A DNA stretch of 32,000 bases from Gemmatimonadaceae bacterium. Its GTDB lineage: Bacteria > Gemmatimonadota > Gemmatimonadetes > Gemmatimonadales > Gemmatimonadaceae. Location of the stretch: positions 29,110 through 61,109 of the forward strand of contig DASXPH010000106.1 in NCBI GenBank assembly GCA_036493735.1, read 5' to 3'. A model generated the notes under the pieces. That model saw nothing but the letters and a program-made list of their open reading frames with translations, was not told the DNA's origin and made no database searches. The stretch's first letter is position 1. Every line of letters starts with the position of its first letter. Shown here in pieces: positions 1 through 32,000 of this stretch. The position numbers and the translations under genes were made by a program.

Positions 1-832
1 TCTTGACCGGTGGACTGTTCTTGGACGTCGCGCGTTCCGCCTCGAGGCTCTGTATGAAGGCCTGGGTCAAGTCCGCGTTGGCTCTGGTGTCGCTCACACC
101 AGGCTTCGTTCGGGCGATCATTTCCATCCAGCCCCAGTGGTACGTCGTCCACCAACTCTGACTTTTTTCCAGGATGCCGTTACGCCCCATCGTTGCGCCG
201 TAGGTCGTGATCGGCAGGAAGTACGCGGGCGGACGAGAGGGCCACAGGCCAACCAAGCCCGCCGGCGACACGCCGATGATCACGAAGACATCCGACCCGA
301 TCTGGACCTTCGTGCCGAGGATGTCCTTTCGGCCGCCGTACTCGGTCTGCCAGCGCGCATAGCTCGCGACGGCCACATGTGCGCCACTCGGCGGCGTGTC
401 TTCGCTCGGAATGAAGTAGCGCCCGAGTGCAGGTGGTGCGTCGAAGAAGCCGAAGAAGGTCGCGCTCACGACACCAATCGGCATCTCACGCGCGGCGTCG
501 CCGACACCGACCGCGAGGTCACGTTCGGTGAAGCCAGCAGTGCGATCGAACGACGTCGTCCACTTCGAGATGTCGACGTAACGCGCGTACTGACCGCCAA
601 GAGACGCCCGCTCCTTTCCACGGTACGTCTGGAAGCCATAGATCCGGTGAACGGACTCCGGGTTCTGCATGAGCGGCGGCGGCCGAAAGAGCAGCCGATC
701 GACGAGCGAAAACATCGCCGCGTTGGCACCGATCCCGAGTGCGAGCGTCAGGACGATGGCGGTGGTGAAGCCAGGCTTGGCGCGAAGGCCGCGAAGCGCG
801 TAGGTCAGGTCCTGCAGGAAGGAATCGAACAT
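1..832 (-). CDS. Duplicated FtsX/MacB-type permease (ADOP family), N-terminal part only. The gene continues past the window start. No PadR partner and no N-terminal prefix domain ('permease F').
   Basis: Absent from the ORF track because it has no stop in the window. A reverse-strand ATG at 832..830 opens an unbroken frame to the edge: [54 protein letters not shown]... This is colinear with the QDLRYALR..PGF..TM1 segment where the membrane part of permeases A-E begins. Confidence 0.8.
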   Translation of the reverse strand, partial: MFDSFLQDLTYALRGLRAKPGFTTAIVLTLALGIGANAAMFSLVDRLLFRPPPLMQNPESVHRIYGFQTYRGKERASLGGQYARYVDISKWTTSFDRTAGFTERDLAVGVGDAAREMPIGVVSATFFGFFDAPPALGRYFIPSEDTPPSGAHVAVASYARWQTEYGGRKDILGTKVQIGSDVFVIIGVSPAGLVGLWPSRPPAYFLPITTYGATMGRNGILEKSQSWWTTYHWGWMEMIARTKPGVSDTRANADLTQAFIQSLEAERATSKNSPPVK

Positions 833-833
833 C

Positions 834-955
834 GCGTTGAGCGTTGAGCGTTGAGCGCTGAGCGTTGGCGGTTGGGCGCGGCTGAGAGATGAGACACGCG
901 AATGGCACGGTCGGTTGGCGTGGCGCCTCAACGCCCAACGCTCAACGCCCAGCGA
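834..955. repeat. Inverted arrays of a 7-nt tandem unit: (GCGTTGA)n at 834-878 and (TCAACGC)n at 928-955, with a spacer of about 49 nt.
   Basis: Left arm reads GCGTTGA GCGTTGA GCGTTGA GCGCTGA GCGTTGG CGGTTGG. Right arm reads TCAACGC CCAACGC TCAACGC CCAGCGA. It lies between the stop of 942..1304 (-) and the ATG of permease F at 832. A second copy of the same family is at 20143-20253. Confidence 0.85.
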
Positions 956-1304
956 CCGGCTCGGCGCGCATAGGTTGGAACCAGCGGGCCGTGCCCTGCC
1001 GAAACAGGAGCCAGACGATCAGCATGGTCAGAGCCGCGTGCATCGAGAGCTCGCGGATGTTGCCGAACGCGCTGAGGACCACATGAAAGGTGATCCAGGC
1101 GACCGCCAGCCAGCGCGCCCAGTTCCGGCCTCGGAGCAGGAAAACTGCGGCGACGACCGCGACGAACTCGGTGAGCTCGATCCAGACGCCCTCCGAAGGT
1201 GTCGTTAGCAGATCGTGGAAGTGCGCGACGAAGCCGCCGATGCCGACGGCGAGATATGCGCCGGCAACGACGAGTACGGCCACGGGAGGGCGGACGAAGG
1301 TCAT
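942..1304 (-). CDS. Small integral membrane protein of unknown function (about 4 TM helices).
   Basis: 120 aa ORF with hydrophobic stretches (VAVLVVAGAYLAVGIGGFVA, FVAVVAAVFLL, WLAVAWITFHVVLSAF, AALTMLIVWLLF). No family recognised. Its 3' end overlaps the right arm of the heptamer repeat. Confidence 0.5.
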   Translation of the reverse strand: MTFVRPPVAVLVVAGAYLAVGIGGFVAHFHDLLTTPSEGVWIELTEFVAVVAAVFLLRGRNWARWLAVAWITFHVVLSAFGNIRELSMHAALTMLIVWLLFRQGTARWFQPMRAEPVAGR

Positions 1305-1474
1305 TTTCCTATCTCGGGCGTTGGATGCTGGTACTGATCAGTAGATGATGGCGCCTGAGATGCCGGCACGCCAGAACCGCCTAACGCTTCCCGGAGCAGT
1401 AGCAAGGGTGTAGGCTTCTGCGTGGGCGACCTGTCGCGAGGCGATTTCGCGAATCCACACGATCCGAGCAGACC

Positions 1475-2263
1475 ATGCAAACCCGTCTCGCTAGTCGTTG
1501 GTTGGGGTTGGTTCTCGCGTTCGGCGCAGCGGGCTGTCACTCCGGGGGAGGCGTTGCACCGTCAGTGACCGTTGGCGAAAGAACGCTTGCGGCCATGCAC
1601 GCGGCATACGCGAAGTCGTGGTATCACACGCTGACATTCCGGCAGCGCACGACGATCTACCCACCGTCGGGCGAGCCCCGTGTCGAGCAATGGTATGAGT
1701 CATTGGCCCAGGTCAACGGCCGAACTGTTCTTCGCATCGATCGCGGGTCGCCGCGCGAGGGGAACGGTATCCTCTACACCGCCGACTCGATGTGGGTGAT
1801 GCGCAACGGCACGCTCGCAGCGCAGCGCGCGAGCGGGAACGAGTTTCTTCCGCTCATCGAGGGAGTCTACGTCCAGCCGGTCGCGCAAACGTCCGCCGAG
1901 CTGCAACGTGAGGGATTCGACCTGACGAAGGGTTATGAGCGTTCGTGGAATGGAACGCGCGTGGCAGTGGTCGGCGCCGCGTCGGCGGCCGATTCGACAA
2001 GCCCGCAGTTCTGGGTCGCTCGCGACCGCGATCTGCTAGTGCGGATGATCATGGCGCTGACGCCGACCCAAACGTTCGACGTGCGTCTCGAGCGATACGA
2101 GCGAGTGGGCGACGGATGGCTCGCGACGCACGTCGAGCTCTTTTCCGGTGGCCGCCCGGCACAGATGGAGGACTACAGCGATTGGCACGTCGACGTGCCG
2201 TTGTCTGACGCCCTCTTCGACATCAATCACTGGACGACAGCGCCGCACTGGGCGGGCGAGTAG
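1475..2263 (+). CDS. Probable secreted lipoprotein of unknown function.
   Basis: 262 aa. N-terminus MQTRLASRWLGLVLAFGAAGC has a signal peptide and a lipobox-like AAGC. The composition looks coding. No confident family assignment. Confidence 0.65.
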   Translation: MQTRLASRWLGLVLAFGAAGCHSGGGVAPSVTVGERTLAAMHAAYAKSWYHTLTFRQRTTIYPPSGEPRVEQWYESLAQVNGRTVLRIDRGSPREGNGILYTADSMWVMRNGTLAAQRASGNEFLPLIEGVYVQPVAQTSAELQREGFDLTKGYERSWNGTRVAVVGAASAADSTSPQFWVARDRDLLVRMIMALTPTQTFDVRLERYERVGDGWLATHVELFSGGRPAQMEDYSDWHVDVPLSDALFDINHWTTAPHWAGE

Positions 2264-2277
2264 CGGGGCACTTCCGC

Positions 2278-4416
2278 CTAACGGCTTGGCTGCGCTTCGA
2301 CCTCCGCCTGCAGACCCGCGCGCGCCATCGGCATCGAGCGAGGACGAATGCCGGTTGCGTCATAGATCGCGGCGCCGATCGCTGGCGCCATGCCCATGAT
2401 TGGTGCCTCGCCCGCGCCCATCGCCGGTTTGTCCTTACGGTTCATCAGCACCACCTCGATTTTCGGCACATCGGAGAAACGGGGCACCCGGTACTGCGCG
2501 AGGTGCGCGTTCCGCACCGCACCGTGATCGAAGTCGATCGCCTCGAACAAGGCACCGCCAATTCCCTGGATCATCGCACCCACGATCTGATTTCGGAGTC
2601 CATCCGGGTTGATCGTGGGCCCGTTGTCGAACGCCGTGACGGCGCGAACGACGCGCGGCTCGCGCACGCCGTCGCGCGGCTCGACAGCGATCTCGGCGAA
2701 CGTCGCGAAGTACCCTCCCTTCTCGAACCCACCACCCATCCCGTATCCGTGCCCAGTGGGTGCTTTCTTGCCCCACCCGAAGCGCTCGCCAGCCGCCGTG
2801 AAGACGTCGCGGAGCCGAGCATCCTGGATGTTCTTGAGGCGGAACGCCAGCGCGTCCATCGTCAGGATGGCGGCGAGCTCGTTGATGTGCGTCTCGCGCG
2901 CGAAATGATTCGCTGTCGCCGCGAGGCCGCGGTACGATCCCTGACGCAGCGGGGTGTCACTCGGATGGTAGGTGACACGCTGGTTGGGAATCTCGTACCA
3001 CGGCGCGATCGCCGCCGGGCCGGAGTTGTAGTTGTCGAACGACCACGCGACGAGCGTGCCGTCGTTATGCACACCAGCATCGACGTCGATCACACCCGCC
3101 GGCCTGAAATACGCCCAGCGGAACTCCTCCTCGCGCGTCCACACCAGCTTCACTGGCTTGCGCGCCGCGCGCGCGAGACGCGCCGCTTCCACCGCGCACT
3201 CGCCAGTGTGTTTCCCACCGTACCCCGAGCCCGTGTCGGGCACGATCACCCGGACGCGTTCCTGGGAAAGGCTGAACGCTTCAGCCAACTCGTCGCGTAC
3301 AGCGAACGGGCGCTGAGTGCCAGTCCAGACGGTGAGCTTGTCACCCTGCTGATCGTGTGACCATTCTGCCACGGCGGCCCGAGGCTCGAGGGGCACATGG
3401 GCGATGTACGCCACCGTGTAGCTACGCGTTAGGCGCTTCGCGGCGGCGGCGAGCGCCGCATCGACATCGCCCTTGACGATCGGTCCACCGCGGCCGCCTT
3501 CCCCGCCGCGCTCTCCGCTCTCTTTCGGCCGCGTCGACTTGAGGTACGCATAGATATCGCGCGAATCCGGGAGCGGTCCGTTAGGCGGCGTCCACACGGC
3601 GCGCACCGCGGCGAGCGCGCGCGTCGCCGTGTCGTTATCGGGCGCGACCACGCCAGCGAAGTCGCCGTCCCGCGTGACTACCACGCCACGAAACTTCGCC
3701 GCCGGACCACTATCAAACTCGGCGAGCTTCGATCCGTAGGCGATCGGACGCACCACCTTACCGACCAGCATGCCCGGACGCACGATGTCGGACGTGTAGG
3801 AATGCCGTCCCGTGACGAGCTCGCGCCCTTCCACGTTTGGCACCGATGTCCCAGCGACACGCCATCTGGTCGGGTCGGTGAGCTCCGCGTCGTCACGTAC
3901 ACTCTCCACGAGTCGGCGTCCTTTCGTGAGATCACCGTAGGCGACGGTGCGTCCCGACTTCGGATCGTGAACGCGGCCGTCGGCTGCCGTTAGGCTCGTT
4001 GGCGTGACTCTCCATTGCTGCGCGGCAAGACCGATGAGCAGGTCGCGCGCGGCCGCGCTCACCTTTCGCAGCTTCGTCCCCATCTGCGGCGTGGATAGGC
4101 TGCCGAAGGTGCCCATGTCGAAGGGTGTGAGCTCCGTGTCACCCATGACCATCTGAATGGACGACATCGGAACGCGGAGCTCCTCGGCAACCTCCTGCGC
4201 GAGCGAGGTGCGGATGCCCTGGCCGAACTCCACTTTGCCGGTGTAGACGGTCACGCGTCCATCGCCAGCGACATGCAGCCATGCGCCGATTTGCTCCCCT
4301 TGGTTGCTGATGCCTGCTGACGGGTGGCTGGTTGTTGCAGCGAAGAGGTCACGGCTGACAAGGGTGACCACGAGCCCCGCGCCGAAGCGCTCCAGAAATT
4401 CCCGTCGCGTGGTCAT
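2278..4416 (-). CDS. Molybdopterin-binding large subunit of a xanthine dehydrogenase/aldehyde oxidase-family enzyme (IorB-like), Tat-exported.
   Basis: 712 aa. Twin-arginine N-terminus MTTRREFLERFGAGLVV. Length and sequence are typical of IorB-type subunits. A 4-nt ATGA overlap with the upstream 2Fe-2S subunit gene indicates an operon. Confidence 0.88.
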   Translation of the reverse strand: MTTRREFLERFGAGLVVTLVSRDLFAATTSHPSAGISNQGEQIGAWLHVAGDGRVTVYTGKVEFGQGIRTSLAQEVAEELRVPMSSIQMVMGDTELTPFDMGTFGSLSTPQMGTKLRKVSAAARDLLIGLAAQQWRVTPTSLTAADGRVHDPKSGRTVAYGDLTKGRRLVESVRDDAELTDPTRWRVAGTSVPNVEGRELVTGRHSYTSDIVRPGMLVGKVVRPIAYGSKLAEFDSGPAAKFRGVVVTRDGDFAGVVAPDNDTATRALAAVRAVWTPPNGPLPDSRDIYAYLKSTRPKESGERGGEGGRGGPIVKGDVDAALAAAAKRLTRSYTVAYIAHVPLEPRAAVAEWSHDQQGDKLTVWTGTQRPFAVRDELAEAFSLSQERVRVIVPDTGSGYGGKHTGECAVEAARLARAARKPVKLVWTREEEFRWAYFRPAGVIDVDAGVHNDGTLVAWSFDNYNSGPAAIAPWYEIPNQRVTYHPSDTPLRQGSYRGLAATANHFARETHINELAAILTMDALAFRLKNIQDARLRDVFTAAGERFGWGKKAPTGHGYGMGGGFEKGGYFATFAEIAVEPRDGVREPRVVRAVTAFDNGPTINPDGLRNQIVGAMIQGIGGALFEAIDFDHGAVRNAHLAQYRVPRFSDVPKIEVVLMNRKDKPAMGAGEAPIMGMAPAIGAAIYDATGIRPRSMPMARAGLQAEVEAQPSR

Positions 4417-4895
4417 TGTCGCGCCTCCGCGCTCGCGGTGTGACCAGACGCGGCGCGCTGCACGGCCGCGACGATGCGAGGGTACGTGCCGCAGCGGCAG
4501 ACATTGCCTTGCATCCCGGCGATGATCTGTTGCTCGTTAGGCGACGGGTTCGCGCGCAGCAGGCTGACGGTGGCCATGATCATCCCAGGCGTGCAGTAGC
4601 CGCATTGCATCGCCCCCTCATCGAGGAACGCCTGCTGCACGGGGTGCAGTCGGCCACCGTGTTCCAATCCTTCGATGGTGATGATCGGATGGCCAGCGGC
4701 CGCTGATACGGGCGTGCTGCAGGCGCGAACGGCATGTTCCCCGAGGAGCACCGTGCATGCGCCACATTGGCCTTCGCCGCATCCGTACTTCGTGCCGGTG
4801 AGCGCGAGCTCGTCGCGCAGCACGCTCAACAGGGTCCGGGATGGTCCGATATCGAGGTGGTGACGGTGTCCGTTCACGTCGAGCTCGATCCGCAT
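4413..4895 (-). CDS. [2Fe-2S]-binding small subunit (IorA-like) of the same oxidoreductase.
   Basis: Motifs CGEGQCGACTV and CGYCTPG...CRCGTY. Start moved to the internal ATG at 4895 (MRIELDVNGH...), which has AAGAAGGTGA just upstream. The longer track ORF would overlap the kinase gene that ends at 4943. Confidence 0.88.
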   Translation of the reverse strand: MRIELDVNGHRHHLDIGPSRTLLSVLRDELALTGTKYGCGEGQCGACTVLLGEHAVRACSTPVSAAAGHPIITIEGLEHGGRLHPVQQAFLDEGAMQCGYCTPGMIMATVSLLRANPSPNEQQIIAGMQGNVCRCGTYPRIVAAVQRAASGHTASAEARQ

Positions 4896-4942
4896 GCTCA
4901 CCTTCTTGATGAAGTACCCACTTGCCTCCAACCAGGCTGCAG

Positions 4943-6409
4943 TCAGCTGATAGGGAGCACAAGGTGAAAGGTGGCGCCGCCTCGCCGATTGTTCTCTCCC
5001 CATAACGTGCCGCCATGCGAGGTCGCGATCGTGCGCGCGACCGTGAGGCCAAGCCCCAGCCCTTCTGGTTTCGTCGTGTAGAAGGGCTCGAACACGCGCT
5101 CGGCGGATACGTTAGGCAAGCCGGCTCCCGAATCGGCGACGAGCACCTCGACATGCTGAGCGTCGGGCCGAAACAGCTCGACGCGAAGCTGCCGGCTCGG
5201 CGCCGGCGTGCCATTCATTGGGTCGCACCCATTCACAATGAGGTTGACGATGACCTGCAACAGCTTGACTGCATCGCCTCGCACGGGGGGCAATCTATCG
5301 GCAAAATGCACGTTCAGCTCGACGTCCGCGAGCTCAAGGGCACTTCTGCTCAATGCGAGCGCGTCGCGGACGACTTTCTCGACATCGAGCGTCTCGAAGC
5401 GCGACTCTCCATTCCTCAGAAAGAGCCGCAGGTGAGTGATGACACTGGCGGCGTGACGATTCTCGCTCTCGATGTCGGAAAGTGTGGCGCGAAGCATCGG
5501 CAGGTCCGTGGGCTGTCGCGCGAGCATGAGCCTGGCCGCTTGCGCGTTCGCGAGAATCGCCGTCAACGGCTGGCGCAGCTCGTGGGCGAGGGCGACAGAG
5601 AGCTCGCCGGCGGTGGCGATCCGCGTCACGTGCGAAAGCTGGTTCCGCTGATCCTCCAGTGCGCTTGCAATCAGGGTGCGCTCGCGGATGACTGCCGCGA
5701 GCAGCATGACGGGTAGAGAGATTGCGATCCAGTACAGCTGCAGGGACAGCACGACATCGTTGCTCGCCGACAAGACGAATGGCCCCAGTTGACGGGAGGC
5801 GCCCGCAATCGAGAGTGCGGCAATGCACAACAATGAAATGCTCGCGCCCAGCGGCCCAAGCCGTACTGCAGCCCAGATGAGAGGGGGGAACGTCAAGACG
5901 AGCAGCCAGGGGAAACGGGCGAGCTGAGGCCCGGCGGTGACAGCAATGACGCCCACGACGATGACTGTACCCATGATCGTTGCCGCTTCGGCGACGGCTC
6001 CTTTCGATATCGCACGCCACCGCTTCGCACCAAGTGCGCACAGCAACACAGCCGGTGTGACGAGCAGCAAAGGCGTCAGGTTGGCCATGACGAGGCGCGC
6101 AAAGGCAATCGGGGGAGAGAAAAAGGTCTCCAACCCTGCGAGCGAGCGTACGAAACCGGGTCCAGTCAAGGCGAGCGACACAGGCATCACGACGGCGAGG
6201 CACAGGTAGATGAGCACCTCAAGGCCGATCTGGGAACGCTGAAAGAGTACTCCCTGGCTGAGCCGTGCCGTCCAGTAATACCCAGTGCCAAAGAGGATCA
6301 GCCAGACTCGCGATCGCGCTGCGCGGATGAGCACCGCACGGACCCGCTCTTCGAAGTGGAAGTCGGAAAGGAAATCCGACCTCTTGGTCGCGCCTTCAAT
6401 GCGTTCCAT
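4943..6409 (-). CDS. Membrane sensor histidine kinase with a polytopic (MASE1-like) N-terminal domain. No cognate response regulator is adjacent.
   Basis: 488 aa. H-box ALAHELRQPLTAI; ATPase motifs LIVNGCD, DSGAGLP, GLGLGLTVARTIATSHGG. The N-terminal ~250 aa are multi-TM and contain PPLIWAAVRLGPLG, which resembles MASE1. Confidence 0.85.
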   Translation of the reverse strand: MERIEGATKRSDFLSDFHFEERVRAVLIRAARSRVWLILFGTGYYWTARLSQGVLFQRSQIGLEVLIYLCLAVVMPVSLALTGPGFVRSLAGLETFFSPPIAFARLVMANLTPLLLVTPAVLLCALGAKRWRAISKGAVAEAATIMGTVIVVGVIAVTAGPQLARFPWLLVLTFPPLIWAAVRLGPLGASISLLCIAALSIAGASRQLGPFVLSASNDVVLSLQLYWIAISLPVMLLAAVIRERTLIASALEDQRNQLSHVTRIATAGELSVALAHELRQPLTAILANAQAARLMLARQPTDLPMLRATLSDIESENRHAASVITHLRLFLRNGESRFETLDVEKVVRDALALSRSALELADVELNVHFADRLPPVRGDAVKLLQVIVNLIVNGCDPMNGTPAPSRQLRVELFRPDAQHVEVLVADSGAGLPNVSAERVFEPFYTTKPEGLGLGLTVARTIATSHGGTLWGENNRRGGATFHLVLPIS

Positions 6410-6528
6410 CTCTTTCGCGCACGTCGTCTTTGTCAGGCTGCCGTCACATCAGCGTGGGCTCGAACGAGGGCCCAATCTGGTTAGGCGAGCATTGGGGGGC
6501 AAGAACGCAGAGCGCTAGCCTCAACCCC

Positions 6529-9198
6529 CTAGTCAGCCCGAAGCACGCTCAACGGATCGCTCCGAGCAGCGCGACGCGCCGGCAGGTAACACGCCGCGAG
6601 CGCGATCCCTGCCAGGAGCAGTGGCAAGGCCAGCAGTACGACCGGATCCGTTGGGCTCACGTCGTAGAGAAGGCTCCCAAGCAAACGGGTGACCGCGAGC
6701 GCGCCTCCGACGCCCAGCGTGACGCCCACCAAGGCGAGGAGAGCGCCCTCGCCGAGCACGAGCCTGACCACCGCGCGCGGATCGGCGCCGATGGCGAGTC
6801 GGATGCCGAACTCGCGGCTGCGATTGGCGACGTGGAGCGACATCACTCCATAGATGCCTACCGCCGCCAGCAACAGCGCGACCAGCGCGAAGCCGCCGAG
6901 CAGGAGCTTCGTTAGGCGTCGCGTCGCGAACGTCTGATCAATAATGTTGGAGAACGACGTCACGTCGTCGAGCGGAATCGCCGGCTCGACTTCGGCGACA
7001 ATGCGGCGTGCCGCCGCGATCGCACTCGCGCTCGATCCGTTCGTCCGAATCACCAGTGAAAACGGAGTATCGCCCGTTTGTGGGATGCTCTGATACAGGT
7101 GCGGCTCCGGTGGAAGCGCCGGGTCACCGTCGCGGACCGTGCCCACGACGCCGATGATCGTGAACCAGGTTGGGGTGCCCGTCGCGCGAATACGATGGCC
7201 GAGCGCCTCGGCGCCCTTCCAGTAACGGTTGGCGATGGTGACGTCGACGATGCCGACCGGCAGACTCGTCGAGTCGTCCGTGGCAGCGAAGTCGCGCCCA
7301 TAGAGCAGCGGAATGCCGATCGTCTTGAAGTATCCGGGACTCACTCCAATCCGATAAGCCTGAGACTCGTTGCCGCTCGAGGGCACCGGTCTGCCGTCGA
7401 TCAGGTATCCATCGTAGTCACCGTTTTGACTCATCGGCAGTCCTGTCGTGAGCGCCGCGGTCTGGACTCCGGGGATCGCGCGCACGCGCGGCAGTATAGC
7501 ATTTACGAATGTGTTCAGTCTGACCGCGTCATTCCCGATTCGCGGCGGTACCCACAGCGCCATGGACGTCACACCGTCGGGTTGAAAACCGAAATCAAGT
7601 TGCGTCAGGCGCTGAAAACTCTTCAGCACAAGGCCGGCGGCAATCAAGAGCACCACGGACAAAGACAGCTGTACCACGACGAGCGCGTTGTTGACTCTCC
7701 GCGAGCCGGCATGCGAGCTCTCACGTTGTCCCGCTGTGAGGTCCGACGTGAGCTGAACCCTGCCGGCGTGAATAGCTGGAAGGAGGCCGAACAGGAGACC
7801 GCTCGCGAGCGATACCGCTAATGTGAACGCGAGCACGCGACCATCGACGGAGACTTCGTCGATGCGCGGTAGCGTGGCGAGATTCGAGTGCGTGAAGAAG
7901 CGAACCGCGACTATCGCGAGTCCGACACCCACGACCGCGCCGAGCAGGGCGAGTGCGACGCTCTCGGTGAGCAGCTGGCGCATCACTCGCCTTCCGCTCG
8001 CCCCGAGCGCGGCGCGCAGCGTGATCTCACGCTGCCGCGCCGCGGCCCTTCCAGACAACAAAGTTGCGACATTCGCGATCGCGATTAATAAAATCAGCGT
8101 CACTGCCGCGAGCAGAACTGTCAACGAACGCGCACTATTGCCGGTGATCTGCTCGTGGAGCGGCGTAACGAGCGTCTTCATGCGCGTCTTGCTGGGATCT
8201 ACCGATGCACTGACGACGTGCTGCTGCCGCGCCCACTCCCACATGATCGCTGTCGTCTGCCGCTCGGCGTGCTCCACTGTGACACCAGGCTTCAGCCGTG
8301 CAAGTCCCGCATTGAAAAACCCCCACCGCCAGTTCGGATCCAAGCCCACGGGGAGATACGCGCTGATTCCCGGCCGCGGGAACTCGAAGCTCGCCGGCAT
8401 GACGCCAACGACGCGTATTGGTTGTCCATCGATATCGATCGTCTTCCCGATCACAGAGGGATTACCACCGAAGCGCGAGCGCCACATCCCATCGCTGAGA
8501 ATCATCACCGTGTTCTTCCCTGGCGAATCTTCTTCCGTGGTGAACTCCCGACCGATTACCGGGCCGACACCGATGGCGCGGAAGAACTGCGCCGTTACAC
8601 GGAGGATCCGAATGCGCTGCGGCCCCTTGGCATCCTGCACCGCTACGCTACCACCTCGGTAACCGGCAAATGCGCTGAAGTCCGTCGAGCGGTCGCGGTA
8701 CATCGCGATGTTCATCGGATTGAGACCCCAACTATCGAGGCCCTTCTCCGGATACGATTGAAAGATCCCGACAATCCGGTCGGACTGCGGATACGGCAGC
8801 GGACGCAAGAGAATGCTGTTCACGAGTGTGAACATCGCCGTGGTCGCACCAATACCCAGAGCTAGCGTAACGATGGTGACGGCAGCGAACGTCGGCATAC
8901 GCCGAAAGGTGCGAAGTGCGTAGCGGAAGTCGGTGAAGAGAGACTCGAGCCATTCCATGAGTCGTACCTCGCGAGCGTATTGCCGGTCGATGGTGAGACA
9001 TTCGTCACGAACGCCAGCCCGATCGCCAAACCGATCGTGTGCGCTGGCGCGGGCAGCTTCAGGTGGTAGTCCGAGCTGTTTGAGCTTCTCCTCGCGCATG
9101 CTGAGATGAAACGCGAGCTCGTCGTCGATGTCGCGCTCGATGGAGCGCTCTCCGAGTCGCAGACGGAGCAGCCGCCGCCAACCGGGCGCCGGACTCAC
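6529..9198 (-). CDS. ADOP-type duplicated FtsX/MacB permease with a cytoplasmic N-terminal prefix domain ('permease A').
   Basis: 889 aa. Prefix DIDDELAFHLSMREEKLKQLGLPPEAARASAHDRFGD, then [34 protein letters not shown] (TM1). Two periplasmic-domain plus FtsX units. C-terminus REFGIRLAIGA...YLPARRAARSDPLSVLRAD. The GTG start overlaps the PadR-A stop (GTGA). Confidence 0.92.
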   Translation of the reverse strand: MSPAPGWRRLLRLRLGERSIERDIDDELAFHLSMREEKLKQLGLPPEAARASAHDRFGDRAGVRDECLTIDRQYAREVRLMEWLESLFTDFRYALRTFRRMPTFAAVTIVTLALGIGATTAMFTLVNSILLRPLPYPQSDRIVGIFQSYPEKGLDSWGLNPMNIAMYRDRSTDFSAFAGYRGGSVAVQDAKGPQRIRILRVTAQFFRAIGVGPVIGREFTTEEDSPGKNTVMILSDGMWRSRFGGNPSVIGKTIDIDGQPIRVVGVMPASFEFPRPGISAYLPVGLDPNWRWGFFNAGLARLKPGVTVEHAERQTTAIMWEWARQQHVVSASVDPSKTRMKTLVTPLHEQITGNSARSLTVLLAAVTLILLIAIANVATLLSGRAAARQREITLRAALGASGRRVMRQLLTESVALALLGAVVGVGLAIVAVRFFTHSNLATLPRIDEVSVDGRVLAFTLAVSLASGLLFGLLPAIHAGRVQLTSDLTAGQRESSHAGSRRVNNALVVVQLSLSVVLLIAAGLVLKSFQRLTQLDFGFQPDGVTSMALWVPPRIGNDAVRLNTFVNAILPRVRAIPGVQTAALTTGLPMSQNGDYDGYLIDGRPVPSSGNESQAYRIGVSPGYFKTIGIPLLYGRDFAATDDSTSLPVGIVDVTIANRYWKGAEALGHRIRATGTPTWFTIIGVVGTVRDGDPALPPEPHLYQSIPQTGDTPFSLVIRTNGSSASAIAAARRIVAEVEPAIPLDDVTSFSNIIDQTFATRRLTKLLLGGFALVALLLAAVGIYGVMSLHVANRSREFGIRLAIGADPRAVVRLVLGEGALLALVGVTLGVGGALAVTRLLGSLLYDVSPTDPVVLLALPLLLAGIALAACYLPARRAARSDPLSVLRAD

Positions 9199-9542
9199 GC
9201 GAGCTCCACCGACGTCCGCCTCAGCACCCCGGCGATCGCCTCAGCGTGGCGATGCCAGAGCGGCGCCTGGGCGCGAAAGCGTGCGCGGCCAGCAGTGGTG
9301 AGCTTATAGAATTTTGCCCGACGATTGTTGTCCGACACGCCCCACTCGCTCGCGATCCAGCCGCGGCGCTCGAGGCGGTGGAGCGCTGGATAGAGCGTCC
9401 CTTCCTCGAGGAGGAGCAGCGACGCCGTGGCGCCCTCGATCCACTCACTGATGCCGTAGCCATGCATCGAGCCCCAGCTGAGTGTCTTGAGGATCAGCAG
9501 ATCCAGACTGCTGCGAAGGAGATCGGTTTCGGTGTCGGCCAT
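9195..9542 (-). CDS. PadR-family transcriptional regulator (Acidobacterial-type), 'PadR-A'.
   Basis: MADTETDLLRSSLDLLILKTLSWGSMHGYGISEWI...EGTLYPALHRLERRGWIASEWGVSDNNRRAKFYKLTTAGR. Start taken at the internal ATG 9542 (residue 19 of the track ORF), preceded by an AAGGGA Shine-Dalgarno-like sequence. Confidence 0.9.
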   Translation of the reverse strand: MADTETDLLRSSLDLLILKTLSWGSMHGYGISEWIEGATASLLLLEEGTLYPALHRLERRGWIASEWGVSDNNRRAKFYKLTTAGRARFRAQAPLWHRHAEAIAGVLRRTSVELA

Positions 9543-9552
9543 AGGTCCCTTA

Positions 9553-9601
9553 CCCTTGTGACACAAGGGATGGTAAAAGCGTTGCCATAGCGACACAAGG
9601 G
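9553..9601 (-). promoter_or_regulatory. Candidate PadR-A promoter and operator: palindrome CCCTTGTG-N1-CACAAGGG (9553-9569) plus a second half-site copy 32 bp away.
   Basis: GACACAAGGG occurs at 9560-9569 and 9592-9601, an offset of 32 bp. On the coding (-) strand: TTGTGT (9598-9593), 17 nt, TACCAT (9575-9570). The distal box therefore covers the -35 and the palindrome covers the predicted transcription start. Confidence 0.4.
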
Positions 9602-9609
9602 GAGTGACT

Positions 9610-9694
9610 CGAACGGCGCGAAGTCCCGAACGACGCGAAGTCCCGAACGACGGACAATTCGAACTCAGCGCCCTTTGGAACTCAGCGCCGGTCG
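9610..9694. repeat. 17-nt tandem-unit array 1 (3 type-1 units followed by 2 type-2 units).
   Basis: CGAACGGCGCGAAGTCC (9610), CGAACGACGCGAAGTCC (9627), CGAACGACGGACAATTC (9644), then GAACTCAGCGCCCTTTG (9661), GAACTCAGCGCCGGTCG (9678). It lies in the divergent PadR-A/PadR-B intergenic region. Confidence 0.85.
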
Positions 9695-9697
9695 CCT

Positions 9698-9751
9698 TCT
9701 AGTTGACATTCTACCAGAAGGAGCGCATACTCTGGTAGAATGTCAACTAGA
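9698..9751 (+). promoter_or_regulatory. Perfect 21-bp inverted repeat spanning the PadR-B promoter and start codon (candidate operator).
   Basis: TCTAGTTGACATTCTACCAGA (9698-9718), 12-nt spacer AGGAGCGCATAC, then TCTGGTAGAATGTCAACTAGA (9731-9751); 21/21 complementary. TTGACA (9703-9708), 17 nt, CATACT (9726-9731). The PadR-B ATG (9740) lies inside the right arm. Confidence 0.6.
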
Positions 9752-10096
9752 GACGAATCGCAGGCCCTCCTTCAGGGCACCCTCGACCTACTTGTCCTGC
9801 GTGTCCTCGCGCTTGGCTCACACCATGGCCACGGCATCGTCGTCGCCATCCAGTCGCGGTCGGGGCACACCCTCCTCGTGGATCATGGCTCCCTCTACCC
9901 TGCCCTCCAGCGCCTCGAACAGCGCGGCTGGATCAAGGGTGCATGGGGCCTGTCCGACAACAATCGCCGCGCGCGCTTCTACTCCCTCACGGCGCTCGGT
10001 CGAAAACATCTCACGATCGAAACCAGCCGCTGGAATCGACTCGTCGAATCCATTGCCCGAGTCATGGACCCCAATCCCACAACGGAGAACGCCTGA
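9740..10096 (+). CDS. PadR-family transcriptional regulator, 'PadR-B'.
   Basis: MSTRDESQALLQGTLDLLVLRVLALGSHHGHGI...HGSLYPALQRLEQRGWIKGAWGLSDNNRRARFYSLTALGR. The stop overlaps the permease B start (TGATG). Confidence 0.92.
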   Translation: MSTRDESQALLQGTLDLLVLRVLALGSHHGHGIVVAIQSRSGHTLLVDHGSLYPALQRLEQRGWIKGAWGLSDNNRRARFYSLTALGRKHLTIETSRWNRLVESIARVMDPNPTTENA

Positions 10097-12705
10097 TGTT
10101 CGGCCGCCGTTCGCAACGAGACTTCGAGGACGAGATTCGCTCGCACCTCCAAATGGAGATCGAACGCCTCCAGGCACTCGGCATGTCCCGCAGCGACGCC
10201 GAGCGTGCCGCGCGTCGACACTTCGGCAATGTTGGTGTCGCTGAAGACAACTTCTACCACATGAATCGCTTCGCATGGCTCGACGACACCGGCCGCGACT
10301 TGCGACATGCGATGCGCGCGCTGCTACGCACGCCTGGATTTCTGTTCATCACAGTTGTGACGCTGGCACTCGCGATCGGCGCCACCGCCGGCATGTTTGG
10401 CGTCGTCAACACCGTATTGCTCGAGCCACTGCCATTCCCGCATCCGGAGCGGCTTGTCAGCGTCCAGGGTACCGCGCCAGGCACCGATCTAACTCAGCGG
10501 TTCGATCTCGGCCTCGATTTCTACCTGCACTACAAGGAACGCTCGAAGCTCATCGACGGCATTCTCACGTTCAGTAGTGGGACTTCGACCTTCCGCACTG
10601 ACGAACGCGTCGAGCGCATTGAAATGTCATGGGTGACGGACGACATGTACGCGACGCTGGGCGTTCATCCGCAATTGGGACGCGTTCCGGTGCCTGACGA
10701 CGATGGCAACGCCGTCGTCATCAGCGATGAGCTCTGGAACACCTGGTTCGGACGGGACCCATCGGTGATCGGGAAATCCTTTTTCGTGTCGGATACCACG
10801 AAGAAGATCGTCGGCGTGATGCCGCGCGGATTCCATTTTCCGAACGACAACACGCTGCTCTGGATCTCGAACAACGTACGTCTCAAAGATGTACGGCCGG
10901 GCAATTTCGGAATGCCGATCCTCGTGCGCATGAAAGAGGGTGTGAGTCAGGAGCAGTTGGCCGCGGACATGACACGGCTGGCAAAGGAGCTGCCGGCTCG
11001 CTTTGGCGGAGCGCCTAACTACGCGCGGATAATCAAGAGCTACCGCGCGGTCGTCAGCTCCGTGCTCGACCGCATGGTTGGACCAACGCTCAGAACATCG
11101 CTCTGGGTGCTGCTCGGCGCGGTCACGGTGGTGTTGCTCATCGCCTGTGCCAATGTCGCCAACTTGTTCATGGTTCGCGCCGAGTCGCGTCGACGCGACC
11201 TCACGGTGCGTCGTGCGATCGGCGCGTCGCGCGCGCAGCTCGTCCGCTTTCAGATGGCCGAGGCGTCTGTCGTCGCACTCGCGGCTGGCGTGCTCGCGGT
11301 GGTTCTGAGCACGGTTACGCTGCCGCTCTTTGTGCGCGCGGCGCCGCAAGGCATTCCGCGGCTTGGCGAGGTCGGGCTCGATCTGCCGACCATCGCGGTG
11401 ACGTTCGGTCTCGTGATTGTCGTGGCACTTCTGTGCGGCGCCGCGCCGGCGATCCGCGCCTCTTCACCCGACTTGACGGCGCTTCGCGAGGGCGGCCGCG
11501 GCTCCACGCGGGGACGTCGCTGGGGGAGGGACCTGCTCGTCATCGGACAGACGGCGCTCGCGCTGGTGCTGATTATCGGCGCCGCGCTGCTGGTGGAGAG
11601 CTTCCAGCGGCTCCGCCACGTCAATCCTGGCTACGACATCAAGGGTATATACACCTTCCAGTTTGCGCCGCAGCAACCGCAGCTTCGCGATGGACCGTCG
11701 TTAGGCCGGATGCATCTCCTGGTCATGGATCGGTTACGCGCGTTGCCGGGCGTGACGACTGTCGGCGTCGTAAACAACATCCCGCTCGACGAGGGCACGG
11801 ACGGCGTCCGGGTGACCGCGGAGGGAATGCCGAGCGACGGTGGCGGCGCGCCGATCAACATGAACTTCACGGGCGGAGACTATTTCCGCGCCATGGGAAT
11901 CAAGCTGCTGCAGGGGCGCACGTTCACAAACGAAGAAGCCGTGACGCCCAATTCCAATGTCATCATCAGTCGCGCGGCCGGCGAGAAACTCTGGCCCGGT
12001 CAGAATCCACTCGGAAGAAGAATCCGTCCGCGCTTCGGACGTCAGGACACCCTCGCGTTCACGGTCGTCGGTGTCGTGAACGACGTGAAGCAGCTCGATT
12101 GGCGTGAGGCCGGCGACGCAGTGATCTATTTCCCGCTCACGGGTCCGTTCGCTGGTGCTTGGGGAATGGGCTCACCCGCCTATGTCGTCAAGTCGCCGCG
12201 CGCGGAGATGCTGAAGGGCGAGGTGCGACAGATCGTGCACGAGGTTGCGCCCGAAGCGCCGGTGTACCGTGAGTACACCATGGAATTCCTCTCGCGCCGG
12301 TCAATGATCCAGCTTTCGTTCACGATGCTCACGCTCGGCGTGGTGTCTGCGCTCGCACTCATTCTCGGCGCGCTAGGGCTATACGGCGTGCTGTCGTACG
12401 TCGTTGCGCAGCGGACGCGCGAGATCGGCGTGCGCATGGCGCTGGGAGCATCGGCCGGCGCGGTGCGGCGACAGGTGGTTTCCGAGGGCGCGAAGGTCGT
12501 GCTCGTCGGCGTGGCGATCGGCATCGTCGCCGCATTCGCGTCGACACGACTGCTCGGCACGCTCCTGTACGGCGTGAAGGCTGTGGATCCGCTGGTCTTT
12601 GCCGCGATGTCGCTCGTGATGCTTGGCATTGGCGTGCTGGCCAGCTACATGCCCGCCCGCCGCGCCAGCAGTGTGGATCCGATCGAGGCGCTGCGCAGCG
12701 ATTGA
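10096..12705 (+). CDS. ADOP-type duplicated FtsX/MacB permease with N-terminal prefix domain ('permease B').
   Basis: Start moved to ATG 10096 (residue 52 of track ORF 9943..12705). MFGRRSQRDFEDEIRSHLQMEIERLQALGMSRSDAERAARRHFGNV..., then DLRHAMRALLRTPGFLFITVVTLALAIGATAGMF. First FtsX unit [32 protein letters not shown]; second REIGVRMALGAS...YMPARRASSVDPIEALRSD. Confidence 0.92.
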   Translation: MFGRRSQRDFEDEIRSHLQMEIERLQALGMSRSDAERAARRHFGNVGVAEDNFYHMNRFAWLDDTGRDLRHAMRALLRTPGFLFITVVTLALAIGATAGMFGVVNTVLLEPLPFPHPERLVSVQGTAPGTDLTQRFDLGLDFYLHYKERSKLIDGILTFSSGTSTFRTDERVERIEMSWVTDDMYATLGVHPQLGRVPVPDDDGNAVVISDELWNTWFGRDPSVIGKSFFVSDTTKKIVGVMPRGFHFPNDNTLLWISNNVRLKDVRPGNFGMPILVRMKEGVSQEQLAADMTRLAKELPARFGGAPNYARIIKSYRAVVSSVLDRMVGPTLRTSLWVLLGAVTVVLLIACANVANLFMVRAESRRRDLTVRRAIGASRAQLVRFQMAEASVVALAAGVLAVVLSTVTLPLFVRAAPQGIPRLGEVGLDLPTIAVTFGLVIVVALLCGAAPAIRASSPDLTALREGGRGSTRGRRWGRDLLVIGQTALALVLIIGAALLVESFQRLRHVNPGYDIKGIYTFQFAPQQPQLRDGPSLGRMHLLVMDRLRALPGVTTVGVVNNIPLDEGTDGVRVTAEGMPSDGGGAPINMNFTGGDYFRAMGIKLLQGRTFTNEEAVTPNSNVIISRAAGEKLWPGQNPLGRRIRPRFGRQDTLAFTVVGVVNDVKQLDWREAGDAVIYFPLTGPFAGAWGMGSPAYVVKSPRAEMLKGEVRQIVHEVAPEAPVYREYTMEFLSRRSMIQLSFTMLTLGVVSALALILGALGLYGVLSYVVAQRTREIGVRMALGASAGAVRRQVVSEGAKVVLVGVAIGIVAAFASTRLLGTLLYGVKAVDPLVFAAMSLVMLGIGVLASYMPARRASSVDPIEALRSD

Positions 12706-12715
12706 GGAGAGGCGT

Positions 12716-15367
12716 CTACTCTTCGCGCAACGCCAGCACCGGAGCGATCCGGAGCGCCCGACGTGCCGGCACGCTGGTCGCCAAAATCGAGATCACGATC
12801 ATTGTAAGCGTCGCGAAGCTGAAGACACCGAAATCCGCCGGGGGCACCTGGTAGAGCATCGATCCAACGAGCCTCGCCACAGCGACGGATGCAGCGAGGC
12901 CGATTGCTACGCCGACGAACAGCAACCTACCCATCTGCGCCGCGACGACCTGCAACACGTCTCGATGCTGCGCTCCCAGAGCCACACGCACGCCAATTTC
13001 TTTGGTCCGCTGCGTGACGGCATAGCTCACGATCCCGTACAGGCCTATGGCCGCGAGCAGCGACGCGATGAGCGCCAATAGAATCAGAAGCTGCATGGCA
13101 GCATGTTGTCCCTCGAGCGGGCCATCGACATAGGTCTCGAGCGGCATCGCGTTGAAGACGGGTACGCCCGGATCGAGCGCTCGTACGGCCTGCTCGATCG
13201 CTCGCACGGCCTCCGGGACGGCGCCCGCCGTCCGCAGCAGTACGGCGTAACCATACTCTGGCCGATACACCTGTCGTACGGGCACGTAGAAGTACGGCGT
13301 CGGCGCGTCGCTGAGACGATAGAACTTCGTGTCCTTCACGACACCGACGATCGTGAACCAGCGGCCCCACCCGTGCACGCGCACGCCTAACGCGGCACCG
13401 CCGCCGAGGAAGTGCCGCACGAACGCGTCGTTCACGATCATCACCGGCACGTGCGCCGAATCATCGGCGAGGGTGAACTCGCGCCCCGCGACGAGCGGCA
13501 CCCGAAGCACCTTGAAGTAGTCCGGACCAATCGCCGCGCGATAAAGCTTCATGTTCTCGTTCGGCGCTGGCGCATAGCCCTCGACTCGGAGCTCCTCCCA
13601 TGATCCGGCACCGAGACTCAGCGGAACGTAATCCGTGTAGCTGGCCGCCTGGACGCCCGGCTCGTGGGAGAGCCGATCCGCGACGTTGCTGAGAAACGCT
13701 TCGGCGCGTGCGGAGTCGTAGCCGGCGAGCGTCACGCTCACGGAAGCCATCGCGACGTCTTGTGCATCGAAGCCCGGCGACACCGCACGCGTATGGCGAA
13801 AACTCTCGAAGAACAATCCCGCTCCAACGAGCGACACCACGGCCAGTGCCATCTCGAGGGTCACGAGCGTGCGCCGCGCCCGCGCAGCACCGCGGTTGCC
13901 CGCCGTTCCGCGCCCGCCGCTGCTGAGCGCTTCGCCTAACGCGGCACGCGAGCCCTGAAGGGCCGGGACGATCCCAGCGAGCACCGTCACCGCGATTGCG
14001 AGCAAGGCGGTGAACGCCAACACGCTTCGGTCCACGTGCGGCGCGAGCAGGGCCGGTCGCGCAAACGACGGTAGGAGCGAATTGAGCGAACGCGCAAGCC
14101 AGGCCGCACCCAACAGTCCCAGCGTGGCCCCGCTGATCGCGAGAAGGGACGCCTCGGTGAGCAGTTGCCGGATGAGGCGAGCCCGCGGCGCGCCGAGCGC
14201 GAGCCGAAGCCCGAGCTCGCGCGCTCGCGCCGTCGCGCGCGCGAGAAGCAGACTCGCCGCGTTTGCGCAGACGATGAGTAACACCAATCCACAGGCGACG
14301 AGCAGTACCACCAGGGGCTCGCGGAGTGCGTCCTGCGCGCCCCAATGCGATTGCCAGATTGGCATCAGTCGGCCTTCCATCCCCTTGCTGACAGCGCCGT
14401 TCACGCTCGCCATGAACGCGGTGAACGATTCGACTTCGGCGCGCGCGGCATTGAAGTTCACACCATCCCGGAGACGCGCCAGCACGCGGAAGGTTCGCGT
14501 ACCCCGATCGCGGAGCCACCACCCGCCGGTCGGGACGATCTGGCCCAGCATCGCCGCCGGCACCCACACGTCGAACTCCTCGCCCGACATCGAGCCATGA
14601 AAGGCCCGTGATGCGACGCCGACCACCCGAAACGGAAATTGGTTGATGTCGACGACACTGCCGACGACGGAACTGTCGCCGTGCCACCGGCGCTGCCACA
14701 ACTCGTAGCTGATGACGGCGAGTGGCTGCGCCCCCTCGTTCTCCTCGACCGTCGACGGAAAGAAGCCGCCGAGCGCCGGTTGGACGCGCAACACCTCGAA
14801 GAAGTTGGCGGACACGAGCTCGCCCCAGACGCGCTCCGAATGCGCGGCATCGCCTAACGCGAGCGACGTCGGATAGGCGGCCGCGAGCCCGTCGAAGGAT
14901 CTGAGGTATCTCCGAAGATCGCGGTAATCGAGCCAGGACGTTGGCGTCCAGCTGCCGGAAGCGGTCGTCGTCTCGAGCGCGAAGATACGCTCGGGTGCAC
15001 GGGTGCCGGGGAGTGGATCGAGCAAGACGCTCCGTGTCCAACTGAATACGGTCGCCGTCGCCGCAATGCCGATCGCGAGTGTAATGACGATCACCGACGA
15101 CATCGTCGGCACCCGCCGCATCTGTCGGAGCGCGTAACGCACGTCCATCAGGATCGACTCGAGTGTGGGCCACTGCCAGACCGCACGGCCCTCCTCCTGG
15201 ATGTACGTCACGTTCCCGAACGCGCGCCGTGCCTCCGCACGCGCGTCAGCCGGCGAAAGGCCCCGTGCGATCAACGCGTCGGTCTTTTCTTCGAGGTGCG
15301 ACTGCATCTCGCTCGCGAGATCGTCGTAGAGTTGGCGCTGGCGCACCAGGGCATCGAGCCATCTCAT
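12716..15367 (-). CDS. ADOP-type duplicated FtsX/MacB permease with N-terminal prefix domain ('permease C').
   Basis: 883 aa. DDLASEMQSHLEEKTDALIARGLSPADARAEARRAFGNV, then DVRYALRQMRRVPTMSSVIVITLAIGIAATATVF. C-terminus [12 protein letters not shown]...SVPARRALRIAPVLALREE. ATGA overlap with the PadR-C stop. Convergent with permease B, only 10 bp apart. Confidence 0.92.
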   Translation of the reverse strand: MRWLDALVRQRQLYDDLASEMQSHLEEKTDALIARGLSPADARAEARRAFGNVTYIQEEGRAVWQWPTLESILMDVRYALRQMRRVPTMSSVIVITLAIGIAATATVFSWTRSVLLDPLPGTRAPERIFALETTTASGSWTPTSWLDYRDLRRYLRSFDGLAAAYPTSLALGDAAHSERVWGELVSANFFEVLRVQPALGGFFPSTVEENEGAQPLAVISYELWQRRWHGDSSVVGSVVDINQFPFRVVGVASRAFHGSMSGEEFDVWVPAAMLGQIVPTGGWWLRDRGTRTFRVLARLRDGVNFNAARAEVESFTAFMASVNGAVSKGMEGRLMPIWQSHWGAQDALREPLVVLLVACGLVLLIVCANAASLLLARATARARELGLRLALGAPRARLIRQLLTEASLLAISGATLGLLGAAWLARSLNSLLPSFARPALLAPHVDRSVLAFTALLAIAVTVLAGIVPALQGSRAALGEALSSGGRGTAGNRGAARARRTLVTLEMALAVVSLVGAGLFFESFRHTRAVSPGFDAQDVAMASVSVTLAGYDSARAEAFLSNVADRLSHEPGVQAASYTDYVPLSLGAGSWEELRVEGYAPAPNENMKLYRAAIGPDYFKVLRVPLVAGREFTLADDSAHVPVMIVNDAFVRHFLGGGAALGVRVHGWGRWFTIVGVVKDTKFYRLSDAPTPYFYVPVRQVYRPEYGYAVLLRTAGAVPEAVRAIEQAVRALDPGVPVFNAMPLETYVDGPLEGQHAAMQLLILLALIASLLAAIGLYGIVSYAVTQRTKEIGVRVALGAQHRDVLQVVAAQMGRLLFVGVAIGLAASVAVARLVGSMLYQVPPADFGVFSFATLTMIVISILATSVPARRALRIAPVLALREE

Positions 15368-15750
15368 GCCTCACCCCCCAGCGCAAGCACCAGCGTGATG
15401 CCTTCGAGCATCCGTTCGAAACGGGAGATCTCGATCCCCAGATGCTTGGAGCCAGCCCGCGTGATCCGATAGATGCGCACCCGGCGATTGGTCGCCGACA
15501 CTCCCCACTCGGCCTCGACGAGACGCTCCTTCAGCAAACGCTGAAGCGCGGGGTAGAGCGATCCCTCTTCGACTTGCAGGAGATTTTGGGAGGCTTGTTG
15601 GATGCGCTGCACGAGGGCATAGCCGTGCATCGGCTGCCGTTTGAGGAGGCGCAGCACCATGAGCTCGAGCGCCCCGGGGAAAAGGTCGCGCGATTCCGAA
15701 TCAGGCATGACGCGATCGAGAAGCGAGAGTAGTGGCCAGCCGATACCCAT
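15364..15750 (-). CDS. PadR-family transcriptional regulator, 'PadR-C'.
   Basis: ...LFPGALELMVLRLLKRQPMHGYALVQRI...EGSLYPALQRLLKERLVEAEWGVSATNRRVRIYRITRAGS. The start is uncertain: ATG 15750 (track) or ATG 15708 (MPDSESRDLF...), which matches the length of the other PadRs better. Confidence 0.88.
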   Translation of the reverse strand: MGIGWPLLSLLDRVMPDSESRDLFPGALELMVLRLLKRQPMHGYALVQRIQQASQNLLQVEEGSLYPALQRLLKERLVEAEWGVSATNRRVRIYRITRAGSKHLGIEISRFERMLEGITLVLALGGEA

Positions 15751-15751
15751 A

Positions 15752-15806
15752 CCCTGTTCAGCACAAGGCCTAGAGCAGAATAGTATGCGCGTGTGGGCGC
15801 TGTCAA
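15752..15806 (-). promoter_or_regulatory. Candidate PadR-C promoter plus an imperfect palindrome related to the PadR-A operator.
   Basis: On the (-) strand: TTGACA (15806-15801), 15 nt, TACTAT (15785-15780). On the + strand, CCCTGTTCAGCACAAGG (15752-15768) shares CCCT......CACAAGG with the PadR-A palindrome CCCTTGTGACACAAGGG. The 9-mer GCGCATACT around the -10 is also present at the PadR-B promoter. Confidence 0.35.
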
Positions 15807-15983
15807 TCGCGCGGTTACCTGCGAAAGTTGCGAAGCTGACGTGCGGGTGCTAGACTTAGTGAGCGATACACGCCGTTCAACGCGTGGACATGTTCCGATC
15901 GATCAGGGGCCTGCCGAATGCGAGCAGGCCCCTTTTGTTTTCCGGCCAATCGTCGTTCGCCCCTCACTCCAGGAGTTTAGGAT

Positions 15984-16172
15984 ATGCGGACGAGGGCATT
16001 CGACGAGCATCGCGACTCGCCGCTCTGGCGCGCGCTGGAGGAGGTCGTCGCCGAATTGGTCGCGACACAGGAAATCACGATCAACACGGCGCCGGAGTAT
16101 GTGATCGGGTATCTCTGTCGCGAATTGATGGCGAAGCGAATGGTGTCAGCTGGCGCATCAGAAACCTCCTAG
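15984..16172 (+). CDS. Small hypothetical protein (62 aa).
   Basis: AGGAG lies 8 nt upstream of the ATG. GC-rich third codon positions. The sequence looks like a real protein (MRTRAFDEHRDSPLWRALEEVVAELVATQEITINTAPEYVIGYLCRELMAK...), unlike the Arg-rich overlapping frame of 15884..16234. Confidence 0.45.
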   Translation: MRTRAFDEHRDSPLWRALEEVVAELVATQEITINTAPEYVIGYLCRELMAKRMVSAGASETS

Positions 16173-16234
16173 CCGCCGGCCGCTCCGCGGCCGTTCACGT
16201 TAGGCAGATGATGTTTCCCGTTCCGAGGTTCCTC

Positions 16235-16663
16235 ATGCATTCGAAGACGATTCTCATGGTTCAATCGGGCAATGATTCCCTTTCACGTCTTCGCATGCGG
16301 CTGGAGGACCTAGGGTATACGATCGTCCAGGCCGCTGACGCGGCAACCGCCATGGACATCGCCAACCGCTCCGAAATTGCGCTTGTCGTGACGGAGTTAT
16401 ATCTCCGCCTCGGCACATGCCGCTGTCTCGGTCGTGTCATTGGCAGGTCGCCGGCGCTCCGACGCACCAAGCTGCTCGCGTACACAGCACACGGAAAGCG
16501 AAGAGATCGCGACTGGGCACAACGCATCGGCGCCGATGGATACGTGATCAGCCGTTCCGGCGATGAGCGTTTTCTCTCCGTCGTCGACCATCTGATGACC
16601 GCTCGGTCGAGACCGCGTCGCTATTGGGACGATGATGCGATTCACCAGAGCCGCCGAACATAG
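16235..16663 (+). CDS. Stand-alone receiver (REC)-like protein with degenerate phospho-acceptor residues (pseudo-receiver).
   Basis: Start moved to ATG 16235, with GAGG 6 nt upstream. Alternating beta/alpha pattern of CheY-like receivers: KTILMVQSGND (DD pocket replaced by QS), ALVVTELYL (Asp replaced by Glu), LLAYTAH (Thr kept), GADGYVISRS (Lys missing). Confidence 0.6.
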   Translation: MHSKTILMVQSGNDSLSRLRMRLEDLGYTIVQAADAATAMDIANRSEIALVVTELYLRLGTCRCLGRVIGRSPALRRTKLLAYTAHGKRRDRDWAQRIGADGYVISRSGDERFLSVVDHLMTARSRPRRYWDDDAIHQSRRT

Positions 16664-16677
16664 CTGTGCATCTTCCG

Positions 16678-16935
16678 ATGAAGACCGTCGTCTGGATCGT
16701 CCTCCTGGTCGTGCTCACTGGTGTGGGCGTCGCGTACCTGACAGCCTGGATGAGGCGAATCGCGACCTCTCCCGCGGAGCCGCCGGCGCCACGACCAGAT
16801 GAGGTGTCAGCGGACGCCGGCGCCGATGAGCTGAGGCATGAGCTCATGACCACGTCCGAGGGTACCAGGCTCCTGCTCAGGCAAGGACACCTGATCGCGC
16901 CCGTCGACAGCACGCGAAAGGAATCCAGCGGCTGA
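16678..16935 (+). CDS. Small single-pass membrane protein, hypothetical.
   Basis: MKTVVWIVLLVVLTGVGVAYLTAWM is a TM helix, followed by a Pro/Ala/acidic tail. Alternative GTG start at 16666. Support is weak. Confidence 0.4.
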   Translation: MKTVVWIVLLVVLTGVGVAYLTAWMRRIATSPAEPPAPRPDEVSADAGADELRHELMTTSEGTRLLLRQGHLIAPVDSTRKESSG

Positions 16936-16999
16936 GGCGGACACACCGTCGCGGTGTGCCCTATGCACTCTCGAGAGGCATTCTGCCCAGAGGTCGTGC

Positions 17000-18163
17000 A
17001 TGACCAGTGCAAGGCTCTCGACATTCATCCGACAGAATGCCGAACCCATCTTGTCGGAGTGGGAAGCCTTCGCGCGCACGCTGCCACGGGGCTCCTCGAT
17101 GGATGTCGATGCACTTCGCAATCACGCGAAGGCGATGCTCGAGGATATCGCCAGAGACATGGAGACGCCGCAAACCGAACGCGAGCGCTCTGACAAATCG
17201 AAGGGCGTGCTACCTCAACGGCACACCGTTGCCGCGACCGAGCACGGCCATGCCCGTGCCGGTAGCGGATTCACTGTCGTGGAGATGGTTGCGGAGTTTC
17301 GCGCACTCCGTGCGACAGTGATTCGCCTGTGGACCGCGCAGCTGCCGCAGTTTGCCCAGGCGGAAGCCGACGACTTGATCCGCTTCAATGAGGCGATCGA
17401 CCAGGCGGTTGCCGAGTCACTCGAGCGTTATGCTGGTGAGATCAACGAAACACGAGAGCGGTTTCTTGCGATCCTCGGGCACGATCTCAAGAATCCGCTC
17501 GGCGCGATCGCGGCCTCGGTGAGTTTGCTGCGGGAGACCGCATCAGCTGGCGCGGAGCGGTCGAAGGTGATTCAGATCATCCAGAATGCCACGTTACGCA
17601 TGACGAATCTCGTCGCCGACATGCTGGAGCTCGCACTCAGCCGTCTGGGCGACGACATGCCCGTTCGTATGAGTGAAGTGAATATGCGAGATGTGATCGA
17701 ACGTGTCGTCGCGGAGATCCGTGCGACATACCCCACTGCGCAGATCACGACGAGCTTCCACGGCGATCTCGCCGGTCATTGGGACGCGTCACGGTTGACG
17801 CAGGCTTTGACGAACCTGATTGCAAATGCGGCCCAACACGGCGACCTGAGTAAACCCATCCACGTCATCGGCCGCGGCGACCGGACGGAAGTGTCGATAG
17901 AGGTGCGCAACAGCGGCCCGACCATTGGCAGCGAGAGACTCCGTCAGCTGTTCGAAGGACGCAGCGCAGCCCGTGGCGAGAGCCGCGATCGACGGCATCT
18001 CGGACTTGGGCTTTTCATCGTCGACAAGATCGTCGCTGCTCACGGTGGCTCCATCGACGTGCGGTCGGCGAATTCCGAGACAGCTTTCGTCGTTCATCTA
18101 CCGAGAGCGGAGCTCGGCCGGAAACCCAAAGCTCCCAGACTCGAAAATCGCGCGTCGGCCTGA
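17000..18163 (+). CDS. Soluble sensor histidine kinase with an RsbRD_N-like N-terminal domain.
   Basis: 387 aa. The N-terminus LSTFIRQNAEPILSEWEAFART resembles the RsbRD N-terminal domain. H-box FLAILGHDLKNPLGAI. ATPase motifs NLIANAAQHG, VRNSGPTI, GLGLGLFIVDKIVAAHGGSI. Confidence 0.85.
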   Translation: MTSARLSTFIRQNAEPILSEWEAFARTLPRGSSMDVDALRNHAKAMLEDIARDMETPQTERERSDKSKGVLPQRHTVAATEHGHARAGSGFTVVEMVAEFRALRATVIRLWTAQLPQFAQAEADDLIRFNEAIDQAVAESLERYAGEINETRERFLAILGHDLKNPLGAIAASVSLLRETASAGAERSKVIQIIQNATLRMTNLVADMLELALSRLGDDMPVRMSEVNMRDVIERVVAEIRATYPTAQITTSFHGDLAGHWDASRLTQALTNLIANAAQHGDLSKPIHVIGRGDRTEVSIEVRNSGPTIGSERLRQLFEGRSAARGESRDRRHLGLGLFIVDKIVAAHGGSIDVRSANSETAFVVHLPRAELGRKPKAPRLENRASA

Positions 18164-18210
18164 CGGGGAGCGCTTCGTGCTGTCGATCAGTAGTTGATCG
18201 TCAAACCGTC

Positions 18211-18456
18211 GTGAATCCATTCGTGCTATTTGTCGGCATCGTCGCGCTGGGTGCCGGAGCGGGAGCCTATGCGCTCACAATGCGCGATCTAATTCGGCGA
18301 GGACGTCTCCATCGTCAGCGAGAGCGCTTGCTCGCCGCCGGACAGCCGATCGGTCTGCCTGATGGCCGCGTGCCTTGTCCTGAATGTGCCGAGGCGGTCC
18401 TCCCTCAGGCACGCCGCTGTCCGTACTGTCGCGCGACCATTCTCGGTCGCATCTGA
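18211..18456 (+). CDS. Small membrane-anchored zinc-ribbon protein, hypothetical.
   Basis: 81 aa with a GTG start. TM helix FVLFVGIVALGAGAGAYAL, then CPEC-(12 aa)-CPYC. Confidence 0.5.
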   Translation: MNPFVLFVGIVALGAGAGAYALTMRDLIRRGRLHRQRERLLAAGQPIGLPDGRVPCPECAEAVLPQARRCPYCRATILGRI

Positions 18457-18472
18457 CGCCGCGGCGGCAAGA

Positions 18473-18579
18473 GGCGCGACGTCCCGAACGGCGCGACGTC
18501 CGGAACGGCGGAGCCTTCGCAACACCGCGCTCTTTGGAACTCAGCGCCGTTTGGAACTCAGCGCCCTTGGATTCCCTAA
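18473..18579. repeat. 17-nt tandem-unit array 2 (3 type-1 units followed by 3 type-2 units), between convergent genes.
   Basis: GGCGCGACGTCCCGAAC (18473), GGCGCGACGTCCGGAAC (18490), GGCGGAGCCTTCGCAAC (18507), then GCTCTTTGGAACTCAGC (18529), GCCGTTTGGAACTCAGC (18546), GCCCTTGGATTCCCTAA (18563). The two halves are imperfectly complementary, giving a possible bidirectional terminator hairpin. Confidence 0.85.
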
Positions 18580-20057
18580 CGTTGCGTGCGCTGCCGAGCG
18601 AATAGAAGGTTGAATATGCGCACCCCGCTCACACCGCCGTTTCCGTCGGGAACGAACGTCAACACCGTCGGGCGGCCGCCGCTCGACTTCGTGCGGAACG
18701 CGTCGTAGCTGACCGGCTCGAGCGGCACGGCAGGATCGGTGACTACCGCGGCCTCGAGAGCGCCATTCTGAAAGGTTACGCGTACGTCGCCATAGGCCGA
18801 ATCGACGTACGTCCCGGCGTAACGCTCGAGTGGTAAGGACGGAGGCGACGTCGTACGCCCGCTTTGCGCCACCTGCGTCCGCGGGGGCCGCGCGAAGATC
18901 GGCTTGAGATCGACACTCCAGTCGCGGCGCGGACCATTGTCGAAGAGGTCGAACACGGTGTACATCAGGCCGTGGCGGAGCTCCGCGTGGTCGAGGTTCT
19001 CGAGCACGTAGACGCCGAGTCGTTTGTTCGGCTCGATGCCGATGATCGCGCAGAGGCCGTTGATGCTGCCGGTGTGCATCCAGACGTGCTGGCCGCGATA
19101 GTCCTGGATGAACCAGCCCAAGCCGTAGCTGAAGAAGTCGGGCTTCGCGAGCTGAAGCGCCGGGTACTCTTCCATCGGTGCCTGAATCTGTGGCGTGACC
19201 AACTCGGCGAAGGTGCTCTGCTTGATCAGACGCTTGTCGCCCACGCGCCCGCTGTCGATCACGAAGCGCATCCACTTGGCCATATCCGCCACGCTCGACC
19301 AGACGCTTCCCGCGGACGCCACGCCATCGGTGGACCGTACCGGTACGATCATCACGGAATCGCCAACGAGCGCGTGCGGCACGGCAACGTTAGGCTTGCC
19401 CATGATCATCGAGACGAGCGGCTCCGTCTCGTTCATGCCGAGCGGGGTGAAGAGGCGCGTCTTGACGAACTGCTCCCACGGCATGCCGGAGACGCGCTCG
19501 ATGATCAACCCGTTGAGGGCGTACATGACATTGTGATACTGCCACTCCGAGCGGAACGAAGCCGTTGGTTCGATGTAGCGAAGGCGCCGGATGATGTCGG
19601 CCTCACTGTACTTCCAGTTCGACGCCCAGAACAAATCGGTGCCGGGAAGACCGCTGCGATGCGTGAGGAGGTCGCGGATCGTGATCTCACGCGTGACCCA
19701 TGGATCGTGCAGCTGGAGCTCGGGGATGTATTTCGTGACGGGGTCATCGAGCTTGAGCTTGCCCTCGTCCACGAGCATGGCGAGCAACGCGGACGTCATC
19801 GCTTTGGTCGTCGATCCGATCGCAAAGCGCGTGTGCTCGTTGGCAGGCTGCGGCTTTCCCTTCTCCAGCACGCCGTAGCCCTTGGCGAAGACGACCGAGT
19901 CGTCCTTGACGACCGCGATCGCGAGCGCCGGTATGCGCCAGTCAGCGGCGGCCTTTGCGACGTATTTGTCGAACGCGGCCCAGTCGGGTTTGGCCTGCGC
20001 GCCGAGCGTCTGCGCGGCGATGAGCAGCGCCGCCGGCAACCATCTTTGTGCTCTCAC
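18576..20057 (-). CDS. Secreted serine hydrolase / class C beta-lactamase-family protein.
   Basis: Start moved to GTG 20057, giving signal peptide (M)RAQRWLPAALLIAAQTLGAQA. S-x-x-K motif GSTTKAM and YHN motif. The C-terminal ~100 aa beta-domain is typical of this family. The longer track ORF runs through the heptamer repeat (LNAQR peptides) and is rejected. Confidence 0.85.
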   Translation of the reverse strand: MRAQRWLPAALLIAAQTLGAQAKPDWAAFDKYVAKAAADWRIPALAIAVVKDDSVVFAKGYGVLEKGKPQPANEHTRFAIGSTTKAMTSALLAMLVDEGKLKLDDPVTKYIPELQLHDPWVTREITIRDLLTHRSGLPGTDLFWASNWKYSEADIIRRLRYIEPTASFRSEWQYHNVMYALNGLIIERVSGMPWEQFVKTRLFTPLGMNETEPLVSMIMGKPNVAVPHALVGDSVMIVPVRSTDGVASAGSVWSSVADMAKWMRFVIDSGRVGDKRLIKQSTFAELVTPQIQAPMEEYPALQLAKPDFFSYGLGWFIQDYRGQHVWMHTGSINGLCAIIGIEPNKRLGVYVLENLDHAELRHGLMYTVFDLFDNGPRRDWSVDLKPIFARPPRTQVAQSGRTTSPPSLPLERYAGTYVDSAYGDVRVTFQNGALEAAVVTDPAVPLEPVSYDAFRTKSSGGRPTVLTFVPDGNGGVSGVRIFNLLFARQRTQR

Positions 20058-20142
20058 TTCGTTGTCCGTCCGGTAGAAAGTTGAGTTCAGCTTCAGAGTC
20101 GACGGCAATGATGAGGGGCGGGCATGCGTAGGGGAAGACGTG

Positions 20143-20253
20143 GAGCGTTGGGCGTGGTGCGTTGCGCGTTGAGCGTTGAGCGTGAGGCGCTGACTGCTGG
20201 TGACTGACATCCCAACGCTCAACGCACAACGCCCAACGCTCAACGCTCAACGC
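20143..20253. repeat. Inverted arrays of the 7-nt unit, second copy: GCGTTGA-type units at 20143-20193 and TCAACGC-type units at 20212-20253.
   Basis: Left arm: GCGTTGG GCGTGGT GCGTTGC GCGTTGA GCGTTGA GCGTGAG GCGCTGA. Loop of about 18 nt. Right arm: CCAACGC TCAACGC ACAACGC CCAACGC TCAACGC TCAACGC. It sits at the 3' end of the M28 peptidase gene (stop at 20247-20249, inside the right arm) and upstream of the hydrolase gene. Confidence 0.85.
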
Positions 20254-21485
20254 ACAGTTGCTCCCACCAGCCGTCCAATCGCGCCGAGTGTTGTCTGAGC
20301 CGACGTCAGGCCGAGCATGAAATCTTTGTCAGTGAACGTCGTGAGAACATCGGTCGGTTGATGATGCGTCGGATCCCAGTTGCCGCCGATCTGTGATCCC
20401 CGTTCGTTCTCGCGTAGGCTCAGCGCCGGCACCAGGTCCTTGAATGGATCCGAATCCGTATTGCTCATATGCGGGCCGACCGCGGCGGGATACTCCGTTG
20501 CGTACTTCTCGTTCGCGGCGCGCCAGAAGAAGGCGAGCTTCATCGCTTCGTCAGCGAACTTCGACGTGCTCGCGAACTCGATGTTGATGTCCGCTCCGGC
20601 ACGCTGCTCGGGCGAGAGCTTCCCGTCGGGAGTGGGCGGACCGTGATCGACCATCATCATGTCGTGCTGAATCATCGCGAGCCATTTCGGCTCCGGGTAT
20701 TTGCCGGATCCCGCTGGGATCTCCTTCCCCTGCATCGCTGCACGCTGGTCGACATAGGCGTGTGCGCCATTGAGTCCCGTCTCCTCGTTGTTCCAGAGCG
20801 CAAACCGGATGGAGCGCTCCGTCCGGACATCGGGCATCGAGAAGATGCGCGCGAGCTCCATCACGATCGCTGAGCCGGAGGCGTCGTCGTTCACGGCCTG
20901 ACCCCAGCCGATGCCGTCCATGTGGCCGCCGATGATGTACATCTCGTTAGGGTACTTCGTCCCCACCTTCATGCAGATCACTTCCTGCCGCTCGCCCGGC
21001 GTGGTCGGCTCCATGTCGATCGCGCGGATCTTGGGATCGGGCTGGGCCAACGAATCGTTGTTCGCGCCATGTTCACGCATGTCGCTGAAGATGCGGCTAC
21101 CGCCAGGTCCGTTGCCGGCGTAGCCATGGCCGTTGGATGACGTCACGGGTCCGCGCCCACGGCCGCCGCGCTGCGTTGGTGGAGGCGGGTTGTACTGATA
21201 GGTGATTCGCTCGACGTTCTGACACCCGTACTGCTTGAGCTGCGCCTCGATCCAGTCGACCGCGTCCCGATTGCGCTTCGTGCCCTGCCGACGATCGCCG
21301 AACTGGGCGAGTCCTTTGATGGTGTTCTTGTATCGCTCGAGGTCGAGACGATTGACGAGGAGCTGCACCGGATCGTTCGTCGTATCTGTCCCGGCTAGTG
21401 TAGCGGCACCGCTACTCTGCGCCGCCGCGCTCGAGGCCACTGAAATGAACGAACCGCATCCGATGATGAGTGCAAAGAGTCGCAC
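20247..21485 (-). CDS. Secreted M28-family metallo-aminopeptidase.
   Basis: 412 aa, GTG start, signal peptide MRLFALIIGCGSFISVASSAAAQ. Zinc-ligand motifs GGHMDG, NDDASGSAIVMELAR and NNEETGLNGA. Confidence 0.88.
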   Translation of the reverse strand: MRLFALIIGCGSFISVASSAAAQSSGAATLAGTDTTNDPVQLLVNRLDLERYKNTIKGLAQFGDRRQGTKRNRDAVDWIEAQLKQYGCQNVERITYQYNPPPPTQRGGRGRGPVTSSNGHGYAGNGPGGSRIFSDMREHGANNDSLAQPDPKIRAIDMEPTTPGERQEVICMKVGTKYPNEMYIIGGHMDGIGWGQAVNDDASGSAIVMELARIFSMPDVRTERSIRFALWNNEETGLNGAHAYVDQRAAMQGKEIPAGSGKYPEPKWLAMIQHDMMMVDHGPPTPDGKLSPEQRAGADINIEFASTSKFADEAMKLAFFWRAANEKYATEYPAAVGPHMSNTDSDPFKDLVPALSLRENERGSQIGGNWDPTHHQPTDVLTTFTDKDFMLGLTSAQTTLGAIGRLVGATVR

Positions 21486-21603
21486 GAGATCGCTCCGCGA
21501 TGTGGGTAACGCGGAAATTCTACCTCGTGATCGCGTCGCTCACCATGACAGGTGGCTTACTCTTCACTGAACACAAACCCTACCCTCGAAAGGAGCGGGC
21601 GCA

Positions 21604-22200
21604 ATGTCGAAGGTAGTCGCAATCATGTCCATGTCGCTCGACGGCTACGTGGCCGACCGCAACGATGGTGTTGCCGAAGTGTTCGACTGGTACATGCACT
21701 CGGGGAACGTCGAATTTCAGACTGGAGGGTCGGACCCGATGACGTTCAAAGTGTCCGCTCCGAGTGCCGAGCACCTTCGCGATCTCTGGTCTGAGCTTGG
21801 TGCCGTGCTTACCGGTCGACGCACCTTCGACAAGGCCGAAGGCTGGGGCGGAAACCACGCCTGGGGACCAGCATTCGTTCTCACCCACGACATCCCCGCC
21901 GGATGGCCCCGACCCAACTCGACAATCCACTTCGTGACCGACGGCATCGAAAGGGCCGTGAAGCAGGCGAAGGCCGCCGCCGGAGGCAAGGCGGTTGGGG
22001 TCCACGGCGCTGACACCATCCAGCAGTTACTGAATGTTGGACTTCTCGACGAGCTCTCCATCGACATCGCCGCGGTGCTTCTTGGCTCCGGCGTTCGCCT
22101 CTTCGACCATCTCGCCGGCACGCCGTCCGTCCTTGGCAACCCGACGGTGATCGCGGGAGTCGGCGTAACGCACTTGCGCTATGCCGTACGGAAATCGTGA
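21604..22200 (+). CDS. Dihydrofolate reductase-like protein (RibD C-terminal domain family).
   Basis: 198 aa. AIMSMSLDGYVAD...LTGRRTF...LLDELSIDIAAVLLGSGVRLF, typical of RibD_C/DHFR-like proteins. AAGGAG lies upstream of the ATG. Confidence 0.85.
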   Translation: MSKVVAIMSMSLDGYVADRNDGVAEVFDWYMHSGNVEFQTGGSDPMTFKVSAPSAEHLRDLWSELGAVLTGRRTFDKAEGWGGNHAWGPAFVLTHDIPAGWPRPNSTIHFVTDGIERAVKQAKAAAGGKAVGVHGADTIQQLLNVGLLDELSIDIAAVLLGSGVRLFDHLAGTPSVLGNPTVIAGVGVTHLRYAVRKS

Positions 22201-22244
22201 ACTTGGGCGGACGTGACATACGATGTCGTCGTCGCGCAACTCGC

Positions 22245-22589
22245 TCACCGCACGAGTTGCAGCGTCCCCGTCAACGCGTCGATCGCGGCGTCATTCGCCG
22301 GCCCTATTCCGAGACACGTTGCCGTGCCGGGAGCAACCACCGTGCGTCCTGCATCGCGGATCAAGTCCGCAGGCAGTGCGGCGGCGATCGCCTGACGCTC
22401 CAGCTCCAGTAGCTGCGTCTCGTCGTCAACGCGGAGCACGACCTTGGGCATGCCCTCTTCGAGCCATTGGCGGAGATCATCGTGCGCACGGACAGCGAGT
22501 AGCGCCGAGACCGATGCATGCGCGACCTGTGCTGCGAGCTTGCCGCGCGGGAGCCGCAGCGCTTCGTTGACGATAATGACCTGTTTCAT
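22245..22589 (-). CDS. pth2: Peptidyl-tRNA hydrolase, PTH2 (archaeal/eukaryotic-type) family.
   Basis: 114 aa. MKQVIIVNEALRLPRGKLAAQVAHASV...GMPKVVLRV...IRDAGRTVVAPGTATCLGIGP...TGTLQL matches the conserved blocks of PTH2. Confidence 0.85.
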   Translation of the reverse strand: MKQVIIVNEALRLPRGKLAAQVAHASVSALLAVRAHDDLRQWLEEGMPKVVLRVDDETQLLELERQAIAAALPADLIRDAGRTVVAPGTATCLGIGPANDAAIDALTGTLQLVR

Positions 22590-22600
22590 GAAGGGAAATT

Positions 22601-22733
22601 GAACGGCGCCGCCCGCCGTTTGGAACTCAGCGCTGTTTGGGACCGGGCGCCGTTTGGAAGTCAGCGCCGTTTGGAAGTCAGCGCCGTTTGGAAGTCAGCG
22701 CCGTTCGGAACTTCGCGCCCTTCCTAGTTTCGC
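22601..22733. repeat. 17-nt tandem-unit array 3 (a vestigial type-1 end followed by about 7 type-2 units, 3 of them identical).
   Basis: GAACGGCGCC (22601), then GCCGTTTGGAACTCAGC (22615), GCTGTTTGGGACCGGGC (22632), GCCGTTTGGAAGTCAGC three times (22649, 22666, 22683), GCCGTTCGGAACTTCGC (22700) and the degenerate GCCCTTCCTAGTTTCGC (22717). It lies between the pth2 start and the PadR-D promoter. Confidence 0.9.
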
Positions 22734-22759
22734 GGATGACAGGGTCCCGACCACCATTT

Positions 22760-22810
22760 CCTTGACATTCTAGGGAATCCCCATATCATGTCCTAGACAT
22801 TCTTGGGAAT
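22760..22810 (+). promoter_or_regulatory. PadR-D promoter with two direct operator-like boxes 32 bp apart.
   Basis: TTGACA (22762-22767), 16 nt, TATCAT (22784-22789). Boxes are CCTTGACATTCTAGGGAAT (22760-22778) and CCTAGACATTCTTGGGAAT (22792-22810), 17/19 identical. Each contains an ATTC-N4-GAAT mini-palindrome. The 11-mer TTGACATTCTA is identical to the PadR-B operator arm. Confidence 0.55.
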
Positions 22811-22814
22811 GATC

Positions 22815-23159
22815 ATGCCTGCCTCCGCGGTCGACGTTCTTCAGGGTACCCTCGACGTGCTCGTGCTCAAGGCGCTCTCGTGGGGCCCGCGACACGGCCA
22901 CGGCGTCGCCCGCGTCATCCGCGACACCACGTCCGGCACGCTCGACGTCACCGACGGCTCGCTCTACGTCGCCCTGCACCGCCTCGAGGAGCGCGGCCTC
23001 ATCGAGAGCGAATGGGGGCTCTCCGACAAGGGCAAGCGTGCCCGCTTCTACGAGCTCACCGCCGCCGGACGCCAGCAGCTCAAGAGCGAGATCGCGGCGT
23101 GGCAGCGCTACGCGCAGTCAGTCACCCGACTGCTCACCGCCACTGCCCAGCCGGCCTAA
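22815..23159 (+). CDS. PadR-family transcriptional regulator, 'PadR-D'.
   Basis: [35 protein letters not shown]...[40 protein letters not shown]. Alternative in-frame starts at 22803 (TTG) and 22809 (ATG). The stop is 2 nt before the permease D ATG. Confidence 0.9.
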
Positions 23160-23161
23160 CG

Positions 23162-25831
23162 ATGCCGTCGCCGAGGTGGCGCAGGTACCTCCGCTTCTGG
23201 CGGAGCGACGTCGACGGCGACCTCGATGAGGAATTCCGCTTTCACGTGGATGCCGAAGCGGAATACCTCGTCGCGCGCGGCTGGTCGGCTGAGGCGGCGC
23301 GCGACGAAGCGCTTCGGCTGTTCGGAGATGTCGACGCGTTCCGACGGGACGCCCGCGCCGCGGACGAACGTCGCATGGGGCGCGCCCAGCGCAAGGAGAA
23401 TCTCGCCGTGCTGCTACAAGACCTTCGCTTCGCCCTTCGCTCCCTGCGCCGCCAGCCGGCGTTCACCGCGATCGCCGTCATCACTCTTGCGTTGGGCATC
23501 GGCGCCAACACAGCGATCTTCAGCGTCGTCAACGGCGTGATGCTTAAGCCCCTTCCCTATCGCGAGCCGAAGCAGCTCGTGATGCTGTGGGAGACGATGC
23601 CGGGCGGCGACCGTCCACTCCTCTCCTATCCGAACTACCTGGACTGGCGCCAGCGGCAGCGCGGCTTCGAGGACATCGCGGTCTACAATCCCTTTCCCGG
23701 GTTCACCATGACGGGACAGGGCGATGCGGCGGACATCAACGGCTCGCTGGTGACGGGAAACTATCTCCAGCTCCTGGGCTTGCACCCGGCGCTCGGGCGG
23801 CTGATCGCGGCGAGGGACGATTCGTTAGGCGCCGCGCCCGTCGTCGTCCTCCGCTATGGCTTCTTCCAATCACATTTTGGCGGCGATCCATCGGTGATCG
23901 GCCGCACGCTGCTGCTCGATAACGTCGCGTATACCGTCATCGGCGTGCTGTCACCGGACGCGCGCGTCTCCTACCGCGCGGGCGACGCTGATCCCGACGT
24001 CGTCCTACCACTCGGGCTCTTCGTGAAGGAACCTATGTACAACCGGACAAGTCCCGTTCTCTTCGGAGTCGGGCGTCTCAAGCCCGGTGTCAGCCTCGAG
24101 CGCGCGCTGGCCGACTTGCAGCGGGTGAGTGCCGAGTTGCGCGCTGAGTATCCAAAAGAGAACGCCGGGGTCGGCGCGGGCGGCGCGCCGATGATGGACA
24201 TGGTAGTGAAGTTCATCAAGCCGGCGCTCAGGATCATGACGGTCGCGGTGGCGCTCGTGCTGCTGATCGCGTGCGCCAACGTCGCCAACCTCGTGCTCTC
24301 GCGGTCCACGGCGCGTCGGCGCGAGTTCGCTGTGCGTACGGCACTCGGCGCGGACCGCGGTCGTATCGTGCGCCAGGTGCTGACGGAGAGCGTTGTGCTC
24401 GCGCTCGCGGGCGGCGTGCTCGGCGTCGGCATCGCGGTGCTCGGCGTGAAGCTGCTCCCCGTCGGGATGGATCCGCGCGGGGTGCCGCGCTTCGCGGAAA
24501 TCACCGTGAATCAGACCGCGTTGCTGTTCGCGATTGCAGTGTCGGTACTCACGGGCGTGCTGTTCGGTCTCGCCCCCGCGATCCACTCAGGAAACACACA
24601 GCTCGTGAACGGGCTCAAAGAGGGTGGCCGCGGAACGAGCGGTGCATCGAAGCAGCGGACGCAGGCTATCCTGACGATTGCGGAAGTGGCGCTTGCCGCC
24701 GTGCTGCTGACAGCATCCGGATTGCTCGTGCGCAGCTTCGTCAAGCTGACCGCGGTCGACCCCGGATTCCAGCCGGCGCACGTCGTCGGCGCTGTCTTGC
24801 AGCTATCATCGGGCAAGTACCCCAATGCCGGTCGGGCGCGCGGGGCGCTGGACGAGTTGCTCGCCAAGGTGCGCGCGATTCCAGGATTGGAGAGCGCAAC
24901 GATGGGCTCGAGCACGCCGATCAGCCCACACTCGGAGTCGGCGGTGTCCTTCGAGTCACGTCCCGAGCCCGACGCGAGCAAGTTGCCGCGGCTGAACACC
25001 GCGGTGGTGGAACCGAACTACTTCGAGACGTTGCGGATCACGCTCACGAAAGGCAGAGCGTTCACGCCATCGGACGCAGCCGGCCAACCACAGGTCGCCG
25101 TAATCAGCGAGCGCGTGGCGAGGAAGTTCTTTCGGAAGACCAATCCGATCGGTGCGCGGCTCAAGCTCGGTCAGGCAGACGATACGAGTGCATGGCGCAC
25201 GGTCGTTGGCGTCGTGAAGGAGACGCGAACGGACGGGCTGAACGAGGCTCCCCACGGCACCGTGTATCTTCCGCGCGCACAGGAGGAGATGCGCGGCGGG
25301 TGGCTCATGGTTCGCAGCACGCTGCCCACCGAAGAGATCGCGCGGCTGCTGCGCGAAAGTCTCCGCGCAGTGGACCGTGACGTCCCGCTGGCGTTCGTGC
25401 AAACGATGGATGCCGCGCTCGACGAGGAGTTGCAGCACCCGAAGTCCTCGATGCTGCTGCTGGCGCTCCTCGCGGCGGTGGCACTCGCGCTGGCGTCGGT
25501 GGGCATCTACGGCGTGATCTCGTACAACGTCACGCAGCGCACGACCGAGATCGGGGTGCGCGTCGCGCTTGGCGCGCAGCGCCGCGACGTCGTGGCGCTG
25601 GTGGTGGGCCAGGCAATGACGATGGCCGCTGTCGGCGTCGGCATCGGGGTGCTGCTGGCGCTCTGGGCGGGCAAGGGTCTCAGCAGGATGTTGTTCGGAG
25701 TGGGGCCGCACGATCCGCTGGCCCTGGGAGGCGCGAGCGTGTTCCTGCTCGTCGTCGCGCTGGTCGCCGCGCTGGCGCCGGCATTGCGTGCGTCACGCAT
25801 CGATCCCACGATCGCGATGCGCGCAGACTAA
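23162..25831 (+). CDS. ADOP-type duplicated FtsX/MacB permease with N-terminal prefix domain ('permease D').
   Basis: Start moved to ATG 23162 (residue 95 of track ORF 22880..25831). [57 protein letters not shown]..., then [35 protein letters not shown]. Two FtsX units. C-terminus [12 protein letters not shown]...[14 protein letters not shown]. Confidence 0.92.
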
Positions 25832-25834
25832 CGC

Positions 25835-25915
25835 CGCTGAAATTCCCAAACGGCGCGAAGTTCCGCCGTTTGGAAGTCAGCGAAGTCGGGCACTCCGCGC
25901 CGTTTGGACCTCTGC
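25835..25915. repeat. 17-nt tandem-unit array 4 (degenerate type-1 units followed by type-2 units), including a 10-bp stem hairpin just after the permease D stop.
   Basis: CGCTGAAATTCCCAAAC, GGCGCGAAGTTCC, then GCCGTTTGGAAGTCAGC (25865), GAAGTCGGGCACTCCGC (25882), GCCGTTTGGACCTCTGC (25899). Hairpin: CCAAACGGCG (25846-25855), 8-nt loop, CGCCGTTTGG (25864-25873). No U-tract follows it. Confidence 0.8.
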
Positions 25916-25963
25916 GACTTTCGCCCCCAGGCTCCAAACCCTTCGAACGCCGCGGTTGTCTTA

Positions 25964-25982
25964 CCTTCAGACCATCTGAAGG
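25964..25982 (+). promoter_or_regulatory. Palindrome CCTTCAGA-N3-TCTGAAGG abutting the PadR-E ribosome-binding site (candidate operator).
   Basis: 8-bp perfect arms at 25964-25971 and 25975-25982, followed directly by AAGGAG (25983-25988) and the GTG start at 25994. I could not find a convincing -35/-10 pair. Confidence 0.35.
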
Positions 25983-25993
25983 AAGGAGATCCC

Positions 25994-26350
25994 GTGGCCG
26001 ATGACCGTACCGAGCTCCTCCAGGGCACACTGGAGATGCTCGTGCTCCGTACCCTCGCGCTGGAGCCGATGCACGGTTGGGGCATCGCCCACCGCATCAC
26101 CCACATGTCCCGCGACGCCTTTCTCGTCACCCAGGGTTCGCTCTATCCCGCCCTCGTTCGCATGAAGCGGCGAGGTTGGGTGAAGTCGAGCTGGCGCAAG
26201 ACGGAGAACAGTCGACGCGCCCGATACTACGAGCTCACCGCCGCTGGACAGCAGCAGCTCGAGGCCGAGCGCGCGGTGTGGGCGCGCGCGTCCGCCGCGG
26301 TCGAGAGCGTCCTCAGTCCACGCTGGACCATCGCGAGCCTTGCCATATGA
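25994..26350 (+). CDS. PadR-family transcriptional regulator, 'PadR-E'.
   Basis: Start moved to GTG 25994, with AAGGAG 5 nt upstream. (M)ADDRTELLQGTLEMLVLRTLALEPMHGWGIAHRI...QGSLYPALVRMKRRGWVKSSWRKTENSRRARYYELTAAGQ. ATGA overlap with the permease E start. Confidence 0.9.
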   Translation: MADDRTELLQGTLEMLVLRTLALEPMHGWGIAHRITHMSRDAFLVTQGSLYPALVRMKRRGWVKSSWRKTENSRRARYYELTAAGQQQLEAERAVWARASAAVESVLSPRWTIASLAI

Positions 26351-28992
26351 GCATTCTCTCAGATATCGCCGAGCGCGTTCGCGCCCTACTCTTCCACTCA
26401 CGCGACGAACGCGAGCTCGAGGAAGAGCTTCGTACGCACATGGCAATGGAAGCCGAGTATCTACGGCGCACGGGCGCTTCCGAGCAACACGCGCGTCGCG
26501 CGAGCGCGATCGCGCTGGGCGGCGTCGAGCGTGTCAAGGACGATGTGCGCGATGCCCGGGGCACCCGCTTCCTGCACGACGTCTGGCGCGACATCGGCTT
26601 CGCCGTACGGACGCTCGCCGCCAATCCCGGCTTCACGCTCGTGACGCTGGCGACGCTCGCCATCGGCATCGGTGGAACTACGGCAGTGTTCAGCGCCGTC
26701 GACGCCGTGCTGCTCCAACCGTTGCCGTACGCCCAGCCTGGCCAGCTCGTTCGCCTCTACCAACATCGGGACGACCAGCCTAACGACCGCAGCGTCGTGA
26801 CACCCGTGCACTTCGTCGAGATTCGCCGTCGCATGACCGCGTTCGCCGCGACCGCCGCGCTCAACCTCTACTCCGAGAGCGGCGCCGATATCGGCTCGGG
26901 CGATCAGGTGCAAAGAATCCGCACGATCGCCACGACCGTCGACTACTTCGACGTCCTCCACGTTCACCCGGAGATGGGTCGCGGGTTCACACCCGACCAG
27001 GAGATCGGCGCCGACGTCGCGGTCATCAGCCATGACCTCTGGCGCGAGCGGCTCGGCGGCGATCGCAACGCGATCGGTCGAACGCTCATGATGAACGGAC
27101 GTCCCGTCACGATCATCGGCATCATGCCTAACGGCTTCCGCGATCCGCTCGTCGGCCGCGTCGACGCGCTCGTGCCGCTCGATCTCCGCCCCGCGCTCGA
27201 TCCGAGCAACGCCGGCAACTTCTATCTCAGCGTGGTCGCGCGGCTGCGCCCCGGGACCACGATCCAGCGCGCGCAGGCGGAGCTCGATGCAGTCAATCTC
27301 GCCATCGCCGAGAAGTATGCCCAGGCGAAGCGGATGCGCGCGAGCATCTACTCGCTCAAGGAAGACATCGTCGGCCCTTCTACGCGTGCGCTGACGCTGA
27401 TGCTCGGCGCCGTGCTGCTCGTCCTCGTTCTCGTTTGCGTGAACGTCGCTAACCTGATGCTGGTGCGCGGCTCGGATCGCGCGCACGAGCTCGCGATCCG
27501 TGTCGCGTTAGGCGCCGAGCGGTGGCGATTGGTGCGTCAGATGCTCATCGAGAGCCTGACGTTGGCGATCGTCGGCGCGGTGGCGGGGCTGGTCGTGGCG
27601 CGAGTCGCGATGTCGGCGATTGTCGCGCTCGGCGCCAATACCATTCCGCGACTGACGTCCCTGACGCTGAATCCGCGACTGCTCGCGTTCTCCTTCGTCG
27701 TCGCGACGATCAGCGCTGTGGGCTTCGGGCTCGCGCCGGCGATGCGCGCCTCTCGCACCCAGCCAACCGACGCGTTGCGTGAGCAGAGCCGCGGCTCGAC
27801 GGGTGGCGCCCGGAACCTCCGGCTGCGTGAATGGCTCGTCATTTCGCAGGTCGCGCTGGCGTTCATGTTGCTCGTCGGCGCGGGGCTGTTGATCTCGAGT
27901 CTCGACCGCCTGCAGCACGTGGACCTCGGCGTGAAGACCGCGAACGTGCTGACGTTCGACCTGAACCTGCCCGACGCGCGCTACGACTCGACCGCGCGCG
28001 GTGTGACCTACGAGCGTGTCGCGCGAGCTCTCGAGGCGCTGCCCGGCGTGCGCGCGGCCGGCGGCGTGTCGAAGCTGCCGGCGACGGGACAGTTCAACAC
28101 CTGGGGCGCTCACCCGCTCAGCGGACCGCTCGCGGGCGAGCAGAACCTCTGGCCGAGCGACGAGAATCGCGTCGTCTCGGGCGACTACTTCAAGGCGGTC
28201 GGCATCCCGATCGTGCGCGGCCGCGCGTTCGACGATCGCGACGTGCCGGGTGCGCCGCCGACGATGATCATCACGCAGTCGCTCGCCGACAAGATTTTTC
28301 CCGGCGTCGATCCGATTGGACAGAGCCTAACGACTGGCGGCCGTCGTGGCACCGTCGTCGGCATCGCTGGCGAAACATCGGTCACGAATGAGGGCACCGC
28401 GGGCATGTTCGTCTATCACCCGCACCGGCAGTTCGCGGGCGATCGCAACTGGGCGCTCACGCAGGTCGTGGCGCTGAACGGGTCCTCCGGTCAGACCGGC
28501 GCGATTCAGCGGTCGGTGCGTTCCGCGATCGCGTCGATCGATCCGCTGCTGGTCATGTACAAGCCCGCGACGCTCGATGAAGCCGTCGGGCGTGGAGCCG
28601 CTCAGCGCGTGTTCACGTTGCGGATTCTCGGCGCGTTCGCGGTCGTCGCGCTGATTCTCGCCGCGCTCGGGCTCTTCGGTGTGTTGTCGTATGGCGTTCG
28701 ACTGCGCGGCCGGGAGTTCGGCATTCGCATGGCGCTCGGCGCGCAGCCGGCGGGCATTCGCGTCATGGTGCTCCGCCAGGGATTGATCGTGAGCGGCATC
28801 GGGATCGCCGTCGGCGTGGCATTCGCCGCCGGTCTCTCACGCTTCATGCGATCGATGCTGTTCGAGGTGAGCCCGCTCAACCCCATCGTGTTTGGCGGCG
28901 CGGTGGGGTTCATGATCGTCATCGCGGCGATGTCGGCCTATCTGCCGGCGCACCGCGCGACGTCAACGGATCCGCGGACTGCACTTCAGTAG
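26347..28992 (+). CDS. ADOP-type duplicated FtsX/MacB permease with N-terminal prefix domain ('permease E').
   Basis: Start moved to ATG 26347 (residue 91 of track ORF 26077..28992). MSILSDIAERVRALLFHSRDERELEEELRTHMAMEAEYLRRTGASEQHARRASAIALGGV..., then RDIGFAVRTLAANPGFTLVTLATLAIGIGGTTAVF. Two FtsX units. C-terminus REFGIRMALGAQ...YLPAHRATSTDPRTALQ. Confidence 0.92.
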   Translation: MSILSDIAERVRALLFHSRDERELEEELRTHMAMEAEYLRRTGASEQHARRASAIALGGVERVKDDVRDARGTRFLHDVWRDIGFAVRTLAANPGFTLVTLATLAIGIGGTTAVFSAVDAVLLQPLPYAQPGQLVRLYQHRDDQPNDRSVVTPVHFVEIRRRMTAFAATAALNLYSESGADIGSGDQVQRIRTIATTVDYFDVLHVHPEMGRGFTPDQEIGADVAVISHDLWRERLGGDRNAIGRTLMMNGRPVTIIGIMPNGFRDPLVGRVDALVPLDLRPALDPSNAGNFYLSVVARLRPGTTIQRAQAELDAVNLAIAEKYAQAKRMRASIYSLKEDIVGPSTRALTLMLGAVLLVLVLVCVNVANLMLVRGSDRAHELAIRVALGAERWRLVRQMLIESLTLAIVGAVAGLVVARVAMSAIVALGANTIPRLTSLTLNPRLLAFSFVVATISAVGFGLAPAMRASRTQPTDALREQSRGSTGGARNLRLREWLVISQVALAFMLLVGAGLLISSLDRLQHVDLGVKTANVLTFDLNLPDARYDSTARGVTYERVARALEALPGVRAAGGVSKLPATGQFNTWGAHPLSGPLAGEQNLWPSDENRVVSGDYFKAVGIPIVRGRAFDDRDVPGAPPTMIITQSLADKIFPGVDPIGQSLTTGGRRGTVVGIAGETSVTNEGTAGMFVYHPHRQFAGDRNWALTQVVALNGSSGQTGAIQRSVRSAIASIDPLLVMYKPATLDEAVGRGAAQRVFTLRILGAFAVVALILAALGLFGVLSYGVRLRGREFGIRMALGAQPAGIRVMVLRQGLIVSGIGIAVGVAFAAGLSRFMRSMLFEVSPLNPIVFGGAVGFMIVIAAMSAYLPAHRATSTDPRTALQ

Positions 28993-29001
28993 ACGACCAA
29001 C

Positions 29002-29123
29002 GGCGCAAAGTCCCAAACGGCGCGACGTCCCAAACGGCGCGAGGTCCCAAACGACGCGAGGTGCCGAACGGCGCGGAGTCCTAACGGCGCTCTTCGGCAT
29101 TTTCGCGCTGTTTGGGACCTCGC
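29002..29123. repeat. 17-nt tandem-unit array 5 (5-6 type-1 units followed by 1 type-2 unit).
   Basis: GGCGCAAAGTCCCAAAC (29002), GGCGCGACGTCCCAAAC (29019), GGCGCGAGGTCCCAAAC (29036), GACGCGAGGTGCCGAAC (29053), GGCGCGGAGTCCTAAC (29070), a degenerate unit, then GCTGTTTGGGACCTCGC (29107). That last unit is perfectly complementary over 16 nt to the unit at 29036. The array lies downstream of the permease E stop. Confidence 0.9.
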
Positions 29124-29245
29124 GCTTTATGGAGCTCGGCTTGCCCTGGTCTCGATGTCGAGGCAGAATCTGACGAACCAGAGGGTACGATGCACTGATC
29201 GGAGTCGATCGAGGCTTCGAGTTCCCTCACTGCCCGATATCGACA

Positions 29246-30088
29246 TTGACCGCCCAATCTCGCCTTCTCCTCGCATGCATCTCGCTCGTCGCCTGCGCGA
29301 GTGCACCGCGCGCGATCCCTTCATCCACGGCGCCCAGCGTCCCGAGCACGACGCTCCGCGTGATGACGTACAATATCCAGTCCGGTCATGGTGACATCGA
29401 TCGAACCGCGGCGACGATTCGCGCGTTCTCGCCCGATATCGTTGGCCTCGAGGAAGTGGACGTGCACTGGGCAGAGCGCAGCGGCTTCGTCGATCAGGCA
29501 AGTCGGCTCGGCCAGTCGCTGGGCATGCCCGTGCGCTTCGCGCACATCTACGCGTTTCCCGGCGCGACCGTGGATGCAGCGAATCGCGAGTTCGGTGTCG
29601 CGCTCGTGAGTCGTTATCCGATCGTGGCGTGGGAAAACGATACGCTCACGCGACTCTCCACGCAGACGGAGAATCCCGTGCCCACGCGCATGCCGGGCCT
29701 GCTCGCGGCGACGATCGACGTGCATGGTACGCGTGTCCGCGTGTTCGTGACCCACCTCGACTACCGCAAGAATCCATCGGTGCGACGAACGCAGATCGCT
29801 GAGATGCTCGCGCGCATCGGTGCGGTCGACTCCCCGACGCTACTGCTCGGCGACATGAATGCATCGCCCGATGCGGCCGAGCTCCAACCGCTCTTTGCCA
29901 GATTCCACGATAGCTGGTTGACGACAGCCGGGCCGGGGTTCACTTATCCGGCAGACACGCCCACCGAACGCATCGACTACGTTCTCCTGTCGCCTAACGG
30001 CAAGGTCGACACAGCATTCGTTCCAGTGGTTCCCGACGCTTCTGATCACCGCCCGGTTGTCGTTGATCTGTCGTTCGGCCATAACTGA
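29246..30088 (+). CDS. Endonuclease/exonuclease/phosphatase (EEP) family protein, probable lipoprotein.
   Basis: 280 aa. TTG start; there is no in-frame ATG upstream of the conserved core. LLLACISLVAC lipobox. EEP motifs VMTYNIQSG, VGLEEVD, LLLGDMNA, SDHRPVVVDL. Confidence 0.82.
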   Translation: MTAQSRLLLACISLVACASAPRAIPSSTAPSVPSTTLRVMTYNIQSGHGDIDRTAATIRAFSPDIVGLEEVDVHWAERSGFVDQASRLGQSLGMPVRFAHIYAFPGATVDAANREFGVALVSRYPIVAWENDTLTRLSTQTENPVPTRMPGLLAATIDVHGTRVRVFVTHLDYRKNPSVRRTQIAEMLARIGAVDSPTLLLGDMNASPDAAELQPLFARFHDSWLTTAGPGFTYPADTPTERIDYVLLSPNGKVDTAFVPVVPDASDHRPVVVDLSFGHN

Positions 30089-30158
30089 TCGAGCACCCAC
30101 TGAATCGCTCCCCTCACATCTCGTTCCTCCCCCTCCCCTTCCCGTGGAGAATGACGTG

Positions 30159-32000
30159 ATGATCGACACATCTCACCGACGCGCTCTGGCGGCGTTCGTC
30201 TTCGCCGTGGCACTGGGCGCGACTGCCCACGTCACAGGCGCGCAGACCGGCACCGTCACTGGGCGAGTGACCGACGCGCACACGGGTACGCCCGTGGTGA
30301 CGGCGCAGATCACCGTCGCGGGCAGCACACTTGGCACGAGCGTCGACCCGCATGGACGCTTCCGCCTGACGAGTGTCCCCGCCGGCACACACGAGATTCG
30401 CGCGCGCAGTCTCGGCTATGCACCCGGGAGCGCGAACGTTATCGTCACCGACGGCGGAACGGCCGACATTACGGTGGCCCTCGAGCCTGCCGCCACCGCG
30501 CTCGATGCCGTCGTCGTCACGGGAACGGCGGGCGACACGCGGCGCCGCGCCATCGGGAATGCCGTGTCGACGGTGGCCGTCGCCGACGTCGTTGACAAAG
30601 CCACCGTCAGCAATGTCACCGAGGTACTGCAATCGAAGGTGCCCGGTTTGACGCTCGTTCCCGGCTCGGGCTCGGCCGGCACGTCCGCGAACTATCGATT
30701 GCGTGGCGCGGGCTCCCTCTACGCCGGCAATACGCCGACGATCTACGTGGACGGCGTGCGCGTCACCACGCGCGATCAGGGTAGCTATACCGTCTTCGGC
30801 CAGACCACATCGTCGCTCGACGCGATCAATCCTAACGACATCGAGTCGATCGAAGTCATCAAGGGTCCGGCGGCGGCGACGCTCTACGGCGCCCAGGCAG
30901 CGTCAGGCGTCATTCAGATCATCACGAAGCGTGGGCTCGCCGGACAGACGCAGTGGAACGCCCGTGTCGAGACGGGCTATTCGGAGTGGCCGGCCTCGAT
31001 GCGGCCGGTGAACTACGCGGTCGCCACTGCCGCGCGTATCGCCGATACCGCGAACTACCCCGGCTTCGCCGGTCGCGCGGTGGGTGACATCATCTCACAT
31101 CGCGTGATGTCCGAGCCTAACGCGCTGCGCAACGGAGACCTGTCGAAGATGAGCCTTTCGACGAGTGGAGGCGGCGATCGCTTCACCTTCTTCGTATCGG
31201 GCGAGCAGAACAAGGAAGAAGGCGTGAACCTCAACAACTACGCCAACCTCGGCTCACTGCGCGGCAACTTCTCCTTCGTGCCGTCGAACAAGCTGAGCTT
31301 CAACACCAACATCGGGTACAGCCGCAACCATGTGAGGCTGCCGCTCAACGACAACATCGCCTTCGGACTCATCATCAGCTCCTATCTGGCGATCCCCGGA
31401 CGCAAGTATCCCTATCCGGCGGGACTCGACTACTTCACCATCCTCCCCGAAGTCGCCAACACCTACGACAACCAGACGCAATCCGATCGTTTCATTCTCG
31501 GATCGTCAGGCGACTACAGACCGTTCTCCTGGCTCACGAACAAGGTGCGCGTCGGCCTCGACATGAACATCGGACAGGCGGAGTTGTACTTCCCGCCGCA
31601 GCCGGCAGGGCTCGATCCATTCAGCGCTCGCGCGAGCTTCGACCTCGTCAACACCAAAGGATTCATCGCGCAGGGACGACCGATCAACGAGAACCTCACG
31701 CTGAACTACGACGGGACGATCACGCACGCGTTCTCGACCTTCGTCTCGAACTCCTCGCTCGGCGTGCAGTACCTCGCGGACGCATTTCACCGAACGGATG
31801 CGTTCGGCCAGGACCTCGGCTCGACGGGCGTACGATCGGTATCTTCGGCCGCCGTGACCACCGGCCGCGAGCAGGATACGACGCAGAAGTCGATCGGCTT
31901 CTACGTGCAGGAGCAGGCGGCGTGGCGCGATCGCCTCTTCGTCACCGGCGCGCTGCGCGTCGACAACAACTCCGCGTTCGGCTCCGACCTGCACCGCGTC
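30159..32000 (+). CDS. TonB-dependent outer-membrane receptor, SusC/RagA-like, with an N-terminal carboxypeptidase-regulatory-like domain. Partial; continues past the window end.
   Basis: Absent from the ORF track because it has no stop in the window. GGAGA lies 8 nt upstream of ATG 30159. MIDTSHRRALAAFVFAVALGATAHVTGAQ signal peptide. TGTVTGRVTDAHTGTPVVTAQITVAG...GRFRLTSVPAGTHEIRARSLGYA matches the CarboxypepD_reg-like domain. LDAVVVTG, then NDIESIEVIKGPAAATLYGAQAASGVIQIITKRG (plug domain). The frame stays open for all 614 codons to position 32000. Confidence 0.88.
   Translation, partial: MIDTSHRRALAAFVFAVALGATAHVTGAQTGTVTGRVTDAHTGTPVVTAQITVAGSTLGTSVDPHGRFRLTSVPAGTHEIRARSLGYAPGSANVIVTDGGTADITVALEPAATALDAVVVTGTAGDTRRRAIGNAVSTVAVADVVDKATVSNVTEVLQSKVPGLTLVPGSGSAGTSANYRLRGAGSLYAGNTPTIYVDGVRVTTRDQGSYTVFGQTTSSLDAINPNDIESIEVIKGPAAATLYGAQAASGVIQIITKRGLAGQTQWNARVETGYSEWPASMRPVNYAVATAARIADTANYPGFAGRAVGDIISHRVMSEPNALRNGDLSKMSLSTSGGGDRFTFFVSGEQNKEEGVNLNNYANLGSLRGNFSFVPSNKLSFNTNIGYSRNHVRLPLNDNIAFGLIISSYLAIPGRKYPYPAGLDYFTILPEVANTYDNQTQSDRFILGSSGDYRPFSWLTNKVRVGLDMNIGQAELYFPPQPAGLDPFSARASFDLVNTKGFIAQGRPINENLTLNYDGTITHAFSTFVSNSSLGVQYLADAFHRTDAFGQDLGSTGVRSVSSAAVTTGREQDTTQKSIGFYVQEQAAWRDRLFVTGALRVDNNSAFGSDLHRV

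Follow-up and report, generated by a model that had tools for sequence, protein, structure and literature searches.

An over-represented octamer dispersed through a Gemmatimonadaceae locus and recurring in a second phylum, with features of a DNA-uptake signal

Gene content of the locus and copies of the octamer

The window, which is the whole analyzed stretch of 32,000 nucleotides, contains genes for an IorB-like protein, a 2Fe-2S subunit, a histidine kinase, a PadR protein, proteins of the beta-lactamase and endonuclease/exonuclease/phosphatase families, and five paralogous ADOP permeases. By exact search, 22 copies of the octamer GCCTAACG could be identified, 11 per strand, at all the positions listed in an earlier sequence-only reading of this DNA (Table 1).

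Table 1. Position, strand, location and reading of the GCCTAACG copies in the window.
Position	Strand	Location	Reading
1379..1386	+	intergenic, between CDSs 942-1304(-) and 1595-2263(+)	
2276..2283	+	IorB-like gene 2278-4416(-)	CTA 2278-2280 is the TAG stop codon
3427..3434	-	IorB-like CDS	sense, nGC-CTA-ACG (Arg-Leu-Thr)
3579..3586	-	IorB-like CDS	sense, nnG-CCT-AAC-G (Pro-Asn)
3988..3995	-	IorB-like CDS	sense, Ser-Leu-Thr
4535..4542	-	2Fe-2S subunit CDS 4413-4931(-)	sense, Pro-Asn
5110..5117	-	histidine-kinase CDS 4943-6409(-)	sense, Pro-Asn
6910..6917	-	ADOP permease CDS 6529-9198(-)	sense, Leu-Thr
11699..11706	-	ADOP permease CDS 10096-12705(+)	antisense, nCG-TTA-GGC (Ser-Leu-Gly)
13385..13392	+	ADOP permease CDS 12716-15367(-)	antisense, Ala-Leu(TTA)-Gly
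13934..13941	+	ADOP permease CDS 12716-15367(-)	antisense, Ala-Leu(TTA)-Gly
14852..14859	+	ADOP permease CDS 12716-15367(-)	antisense, Ala-Leu(TTA)-Gly
16198..16205	-	outside gene calls, in weak response-regulator-like ORF 15884-16663(+)	antisense GTT-AGG (Val-Arg) if the ORF is real (arithmetic from coordinates)
19388..19395	-	beta-lactamase-family CDS 18576-20039(-)	sense, Pro-Asn
23154..23161	+	PadR gene 22809-23159(+)	TAA 23157-23159 is the stop codon
23823..23830	-	ADOP permease CDS 23162-25831(+)	antisense, Ser-Leu(TTA)-Gly
26778..26785	+	ADOP permease CDS 26347-28992(+)	sense, Pro-Asn
27126..27133	+	ADOP permease CDS 26347-28992(+)	sense, Pro-Asn
27506..27513	-	ADOP permease CDS 26347-28992(+)	antisense, Ala-Leu(TTA)-Gly
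28325..28332	+	ADOP permease CDS 26347-28992(+)	sense, Leu-Thr
29992..29999	+	endonuclease/exonuclease/phosphatase-family CDS 29360-30088(+)	sense, Pro-Asn
31115..31122	+	CDS 30144-32000+(+)	sense, Pro-Asn

No other octamer is as strongly over-represented in the window as this word (p = 4e-21), which accounts for 22/29 CCTAA and 22/36 CTAA. Dinucleotide-preserving shuffles of the window contained 0.67 copies on average and never more than 3, and 0.4 to 1.25 copies were expected from Markov models of order 0 to 3. When every protein was kept and synonymous codons were resampled, 0.72 ± 0.88 copies were expected with the window's own codon usage and 0.24 with the usage of word-free relatives, compared to 18 copies observed within genes. 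The flanks of the copies are unrelated, except that C is somewhat preferred at position -1 (12/22), which agrees with the 12 copies previously described as extending to the 9-mer CGCCTAACG. The observation of a hyper-abundant GCCTAACG is confirmed as correct, and the excess over chance claimed for it survives both Markov and codon-aware models.

Independent gene calls reproduced the proposed tally of reading frames (Pro-Asn eight times, Leu-Thr four times and Leu-Gly six times), the 13:7 split between sense and antisense copies, and the use of the word as stop codon of the IorB-like and PadR genes. In the window, in relatives and on a replicon of Gemmatirosa, copies of the word occupy four reading frames, and others lie in spacers or overlap stop codons.

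Seven variants matching the word at seven of eight positions had also been listed; all of them exist, but they are only a selection, as the window contains 42 one-mismatch neighbours, about twice the shuffle expectation. All eight positions of the word are sharply defined, with most one-mismatch neighbours at or under background. The 17-nt repeat unit, suggested as a relative of the word, is only weakly connected to it. TCCTAACG is read solely in the final unit of one array (29079), and the 17-nt arrays fall in their own class of short-unit arrays in intergenic DNA. In Gemmatirosa, units containing the word do form short tandem arrays. A few perfect inverted word pairs correspond to terminator-like hairpins between convergent genes, in which the TAA of the word is the stop codon, and one recurrent +/- pair lies 90 bp apart within a CDS and folds modestly (z = -2.3).

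Related lineages, a second phylum and a cultured strain

For comparison, pieces of 20-50 kb and two megaplasmids were used. Within Gemmatimonadota, some lineages carry the word at a hyper-abundant density (0.35 to 1.5 per kb), and their sister lineages lack it. Twelve word-bearing Gemmatimonadaceae loci contained 232 copies in 231.8 kb and 19 word-free loci 2 copies in 360 kb; 11 of the fetched species representatives of this family carry the word and the rest do not. In a single-gene NJ tree, which may differ from the species tree, word-free lineages fall between word-bearing ones.

The main new fact beyond the first reading is that a second phylum shares the core word, which is also hyper-abundant in a sublineage of the Chthoniobacterales (Verrucomicrobiota). 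Among the Chthoniobacterales-like loci compared, the word is present in L150, L196 and L197, intermediate in L201, and absent from the syntenic L198 and L199 and from L202. Unrelated housekeeping genes (pheS, pheT and carA) bear the word in this phylum. Three dialects could be distinguished, GCCTAAC(g), YGCCTAACG and GCCTAACGA, and the verrucomicrobial dialect retains its ninth base A in all four frames. Overall, two major soil phyla include lineages in which the word is enriched 20- to 170-fold over expectation, at a density of about 1 per kb. It is present in JGI, ENA and NCBI assemblies, both short- and long-read, and in the finished PacBio genome of an isolate. The enrichment is confined neither to this locus nor to one gene family.

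On the 1.04-Mb plasmid 2 of the cultured Gemmatirosa kalamazoonensis, 701 copies were found compared to 12 to 33 expected, and the claimed excess also holds on this complete replicon. Here the word makes up 701/891 CTAA (79%) and 701/1265 TAA, its flanks are unrelated, and 25% of its sites are intergenic compared to 9% of the DNA, an enrichment of about 3-fold. Every 10-kb window of the replicon holds at least 2 copies. Spacings of 100-400 bp are under-represented, and with a coefficient of variation of 0.9 the spacing is more even than random. On the replicon, transition neighbours at A/T positions exceed expectation 3- to 5-fold (GCCCAACG, 150 vs 30 expected; GCCTGACG, 157 vs 54), which shows that there is flux between one-step neighbours and the word.

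Consistent strand polarity, which had not been seen in the window (11:11), was near zero over 28 contigs and one whole replicon as well. The orientation in 28 independent metagenome contigs fits p = 0.5 (X2 = 33, df = 28, p = 0.24), and their summed majority-orientation count falls under the simulated range for a 75:25 skew. The whole Gemmatirosa replicon has a 366:335 split, with neighbouring copies co-oriented slightly above chance (399/700). Its arms have plus-strand fractions of 0.559 and 0.463 (p = 0.013), following the weak GC skew, and this small difference tracks the C-over-G excess of the word itself together with the GC skew of the arms.

Effect on proteins and conservation of sites

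TTA codons were found at 3.13 per 1000 codons in word-bearing loci and at 0.17 in word-free relatives, an 18-fold difference, and 303/393 TTA codons of the Gemmatirosa replicon lie inside the word; these codons are tied to the word and are not just as common outside it. Peptide sites compatible with the word ([SPTA]LG, [SGRC]LT and xPN[VADEG]) are written with it in 41 to 52% of cases compared to 0 to 2% in word-free relatives, and such peptides are themselves 1.2 to 1.7 times commoner than in these relatives. At orthologous sites, amino-acid changes that create the word could be observed. The signal acts at the DNA level, with distortion at the amino-acid level.

Species that share 82 to 85% nucleotide identity keep 61 to 92% of the word sites, compared to 26 to 34% for all octamers, and at 73% identity conservation of word sites equals background. 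The same gene bears the word at differing positions in three lineages, and the only position that the window shares with the main Gemmatimonadaceae clade is 3988..3995 (alignment column 205). Word sites are conserved between close species and turned over between distant ones.

An uptake-signal-like word and its alternatives

The patterns described above tentatively suggest, at a rough probability of 0.45, that GCCTAACG is a genome-wide, uptake-signal-like word of the DUS/USS kind, spread by recombination-coupled drive. Fragments with YGCCTAACG would be favoured by a DNA-binding component of an apparatus for DNA uptake or transfer, and word-carrying fragments from relatives would be taken up and recombined more frequently. 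Mutations that create the word would be amplified in the population (molecular drive) and mutations that destroy it would be repaired by incoming copies, so that the word would eventually occupy all places tolerated by the proteins as well as spacers and stop codons, in either orientation and at fairly even distances. The earlier claim of DNA-level selection on a dispersed, orientation-independent word of DUS/USS-like density is partly supported, the supported part being all sequence-level tests that were run.

The specificity determinant was apparently gained or lost repeatedly, and the receptor may have spread horizontally: sister lineages have either about 1 copy per kb or none, and two phyla share the core with slightly different flanks, which points to horizontal transfer of the determinant. 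The identical 8-base core in two phyla is unlike the prediction for a 'self-recognition' signal and would require such transfer across phyla. DUS are frequently arranged as inverted pairs in terminators; one DUS is found about every 1.1 kb, and their conservation is high (PMC2397512). The inverted pairs of the present word resemble those of DUS as hairpins at convergent gene ends.

Rather unlikely is a cis-acting chromosomal site for a putative genome-wide DNA-binding or DNA-modifying factor, with copies kept by selection. Candidates would be a nucleoid-associated or chromosome-organising protein, or an enzyme for m5C or another non-m6A modification, whose gene moves between lineages. Site conservation well above background between related species and over-regular spacing are equally expected of such a site, as argued for HIP1 in cyanobacteria, where selection was deduced from site conservation (PMC5861425). 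The very uniform density over the whole replicon, the equal use of both strands and the intergenic enrichment in Gemmatirosa also favour it, and the patchy presence among sister lineages would fit gain and loss of a single gene. However, selection would be needed on thousands of sites of tiny effect that nevertheless impose the rarest codons and amino-acid changes at up to half of the eligible positions, which is more easily explained by drive than by per-site selection. In the SMRT methylome of G. kalamazoonensis, only the m6A motifs RGATCY, ATGCAC and CCAGN7TCA were identified, none of which overlaps the word (PMC3974934). The modification site that had been offered as an alternative is therefore weakened for m6A in this word-bearing strain, and very likely for m4C because SMRT also detects m4C, but not for m5C.

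A Chi-like 'self' mark, which would attenuate or redirect RecBCD, AddAB or another end-processing nuclease without strong strand polarity, and would protect the cell's own DNA and stimulate recombinational repair, is improbable. The word is short, asymmetric, over-represented and of Chi-like length, nuclease operons are capable of horizontal movement, and a weak replichore-linked difference in orientation is present on the Gemmatirosa replicon, but this difference follows base composition as described above. Strong co-orientation with replication characterises the known Chi sites and KOPS, and E. coli Chi has a density of about 1 per 4.5 kb, whereas the enrichment and density of the present word are far higher than those of known Chi sites. 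Its nearly non-polar orientation argues against Chi or KOPS, in line with the poorer fit initially assigned to polar words.

It is very improbable that the word has no function and results from a sequence-specific bias of mutation or repair, such as the conversion of near-cognate sequences into the word by a methyltransferase-coupled mismatch endonuclease of the very-short-patch type. Repair and modification systems are horizontally mobile, and the enriched transition neighbours on the Gemmatirosa replicon would be expected. However, patch repair would act on one mismatch type at one position and convert only one or two neighbours, whose frequencies are about as low as that expected for the word itself, so that the observed enrichment should be unattainable. 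The sharp definition of all eight positions, the conservation of sites across species instead of continual re-creation elsewhere, and a word without a reported m6A motif also argue against it.

It is scarcely credible that an integron integrase or other tyrosine recombinase uses the word as its core recombination site. The 7-mer GCCTAAC/GTTAGGC exactly matches the attC core consensus RYYYAAC/GTTRRRY, for which we calculate an a priori probability of about 1 in 500, and its sole biologically relevant literature match is an integron paper (PMC12901181). However, the copies are single and mostly intragenic, with no R''/R' pairs 50-150 bp apart having attC-like folds and no cassette arrays; the recurrent pair at 90 bp is intra-CDS and folds modestly, and thousands of secondary integration sites in core genes would presumably be harmful. 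As 10/22 window copies lie in the five ADOP permease genes, the count could be suspected to be artefactual, owing to coding constraints, codon usage, gene paralogy, assembly or a dispersed mobile element, but this is refuted by the codon-aware null, the spread over frames, spacers and stop codons with unrelated flanks, the unrelated housekeeping genes of another phylum and the presence of the word in the assemblies named above.

To our knowledge, DNA-uptake signals have so far been known only in Neisseria and Haemophilus relatives. The literature searched contained no earlier description of the word and no report of natural competence for Gemmatimonadota or Chthoniobacterales. With regard to the uptake-signal reading, homologous recombination was seen in abundant soil bacteria, with genomes containing ComEC loci (PMC7305173), and an uptake sequence has now also been proposed in HIP1, the other octamer known to be hyper-abundant (bioRxiv 10.64898/2026.06.24.733823). 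With the present word, uptake-signal-like behaviour would extend to two major soil phyla and, within them, to a cultured strain.

Excess of the octamer in the window

All 22 copies of the octamer GCCTAACG counted in the sequence-only reading, 11 per strand, were recovered in their places by exact search of the window. Dinucleotide-preserving shuffles of the window (100) contained 0.67 copies on average and 3 at most, Markov models of orders 0 to 3 predicted 0.4 to 1.25 copies, and the word was the top over-represented octamer of the window (Poisson p = 4e-21). On both strands, 22/29 CCTAA and 22/36 CTAA fell in GCCTAACG. One-mismatch neighbours numbered 42, about twice the shuffle expectation; the seven 7/8 variants reported earlier were all found among these, of which they are a subset. 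The 25-base flanks on either side of the 22 copies showed no kinship, with a mild preference at position -1 (C in 12/22). A dispersed repeat or mobile element is ruled out by these unrelated flanks, and the features of REP or MITE elements were absent, as flank identity was at random level and, in the pooled loci and the replicon described below, 75 to 85% of the copies were located in genes.

Gene calls of the window, which match those stored for the source contig, reproduced the frame tally of Pro-Asn (nnG-CCT-AAC-G, 8 copies), Leu-Thr (nGC-CTA-ACG, 4) and antisense Leu-Gly (nCG-TTA-GGC, 6). As had been claimed, two copies end the IorB-like gene and a PadR gene. One copy was located in a spacer, and the copy at 16198 lies outside the gene calls yet within an open reading frame (see table). 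The annotation bore out that the host genes are unrelated: they encode IorAB-like oxidoreductase subunits, histidine kinases, a beta-lactamase-family hydrolase, an EEP-family protein and five ADOP/MacB-FtsX permeases with PadR regulators. Under a protein-preserving synonymous-codon null, 0.72 ± 0.88 copies were obtained with the codon usage of the window and 0.24 with that of word-free relatives, versus 18 observed inside genes. This null, and the occurrence of the word in four frames, in spacers and over stop codons, rule out codon usage or a protein motif as the cause, in agreement with the sequence-only reading.

Occurrence in relatives and in a second phylum

In the 7.7 kb of the source contig (54.8 kb, JGI metagenome 3300036806) beyond the window start, 4 further copies were identified. 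Relatives were sampled as 74 loci around IorB-like homologues from GTDB species representatives. Eleven Gemmatimonadaceae MAGs among these loci carried 0.5 to 1.5 copies per kb, and the remaining loci, including other Gemmatimonadaceae, Acidobacteriota, Verrucomicrobiota and Chloroflexota, contained zero to two copies. Word-bearing lineages include DATIEP01, DASVAC01, DATBNO01 and CAVPDN01, and word-free ones DASSNR01 and DASVCF01. When pooled, the word-bearing loci contained 232 copies in 231.8 kb (1.0 per kb) and 19 word-free Gemmatimonadaceae loci 2 copies in 360 kb (0.006 per kb). An unbiased per-locus scan for the most over-represented octamer returned the word or one-base shifts of it in every word-bearing locus, and no comparable dispersed word in the word-free loci. 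Candidate analogous words of word-free Gemmatimonadaceae, such as TGAACCCT (locus L028), GACGGCAA (L049), ATCAGGAA (L048/L063) and GCCATGGC (L021), turned out, between them, to be tandem arrays in spacers, a recurring PDGK peptide motif, sites orthologous between two near-identical loci, or a palindrome counted twice (8 distinct sites).

In the pooled Gemmatimonadaceae loci, 87 copies were read as antisense x-Leu(TTA)-Gly, 67 as x-Leu(CTA)-Thr, 35 as Pro(CCT)-Asn and 9 as Val-Arg(AGG), while 20 ran across gene ends and 14 were located in spacers (sense:antisense = 102:96). Among the compatible peptide sites of word-bearing loci, 42% of [SPTA]LG, 41% of [SGRC]LT and 52% of xPN[VADEG] were written with the word, versus 0 to 2% in word-free relatives. 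TTA was not equally common off the motif, with 3.13 per 1000 codons in word-bearing versus 0.17 in word-free loci. Word-compatible peptides were themselves 1.2 to 1.7 times commoner in word-bearing loci than in word-free relatives, and in the IorB alignment several word sites correspond to amino-acid differences from relatives that yield the needed peptide. The pressure for the word acts on DNA and is strong; it dictates codon choice at up to half of the eligible sites and shifts peptide content.

Public metagenome contigs were scanned for two copies 300-330 bases apart, which resulted in at least 120 loci. Among the matches listed, about 34 contigs had many more dispersed copies with unrelated flanks, at a GC of 0.54 to 0.80. 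About 16 listed contigs were rejected as not containing the dispersed word, since it was found there in same-orientation tandem protein repeats of ~320 bp. In contigs such as L080, L103, L114, L125, L132, L133, L149, L173, L191 and others (GC roughly 0.5 to 0.64), the word has a single orientation, recurs about every 320 bp with similar flanks, and resembles ~107-residue repeats of large proteins. Contig L111 (JGI10216J12902_106184151) was set aside as a low-complexity oddity: a 2.5-kb stretch of 65% GC is saturated with CTA/TAG/TAC/GTA words and holds 16 copies of GCCTAACG, a repeat unit is not evident, and stop triplets seem, by eye from the printed sequence, to close all frames.

Contig L150 (GC 0.54) contained 11 copies in 12 kb, with the word within pheS, pheT and carA, and its PheT shares 71 to 75% identity with NCBI proteins labelled Chthoniobacterales, Candidatus Udaeobacter or Verrucomicrobia. 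The syntenic contigs L196 (96% PheT identity) and L197 (79%) carried 12 to 15 copies per 22 kb, and zero copies were found in the syntenic L198 and L199 (both 75%; L199 = GCA_035937355.1) and in an Udaeobacter contig. L201 (75%) had four copies, and both of those in the aligned pheS-carA region were at positions common with L196. The presence/absence pattern of the Gemmatimonadaceae is thus repeated by these Chthoniobacterales-like contigs, and in both phyla the word is restricted to certain lineages, with sister lineages that carry it or lack it. A secretin/T2SSE cluster adjoins pheST in word-bearing and word-free Chthoniobacterales alike. An N6/N4 DNA methyltransferase gene is inserted after carA solely in the Chthoniobacterales lineage of intermediate word density, L201 (see table). 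Furthermore, another hyper-abundant octamer, GATCGACA, which is dispersed, non-palindromic and in most cases preceded by A or G, was observed on both strands and with unrelated flanks in L196, L197, L150, L199 and L201, independent of the presence of GCCTAACG; copies per locus ranged from 10 to 23 (17 to 23 in 22 kb, 10 in the 12-kb L150) versus ~3 expected.

The word was also found in the ~80% GC contigs L182 and L200, with 8 copies in 22.7 kb of L200 versus ~0.5 expected. Their MMPL transporter is closest to Gemmatimonadota proteins, and by this similarity the contigs apparently originate from Gemmatimonadota. Over >20 kb, L182 and L200 (JGI Ga0456421_00374, 177 kb) keep ~80% G+C, which is unusually high for a bacterial genome.

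Confinement of the enrichment to the window locus or to one gene family, such as the ADOP permease paralogues, is ruled out by the relatives, the metagenome contigs, the housekeeping genes of another phylum and the whole replicon described below, all of which carry the word.

Replicon-wide pattern, orientation and site history

Two megaplasmids of the cultured strain Gemmatirosa kalamazoonensis KBS708 were found by protein search of a plasmid collection, and sampled 50-kb pieces of them contained 45 and 37 copies. Plasmid 2 (1.04 Mb, GC 72.8%) was put together from 21 pieces and contained 701 copies of the word (366 plus, 335 minus; 0.67 per kb), versus 12 to 33 predicted by Markov orders 0 to 3. 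The ratio of observed to expected copies was therefore far from 1 here as in the window (22 versus ~1). The word accounts for 701/891 CTAA and 701/1265 TAA (55%) of the plasmid. The transition neighbours GCCCAACG and GCCTGACG were 3- to 5-fold enriched and the neighbour GCCTAACA 7-fold. Density was uniform, with 16 to 35 copies per 40 kb, a variance not above the mean and at least 2 copies in each 10-kb window; spacing showed a 100-400 bp deficit and a coefficient of variation of 0.91, and pooled MAG loci were alike. Intergenic regions and gene ends held 25% of the sites versus 9% of the DNA. The word contains 65/778 stop codons and 303/393 TTA codons, so that on plasmid 2 too TTA was not equally common off the motif, and it encodes 44% of xPN[VADEG] and 25% of [SPTA]LG sites. 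A few perfect inverted pairs were observed, together with several short tandem arrays that have the word in their unit.

The absence of strand polarity noted in the sequence-only reading was upheld. Orientation was 11:11 in the window and 366:335 on plasmid 2, and 28 independent metagenome contigs, counted without the seed pair, fitted 50:50 (X2 = 33, df = 28, p = 0.24). Their majority-orientation sum of 117/173 was within the simulated range for p = 0.5 and below that for p = 0.75. Across 26 bins of plasmid 2 no significant variation in orientation was found (p = 0.23). When the plasmid was split at the cumulative GC skew extremes, the plus fraction was 0.559 versus 0.463 (p = 0.013), a weak arm skew that agrees in direction with the excess of C in the word itself. 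Strong Chi- or KOPS-like polarity is excluded, and on this ground a Chi or KOPS word is ruled out. In three loci (L008, L054 and L017), the word between convergent genes is the TAA stop codon, and this copy forms with an inverted copy a perfect 12-bp stem (CGCCTAACGGG...CCCGTTAGGCG), which is likely a bidirectional terminator.

In a neighbour-joining tree of the IorB-like protein, which calls for caution because it is a single-gene tree, ten word-bearing species formed a tight clade with locus L009 as sister; the window stood apart, beside L016 (two copies), with word-free lineages between. Word positions were mostly common to members of the tight clade; the window has one position in common with this clade and L009 none. 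In whole-locus alignments at 82 to 85% nucleotide identity, exact retention was 61 to 92% for word sites, versus a background of 26 to 34% for octamers in general (binomial p 1.6e-3 to 9e-8), and at 73% identity word-site conservation equalled the background. This indicates that the word is actively kept in the short term and turned over in the long term. Each lineage built up its own set of word sites. Dialects differ as well. The window uses the strict 8-mer (GCCTAAC followed by G in 22/24, CCTAAC by G in 26/28), the tight Gemmatimonadaceae clade has G after GCCTAAC in only ~60% and C or T ahead of the word, Gemmatirosa uses Y-GCCTAACG (YGCCTAACG), and the low-GC group GCCTAACGA. In the Chthoniobacterales-like dialect A is retained as the ninth base whichever of the four reading frames is used, therefore the extension too is a DNA-level feature.

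Intergenic tandem arrays with units of 7, 11 or 17 nt, often as two inverted arrays tens of bases apart, were observed as well (see table). The unit varies by species: GCGTTGA and GTCCCAAACGGCGCGAC in the window, TGAACCC in L028 and GGACTGAAGNA in Gemmatirosa. A kinship of the word with the 17-nt arrays of the window had been proposed. Solely the last unit of the array at 28999 is TCCTAACGGCGC, and this terminal unit, at 29079, corresponds to TCCTAACG; the other 7/8 variants that had been placed near arrays (e.g., 18574) are not array units. With a single terminal unit matching, the kinship was set aside. Paired arrays of quite different units occur in other Gemmatimonadaceae, and the arrays are therefore regarded as a feature separate from the word; they look like a general intergenic feature of the Gemmatimonadaceae. 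Some interplay of arrays and word may exist, given the small arrays of Gemmatirosa (NZ_CP007130.1) whose unit holds the exact word.

Coordinates of tandem arrays, stems and other features in the window and in fetched loci
Sequence	Position	Feature	Unit or remark
Window	834-951	tandem array	
Window	9610-9652	tandem array	units such as GTCCCAAACGGCGCGAC
Window	15884-16663	open reading frame	contains word copy at 16198
Window	18473-18565	tandem array	units such as GTCCCAAACGGCGCGAC
Window	20139-20253	tandem array	
Window	22614-22712	tandem array	units such as GTCCCAAACGGCGCGAC
Window	28999-29090	tandem array	units such as GTCCCAAACGGCGCGAC
L028	744-830	tandem array	
L028	9988-10090	tandem array	
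L028	11868-12040	tandem array	
L204	3402-3500	tandem array	
L204	17572-17670	tandem array	
L204	43851-43950	tandem array	
NZ_CP007130.1	108118-108180	small array	12- to 15-nt unit with exact word, e.g. (GGGATGCCTAACGGC)x4
NZ_CP007130.1	697547-697600	small array	as above
NZ_CP007130.1	763283-763345	small array	as above
L008	1380-1467	inverted pair	likely terminator
L054	5982-6070	inverted pair	likely terminator
L017	1194-1279	inverted pair	likely terminator
L201	14010-15407	N6/N4 DNA methyltransferase gene	
L111	400-2960	low-complexity stretch	

Relation to known recognition words

The sequence-only reading had likened the word to the uptake signals DUS and USS, and in statistical behaviour this holds: over-representation, orientation balance, lineage restriction with dialects and site conservation were all found. 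Like the DUS of Neisseriaceae (GCCGTCTGAA and dialects), the word is short and asymmetric, occurs at ~1 copy per kb in either orientation, in and between genes, with some inverted pairs as terminator hairpins, and shows strong site conservation in close relatives and flank dialects by lineage. DUS reach about 2,000 copies, spaced about 1.15 kb apart on average, are highly conserved with frequent inverted pairs in terminators, and were accounted for by mutation-selection balance or molecular drive (PMC2397512). In contrast to DUS, the word has 8-9 instead of 10-12 bases, closes one frame per strand because it carries TAA/TTA, supplies 6-8% of stop codons, is located mostly in genes with inverted terminator pairs being rare, and is found in Gemmatimonadota and Verrucomicrobiota instead of Proteobacteria, with one core common to two phyla. 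The Neisseria receptor is a ComP-type minor pilin. With the USS of Pasteurellaceae (AAGTGCGGT / ACAAGCGGT types) the word shares a density of ~1 copy per kb, a location mainly in genes and in all tolerated frames, a measurable peptide distortion, a spacing more even than random and two or more subtypes by lineage. Unlike USS it has no flanking AT-rich, helically phased tracts, the preference being only for a pyrimidine at -1 or A at +9, and it is compositionally alien because the host genomes are very GC-rich, with 55% of the replicon's TAA.

Taken together, an extreme and sharply delimited excess, the filling of each tolerated frame despite rare codons and altered amino acids, strand balance, fairly regular spacing, short-term conservation with later turnover, lineage restriction with dialects and occasional terminator hairpins match the Neisseriaceae and Pasteurellaceae uptake sequences. 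It is on this combination that a recombination-coupled drive is favoured, which a sequence-biased DNA uptake or transfer apparatus would exert on the word. Soil MAG populations recombine and possess ComEC loci (PMC7305173). That the word is so patchily distributed, with one and the same core in two phyla, suggests a specificity determinant that itself moves horizontally. A mobile DNA-recognition determinant that circulates among soil bacteria of at least two phyla and drives the same word to thousands of copies per recipient lineage is tentatively proposed, with a probability of roughly three in ten; as part of this proposal, a "password" for uptake or transfer could possibly be shared across phylum boundaries by mostly uncultured, abundant hosts.

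The main competing explanation takes the word as a cis-acting site kept by selection, where a factor would bind or (other than by m6A) modify the DNA genome-wide, as has been argued for HIP1 of cyanobacteria (PMC5861425). Like the word, HIP1 (GCGATCGC) is an octamer, 15- to 300-fold over-represented, with conserved sites, without gene-level function and common to very distant organisms, and it was lately proposed to be a DNA uptake sequence itself (bioRxiv 10.64898/2026.06.24.733823). However, HIP1 is palindromic, is located within methyltransferase sites with an effect reported to be methylation-dependent, and is phylum-wide, whereas GCCTAACG is non-palindromic and patchy across sister lineages. 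In the published SMRT methylome of KBS708, only RGATCY, ATGCAC and CCAGN7TCA are listed as methylated motifs (PMC3974934), none of which overlaps the word. An m6A site is thereby excluded and an m4C site very improbable, and to this extent the modification site offered as an alternative in the sequence-only reading falls away; m5C modification may be compatible with this methylome.

A non-polar Chi-like mark is less likely. Chi and KOPS/AIMS are, like the word, short, asymmetric and over-represented; their orientation strongly follows replication and their enrichment is far lower, while the word is nearly non-polar. Lower likelihood is also given to repair bias and to a tyrosine-recombinase site. 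Integron attC sites could be ruled out by architecture: GCCTAAC/GTTAGGC matches the attC core consensus (RYYYAAC/GTTRRRY), whereas attC sites have paired, foldable cores 50-150 bp apart in cassette arrays and the copies of the word are single, with the sole recurrent pair located in a coding sequence (fold z = -2.3). The same heptamer is presumably also part of the conserved 5' region of 16S rRNA (GGCCTAACACATGC), and both matches are judged to be coincidence.

Full-text literature searches for the 8-mer and the 7-mer returned no earlier description of the word, and the literature found on uptake sequences in Gemmatimonadota/Verrucomicrobia and on surveys of hyper-abundant octamers was without mention of it; an octamer survey reported a HIP1-like octamer frequency in very few bacterial genomes. 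The word belongs with the lineage-specific hyper-abundant recognition words, which to our knowledge are established in very few groups (Neisseriaceae, Pasteurellaceae and cyanobacteria). It is unusual in three features, a core common across phyla, a compositionally alien sequence with a stop triplet in very GC-rich genomes, and a cultured host. It makes up most TAA and CTAA of a 73% GC replicon. In word-bearing lineages it is a sharp marker for binning and for recently acquired DNA. Its patchy sister-lineage pattern in two phyla with small dialect differences makes the responsible gene traceable by phylogenetic profiling, and the fully sequenced carrier KBS708 makes uptake, binding and modification experiments feasible. 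If the proposed mobile determinant is real, it would represent the first uptake-signal system from outside the Proteobacteria (and possibly the cyanobacteria), and the first seen moving between phyla. The recognition words of Neisseriaceae and Pasteurellaceae are the clearest genomic footprint of natural transformation, and Gemmatimonadota and Chthoniobacterales are among the most abundant and least cultured soil lineages; an uptake-like word in both would give a direct and testable indication that their genomes are shaped by sequence-biased DNA exchange.

Follow-up and report, generated by a model that had tools for sequence, protein, structure and literature searches.

The PadR-linked permeases of the Gemmatimonadaceae DNA analyzed here, a 32-kb stretch referred to as the window, all carry a cytoplasmic N-terminal prefix of ~60 residues (NCBIfam perm_prefix_1, NF038403). 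On the sequence evidence, each PadR and its permease are supported as a functional pair rather than mere neighbors, because the prefix is nearly confined to PadR-adjacent permeases of the ADOP family, co-varies with the PadR, and belongs to an architecture that has been published as the HAAS-PadR dyad. The best model, to which we give about an even chance, is that these pairs are self-regulated, Bce-like sensor modules with an ATPase encoded elsewhere.

The window originates from a MAG of a Gemmatimonadaceae bacterium and not from an acidobacterium. It contains five pairs of a PadR and a permease (A–E), three of which (A, B, and C) are located in 6529–15750. The gene models confirm the positions of these three modules in the initial annotation, as well as the stop/start overlaps GTGA, TGATG, and ATGA, and such overlaps are kept in the orthologous modules of the three loci compared. 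Six permease genes had been counted; five are complete, but the sixth, permease F, lies only partly inside the window. The genes are as follows.

9195–9542, minus strand: PadR-A, 115 aa (also a JGI gene call); TIGR03433 score 125.6 bits
6529–9198, minus strand: permease A, 889 aa, prefix plus duplicated MacB-type permease (ADOP); TIGR03434 score 877 bits; start overlaps the PadR-A stop as GTGA
9740–10096, plus strand: PadR-B, 118 aa; TIGR03433 score 141.6 bits
10096–12705, plus strand: permease B, 869 aa; TIGR03434 score 755 bits; prefix at ~10102–10236; start overlaps the PadR-B stop as TGATG
15364–15750, minus strand: PadR-C, 128 aa as called; TIGR03433 score 126.1 bits
12716–15367, minus strand: permease C, 883 aa; TIGR03434 score 771 bits; start overlaps the PadR-C stop as ATGA, with the same 4-nt overlap in orthologues
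22809–23159 and 23162–25831, plus strand: module D, PadR-D and permease D (TIGR03434 score 922 bits), separated by a 2-nt gap; outside 6529–15750
25994–26350 and 26347–28992, plus strand: module E, PadR-E and permease E (TIGR03434 score 794 bits), with an ATGA overlap; outside 6529–15750
1–832, minus strand: permease F, running past the edge of the window (full length 828 aa); an ADOP with neither prefix nor PadR

The real start of PadR-C is probably the ATG at 15708, giving a protein of 114 aa, because the orthologues are 113–115 aa long and begin with MPD. An open reading frame for permease B starting at 9943 was rejected as an over-extension, the true start being 10096. Permease F, which lacks both the prefix and a PadR, provides a natural internal control. 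A search with Rfam revealed no RNA family in the window.

In HMM searches, PadRs A–C and permeases A–E all score above the curated cut-offs (101.8 bits for TIGR03433 and 622.3 bits for TIGR03434), so that the family assignment made earlier stands, and the genes are co-localized as described for the two families. These families are not confined to Acidobacteria. Each permease contains two MacB_PCD and two FtsX domains according to Pfam, and the AlphaFold model of permease C (pLDDT 81) has eight TM helices and two periplasmic domains, in agreement with the duplicated MacB/FtsX fusion that had been proposed. The type VII layout is present: the periplasmic domain of the four-TM unit lies between TM1 and TM2, and a coupling helix joins TM2 to TM3. 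With Foldseek, the model matches YbbAP, MacB, LolCDE, BceAB, and HrtBA with E values of 5e-18 to 1e-7. The best match in the PDB, at 5e-18, is Escherichia coli YbbAP-TesA (PDB 9ge6/9ge7; PMC12646458), likewise a duplicated permease of type VII in which a single chain carries two periplasmic domains; however, the sequence identity is only 14%, and YbbP has a separate ATPase, YbbA, encoded next to it, no PadR, and no prefix. The paralogues had been described as old duplicates in which the permeases are less alike than the PadRs, and this agrees with identities of 35–47% for the PadRs and 30–35% for the permeases. Within the permeases, variation is highest in the periplasmic domains (23–26% identity versus 41–48% for the TM blocks). 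The PadRs are nearest to the LmrR-type drug-binding regulators.

The prefix had been overlooked in the initial annotation. Against a curated NF038403 cut-off of 30 bits, permeases B, D, and E score 42.6, 42.8, and 36.8 bits, and the domain is absent from permease F. For permeases A and C it is located as follows.

8998–9159, minus strand: prefix of permease A, residues 14–67; NF038403 score 37.8 bits
15191–15361, minus strand: prefix of permease C, residues 3–59; NF038403 score 56.0 bits

Helices are predicted for residues 10–34, 39–50, and 53–64 of permease C, with a pLDDT of only 52–89. Gly-51, at the junction of helices 2 and 3, is invariant within a G-x-V/I/L motif, in place of the G-x-P of the published HAAS domain. 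E20, H24, G36, and A42 of the prefix are likewise invariant. HAAS was described by Ravi et al. (2024, mSystems, PMC11237479) as three helices in succession, the third with a conserved G-x-P kink, always beside a stand-alone PadR-like wHTH protein. We propose from these sequence features that the prefix in the window is a HAAS-like, PadR-associated domain, and the rule of a PadR next door holds for five of five prefixed permeases in the window. When prefixes A–E were searched against Pfam at E ≤ 10, no match to HAAS, DUF1700, DUF1129, or DUF1048 was obtained, and HAAS was also missed in a Pfam scan of ten chosen members of the prefix family. Among 42 prefix sequences, four matched Pfam HAAS (PF22564) weakly (best E value 0.0028), and this was the sole family matched by more than one of them. 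In a search of the PDB sequences with a prefix profile, 2O3L was not recovered and the best matches were ribosomal proteins at chance level, and an AlphaFold model of the prefix alone (pLDDT 69) gave no Foldseek match in the PDB below E = 1.5. The missing Pfam HAAS match in the window, the 2O3L and Foldseek results, and the divergent kink were counted against the best model.

The association between the prefix and PadR was examined in a census of 194 ADOP genes from 80 genomes and this window. A PadR gene is found directly upstream of 35 of the 53 prefixed ADOP genes, versus 2 of the 141 unprefixed ones. Across these genomes, the link between PadR and the prefix is strong. Where the head of a prefixed array is visible, it is a PadR gene in 29 of 34 cases; the five arrays without one were counted against the best model. 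Among 35 cognate pairs, PadR distance tracks prefix distance (Spearman 0.31, Mantel p = 0.001), and shows no correlation with the distances of TM1, PCD1, TM2–4, PCD2, or TM6–8 (r from -0.07 to 0.10). The correlation could stem from DNA linkage instead of protein contact.

The initial annotation considered the two families to be without an assigned function, but this is out of date: a signaling hypothesis for the HAAS-PadR dyad is already in print, so the sensor idea is plausible and not new. The dyad fused to an FtsX/MacB_PCD permease was reported by Ravi et al. (2024, PMC11237479), with ACP_2125 (ACO32024.1) of Acidobacterium capsulatum as an example. The role they propose, of a membrane sensor that works with a PadR as its transcription factor, is the same as here. 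The present modules differ in that they come from a Gemmatimonadaceae bacterium, their prefixes match perm_prefix_1 and not Pfam HAAS, and these prefixes read G-x-V at the kink instead of G-x-P. The proposal of Ravi et al. is a computational one and leaves the ATPase out of consideration. A second likeness is found in Listeria, where the main targets of the PadRs LstR and LltR are their own operons, with genes for DUF1700/HAAS membrane proteins (PMC6624303). LstR/lmo0421 and LltR/lmo0600 resemble the window modules in pairing a short PadR repressor with a following gene for a membrane protein with a DUF1700/HAAS N terminus. However, in these Firmicutes the PadR is paired with a homologue of FtsW/RodA or with a multi-TM protein of the DUF1700 type instead of an ABC-type permease.

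The comparison with BceB made in the initial annotation holds in part. In BceAB-BceRS of Bacillus, a permease of the MacB superfamily doubles as the sensor that governs its own expression, and in this the likeness stands, but the Bce system itself requires its ATPase. It also relies on a histidine kinase with its response regulator, has 10 TM helices and a single extracellular domain, and its ATPase is encoded alongside. In the window modules, a PadR and a prefix take the place of the two signaling proteins, and there is no neighboring ATPase gene. Kinases of the MASE1 and RsbRD_N types are encoded nearby in the window, and no BceS-like kinase is found beside the orthologous modules at the three loci.

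Inverted repeats, some of them overlapping promoter-like sites, are present close to the PadR genes, in the following regions.

9553–9601, no strand assigned: candidate PadR-A operator, with the palindrome CCCTTGTG-T-CACAAGGG at 9553–9569, just upstream of the ATG
9698–9751, plus strand: module B control region, with a perfect 21-nt inverted repeat (9698–9718 and 9731–9751)
15761–15806, minus strand: module C promoter-like site TTGACA-18-TATTCT (15806–15777), followed by the near-palindrome GCTCTAGGCCTTGTGC (15776–15761)

An inverted-repeat search revealed a second half-site copy of the candidate PadR-A operator at 9585–9601. The module B repeat encloses the promoter-like sequence TTGACA-17-CATACT (9703–9731), one such site being found in the region versus 0.1 expected, and it overlaps the PadR-B ATG at 9740. 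This arrangement suggests that the repeat is an operator and that the PadR-B transcript is leaderless. The block TTGAC...CTCTAGGCCTTGAG...GGGT is kept in four orthologous module C promoters, the flanks of which have otherwise diverged.

In the best model, a dimer of the short LmrR-type PadR would repress its own bicistronic operon through an inverted repeat on the core promoter. The permease would be a fused mechanotransmission machine of type VII (MacB/YbbP-like), with eight TM helices and two periplasmic domains, and its three-helix cytoplasmic prefix may contact the cognate PadR. Substrate on the variable periplasmic domains, together with cycling of the permease, would cause a conformational change that reaches the prefix, which could then capture or reconfigure the PadR, so that the operon is derepressed. 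The permease would thereby adjust its own expression to demand, like BceAB but with no histidine kinase. Power would most likely come from a type VII ATPase whose gene lies elsewhere and which is common to the many ADOP paralogues.

The absence of an ABC ATPase from the 32 kb, stated in the initial annotation, is borne out. No such open reading frame was detected in any frame of the window with a motif regular expression or an HMM built from 25 ATPases of ADOP arrays, and none of the other window genes is an ABC ATPase according to Pfam. The same is true for the 7.7 kb of the JGI contig beyond the window and for 10 kb around three orthologous modules. Nine Gemmatimonadota loci were sampled, none with an ATPase within 10 kb, and an ADOP-type ATPase occurs in 0 of 36 purely prefixed arrays. 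The negative results for the window, the JGI extension, the orthologue flanks, and the 36 arrays were counted against the best model. The label Gemmatimonadaceae is absent among the best 120 of at least 8000 matches to the ADOP-array ATPase profile. We take "orphan" in the ADOP label to mean without an adjacent ABC ATPase gene, and this does not describe the whole of TIGR03434. In other genomes, unprefixed ADOP arrays are frequently headed by a dedicated ATPase of the MacB/LolD/YbbA type (type VII) that is common to up to 7–8 permeases, and an ATPase is present in 10 of 14 complete multi-gene unprefixed arrays. Both coupling-helix motifs are intact in the window permeases, as in permease C.

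14198–14224, minus strand: coupling helix 1 of permease C, residues 382–390, RELGLRLALGA, between TM2 and TM3
12980–13006, minus strand: coupling helix 2 of permease C, residues 788–796, between TM6 and TM7

The entropy of the two motifs is similar to that of the unprefixed class (1.33 versus 1.31 and 1.37 versus 1.23 bits). Because unprefixed arrays are often headed by an ATPase and the coupling motifs are kept in the window permeases, the step from a missing nearby ATPase to ATPase-free permeases is a weak one.

The initial annotation had favored a sensor that acts without an ATPase and is not a transporter. Its pairing of a membrane sensor with a transcription factor agrees with the prefix, the co-variation, and the published dyad, but the ATPase-free, non-transporter part is not supported, given the ATPase-headed relatives, the intact coupling motifs, and YbbAP with its separate ATPase. 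As a receptor that has lost transport, the permease would pass a periplasmic ligand signal to the prefix by "reverse mechanotransmission," and the PadR would be released or captured. The ATPase searches of the window, the orthologue flanks, the purely prefixed arrays, and the Gemmatimonadota loci all agree with such a receptor, which we nevertheless regard as improbable. The C-terminal helix and both coupling helices are conserved with the same consensus as in ATPase-linked and unprefixed relatives, and each characterized type VII system requires its ATPase (PMC5985334). The label "orphan" applies just as well to unprefixed single ADOPs, whose relatives in arrays nonetheless clearly use an ATPase. 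In a neighbor-joining tree of 173 ADOP cores, the prefixed ADOPs do not group as one clade (36 state changes), and the unseparated cores argue against a diverged receptor subfamily, although the tree is star-like and thus says little beyond the similarity of the cores.

It is also possible, though unlikely, that the modules consist of an ordinary repressor and a pump, in which the PadR senses a cytoplasmic ligand like LmrR or LadR, the prefix does another job such as ATPase docking, and the permease sends no signal to the PadR. The resemblance of the PadRs to drug-binding regulators, their co-transcription with the permease, and the inverted repeats over the promoters would all be expected in that case. 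It leaves unexplained, however, why prefix and adjacent PadR co-occur almost exclusively and why PadR divergence tracks the prefix alone; moreover, the ATPase-linked ADOPs have no prefix, so that a prefix is unnecessary for docking. A prefix that serves as an anchor or chaperone, keeping the PadR at the membrane for stoichiometry or assembly and without signaling, would fit the translational coupling and a ratio of the paired genes close to one to one. We consider this very unlikely, since RPP and RPPP arrays exist, in which one PadR accompanies two or three prefixed permeases, and HAAS has been published in sensory contexts.

In soil Acidobacteriota, Gemmatimonadota, and Verrucomicrobiota, ADOP permeases with their PadR partners rank among the largest families of paralogues. 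If PadR and prefix are truly linked in signaling, these organisms would possess dozens of sensor/effector modules for envelope-active compounds, insulated and kinase-free. Were the ATPase-independent receptor to be correct, a transporter scaffold would be run backwards, in a large unrecognized class of kinase-free signaling with tens of thousands of soil-bacterial clusters. The analysis singles out the prefix as the candidate part for PadR binding, and a conserved type VII ATPase encoded elsewhere would bear on the label "orphan." At 50% identity, the perm_prefix_1 prefix is represented by 31,644 clusters (E ≤ 0.001).

The initial annotation placed three PadR/permease modules (A, B and C) back to back in the window. 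This agrees with the ORF map, with the junction sequences and with independent gene calls on a JGI contig, a second assembly covering the same locus.

PadR/permease genes and modules of the window (coordinates, strand where assigned, feature)
1-832, minus, permease F, truncated by the window edge
6529-9198, minus, permease A (TIGR03434, 877 bits)
9195-9542, minus, PadR-A (TIGR03433, 126 bits)
9740-10096, plus, PadR-B (TIGR03433, 142 bits)
10096-12705, plus, permease B (TIGR03434, 755 bits)
12716-15367, minus, permease C (TIGR03434, 771 bits)
15364-15750, minus, PadR-C (TIGR03433, 126 bits)
22809-25831, module D, complete
25994-28992, module E, complete

The stop codon of each PadR overlaps the start codon of its permease, as GTGA in module A, TGATG in B and ATGA in C. 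All three PadRs and all three permeases score above the curated cut-offs of TIGR03433 (102 bits) and TIGR03434 (622 bits; ADOP, the duplicated MacB-type permease family). This DNA comes from a Gemmatimonadaceae MAG and not from an acidobacterium. Two MacB_PCD and two FtsX domains were found in each permease, a fusion of two MacB/FtsX units. The paralogues in the window are old, as had been proposed, with identities of 35–47% among the PadRs and 30–35% among the permeases. The called PadR-C (128 aa) probably includes 14 residues too many: its orthologues begin at an MPD motif, which matches the ATG at 15708, the probable start.

Six permease genes had been counted, of which five (A–E) are complete and the sixth, F, is cut by the window edge. 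The full permease F gene (locus L005, 13585-16071) encodes 828 aa and begins directly at the ADOP core, without a prefix domain; neither a PadR upstream nor an ATPase downstream or nearby accompanies it. A 120-aa membrane ORF (942-1304, minus) comes before the gene. Heptamer tandem repeats (GCGTTGA / CAACGCT, 4–6 copies) occupy two intergenic regions, 834-951 and 20139-20253, one of which lies immediately upstream of the permease F start.

A feature absent from the initial annotation is the prefix domain itself: all PadR-linked permeases of the window start with about 60 residues ahead of the ADOP core that match NCBIfam NF038403 (perm_prefix_1; 37–56 bits, cut-off 30 bits). The prefix lies upstream of TM1, and the N terminus of MacB-type proteins is cytoplasmic (PMC5985334), so the prefix is on PadR's side of the membrane. 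It is modeled, at moderate confidence, as helices 10-34, 39-50 and 53-64; the glycine where the last two meet is invariant. The prefix family is very large, with 31,644 clusters at E ≤ 0.001; nine of the ten mid-length top matches examined carry MacB_PCD, with or without FtsX, and the tenth is a 163-residue protein without a permease domain.

The initial annotation described the pairing as having no assigned function, but a sensor proposal has already been published. Ravi et al. (mSystems 2024, PMC11237479) defined the HAAS domain (Pfam PF22564), which joins DUF1700, DUF1129 and DUF1048. Its three helices include a conserved G-x-P kink, and a PadR-like wHTH is always encoded beside it; HAAS-PadR dyads were proposed to replace two-component systems. 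The fusions named include "FtsX-like TM domains with MacB/PCD domains", the same architecture as the modules in the window. Direct evidence from the prefixes themselves is mixed. The window's own prefixes gave no match to Pfam HAAS, and their glycine motif is G-x-V/I/L, not G-x-P. Neither a sequence search of the PDB nor a fold search with the prefix gave an informative match. Among 42 members of the prefix family, HAAS was the sole Pfam family matched more than once (four matches, best E 0.0028).

To survey ADOP neighborhoods, 80 loci were collected from species-representative genomes of Acidobacteriota, Gemmatimonadota, Verrucomicrobiota and other phyla, using the six-paralogue alignment as a query. 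HMMs of the ADOP core, the prefix and PadR were run on all stop-to-stop ORFs, and ABC ATPases were sought there by motif and by HMM. The prefix is present in 53 of the 194 ADOP genes with an intact N terminus and missing from 141. A PadR is the immediate upstream neighbor of 35 of the 53 prefixed genes versus 2 of the 141 unprefixed ones, both with long unassigned N termini; most of the remaining 18 prefixed genes stand second or third in arrays headed by PadR. Purely prefixed arrays have PadR at the head in 29 of 34 cases with a visible head, and an ADOP-type ATPase in none of 36. The PadR-prefix pairing is strong but not absolute. No PadR was detected at the head of a few prefixed arrays (L014, L024, L043, L059 and L070), the one in L014 (1854-15345) consisting of five tandem prefixed genes.

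An independent test on 35 cognate pairs was positive: the distance between two PadRs tends to rise with that between their prefixes (Spearman 0.31, Mantel p = 0.001), and none of the remaining permease regions shows such a correlation (r −0.07 to 0.10, p > 0.16). This fits either contact-driven co-evolution or a PadR and prefix cassette that moves jointly; either way, PadR and prefix would form a functional unit.

In purely unprefixed arrays, an ATPase is the head in 13 of 49 visible heads. Complete multi-gene arrays of this class contain one or two ATPases in 10 of 14 cases, and complete single unprefixed genes in 0 of 16. These ATPases group tightly within the type VII NBDs, nearest to DarD, MacB, LolD, YbbA and FtsE, and one ATPase gene visibly serves as many as seven or eight permeases. 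The term "orphan" therefore fits some gene contexts, not the whole ADOP family. Among the best 120 database matches, the ATPases are 74–83% identical to the query; the permeases are about 35% identical. Arrays with two ATPases (L017, L049, L055, L060 and L069) usually hold one each of two subtypes (Walker A GPSGCGKS / GPSGAGKS), which hints at a heterodimeric NBD pair that may match the asymmetric fused permease.

No ABC ATPase is encoded in any reading frame of the window, as first reported, and each pair had been interpreted as a membrane sensor and its regulator. A strict form of this reading, in which the permease is an ATPase-independent receptor, we consider unlikely, since the coupling motifs are conserved. 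The motif R-x-x-E-(I/L/F)-(G/A/T)-(V/I/L)-R-x-A-(L/I)-G-(A/V) follows TM2 and TM6 in all six window paralogues, which also share the C-terminal tail P-A-x-R-A...P..A(L/M)(R/Q). Short AlphaFold helices coincide with both motifs (permease C residues 382-390 and 788-796; pLDDT 81, pTM 0.73). At the corresponding positions MacB has its major coupling helix and its C-terminal minor coupling helix, both in contact with the NBD (PMC5985334). The consensus across these regions is the same in prefixed and unprefixed ADOPs, with column entropies of 1.33 versus 1.31 and 1.37 versus 1.23 bits for the coupling motifs and 1.04 versus 0.84 bits for the tail. In both classes variability is highest in the periplasmic domains (~2.5 bits); among the window paralogues these domains are 23–26% identical, and the TM blocks 41–48%. 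We see no sign that the cytoplasmic docking surface has escaped selection. Among solved structures E. coli YbbAP comes closest; its duplicated permease works with a separate ATPase, YbbA. MacB, LolCDE, BceAB and HrtBA follow.

The simplest reading is that the permeases share an ATPase, which would be encoded elsewhere; the claim that they need none is not supported. The sensor-plus-regulator idea, already in print, is supported. We favor a reading of the pairs as self-regulated permease/sensor modules that belong to the published HAAS-PadR type and have a type VII mechanotransmission permease at their core.

The Listeria PadRs LstR and LltR act mainly on their own operons, whose products include DUF1700/HAAS membrane proteins (PMC6624303). 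We infer that each PadR here represses its own module. Two kinds of repeat are listed below.

Repeats (coordinates, feature)
9698-9718 / 9731-9751, perfect 21-nt inverted repeat of module B, enclosing TTGACA-17-CATACT (9703-9731) and overlapping the ATG at 9740
9610-9690, 18473-18565, 22614-22712, 25846-25913 and 28999-29090, 17-bp tandem repeat family

The −10-like hexamer of module B extends to 9731, and the PadR-B ATG falls within the right arm of the inverted repeat; this overlap suggests an mRNA with little or no leader. In module A the palindrome CCCTTGTG-T-CACAAGGG lies 13 nt ahead of the ATG, with the half-site present once more, and module C has TTGACA-18-TATTCT followed by GCTCTAGGCCTTGTGC. 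The block TTGAC...CTCTAGGCCTTGAG...GGGT is kept in four orthologous promoters, while the flanking genes differ between genomes. The inverted repeats are not alike between modules, as expected if each PadR recognizes its own operator.

The 17-bp tandem repeats (unit approximately GCGCCGTTTGGAAGTCA, with variants) fill several intergenic regions, mostly flanking PadR/permease modules, and give nine matches at ≤3 mismatches versus 0.06 expected. The JGI contig has one 17-nt unit fewer near 18551-18700, so the copy number differs between assemblies.

Downstream of permease A, on its strand and 120 nt away, is a MASE1-domain histidine kinase gene (4943-6409, minus). Module C has as neighbors an RsbRD_N-type kinase (17000-18163) and a receiver-like ORF (15884-16663). 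No kinase of these types adjoins the module in the three orthologous loci. From about 30150 (plus) to beyond the right window edge runs an ORF that, judged by eye from its translation, resembles a TonB-dependent receptor: its start looks like a signal peptide, and a carboxypeptidase-regulatory-like region comes next.

Follow-up and report, generated by a model that had tools for sequence, protein, structure and literature searches.

Six permease genes of the ADOP type (TIGR03434), here designated A to F, were found in the window, that is, the whole 32,000-nt stretch of DNA analysed. Five of these genes, A to E, are each located directly downstream of a gene for a PadR-type regulator (TIGR03433), and their positions are listed in Table 1. 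The scores of permeases A to E ranged from 755 to 922 bits, above the TIGR03434 cut-off of 622.3 bits, and both the MacB_PCD and FtsX domains of Pfam were duplicated in all of them, as expected of ADOP. The five PadR proteins gave 125.6-141.6 bits against TIGR03433 (padR_acidobact; cut-off, 101.8 bits), and all were also matched by Pfam PadR. The distance from the PadR stop codon to the permease start codon was -4, -1, -4, +2, and -4 nt for A to E, respectively. The ATG of permease B overlaps the stop codon of its PadR by 1 nt and those of C and E by 4 nt, the ATG of D lies 2 nt past the stop, and permease A starts with GTG, which overlaps the stop by 4 nt. A gene for a partner ATPase was not found in the window.

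Table 1. Positions of the permease, prefix and PadR sequences and of the candidate operator in the window
Feature	Position	Strand	Length	Profile match and remarks
Permease A	6529-9198	-		ADOP; TIGR03434 877 bits; Pfam MacB_PCD x2 and FtsX x2
Prefix A	8932-9198	-	89 aa	NF038403 37.8 bits, residues 14-67; boundary from core motif
PadR A	9195-9542	-	115 aa	Length per gene call of source contig, ORF extendable to 9596; TIGR03433 125.6 bits; Pfam PadR 3.1e-19
Candidate PadR operator	9698-9751			Perfect 21-nt inverted repeat, 12-nt spacer
PadR B	9740-10096	+		TIGR03433 141.6 bits
Permease B	10096-12705	+		ADOP; TIGR03434 755 bits
Prefix B	10096-10296	+	67 aa	NF038403 42.5 bits
Permease C	12716-15367	-		ADOP; TIGR03434 771 bits
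Prefix C	15146-15367	-	74 aa	NF038403 56.0 bits
PadR C	15364-15750	-		TIGR03433 126.1 bits; start codon uncertain
PadR D	22803-23159	+		TIGR03433 128.2 bits
Permease D	23162-25831	+		ADOP; TIGR03434 922 bits
Prefix D	23162-23419	+	86 aa	NF038403 42.8 bits
PadR E	25904-26350	+		TIGR03433 139.7 bits; true start probably internal, profile match from residue 39
Permease E	26347-28992	+		ADOP; TIGR03434 795 bits
Prefix E	26347-26589	+	81 aa	NF038403 36.9 bits
Permease F (N-terminal part)	<1-832	-	277 aa	TIGR03434 193 bits over profile positions 1-246; gene cut by window edge

As described in the initial annotation, permease F is devoid of both PadR and N-terminal extension. Its protein begins with MFDSFLQ-DLTYALR, with 7 residues ahead of the core motif and no match to the prefix family NF038403, and the ORF upstream (942-1304, minus strand) encodes a hydrophobic 120-aa protein without family match, which is not a PadR. 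Permease F may be taken as a natural negative control, having neither prefix nor PadR.

The palindrome upstream of permease B spans -35/-10-like boxes together with the ATG of PadR B, and from its sequence is considered a candidate for the PadR operator. A related palindrome was detected at the equivalent position upstream of PadR in another locus (L056), and related boxes were found upstream of PadR D. The search for an operator motif upstream of all the PadR genes yielded no universal palindrome, the design TTGACA...N12...TGTCAA being common to some PadR loci only.

All five PadR-linked permeases had been noted to begin with a hydrophilic extension. Extensions of 67-89 residues, as counted up to the conserved D-x-R-Y/F/H-A-L/M-R motif and TM1, were indeed observed in all five, at positions within 4-5 codons of those first proposed, with GRAVY values between -0.46 and -0.97 and with K+R and D+E in balance. 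The supposition that they represent the 'permease prefix domain' of NCBIfam was confirmed by scores above the curated cut-off of NF038403 (perm_prefix_1; 30 bits) for all five. The NF038403 matches span residues 3-68 in A to E and the ADOP profile starts at residues 67-88; among the best 150 of 31,965 representative matches, almost all have the NF038403 domain at the N-terminus. The shared motif of the initial annotation, taken as a literal regular expression, matched none of the five because its spacings were slightly wrong, but the loosened core [DE][LIFM]xxH[LVMI]-x(9-14)-G-x(4,5)-[AH]-x(6-9)-[FL]G[DNG] was found in all five, and its G, A and G positions vary little or not at all among 37 homologues. 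In the AF2 model of residues 1-115 of permease C (mean pLDDT, 76), three helices at 2-34, 39-50, and 53-63 are followed by a juxtamembrane helix at 69-85 and then by TM1 at 87-114. The prefix is a helical domain of about 60 residues belonging to family NF038403, and a conserved juxtamembrane helix joins it to TM1 of the duplicated FtsX/MacB-PCD permease; its cytoplasmic location follows from the known topology of this fold. Foldseek comparison of the same model with PDB gave nothing significant (best E, 0.91), and profile search of PDB sequences with the prefix gave chance-level matches alone. The models NF038403, TIGR03434, and TIGR03433 are all passed by the window proteins; they name families and carry no mechanism.

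The relation between prefix and PadR was surveyed in 80 unrelated genome loci, retrieved with the permease core alone as a prefix-free query. At the operon level, extension and PadR were found together in 45 cases, the extension only in 5, PadR only in 1, and neither in 94, these counts being of paralogues and not of independent events. The condition named in the initial annotation as refuting, namely many prefixed ADOPs lacking PadR or the reverse, thus did not arise at the operon level. The first table made by gene gave 29 with both, 15 with prefix but without PadR, 4 with PadR but without prefix, and 117 with neither, again among paralogues; 15 of the 44 prefix-bearing ADOPs outside the window were without PadR immediately upstream. 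As read from the locus layouts, 11 of these 15 come after the first permease gene in tandem arrays headed by PadR, and for this reason the interpretation of the gene-level table as a partial refutation was dropped. The four genes with PadR but without prefix bear divergent or different extensions, which were missed by the survey HMM. The proposal that the prefix is present exactly when a PadR gene is present therefore holds per operon but is too strict per gene, since in PadR-(prefix-ADOP)n arrays the prefix is also present on the second and third permease genes, which have no PadR to themselves. Real exceptions are few (L071, L021, and L016). Each of the 38 ADOPs immediately downstream of a PadR-like gene had an extension, and for 115 of 125 prefix-less ADOPs the entire locus, of up to 22 kb, lacked a PadR-like gene. 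Of 118 prefix-less genes, 94 have a stop codon at most 46 codons ahead of the core, too close for a prefix to fit. PadR/permease junctions fell within -8 to +8 nt in 28 of the 38 pairs, and by their sequences the two genes are translationally coupled.

The significance of this rule comes from the external loci, in which the association by gene gave p about 1e-30, and not from the six window genes, for which the Fisher test gave p = 1/6 (0.17; not significant). The latter value and the dependence between paralogues would be in line with a presence/absence pattern produced by chance or by phylogenetic hitch-hiking with no functional link. This explanation is effectively refuted by the operon-level counts, which extend over 27 PadR-bearing loci in three phyla, and by the same pairing in Bacillota on different membrane bodies. 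The PadR-prefix pairing is genuine and is maintained among soil bacteria.

The pairing on other bodies was observed on Firmicute plasmids, where the annotated coordinates show PadR followed in five cases, after a gap of 1 nt or with an overlap, by a prefixed membrane protein. The bodies are two VanZ proteins, one DUF5673 protein, and two other multi-TM proteins, and N-terminal NF038403 was detected in all five (29.6-45.7 bits). Prefix and PadR accompany each other in different phyla and on unrelated membrane bodies. Their divergence is also related: the prefix subtype equals the PadR subtype in all 38 adjacent pairs, and within the main subtype the correlation of PadR with prefix was r = 0.43, compared with r = 0.19 for PadR with permease core (partial r for PadR-prefix, 0.42; permutation p <= 0.0005). 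Divergence of the prefix follows that of PadR more closely than that of the permease body to which it is attached, though such a mirror-tree correlation could also come from a shared recombination history of the neighbouring PadR and prefix DNA.

These observations bear on the possibility that PadR senses a small molecule directly, with the prefix performing a PadR-independent job such as docking of a shared ATPase, oligomerisation, or membrane insertion, and the two being co-inherited within an 'inducible' ADOP block. Many PadR-family repressors, PadR and LmrR among them, bind ligands directly, most ADOPs (at least 94 of about 145) work without prefix, and the PadR-prefix contact is one that we infer. 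However, the presence of the prefix behind PadR on VanZ, DUF5673 and other bodies, which are not of the ABC type, makes a permease-specific job unlikely, and its divergence with PadR, not with the permease body, together with the full agreement of subtypes, argues in the same direction. In Listeria, a working partnership of PadR with a HAAS-family protein is known from LftR and its co-regulator, the DUF1048 protein LftS, and neither of the two binds the inducer in vitro. Direct sensing by PadR is thus considered quite unlikely for the window genes.

In the initial annotation the extension was likened to modules of the HAAS or DUF1700 type next to PadR. HAAS is a defined domain (Pfam PF22564) with partial overlap to DUF1700, DUF1129, and DUF1048; it is described as always adjoining a standalone PadR-like wHTH gene and as consisting of three consecutive alpha-helices, the third being kinked at a conserved GxP, with 2O3L (DUF1048) as the reference structure (Ravi et al. 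2024, PMC11237479). None of the five window prefixes matches PF22564 (gathering score, 27 bits) even at E <= 10, nor was DUF1700 (PF08006) or DUF1048 (PF06304) matched in single-sequence or member-wise Pfam scans of prefixes. The tie of the prefix to the latter two families comes through the published HHpred unification only (PMC11237479). In the member-wise scan of 37 prefix relatives, HAAS was the most recurrent Pfam family, with sub-threshold matches in 5 of the 37 (best E, 3.8e-4), and one divergent relative matches HAAS at E 0.018; two prefix-family consensus sequences gave no HAAS or DUF1700 match in the Pfam scan. In one Firmicute plasmid protein, NF038403 and HAAS (E 0.0018) match the same residues. 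As to the structural traits of HAAS, three helices are present in the AF2 model of the permease C prefix, and the near-invariant glycines G36 and G51 are located at the helix 1/2 and helix 2/3 junctions. The sequence 'GLP' occurs in prefix A only and G-M-x-P in many homologues, the kink being not judgeable at a mean pLDDT of 76. The reference structure 2O3L was absent among the 50 Foldseek PDB matches listed, and short helical domains are hard for both Foldseek and profile search. PadR adjacency was observed for 5/5 prefixes in the window, 45/50 at the operon level elsewhere, and 5/5 on the Firmicute plasmids. The sequence and fold of the prefixes themselves lend weak support to their membership in HAAS.

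The idea that such a module regulates PadR, which the initial annotation gave as a proposal, is already published: a HAAS-PadR signalling pair of identical architecture was predicted by Ravi et al. (2024, main text and Table S4; PMC11237479), and the model was restated in an eLife 2025 paper (PMC12419801). The window and the published pair (PMC11237479) share the gene order, PadR and then permease, the N-terminal helical module on a duplicated MacB_PCD/FtsX body, the phylum-level habitat, and the proposed logic, in which the module relays the state of the membrane protein to PadR; nothing architectural differs, and the published exemplar ACO32024.1 was likened to the window permeases by architecture string only. 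The window is a good example of the published pair and no new concept; what it holds beyond that pair is five paralogous copies and a prefix-less copy side by side. Each PadR with its prefixed ADOP is probably one instance of this HAAS-PadR 'dyad', a predicted one-step, phosphorylation-free signalling pair leading from membrane protein to repressor. No report of a demonstrated HAAS-PadR contact was found in the literature, nor anything mechanistic on the permease prefix domain, on PadR plus FtsX in Acidobacteria, or on the duplicated orphan permease.

In such a dyad, a PadR dimer would repress its own operon at a palindromic operator overlapping the promoter, and the prefix would provide the surface on which PadR docks and is held or reshaped. 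A conformational change in the periplasmic MacB-type domain would pass through TM1 to the prefix. The ATPase domain of MacB sits where the prefix sits here, and the signal would run in the reverse direction of MacB mechanotransmission. Once the grip of the prefix on PadR is altered, whether by release or by capture, transcription of the operon would track the state of the permease, and prefix-less permeases such as F would stay outside the control circuit.

The prefix could instead be a constitutive tether or titrator of PadR, giving dosage feedback on the number of inserted permeases with no periplasmic signal. Tight translational coupling implies fixed production ratios, tandem arrays contain up to three prefixes per PadR, and no sequence feature marks the periplasmic domain as a sensor, all of which would suit titration; set against these are the conserved helix that, in the AF2 model, ties the prefix to TM1 in a fold known from MacB for transmembrane mechanotransmission, and one ADOP in locus L054 that has HTH plus a Ser/Thr kinase in the place of the prefix, suggesting that ADOP bodies are signal inputs. 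In other lineages, moreover, the HAAS module is carried by recognised sensor-type bodies such as PspC, LiaF, and Toastrack (PMC11237479). On balance, titration without a periplasmic signal is judged unlikely, and the signalling dyad is retained as the working model.

Among characterised systems, Listeria LftR/LftS and LltR-lmo0600, the latter being a PadR system with a DUF1700 partner, resemble the window genes in that one transcript carries the gene for a short PadR repressor and that for a HAAS-superfamily protein. Unlike the window prefixes, LftS is described just as a DUF1048 protein without known function and not as a piece of a permease, and lmo0600 is a multi-TM protein of a different kind. 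In 'flux sensing' by BceAB-BceRS, an FtsX-fold permease that has a large extracytoplasmic domain signals how active it is to the transcription system by which its own expression is controlled. That system employs a histidine kinase, a response regulator, and an ATPase, whereas the window pair consists of a single PadR repressor and a helical domain fused to the permease, and no ATPase gene lies close by. It has been suggested that the HAAS-PadR dyad serves instead of histidine-kinase two-component systems; of the gene families in soil Acidobacteriota, Gemmatimonadota, and Verrucomicrobiota, few have expanded as much as the ADOPs and few are as poorly understood. The window makes a compact natural test set, in that it contains five PadR genes each with its cognate prefix, a control without prefix, and an evident candidate operator. 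The survey adds to the published model that the rule is now quantified, that it applies per operon and not per gene, and that prefix divergence is closer to PadR than to the permease body, all of which should be useful for designing interaction and specificity experiments.

A further reading, advanced tentatively and as somewhat doubtful, is that PadR and prefix form a cassette of two parts with pair-specific recognition, whose evolution and movement do not depend on the membrane body to which it is attached. If so, five paralogous dyads could coexist within 32 kb without cross-talk, and one PadR serving up to three prefixed permeases in an array would integrate their signals. A second class of extension, perm_prefix_2-like ('W..L...P..R....E.E'), was found to pair with its own divergent class of PadR. 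Treatment of this class and the main prefix class as one family was rejected, the hhalign probability being 0.1%. If the cassette reading is true, the perm_prefix_2-like class and its PadR would have solved the same problem of docking by convergence.

The window, which has a GC content of about 64% and over the compared part is the same sequence as a 54.8-kb JGI soil-type metagenome contig, carries six genes of the ADOP family (TIGR03434) of duplicated FtsX/MacB-periplasmic-core permeases. Permeases A to E are complete and score 755-922 bits (cut-off 622); permease F, on the minus strand, is truncated by the left window edge, with its N-terminus within the window. Directly upstream of each of A to E lies one short PadR gene. 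These five genes score 125.6-141.6 bits with TIGR03433 (cut-off 101.8) and also match Pfam PadR; in four pairs the PadR stop and permease start codons overlap (by 4, 1, 4 and 4 nt), and in the fifth they are separated by a 2-nt gap. The stretch that precedes the D-x-R-[YFH]-A-[LM]-R motif and TM1 measures 89, 67, 74, 86 and 81 residues in permeases A, B, C, D and E, respectively. All five hydrophilic, charge-balanced extensions pass the NCBIfam model NF038403 (permease prefix domain 1, perm_prefix_1; 36.9-56 bits, cut-off 30). Permease F has only 7 residues ahead of this motif, fails NF038403, and is directly preceded by a 120-aa hydrophobic ORF that is not PadR and matched no NCBIfam family. 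The initial annotation had described prefix and PadR together for A to E and neither for F, and this distribution was reproduced by NF038403, TIGR03433 and the start positions, its prefix coordinates being correct to within a few codons. The motif proposed for the prefix matched none of the five as a literal regular expression. Its core is genuinely conserved: once loosened, the motif matches all five, and in 37 homologues the G, A and G positions of the core are invariant or near-invariant.

Since the six genes of the window alone give only p = 0.17, 80 external loci, by record title of Acidobacteriota, Verrucomicrobiota and Gemmatimonadota, were fetched from one-genome-per-species contigs, with the permease-core alignment, prefix removed, as query. 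Every ADOP N-terminus was scored for prefix and upstream PadR using window-built profiles. Counted by gene outside the window, 29 had both, 117 neither, 15 the prefix only and 4 PadR only. The discordant cells are explained by locus layouts: 11 of the 15 prefix-only genes stand second or third in PadR-(prefix-ADOP)2-3 arrays, and all four PadR-only genes do have 60-110-aa extensions missed by the window-built profile (a divergent perm_prefix_1, a perm_prefix_2-like and two of unnamed type), each behind a correspondingly divergent PadR. Counted by operon, an extension went with a PadR-headed operon in 45 cases, against 5 with the extension only, 1 with PadR only and 94 with neither (Fisher p ~1e-30, for events that are not independent). 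Wherever a PadR-like gene directly preceded an ADOP (38 of 38), the extension was present, and no PadR-like gene was found anywhere in the locus for 115 of 125 prefix-less ADOPs; in 94 of 118 prefix-less genes the space ahead is too short for a prefix, an in-frame stop standing at most 46 codons upstream. From the layouts and the per-operon table, the rule that the prefix occurs exactly when PadR is present thus holds by operon, not by gene. The observation is confirmed and generalizes beyond the window; beside these counts, chance or hitch-hiking as the origin of the pattern is most improbable. The few exceptions that remain (L071, L021 and L016) have the look of decay or rearrangement, and a frameshifted PadR-linked ADOP in L057 likewise suggests decay. 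Among 33 PadR-headed operons, five hold two permeases and four hold three, and in such tandem arrays one regulator may be common to several sensors.

For residues 1-115 of permease C, AlphaFold2 (113 sequences; mean pLDDT 76) predicted helices at 2-34, 39-50 and 53-63, a juxtamembrane amphipathic helix at 69-85 bearing the DxRYALR motif, and TM1 at 87-114. Given the established FtsX/MacB topology, the prefix lies in the cytoplasm, at the place that the ATPase domain takes in MacB. The family is large: a search with a profile built from the five window prefixes gave 31,965 representative clusters (E <= 0.001), and the domain was N-terminal in almost all of the 150 top-ranking ones listed. It is also not ADOP-specific. 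On Firmicute plasmids (L081-L085; Priestia, B. thuringiensis, Paraclostridium and Clostridium), tblastn identified five PadR genes, each followed, by annotated coordinates, by a membrane protein gene with an overlap or 1-nt gap. These encode two VanZ, one DUF5673 protein and two multi-TM proteins of no named family. NF038403 was found at residues 17-70 in all five (29.6-45.7 bits), and Pfam HAAS over the same residues in one; RefSeq annotates perm_prefix_1 in only one of the five. The complete Gemmatirosa kalamazoonensis plasmids NZ_CP007129.1 and NZ_CP007130.1 gave 14 and 13 tblastn matches to PadR B, respectively.

The 'HTH-associated alpha-helical signalling' (HAAS) domain was defined by Ravi et al. 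(mSystems 2024, PMC11237479; bioRxiv 2020). In their description it partly overlaps DUF1700, DUF1129 and DUF1048, consists of three helices, the third kinked by a GxP motif, and always has a standalone PadR-like wHTH encoded beside it; HAAS was proposed to pass a conformational change to PadR, whereby the regulator is released or reconfigured (PMC11237479). The published arrangement is that of the window. The HAAS-PadR model was later restated with VanZ as sensor (eLife 2025). In Listeria, the DUF1048 protein LftS is a co-regulator of the PadR repressor LftR, the inducer binding neither in vitro, and LltR controls an operon in which the next gene encodes a DUF1700 membrane protein. The HAAS/PadR parallel drawn in the initial annotation was therefore correct and the hypothesis already in print, so the interpretation is known and not new. 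Our own tests of HAAS membership were weak. Pfam PF22564 matched none of the five window prefixes; among 37 relatives HAAS was the most recurrent family, yet only five matched, all sub-threshold (best E 3.8e-4). Consensus sequences gave no match to the HAAS model. Foldseek against the PDB gave no significant match, the reference structure 2O3L being absent from the 50 rows listed, and a PDB sequence-profile search gave nothing above chance level. The prefix is therefore firmly assigned to NF038403, and to HAAS because of the architecture already published and the shared context, not by independent test.

The prefix accompanies PadR across phyla and on unrelated membrane bodies. Among adjacent pairs, the main prefix type occurred with the main PadR type (31/31), the divergent prefix with the divergent PadR (4/4), and perm_prefix_2-like or unnamed types with distant PadR-like proteins (3/3). 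This modularity and co-variation weaken the alternative that PadR senses a ligand directly while the prefix has an unrelated job, which we consider improbable. For 30 PadR/prefix/permease-core triples of the main type, distances correlated at r = 0.43 between PadR and prefix versus 0.19 between PadR and core (prefix and core, 0.12), with a PadR-prefix partial r of 0.42 (permutation p <= 0.0005). This fits co-evolution, and would also be expected if PadR and prefix recombine together as neighbouring DNA. PadR/permease junctions lay within -8 to +8 nt in 28 of 38 cases, indicating translational coupling.

A second class of N-terminal ADOP extension (60-105 aa; motif W..L...P..R....E.E) was also observed, always with a distant PadR-like gene ahead. 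No sequence similarity to perm_prefix_1 was detectable (hhalign probability 0.1%). Its L079 member matched NF038404 (perm_prefix_2) at 28 bits, and those of L032, L062 and L041 matched no family. Separately, one ADOP (L054) carries a 395-aa extension of HTH plus Ser/Thr protein kinase in the prefix position, a fusion suggesting that ADOP bodies serve as signal inputs.

At PadR B, an inverted repeat with perfectly matching 21-nt arms, 12 nt apart, spans a sigma-70-like promoter (-35/-10-like boxes) and the ATG. A closely similar TTGACA...N12...TGTCAA design stands at the same relative position in L056; palindromes of this type were not universal among 33 upstream regions. The repeat is a candidate PadR operator; together with the related sites at L056 and PadR D it suggests autorepression. 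With the identity, topology, coupling and association of the components observed, we infer their contact, the kind of signal and its direction of effect as follows: PadR would repress its own operon and be bound by the cytoplasmic prefix, and movements of the periplasmic MacB-type domains would pass through TM1 to the prefix and alter this binding. We regard this dyad model as probable; a prefix that receives no periplasmic input and serves as a constitutive tether or for dosage feedback is unlikely, though somewhat less so than direct ligand sensing. As far as the comparative data reach, the interpretation put forward in the initial annotation is supported. The additions made here are the rule put in numbers by operon, its refinement for tandem arrays, the co-variation of PadR with the prefix, and a second extension class that, without detectable sequence similarity, likewise pairs with PadR-like regulators.

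Locations of features in the window and in the comparison loci (L numbers) fetched from outside it
Feature	Location	Detail
Candidate operator, PadR B	window 9698-9751	TCTAGTTGACATTCTACCAGA-N12-TCTGGTAGAATGTCAACTAGA
Repeat upstream of PadR	L056 ~4060-4110	TTGACAATCAACAAGA-N12-TCCTGTTGATTGTCAA
Boxes upstream of PadR D	window 22755-22811	two, TTGACATTCTAGGGAAT-like
Intergenic tandem repeats	window 9610-9652, 18473-18510, 18533-18565, 22614-22712, 28999-29090; also 834-879, 20139-20253	17-nt units, e.g. CGCCGTTTGGAACTCAG, AACGGCGCGAAGTCCCA (2-6 copies); 7-nt GCGTTGA
Hydrophobic ORF upstream of permease F	window 942-1304 (-)	
Two histidine-kinase-like ORFs and one receiver-domain-like ORF	window 4943-6409 (-), 15884-16663 (+), 17000-18163 (+)	by eye, from translations
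Tandem arrays	L056 4108-12409; L018 6849-15088; L040 6696-15199; L080 9372-17959; L051; L027	one PadR, then two or three prefix-bearing ADOP genes
Second extension class	L032 ~9600-10006; L062 9505-21311; L079 9480-10006; L041 ~340-968	
HTH-kinase extension	L054, ADOP core start ~10000	
Prefix-bearing ADOP without PadR	L071 7315-9875	core match in two pieces
Inserted GTPase-like ORF, between two ADOPs	L021 8336-9794	prefix of downstream gene internally shortened
Second gene without prefix	L016	
Frameshift in PadR-linked ADOP	L057 19845-20400	

Several of the dispersed short tandem repeats flank PadR-permease operons, and the histidine-kinase-like and receiver-like ORFs stand among the PadR-ADOP operons.

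Follow-up and report, generated by a model that had tools for sequence, protein, structure and literature searches.

Inverted arrays of 17-nt units in a Gemmatimonadaceae genome as probable gene-less relatives of a PF05635 cassette

Five intergenic arrays of 17-nt units, far above chance expectation, were found in the window (the whole 32-kb stretch of DNA that was analysed). The best explanation is that they are probably short, gene-less and partly decayed copies of a dispersed Gemmatimonadaceae element, the full form of which is a cassette whose arms may act as an RNA stem. The architecture of this cassette, a four-helix-bundle gene between two inverted arms of tandem units, and its relationship to gene-less deletion derivatives were shown in relatives of the window arrays. 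The assignment of the window arrays themselves to this family, and as derivatives within it, is made from their sequence and is very probably correct.

Layout and folding of the window arrays

The units were mapped by a degenerate scan, those in the GGCGC..AAC orientation being labelled F and their reverse complements R. Matches to the type-1 consensus GGCGCGANGTCCCRAAC at three or fewer mismatches numbered 12, against 2.24 +/- 1.57 in shuffles (none of 100 reached this number), and those to the type-2 consensus GCCGTTTGGAASTCAGC numbered 11, against 0.20 +/- 0.45. All lay inside four of the five arrays, bar the type-2 matches at 25865 and 25899, which belong to array 4, and Tandem Repeats Finder returned period-17 arrays at 9610-9652, 18473-18510, 18533-18565, 22614-22712 and 28999-29090.

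None of the five arrays is assigned to a strand. Array 1 (9610-9694) is of the form F2-R2, with F units at 9615-9631 and 9632-9648, a short apex, and R units at 9656-9672 (degenerate) and 9673-9689; it lies between divergent PadR-ADOP operons, with a TTGACA box at 9703, 9 nt downstream. Array 2 (18473-18583; F2-R3) has F units at 18473-18489 and 18490-18506 plus one degenerate unit, and R units at 18515-18531 (degenerate), 18532-18548 and 18549-18565, followed by a degenerate tail to about 18583. It is located between the convergent genes of a histidine kinase (17000-18163, plus strand) and a beta-lactamase-like protein (18576-20039, minus strand), and its degenerate end abuts the stop codon of the latter. 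Array 3 (22601-22733), between pth2 (22245-22589, minus strand) and the promoter of a PadR-ADOP operon (TTGACA at 22762), is one-armed (R6 only, R units at 22618-22719), its left arm being reduced to a remnant, GAACGGCGC, at 22601-22614; the three identical units noted at 22649-22699 were confirmed. Array 4 (25835-25918) is short and degenerate, F1-R3 in the unit map, with one or two F units (25836-25851, degenerate, and 25852-25868) and R units at 25868, 25885 (degenerate) and 25902; it begins 4 nt past the stop of an ADOP gene ending at 25831 and is upstream of the next PadR gene (ORF 25904-26350). Array 5 (29002-29143), 10 nt past the stop of an ADOP gene ending at 28992, is F5-R1 with additional degenerate R units, and consists of an F arm at 29002-29085, the fifth unit of which is 16 nt, an apex at 29086-29109 and an R unit at 29110-29126 with degenerate units on both sides. 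No four-helix-bundle gene lies inside or beside any of the five.

RNA folds of arrays 1, 2, 4 and 5 were single long imperfect hairpins, as anticipated in the original prediction, with z-scores of -1.4 to -6.3 against shuffles: -46.3 kcal/mol for array 1 (minus strand, z = -3.2), z of about -2.9 on both strands for array 2, -46.9 kcal/mol for array 4 (minus strand, z = -4.6) and -82.8 kcal/mol for array 5 (plus strand, z = -6.3). The anticipation failed for the one-armed array 3, which folded no better than shuffles (z = +0.5 and -1.2). A perfect 16-nt pairing proposed within array 5 does exist, at 29037-29052 with 29110-29125, the right side being about 3 nt away from where it had been placed. 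Single 17-nt units folded at 0 and -0.2 kcal/mol, equal to shuffles, and are not palindromic. The view that the arrays belong to a genuine repeat family, dispersed between genes and able to form hairpins, is supported, and the statement that they are not CRISPR also stands, since the units are contiguous, without spacers, and no cas genes occur in the window.

The observation that type-1 units always precede type-2 units is largely not one of polarity, because the F-then-R order of an inverted repeat reads alike on both strands. True polarity resides in the subtype difference alone (..GTCCC.. on the left, ..GGAAsTCAGC on the right), which in the window is not significant by itself (p ~0.06-0.12, with 4-5 informative arrays). 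It did not prove general: other elements lacked the subtype asymmetry or showed it the other way round, and one MAG contig carried two elements in opposite orientation.

Dispersed relatives, gene-bearing cassettes and gene-less derivatives

A search with a 1.5-unit pattern returned 56 genome loci, of which 53 belong to 10 Gemmatimonadaceae MAGs. Gemmatimonadaceae also supply the named best homologs of the M28 peptidase encoded in the window, so that the host is a soil bacterium of this family and an acidobacterial origin is not supported. The same units therefore recur outside the window, as had been foreseen, in at least 10 MAGs of this family, and the arrays are not a local duplication artefact. 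In four relatives with an M28 peptidase 83-94% identical, no arrays were found in ~43 kb, against five in the 32 kb of the window. The repeat family is dispersed and multi-copy within genomes, and its abundance is lineage-specific. Every element with both arms showed the order F-arm, loop, R-arm, the modal element being F5-13/23 nt-R5, typically with five units per arm, and the unit consisted of an invariant core and a variable segment of 4-5 nt. The neighbours of the arrays were protein-coding genes throughout, and Rfam searches of the window and of six representative elements were negative for rRNA and for every other RNA family.

PadR-ADOP permease modules adjoin four of the five window arrays, and the arrays could be envisaged as host regulatory or architectural elements of these modules, acting as operators, insulators or terminators. 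A gene-bearing element (L058) directly upstream of a PadR-ADOP operon is in keeping with this, as is the finding that ~16% of the MAG arrays (9 of the 57 at MAG loci, within 400 bp) adjoin such genes when PadR/ADOP matches make up 5.5% of the DNA of these loci. We nevertheless find this hardly credible, and the proposed linkage to the modules was lost in the wider sample, given that 84% of the MAG arrays lie elsewhere, that a related contig has a PadR-ADOP-ADOP cluster without an array, that array structure is different at each module, and that the PadR promoters own separate palindromes (e.g. 9699-9751). A terminator role, also suggested originally, is not supported: the arrays lack a U-tract, and arrays 1 and 3 are each followed closely by the -35 box (TTGACA) of a PadR operon. 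Within the arrays, the one terminator-like match was a stem of 5 bp (22601-22614) on the left margin of array 3, and terminator-like sites were no commoner than in shuffles.

At three MAG loci (L052, L033 and L019) a gene was present between the arms, and it matched PF05635 ('23S rRNA intervening-sequence protein') at 3e-16 to 3e-18 and TIGR02436 at 2e-17. The full cassette comprises ~5-8 direct 16-17-nt units (core AACGGCGC...YCC), a leader of ~110 nt, a gene of ~110 aa and the array inverted. A reverse test, started from protein homologs with subsequent inspection of their flanks, recovered F9/R10 (P0013), F18/R4 (P0063), F8/R7 (P0094) and 16-nt units repeated 12.6 and 10.5 times (P0096). 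When 35 full-length relatives of the gene, each with 300 nt or more of flanking sequence to either side, were collected from a metagenome scan, 33 carried 15-18-nt tandem arrays on both sides and 30 displayed a significant inverted match between the two flanks; the period was 16 or 17 in 113 of 133 metagenomic arrays, with a median of 5.8 copies per arm and a range of 2 to 18. The four-helix-bundle gene is under purifying selection (median dN/dS 0.21), and no sigma-70-like promoter or Shine-Dalgarno sequence was evident for it. Its neighbours in the contexts examined were unrelated housekeeping or transport genes, with no reverse transcriptase or template/variable repeat pair among them, and PADLOC defence models gave no match. 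We found no published description of this arrangement of a gene with inverted arrays. The more distant homologs L158/L159 were flanked by heptamer arrays.

MAG SMAG_U6106 has gene-less copies of ~400 bp that match its own gene-bearing element, L052, over ~190-210 bp at either end. On the 931-nt L052 segment, the alignments of these mid-size elements cover positions 2-209 and 729-925 and leave out the ORF. Gene-less loci outnumbered gene-bearing ones by ~14:1, 13:1 and 5:1 in three MAGs, and a graded series was apparent, from ~400-bp gene-less elements with both ends, through ~180-bp pure hairpins (F5-loop-R5), to remnants like those in the window, as internal deletions in cassettes would yield. 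As the mid-size copies keep both ends of the gene-bearing element, the window arrays are very probably decayed MITE-like derivatives; since none of them has or adjoins a four-helix-bundle gene, this derivation is based on the identity of the units and on the graded series in other genomes. The elements are like MITEs in their terminal inverted repeats, in gene-less copies with both ends and in a high genome-specific copy number. MITE parents, however, encode a transposase, whereas the parent element here encodes the four-helix-bundle protein only, and in place of the defined termini and target-site duplication of MITEs we observed ragged arrays with variable unit numbers and no recognisable duplication.

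Copy number changes by one-unit steps. Exactly one 17-nt F unit of array 2 is absent from a 99.8% identical JGI contig (L001), confirming that copy number differs among near-identical sequences, and among L062-L071 the spacing between the gene and its next neighbour differs by multiples of 16 nt. Each arm is homogenised independently, with units alike within an arm (0.70) and without register-specific pairing between arms. No conserved flanking target-site duplication was present in 28 aligned ends, and neither an empty orthologous site nor a mobility enzyme was found among the sequences compared, so that transposition is at most a candidate mode of spread.

The arrays had been likened to REP/BIME elements, and as REPIN-like repeats they could be mobilised in trans by a RAYT (Y1 HUH) encoded elsewhere, with the four-helix-bundle gene as a passenger. 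This would account for arrays that are intergenic, multi-copy, inverted, hairpin-forming, variable in abundance between lineages and near gene ends, and REP/BIME/REPIN systems are alike in comprising lineage-specific families with many gene-less and few gene-bracketing copies. Such membership is very unlikely, however, because REP units are individually imperfect palindromes (~20-40 nt), whereas the units here are non-palindromic with a strict tandem periodicity of 16-17 nt. A repeat-bracketed gene is the mark of RAYTs in REPIN systems, but in place of a Y1 transposase the gene systematically bracketed here is PF05635 in 33 of 35 cases, and it encodes a protein without known catalytic activity. 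No Y1/RAYT transposase is encoded in the window and, in a weak test, tblastn with an IS200 TnpA query gave no match in 742 kb of array-flanking DNA.

Possible roles of the inverted arms

By analogy with rRNA intervening sequences (IVS), an IVS-like RNA stem is the most likely role of the arms, ahead of the rival in which they are binding arrays for the encoded protein, and we put forward the underlying RNase III mechanism tentatively. The two arms would pair in read-through transcripts to give a long imperfect stem, and RNase III may process this stem, excising or insulating the insert, so that the element would be tolerated between genes and beside gene ends. Pairing between tandem arms would tolerate register shifts and be readily restored by slippage. 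The window copies would have no dedicated host function and could at most disturb neighbouring transcripts or promoters. Contrary to this model, the arms are only ~70% complementary, array 3 is single-armed, and arrays 1 and 3, being upstream of promoters, may not be transcribed. In gene-less hairpins there was no compensatory signal between the arms, mirrored units matching at variable positions at 0.55, against 0.52-0.58 for out-of-register units and 0.52 for other elements, and stem energies of sense and antisense strands revealed no consistent strand preference.

Alternatively, the arrays could serve as binding platforms on double-stranded DNA, where a multimeric protein would occupy each 16-17-bp unit as a single site; the most plausible candidate is the four-helix-bundle protein encoded by the element, relatives of which form homopentamers in crystals. 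Like the subterminal repeats of some transposons, the inverted arrays would then mark the ends of the element, or they would organise a complex of DNA and protein, and the protein would act in trans on gene-less copies as orphan sites. We consider this rather unlikely, although the invariant core and variable segment of the unit, the homogenisation within arms without register-specific pairing, the purifying selection on the gene, and the location of some arrays upstream of promoters, which does not readily fit a role as RNA, are all consistent with it. The two arms of an element share their unit: similarity between the unit upstream of the gene and the reverse complement of the downstream one is 0.84 within a locus and 0.60 between loci. 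Units diverge fast between elements, tracking protein identity (Spearman 0.28, p = 1e-28). These results also speak for the cassette family, and shared descent alone would likewise predict such co-divergence. Also in favour of binding are the typical 5-6 units per arm, the five chains deposited for each of the PDB relatives 2RLD and 2GSC, and the description of XCC0516 as a homopentamer (PMC4990558). Against this, copies per arm vary so widely that there is no fixed stoichiometry, and a 17-bp spacing is out of helical phase. Members of PF05635 are not known to bind a specific DNA sequence, and Avd, the best-studied one, acts with a reverse transcriptase and RNA.

Comparison with intervening sequences and other repeat systems

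The RNA-stem reading draws on the 23S rRNA IVS with an S23p/PF05635 ORF (Leptospira, Coxiella burnetii, Brucella), which likewise have a gene of this family in the loop between inverted repeats that form a long stem. In the Coxiella IVS, which RNase III excises, terminal inverted repeats enclose an S23p-family ORF with variable tandem heptamers upstream of it, and IVS with S23p ORFs are viewed as selfish elements that move by an unknown mechanism (PMC4990558). A corresponding stem is seen here in the F-arm/R-arm order, in the folds (to z = -6.3) and in the inverted flanks of the gene-bearing loci, and an ORF occupies the loop in the full-length relatives, whereas the five window copies are ORF-less. 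IVS, however, sit in 23S (or 16S) rRNA helices, are cut out of the precursor rRNA and have a unique 28-bp stem, whereas the elements here lie between protein-coding genes, have arms of tandem 16-17-nt units of up to ~300 bp and, unlike IVS, have numerous gene-less derivatives spread within genomes.

PF05635 genes with inverted 16-17-nt arrays could also constitute an unrecognised class of autonomous selfish element with no canonical transposase, recombinase or reverse transcriptase, in which the pentameric protein would recognise its own units, as DNA or RNA, and promote copying, maintenance or processing, with gene-less hairpins as non-autonomous satellites. We regard this as doubtful; if true, classical rRNA intervening sequences would be only the members that chanced into rRNA, and the heptamers of L158/L159 and of the Coxiella IVS suggest that such a principle may reach beyond Gemmatimonadaceae. 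Avd of diversity-generating retroelements is alike in its PF05635 family and in having pentameric four-helix-bundle relatives working with nucleic acid, but the adjacent reverse transcriptase and template/variable repeat pair of those systems were absent here. The TAACTGA heptamer repeats of Beggiatoaceae and Cyanobacteria also form intergenic tandem arrays of variable copy number with a genome-wide spread; they are 7-nt direct repeats, indirect in just one of 170 sets, and are not reported to embed a gene (PMC4679880), whereas the elements described here have a period of 16-17 nt, obligately inverted arms and an associated gene.

Period-17 arrays in the window and in other genomes

Contiguous 17-nt units were visible directly in the sequence at all five places where arrays had been predicted (arrays 1-5, delimited here as 9610-9694, 18473-18583, 22601-22733, 25835-25918 and 29002-29143), and Tandem Repeats Finder reported period-17 arrays at 9610-9652, 18473-18510, 18533-18565, 22614-22712 and 28999-29090. 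Both unit types of the original prediction proved to be real: type 1, which begins with GGCGCGA, gave 12 matches at no more than 3 mismatches against 2.2 expected, a count that no shuffle attained, and type 2, which ends in GGAAsTCAGC, gave 11 matches in the window against 0.2 expected, again reached by no shuffle. A degenerate unit covering both types (F, GGCGCKRNSTYCCRAAC; R, its reverse complement) was used to scan for units, and arrays 1-5 read F2-R2, F2-R3, R6, F1-R3 and F5-R1, respectively, in units per arm, plus degenerate units. The expected folding into single long imperfect hairpins was found for arrays 1, 2, 4 and 5 (z = -1.4 to -6.3) but not for array 3, whose left arm is lost and whose fold is no better than those of its shuffles.

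All five arrays are intergenic, as had been stated, among genes that include five PadR-ADOP modules, pth2, an M28 peptidase, a beta-lactamase-like gene, histidine kinases and others ('ADOP' and 'padR_acidobact' are family names only). Arrays 4 and 5 begin 4 and 10 nt past stop codons, and the right ends of arrays 1 and 3 lie just 5' of the TTGACA boxes of PadR operons; at only a few nt from stop codons and -35 boxes, the arrays could change expression of adjacent genes. Inside the arrays there were no sigma-70 promoters and no intrinsic terminators; the one exception, a terminator-like stem of 5 bp on the left edge of array 3, was not above chance. No Rfam family was matched at the gathering threshold in the window or in six representative elements.

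The units recur outside the window. When one genome per GTDB species was scanned with a 1.5-unit pattern, 56 loci were recovered, 53 of them in ten Gemmatimonadaceae MAGs; the named best homologs of the window M28 peptidase also come from Gemmatimonadaceae, and the host of the window is accordingly a member of this family. Viral contigs scanned with the unit pattern held no array and one single match, which arose by chance. Since four contigs of relatives with an 83-94% identical M28 peptidase (~43 kb) carry no arrays at all, the family is lineage-specific in abundance. One of these array-free contigs carries a PadR-ADOP-ADOP cluster, and of the 57 MAG arrays, only 9 are at most 400 bp away from a PadR or ADOP gene. 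The array family is thus no component of the permease modules.

In the MAGs, every two-armed element has the order F-arm, loop, R-arm. The commonest form consists of five units, a 13- or 23-nt loop made of one or two copies of ACGACGTTTA, and five further units, ~183 bp in total. Composite arms were seen in L003, L005, L024 and other loci of MAGs SMAG_U6106 and LS_FP_2_bin.53. These have one to six outer 16-nt units (GGCGCAAACAACTAAC) followed by five inner 17-nt units, mirrored on the opposite side, and hence hold at least two unit kinds in fixed order. In MAG ERR14722431_metabat2_25 (L006 2840-3070, L042 1000-1230, L045 380-480), inverted copies of GTCATCCTGAGCG(C/A)AGCGAAGGA lie between the arms, in the place of the core present in other MAGs, and this motif may be another nested repeat family.

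A four-helix-bundle gene between the arms

In a number of MAG elements the arms stand 240-700 bp apart, and in three different MAGs (L052, L033, L019) this space holds an ORF of ~110 aa. The ORF matches PF05635 (23S rRNA intervening-sequence protein) and TIGR02436 (four helix bundle protein), and the nearest solved structures of its product are 2RLD and 2GSC, both deposited with five chains. A reverse test was begun from the protein rather than from the repeats, by inspecting the contigs of homologs at 55-85% identity. Three distinct homolog genes were found with 17-nt-pattern F and R arrays alongside (F9/R10, F18/R4 and F8/R7), and a fourth had another unit, 16 nt long, on its two sides in inverted orientation (12.6 and 10.5 copies).

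A metagenome scan with the protein alignment yielded 80 loci; 35 of these had a full-length gene with 300 nt or more on either side and were kept. Tandem arrays were present on each side of the gene at 33 of the 35 loci, and upstream and downstream flanks gave significant inverted matches at 30. The base period was 16 or 17 in 113 of 133 arrays, with a median of 5.8 copies per arm (range 2-18); the upstream array lies a median of 114 nt from the start codon, and the downstream array a median of 55 nt from the stop codon. Thus one large clade of four-helix-bundle genes stands almost always between inverted tandem arrays. Unit sequences vary widely among loci, with only GGCGC/AGCGC as a common core. 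The upstream unit and the reverse complement of the downstream unit nevertheless agreed at 0.84 within a locus against 0.60 between loci, and higher protein identity went with higher unit similarity, so that units and protein diverge together. Purifying selection acts on the gene (median dN/dS 0.21).

Ahead of the start codon, the upstream array is followed by a conserved leader of ~60-100 nt (L058 2426-2500, L084 1400-1500 and relatives). It contains ...TCACACATGCATGCGATTCATGATGCG...GCGGCAATTTGCCGCCATG, with a small hairpin adjoining the ATG, and no Shine-Dalgarno sequence or clear sigma-70 promoter was found in it. PADLOC defence models gave no match, and tblastn with the four-helix-bundle protein gave none in PLSDB plasmids. 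The gene is absent from the window. The window units GAAGTCCC (left) and GGAAsTCAGC (right) closely resemble those of the gene-bearing locus L084, in which the gene is preceded by type-1 units and closely followed by type-2 units. The window arrays, short or one-armed, can be read as decayed gene-less copies of the cassette family.

Gene-less copies, copy number and arm structure

Gene-less derivatives have multiplied in some genomes. The ~400-bp gene-less elements of SMAG_U6106 align to ~190-210 bp at both ends of the gene-bearing L052 but leave its ORF unmatched, and their cores share 80-91% mutual identity across different loci. Gene-less loci outnumber gene-bearing ones by ~14:1, 13:1 and 5:1 in three MAGs, and the strictness of the search pattern makes these ratios minimum values.

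Copy number was found to vary even between almost identical sequences. The JGI soil-metagenome contig Ga0376682_0000392 (L001), which encodes a window protein, matches the window at 99.8% identity over 12.85 kb (window 12228-25079) and differs from it in length only by a single 17-nt unit of array 2. L001 ends at window position 25079, so that the window derives from another assembly of this population. At one gene-bearing locus followed across samples, arm lengths were F5+, F7+ and F18, in whole-unit steps, with multiples of 16 nt also seen. Such polymorphism between near-identical strains could make array lengths VNTR-like strain markers. Contigs L004, L013, L034, L044, L082, L095 and others end inside or right at an array, and most contigs with the four-helix-bundle gene are only 1-3 kb; with arrays so often at contig ends, they probably break short-read metagenome assemblies.

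Neighbouring genes were not conserved in relatives of the window M28 peptidase (83-94% identity) or of the amidohydrolase from L062 (88% and 67%), and neither set yielded an empty orthologous site, a presence/absence allele or a target-site duplication. Gene order was not kept around the M28 peptidase (83-94%) or amidohydrolase (88%) orthologs in L075-L079, L160 and L161; either Gemmatimonadaceae neighbourhoods would be reshuffled unusually fast, or these genes would be paralogs.

In gene-less hairpins, agreement at variable positions was 0.70 within an arm and 0.55 between mirrored units of opposite arms, against 0.52-0.58 for out-of-register units and 0.52 for unrelated elements. This mirror test gave no sign of unit-by-unit compensatory pairing between arms. 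Because agreement is high within arms and mirrored units reach only the out-of-register level, each arm is homogenised separately, by slippage or unequal exchange, and the stem potential derives from the conserved core. Neither strand was consistently favoured by sense and antisense stem energies. Subtype composition differed between arms (0.283 against 0.204 in permutations, 11 of 2000 of which reached 0.283), in a direction inconsistent across the family. As far as sequence can tell, the arm data are compatible both with an RNA-stem role and with one protein recognising both arms.

The claimed order 'type 1 before type 2' is common to all five window arrays (chance ~1 in 16) but is not family-wide. 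Since F-then-R order is identical on either strand, it is mostly what any inverted repeat would give. The asymmetry also occurs in the gene-bearing loci L084 and L072 and is absent from L081, L085 and others; among MAG hairpins the left arm was richer in the type-2-like subtype in 12, the right in 9 and neither in 10, and one MAG contig of 342 kb carries two mid-size elements in opposite orientation. The polarity is thus best taken for an asymmetry that descends from a master copy, and not for a family-wide or replication-linked rule.

Comparison with known elements and other repeats in the window

A REP/BIME identity, the likeness suggested originally, did not hold. The elements do resemble REPIN/MITE systems in having many non-autonomous hairpins and few gene-bearing copies. 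However, the tests that define such systems failed: the unit is not palindromic, no RAYT or transposase was found, and an alignment of 28 element ends, in which the outer units are ragged (GGCGCAAACAACTAAC x1-6), showed no target-site duplication. A tblastn search of 742 kb with IS200 TnpA as the query, a weak test, gave no match. We agree that the arrays are not CRISPR arrays, although repeat finders could take them for CRISPR or REP elements; the elements were also judged not to be DGRs.

Among described systems, the closest are the rRNA intervening sequences of Leptospira and Coxiella, in which an S23p/PF05635 ORF lies in the loop of a stem formed by terminal inverted repeats and which RNase III excises (PMC4990558). 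These have long been suspected of mobility, for which the ORF is possibly required, and those of Coxiella carry variable tandem heptamers upstream of the ORF (PMC4990558). In contrast, the elements described here are free-standing between protein genes, have long tandem arrays as arms, and gave rise to gene-less families. We found no prior description in the literature of these Gemmatimonadaceae repeats or of array-flanked four-helix-bundle genes. We conclude that the window arrays are the gene-less fringe of an undescribed cassette family centred on the 'intervening-sequence protein', an assignment that is well supported; as to mechanism, we infer an IVS-like RNA stem or a protein-binding array. 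The finding bears on the role of the rRNA intervening-sequence 'S23p' ORF, a question since the early 1990s, and equally on that of the many four-helix-bundle genes that are annotated as free-standing in bacteria.

Inverted tandem arrays of another kind, with a 7-nt period, occur at 834-951 and 20139-20253, where (GCGTTGA)n is followed by (TCAACGC-like)n and each site forms a hairpin of heptamer repeats. Heptamer arrays also lie alongside the distant four-helix-bundle homologs of L158/L159 (34% identity), and by analogy with these and with the Coxiella intervening sequences, the window heptamers may be remnants, without a gene, of a sister family of elements. The stretch 9699-9751 contains a perfect inverted repeat of 20 nt (CTAGTTGACATTCTACCAGA ... 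TCTGGTAGAATGTCAACTAG). This repeat has the TTGACA box within it and overlaps the start codon of a PadR gene (ATG at 9740), and is probably the actual PadR operator/promoter, separate from the 17-nt arrays. On the opposite side of array 1, in the region 9550-9605, GACACAAGGG occurs twice, at 9560 and 9594.

Follow-up and report, generated by a model that had tools for sequence, protein, structure and literature searches.

Two PadR + duplicated permease cassettes, probably HAAS-PadR-type circuits, separated and flanked by a foldback repeat element in Gemmatimonadaceae

The window examined in this study, a 32,000-nt stretch of DNA from an uncultured soil Gemmatimonadaceae bacterium, contains two modules on the plus strand, D (22815-25831) and E (25994-28992), each of which pairs a PadR gene with a gene for a duplicated permease (ADOP), as the first-pass annotation had described. 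PadR_D (22815-23159; 114 aa, TAA stop) scores 128.4 bits against TIGR03433, matches PF03551 and has PadR/LmrR-type proteins as its nearest solved structures; it is a predicted short LmrR-like PadR winged-helix regulator. ADOP_D (23162-25831; 889 aa, ATG start; TIGR03434 922.5 bits, perm_prefix_1 42.8 bits) begins with an N-terminal prefix domain followed by two halves, each composed of a transmembrane (TM) helix, a MacB periplasmic core domain and a three-TM FtsX region (PF12704 and PF02687 match two stretches each), and the closest sequence with a solved structure is MacB. In module E, PadR_E (25994-26350; 118 aa, GTG start; TIGR03433 140.7 bits, PF03551) precedes ADOP_E (26347-28992; 881 aa; TIGR03434 794.7 bits, perm_prefix_1 36.9 bits), which is identical (100%) to a protein of the NCBI entry 'MAG TPA: Gemmatimonadaceae bacterium'. 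All five complete PadR + ADOP pairs in the window exceed the curated family cut-offs (101.8 bits for TIGR03433, 622.3 bits for TIGR03434), and modules D and E are of an already catalogued, uncharacterised family type. The gene junctions are as tight as first reported, with 2 nt between the PadR_D stop and the ADOP_D ATG and an ATGA overlap between PadR_E and ADOP_E; D orthologues keep the 2-nt gap, E orthologues retain the 4-nt overlap, and both junctions are probably translationally coupled. The description of the permeases as 'orphan' also held, as the window ORFs that were scanned and the 1.5-8 kb flanks retrieved at eight E-orthologue loci yielded no ABC ATPase.

A partial sixth ADOP copy runs from 832 down to 2 on the minus strand and lacks both a PadR neighbour and the N-terminal prefix. 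The earlier count of six family members in 32 kb is real, but this density is not the extreme it was taken to be, since a metagenome contig (L055) carries six consecutive ADOP genes within 14.4 kb. Identity among the window paralogues is 31-37% for ADOPs and 37-52% for PadRs, and D and E (35% for ADOP, 46% for PadR) are no closer than other window pairs; each is most closely related to orthologues from other genomes and not to the other module. Among D orthologues, PadR identities of 100, 95 and 85% accompany ADOP identities of 98, 82 and 71%. The expectation that mirror trees would reveal co-evolving partners was borne out insofar as PadR and permease are inherited together (Mantel r 0.83, p = 2e-4, 27 pairs), but at the paralogue level the signal is weak (r = 0.32, p = 0.01), and the five window pairs taken alone give no significant correlation (r = 0.31, p = 0.30).

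The D promoter/operator region (22755-22811, plus strand) holds promoter boxes, half-sites and further motifs. The promoter noted earlier, TTGACA (22762-22767) and TATCAT (22784-22789) separated by 16 nt, matches the consensus at 11 of 12 positions, and the scanned region contains 2 promoter-like sites compared to 0.6 per shuffle; a strong, sigma-70-type promoter is supported at the sequence level. GACAT/ATGTC half-sites lie at 22764-22768, 22788-22792 and 22796-22800, and ATTCnnnnGAAT motifs at 22767-22778 and 22799-22810. D orthologues with ADOP identities as low as 71% retain the block tttccTTGACATTCTAGGGAAT...TATCATGTCCyAGACA but not the DNA further upstream. Both arms of the module B palindrome are likewise made up of TGACATTCTA, found in the same region. 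The control region of E (25935-25993, plus strand) contains CAAACC (25935-25940), an 18-nt spacer, TCTTAC (25959-25964) and, as described previously, a palindrome over the ribosome-binding site, CCTTCAGA-cca-TCTGAAGG (25964-25982), which overlaps the Shine-Dalgarno sequence GGAAGGAG (25981-25988). This palindrome occurs once in the window, and its predicted RNA hairpin has a folding energy of -29.2 kcal/mol (z = -5.0); a promoter scan identified no sigma-70 consensus site upstream of E. Each of the five modules has a different palindrome at its start, with that of module A at 9553-9569 (CCCTTGTG-A-CACAAGGG as written on the plus strand), that of module B at 9704-9745 (a perfect 15-nt inverted repeat across the -35, the -10 and the ATG) and that of module C at 15754-15783. 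Since the palindrome arms are invariant across orthologues, covariation cannot separate an RNA hairpin from an operator, and the module palindromes could act as RNA hairpins instead of operators.

The 17-nt repeat unit around these modules consists of CGCCGTTTGG plus seven variable bases. The core occurs 20 times in the window compared to 4.1 times in shuffles, with 18 of the 20 in the non-coding ~11%, and the element sits in five intergenic spacers (all given here on the plus strand). The copy upstream of D (22597-22733), between the D promoter and PTH2 (minus strand, start at 22589), has a truncated inverted unit GAACGGCG (22601-22608) and then six to seven direct units, with cores at 22614, 22631, 22648, 22665, 22682 and 22699 (TRF: period 17 at 22614-22712, 5.8 copies, score 135); folded by itself, it gives no hairpin stronger than expected by chance (z = +0.8). 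At this site a relative with 95.6% nucleotide identity (L048) carries three inverted units, a 93-nt centre and four direct units, and the site is empty in an 84% nucleotide orthologue (L049). In the D-E spacer (25835-25915), one inverted core (25846-25855) is followed by two direct cores (25864-25873 and 25898-25907) that are 34 nt apart; the array positions first reported around D and E are right, but this 'array' has only three units and was not called by TRF. The hairpin reported past the D stop is present, with CCAAACGGCG (25846-25855) pairing with the core at 25864-25873 over 10 bp; it lacks a U-tract, and the scan called no terminator-like site at this position. In the 95.6% relative L047, homology ends at 25864 and the D stop is followed by two inverted units and a PF05635 gene; this element aligns at 75.8% nucleotide identity with that upstream of the E orthologue in L099, and the D-E spacer is most likely a remnant of a long-form element that lost its ORF. 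The copy downstream of E (28997-29128), oppositely oriented to the array upstream of D, comprises six inverted units (28997-29090; TRF: period 17 at 28999-29090, 5.5 copies, score 114), a 14-nt centre and about two degenerate direct units (core 29106-29115); it forms a strong hairpin (-80.2 kcal/mol, z = -5.6) and is missing after the E orthologues in L098, L102, L099 and L100. Of the other two copies, one lies between the divergent PadR_A and PadR_B (~9605-9690; ~2.5 inverted and 2 direct units), and the other between a convergent histidine kinase and beta-lactamase-family gene (~18470-18570; ~2.5 inverted and 2.5 direct units; hairpin z = -3.1), with no adjacent PadR/ADOP. Over positions 25641-31325, the window is matched at 99.97% identity by an assembly obtained independently from a different sample (L104); therefore, neither the D-E junction nor the downstream array is an assembly artefact.

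A pattern scan located the repeat at 46 genome loci, ~36 of them in Gemmatimonadaceae MAGs, and had no match in viral contigs. The 17-mers, arranged in tandem, make up the inverted arms of a nested foldback element specific to Gemmatimonadaceae, which has no Rfam match and appears to be undescribed so far. Complete elements contain 4-6 inverted and 4-6 direct units (fold -73.8 kcal/mol, z = -8.9), the units are mutually 85-95% alike, and 197 of 246 spacings have a period of 17. The element occurs in a short form (arms only), a middle form (with an inner palindromic core) and a long form (with a 23S-rRNA-IVS-protein gene). The long forms in relatives carry PF05635 ORFs (small four-helix-bundle protein) with scores of 61-68 bits (cut-off 33.8), and PF05635 is absent from the window ORFs. 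The element occupies numerous spacers between genes in these genomes and shows turnover among close strains, with unit number and content at the same site varying between 95.6%-identical strains; no target-site duplication is definable because the outer units decay gradually. Hairpins of the element may terminate or process transcripts and favour rearrangement.

The ADOP N-terminus is the three-helix prefix already proposed, in the HAAS-PadR dyad, to couple membrane sensing to PadR. An AF2 model of ADOP_E (pLDDT 81.5) places three N-terminal helices (17-41, 46-56 and 60-71, with the invariant Gly58 at a turn) before TM1, followed by eight TM helices in all and two periplasmic domains; Foldseek ranks E. 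coli YbbP (from YbbAP) first for the model, ahead of MacB, LolCDE and BceAB. Invariant loop motifs lie between TM2 and TM3 (R378/R385/G389/E402) and between TM6 and TM7 (R787/E790/R794/G798). The prefix has no match to Pfam DUF1700, and its profile retrieved only weak UBA-like matches from the PDB and no DUF1048 structure. The perm_prefix_1 model matches all five PadR-linked window ADOPs and not the PadR-less sixth copy. Across 51 ADOP groups, drawn from loci fetched via ADOP homology or the repeat and not from whole genomes, prefix and PadR occur together in 19 and are both missing from 23, with 8 carrying only the prefix and 1 only PadR (Fisher p = 1.3e-6).

We consider it probable (about 0.72) that D and E are two independent, anciently diverged PadR + ADOP cassettes, separated and flanked by a lineage-specific foldback element, and that they act as HAAS-PadR-type circuits. 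Each cassette would be a self-contained circuit leading from the cell envelope to transcription, in which a small PadR dimer binds a cassette-specific palindrome over its own promoter/ribosome-binding site and both genes are repressed. Given the 2-nt gap between the genes in D and their 4-nt overlap in E, the permease would be produced in a fixed ratio to PadR. The cytoplasmic three-helix prefix of the permease is the presumed PadR docking site; when the two MacB-type periplasmic domains meet a substrate at the envelope side, the transmembrane stalk helices would move, PadR would be held differently and cassette expression would change. The permease probably still partners with an ABC ATPase encoded elsewhere, as the coupling-helix motif is conserved in both halves. 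It is possible, although unlikely, that PadR is instead a one-component efflux regulator of the classical kind: a small toxic ligand, bound directly as by LmrR or PadR, would lift the repression of an efflux or extraction permease whose prefix is non-signalling. The PadRs are LmrR-like in sequence and length, palindromes over promoters suit simple repression, and MacB-type permeases are known resistance devices (PMC5985334, PMC12646458). However, the prefix is strongly associated with a PadR neighbour and mostly missing from PadR-less ADOPs, its E27, H31, G43 and G58 do not vary, in a domain that is cytoplasmic and has no evident role in transport, and the published HAAS-PadR proposal includes such an architecture (PMC11237479).

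Modules D and E each appear to have their own conserved promoter and operator region. The first-pass suggestion that E depends on read-through from D did not survive comparison with orthologues, in which the E blocks (CAAACC-N18-TCyTAC and the palindrome) and their spacing are kept at six loci, down to 63% ADOP identity, whether the upstream neighbour is divergent (L099, L105) or unrelated (L100, L106). A single D + E operon, expressed for E mainly from the D promoter and with the spacer hairpin as an attenuator or processing site, would suit the common strand, the 162-nt spacer and the lack of both a U-tract terminator and a sigma-70 consensus upstream of E; nevertheless, this arrangement is improbable given these orthologues, the opposite orientation of the PF05635 gene that comes after the D stop in L047, and the D-E spacer hairpins, which would impede read-through.

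The repeat arrays are not part of the cassettes. They are missing from D orthologues at or below 84% nucleotide identity and E orthologues at or below 85% protein identity, repeat-free orthologues of both still keep promoter and operator, and in more distant relatives the E module is found alone, amid other neighbours. Only three of the ~36 Gemmatimonadaceae repeat loci touch a PadR/ADOP gene, and the position of four of the five window arrays beside modules is not significant (binomial p ~0.13), because modules border ~45% of window spacers. It is very doubtful that the repeats are protein-binding arrays (iteron- or centromere-like) through which PadR or another regulator controls the modules. 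An invariant 10-nt core with a variable 7-nt linker at fixed period does resemble a site array, and two copies (9605-9690, 22597-22733) lie in divergent promoter regions; however, orthologous promoters manage without repeats, copies also occur at convergent 3' ends and beside unrelated genes, five PadR paralogues with five distinct palindromes would not have one common site, and 17 bp is a non-integral number of helical turns. The first-pass proposal that D and E arose by local tandem duplication, with the arrays as duplication or recombination boundaries, is hardly credible: although the modules are in same-strand tandem with repeats on either side and in between, the L047 homology breaks off within the D-E spacer, and 92%-nucleotide relatives of E have other downstream genes exactly at the window's array site, the deep separation of D and E refutes a recent duplication, their closest relatives are elsewhere, similarity among the repeats far exceeds that between the genes, the repeats are absent from more distant orthologues, and they also occur at ADOP-free sites (18470-18570; 33 of ~36 genome loci). 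Since some synteny breaks coincide with repeats, the element may have a role in rearrangement.

Among known systems, D and E resemble the TIGR03433/TIGR03434 pairs (acidobacterial PadR + ADOP, 'acidobacterial duplicated orphan permease'), with which they share full-length scores above the cut-offs, internally duplicated MacB_PCD + FtsX, a PadR directly upstream, the absence of an adjacent ABC ATPase and large paralogous families, although their host belongs to Gemmatimonadaceae and not Acidobacteria. The description of this family gives no function. In the dyad of HAAS and a PadR-like wHTH (Ravi et al., mSystems 2024, PMC11237479), as in D and E, a standalone PadR adjoins a multi-TM protein that begins with a cytoplasmic three-helix domain (modelled here). 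In Acidobacterium, HAAS is fused to FtsX/MacB-PCD permeases, always beside a standalone PadR, as a proposed two-component alternative, and fusions from Acidobacterium capsulatum are among the listed cases (PMC11237479). In contrast to that dyad, the D/E prefix has no sequence match to DUF1700 or DUF1048, the published GxP kink is replaced by a G-x-V (or G-x-R) turn, and the PspC, Toastrack and LiaF context is absent. In Listeria, the PadR-type regulators LltR and LstR repress their own operons, which encode DUF1700 and FtsW-like membrane proteins (PMC6624303); these are likewise PadR-first operons with a membrane protein, there bearing an N-terminal DUF1700/HAAS and under strong autorepression, but the host is a Firmicute, its membrane partners are a DUF1700 protein and an FtsW/RodA homologue, and there is no common or known inducer. 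Type VII ABC transporters (MacB, LolCDE, BceAB, YbbAP) share with ADOPs the half fold, periplasmic Porter/Sabre domains and coupling-helix motif; E. coli YbbP (YbbAP, 9ge6; PMC12646458) is also a single-chain duplicated permease and the best full-length Foldseek match (E = 3e-18), although full-length TM-scores against these transporters are modest (0.40-0.43). BceAB is a precedent for a transporter serving as sensor, and the MacB coupling helix, mechanotransmission and BceAB sensing have been reviewed (PMC5985334). These transporters lack the N-terminal prefix and PadR partner of the ADOPs, which have no fused or adjacent ATPase gene.

The 17-nt element resembles REP/BIME/REPIN, MITEs, foldback elements and STRR in being dispersed, intergenic, hairpin-forming, lineage-specific and strain-variable, but its unit is itself non-palindromic and is not associated with a RAYT or transposase. 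The arms of eukaryotic foldback elements likewise consist of short tandem repeats, and 7-nt arrays in the window resemble cyanobacterial STRR heptamer repeats. The 23S rRNA IVS with an S23p ORF shares with the long-form repeats terminal inverted repeats that form a long stem and a PF05635 (S23p/four-helix-bundle) ORF in the loop; the IVS, for example that of Coxiella burnetii, is considered a selfish element that RNase III cuts (PMC4990558). While the IVS lies in rRNA helices and has a stem of 28 bp, the foldback elements are intergenic between protein genes, have arms of tandem 17-mers of 70-100 bp and are multi-copy, with ORF-less derivatives.

Scanning the window, which has a G+C content of approximately 64%, against Pfam and NCBIfam gave a gene map in which five gene pairs, modules A to E, each encode a PadR-type regulator (TIGR03433) and a duplicated orphan permease (ADOP; TIGR03434). 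The map opens with a partial ADOP, the sixth copy, on the minus strand (832-2), followed by genes for molybdopterin dehydrogenase subunits and a histidine kinase (2278-6409), module A on the minus strand (ADOP 6529-9198, PadR 9195-9542), module B on the plus strand (PadR 9740-10096, ADOP to 12705), and module C on the minus strand (ADOP 12716-15367, PadR 15364-15708). A response-regulator-like gene, a kinase, a beta-lactamase-family gene, an M28 peptidase, RibD_C and PTH2 occupy 15884-22589, modules D and E lie at 22815-28992, and these are followed by an Exo_endo_phos gene (29246-30088) and, from 30703, by a probable TonB-dependent receptor gene read by eye only. An ORF of 120 aa at 942-1304 (minus) had no family match. 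The gene boundaries of the first-pass annotation were reproduced for both plus-strand tandem modules: PadR_D spans 22815-23159 and ADOP_D 23162-25831, starting 2 nt past the PadR_D stop, and PadR_E (25994-26350, GTG start) shares an ATGA overlap with ADOP_E (26347-28992). Window positions 25641-31325 are 99.97% identical to L104, a contig from another sample (L numbers denote other genome or metagenome contigs compared with the window), and the D-E junction and its repeat arrays are therefore not assembly artefacts.

The PadR and ADOP pairs belong to catalogued families with a mechanistic proposal in print, and the modules are nothing new in kind. Full-length matches to TIGR03433 scored 128.4 bits for PadR_D and 140.7 bits for PadR_E (curated cut-off 101.8), with E-values of 1e-18 and 2e-19, respectively, for the PF03551 winged-helix domain. 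Full-length matches to TIGR03434 covered model positions 1-803 at 922.5 bits for ADOP_D and 794.7 bits for ADOP_E (cut-off 622.3), and each ADOP chain contains two stretches of both PF12704 and PF02687, that is, a duplicated MacB_PCD plus FtsX arrangement. The original description of TIGR03434 confined the family to Acidobacteria; this restriction fails, as modules D and E come from a member of the Gemmatimonadaceae, and the current NCBIfam name carries no lineage limit. Literature searches for 'duplicated orphan permease' or TIGR03434 returned incidental mentions or nothing, the Solibacter paralogue paper does not treat the family, and a database look-up of the exact ADOP_D protein found no record. 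Six ADOPs in 32 kb had been regarded as extreme, a density that proved not unusual for the family, with six consecutive copies in 14.4 kb of L055 and four in L071. The ADOP genes of these two runs (L055:957-14404, L071:1932-10541) lie in a row on the same strand without PadR and without the N-terminal prefix domain, and look like a different, tandem-array mode of family organisation.

Recent tandem (segmental) duplication was rejected as the origin of the D-E pair, since the two modules share only 35% (ADOP) and 46% (PadR) identity with each other compared to 98% (D) and 97% (E) with orthologues in other genomes. Paralogues inside the window are 31-37% (ADOPs) and 37-52% (PadRs) identical, orthologues of D were found elsewhere at 98, 82, 71 and 67% protein identity, and those of E at 97, 90, 85, 79 and so on down to 60%. 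The D-E tandem brings old paralogues side by side and does not reflect a duplication. Linkage of PadR and ADOP was retained in all D and E orthologues, with the 2-nt gap (D) or 4-nt overlap (E) unchanged; the partners are co-inherited. The proposed mirror-tree comparison did return a correlation (Mantel r = 0.83, p = 2e-4, 27 pairs), but one driven by shared orthology. Among 17 paralogue-level representatives the correlation was r = 0.32 (p = 0.01); the five window pairs were too few for a verdict (r = 0.31, p = 0.30). Saturated distances leave only a weak trace of deep co-duplication. One 71% ADOP_D orthologue (L052:1019-3605) apparently lacks the first ~60 residues as well as the PadR gene; it may be a genuine variant or the product of faulty assembly or a frameshift.

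A statistical link between PadR and the three-helix N-terminal prefix of ADOP (NCBIfam perm_prefix_1) is new here. All five PadR-linked ADOPs of the window score 36.9-56 bits for this domain (cut-off 30). The partial gene at 832-2 had been counted as a sixth family member, and it is indeed an ADOP, matching from model position 1; it lies on the minus strand, with no PadR upstream and no perm_prefix_1. Across all loci examined, which were retrieved through ADOP homology or through the repeat, prefix and PadR occur together for 34 ADOPs and are both missing for 26; 13 (second genes of tandems among them) have the prefix alone, and one has PadR alone. The prefix is thus present in 34 of 35 PadR-adjacent ADOPs and missing in 26 of 39 PadR-less ones, and after clustering at 55% identity the association persists (19 both, 23 neither, 8 prefix only, 1 PadR only; p = 1.3e-6). 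The prefix can be compared with the HAAS domain, which was defined as three helices with a GxP kink, always beside a standalone PadR (Ravi et al., PMC11237479). HAAS fusions to FtsX/MacB-PCD permeases are listed for Acidobacterium capsulatum, and the HAAS-PadR dyad has been proposed as an alternative to two-component systems (PMC11237479). In Listeria, the PadR-type regulators LltR and LstR exert strong autorepression on operons for such membrane proteins (PMC6624303). By analogy with the dyad, PadR may dock on the ADOP prefix. With five PadR plus prefix-ADOP pairs, five different candidate operators and one ADOP without both, the window is a natural test set for the HAAS-PadR proposal.

An AlphaFold2 model of ADOP_E built from a 49-sequence alignment (pLDDT 81.5, pTM 0.65) predicts N-terminal helices at residues 17-41, 46-56 and 60-71 (pLDDT 72-85), followed by an amphipathic helix. 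Three consecutive cytoplasmic N-terminal helices ahead of the transmembrane (TM) region are likewise a feature of the HAAS-PadR dyad. HAAS has its GxP kink in the third helix; in ADOPs an invariant Gly (G58 in ADOP_E) sits where helix 2 turns into helix 3, and E27, H31 and G43 of the prefix are conserved as well. The turn motif of the prefix is FG[NDG][VR], with Pro in a few homologues only. Sequence comparison did not confirm the prefix as a HAAS domain: none of the five prefixes had a Pfam match at E <= 10 that would liken it to DUF1700, DUF1129 or DUF1048, and a search of the PDB with a 25-prefix profile returned no DUF1048 chain. Within the prefix (e.g., window 10096-10240), the latter half, G-[ML]-S-x-x-[DE]-A-x-x-A-x-x-x-F-G-N-V, weakly matches UBA domains: Pfam reports UBA for ADOP_B at E = 0.001, and the PDB profile search picked up the UBA of RNF31. 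The remainder of ADOP_E is modelled as TM1, periplasmic domain 1, TM2-4, TM5, periplasmic domain 2 and TM6-8 (8 TM in all). Foldseek placed E. coli YbbP, from the YbbAP-TesA complex, first, ahead of MacB, a pneumococcal MacB-like transporter, LolCDE, BceAB and HrtBA; E-values against YbbP, MacB and LolE ranged from 3e-18 to 1e-9. Like type VII ABC transporters (MacB/FtsX/LolCDE/YbbAP), ADOP has the 4-TM FtsX fold in which a periplasmic domain separates TM1 from TM2, and YbbP, like ADOP, is a duplicated single-chain permease (PMC12646458). In MacB, the TM2-TM3 loop holds the major coupling helix touching the ATPase (PMC5985334). The TM2-TM3 and TM6-TM7 loops of ADOP both contain invariant Arg, Gly and Glu residues, and by analogy ADOP may work with an ABC ATPase encoded in trans. 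No ABC nucleotide-binding domain (PF00005) was found in the scanned ORFs of the window, either fused or adjacent, or among called genes in the 1.5-8 kb flanks of eight E-orthologue loci.

Each of the modules has its own control region. The near-consensus promoter proposed for D (TTGACA-16-TATCAT at 22762-22789) matches at 11 of 12 positions, and the block tttccTTGACATTCTAGGGAAT...TATCATGTCCyAGACA is kept in orthologues down to 71% ADOP identity, with unrelated DNA just upstream. The palindrome reported at E (25964-25982) does overlap the Shine-Dalgarno motif, occurs nowhere else in the window and gives a fold of -29.2 kcal/mol (z = -5.0). It belongs to a conserved order, CAAACC, exactly 18 nt, TCyTAC, CCTTCAGA-N3-TCTGAAGG and Shine-Dalgarno, that is kept in six loci to 63% identity. 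The gene upstream of E orthologues is divergent in L099 and L105 and unrelated in L100 and L106; as the region is conserved whatever the upstream gene, E is likely to have its own promoter, which speaks against read-through from D, one of the two options raised earlier. This promoter is not sigma-70-like, and CAAACC-N18-TCyTAC (window 25935-25964; also in L099, L100, L102, L105 and L106) is a lead that may represent an alternative sigma promoter of the ECF-like AAC...GTC type. The hairpin past the D stop is present, with 10 bp and no U-tract. Module A has a palindrome, CCCTTGTG-A-CACAAGGG, at 9553-9569 (plus strand as written), adjoining the ribosome-binding site. In module B, a perfect 15-nt inverted repeat (TGACATTCTACCAGA / TCTGGTAGAATGTCA) at 9704-9745 spans the -35, the -10 and the ATG; the promoter TTGACA-17-CATACT lies between the arms and the right arm includes the PadR_B ATG (9740), such that the mRNA may be leaderless or nearly so. 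Module C has an imperfect palindrome over its promoter, TTGACA-18-TATTCT. The half-site TGACATTCTA is common to the B and D promoters (22763 in D), and B and D encode the two closest PadRs. The conserved palindromes at D and E are candidate operators, and such palindromes are candidate sites through which a TIGR03433 PadR would repress. Since the arms of the E palindrome are invariant among orthologues, covariation cannot separate an operator from an RNA hairpin at this site.

Tandem arrays of a 17-nt repeat, comprising a 10-nt core and 7 variable nt, had been described as bracketing modules D and E. Tandem Repeats Finder recovered the outer arrays (period 17; 22614-22712 and 28999-29090); between D and E the repeat is present as one inverted and two direct units, rather than as an array. 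The arrays flanking D-E have opposite orientations, and further copies lie at about 9605-9690 and 18470-18570. The core occurs 20 times in the window compared to 4.1 times in shuffles, 18 of the 20 being non-coding, and repeat elements (17-nt or 7-nt) fill seven of the ~17 intergenic spacers, including most long ones. Among about 36 repeat loci, PadR or ADOP is directly adjacent at only three (L003, L007 and L023). The arrays are therefore not module brackets or duplication boundaries; the 'bracketing' of D and E is a genome-wide background repeat. Occupancy of individual sites differs between relatives. Upstream of D, the window has less than one inverted and six to seven direct units, L048 (95.6% nt identity) has three inverted units, a 93-nt centre and four direct units, and L049 (84% nt identity) has no repeat units. 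Direct units precede E orthologues in L098, L102 and L099 and are missing in L100, L101, L105 and L106, and none of these seven contigs has an array downstream of E. A second repeat family consists of tandem 7-nt GCGTTGA followed by inverted CAACGCY, with one copy just upstream of the partial ADOP (834-879 / 924-951) and one between the beta-lactamase-family gene and M28 (20139-20184 / 20213-20253). At the latter site, where the window has these inverted 7-nt arrays (20139-20253), L048 (1-330) has 17-nt units and an element centre. Contigs L098, L102, L103, L047 and L057 end inside or beside 17-nt arrays, an indication that short-read assembly of these genomes fails at the repeats.

When one genome per species was scanned for a pair of cores spaced by 7 nt, 46 loci were recovered, and Gemmatimonadaceae MAGs accounted for about 36; the pattern was absent from viral contigs. 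In the basic architecture, four to six units, each of CCAAACGGCG plus 7 nt, are followed by a short centre, commonly ACGACGTTTAACGTCGT, and by four to six inverted units, forming a palindrome of ~170-220 bp. The consensus of 303 units is CGCCGTTTGG-[A/G/C]-A-[G/C]-T-[C/T]-N-G, unit spacing is 17 in 197 of 246 cases, and one such element (L028:480-685) folds at -73.8 kcal/mol (z = -8.9). Middle forms, found in L007, L010, L023, L024, L026, L034 and L046, have no ORF; the 215-260-nt centre between their arms contains a further inverted repeat, cggcagacccgtaacggcgcaaacaac, as well as second-order tandem repeats. Long forms (L045:5217-6068, L006:12-779, L099:6000-6582 and L057:944-1383, the last representing L057/L047) add an ORF of 110-113 aa that matches PF05635, the 23S-rRNA-IVS-protein family, at 61-68 bits (cut-off 33.8). 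No PF05635 ORF occurs in the window, where all copies are ORF-less. One long-form element contains tandem 17-nt units of a related yet different sequence, GGCCCAAACATCGCAAG (L006:490-640), suggesting that several sub-families of the repeat exist. What is new here is the characterisation of the repeat as a nested foldback family able to carry a PF05635 gene. No paper tying PF05635 genes to tandem-repeat arms was found in the literature, Rfam searches at gathering thresholds (whole window) and at E <= 1 (22400-29400) gave only a sub-threshold chance match, and no PADLOC defence-system model fits the PF05635 protein, the PadRs or the ADOPs, apart from one weak LolE-type TM match.

We tentatively read these loci, with a probability of roughly 0.3, as an undescribed Gemmatimonadaceae foldback family whose complete members are IVS-like, carrying a PF05635 four-helix-bundle (S23p/Avd-like) gene in the loop of an 80-100 bp stem built from tandem 17-mers, and whose ORF-less derivatives are intergenic. 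A composite transposon carrying D-E was ruled out, as the arms around D-E are reversed compared to complete elements and E orthologues have no downstream array. CRISPR arrays and coding repeats were also ruled out, the units being contiguous without spacers and the period of 17 not being a multiple of 3. If the PF05635 protein recognises CGCCGTTTGG and promotes the spread or the upkeep of the element, the long-enigmatic IVS protein family would have a mobile-element role outside rRNA, and the reshuffling of cassettes such as PadR-ADOP at element sites would be accounted for. The hairpins may function in transcript processing or as terminators, as well as in recombination.

The D-E spacer may record such a history. 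Homology between the window and L047 stops at 25864, in the gap that separates the inverted unit from the first direct one. In L047 and L057, two inverted units lie past the D stop, followed by a PF05635 gene in the opposite orientation, and the contigs end just past the gene start, which weakens a reading in which these genomes have no E downstream of D. The L047/L057 element is 75.8% identical (nt, over 442 nt) to the PF05635 element directly upstream of the L099 E orthologue, and gives no alignment to those of L045 or L006. The likeness to L099 suggests that E may follow the PF05635 element in L047/L057 as well. At about even odds, a long-form element stood upstream of E, with D upstream of the element in this lineage, and the window strain then lost the ORF, leaving one plus two units. 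D-E adjacency is absent at 85-90% E identity. The different downstream genes in relatives of E at 92% nt identity make rearrangement at array sites plausible.

Among known repeats, the REP/REPIN unit is itself an imperfect palindrome, whereas a direct 17-nt array alone does not fold (z = +0.8), and no RAYT transposase accompanied the 17-nt element at the loci examined. MITEs combine terminal inverted repeats with target-site duplications and an autonomous partner that encodes a transposase. The 17-nt element has inverted arms; its ends decay gradually, so that no target-site duplication could be read, and the sole cargo seen is PF05635, which is no known transposase. In the 23S rRNA IVS of Coxiella and Leptospira, a selfish element, the S23p ORF occupies the loop of a stem cut by RNase III (PMC4990558). 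The IVS sits in an rRNA helix, whereas the 17-nt elements seen are all intergenic between protein-coding genes. The 17-nt elements also differ from the IVS in being multi-copy with tandem-repeat arms. The inverted-repeat stem around a PF05635 ORF is common to the IVS and to the elements of L045, L006, L099 and L057, and so ties foldback elements with tandem arms to the 23S-rRNA-IVS protein family.
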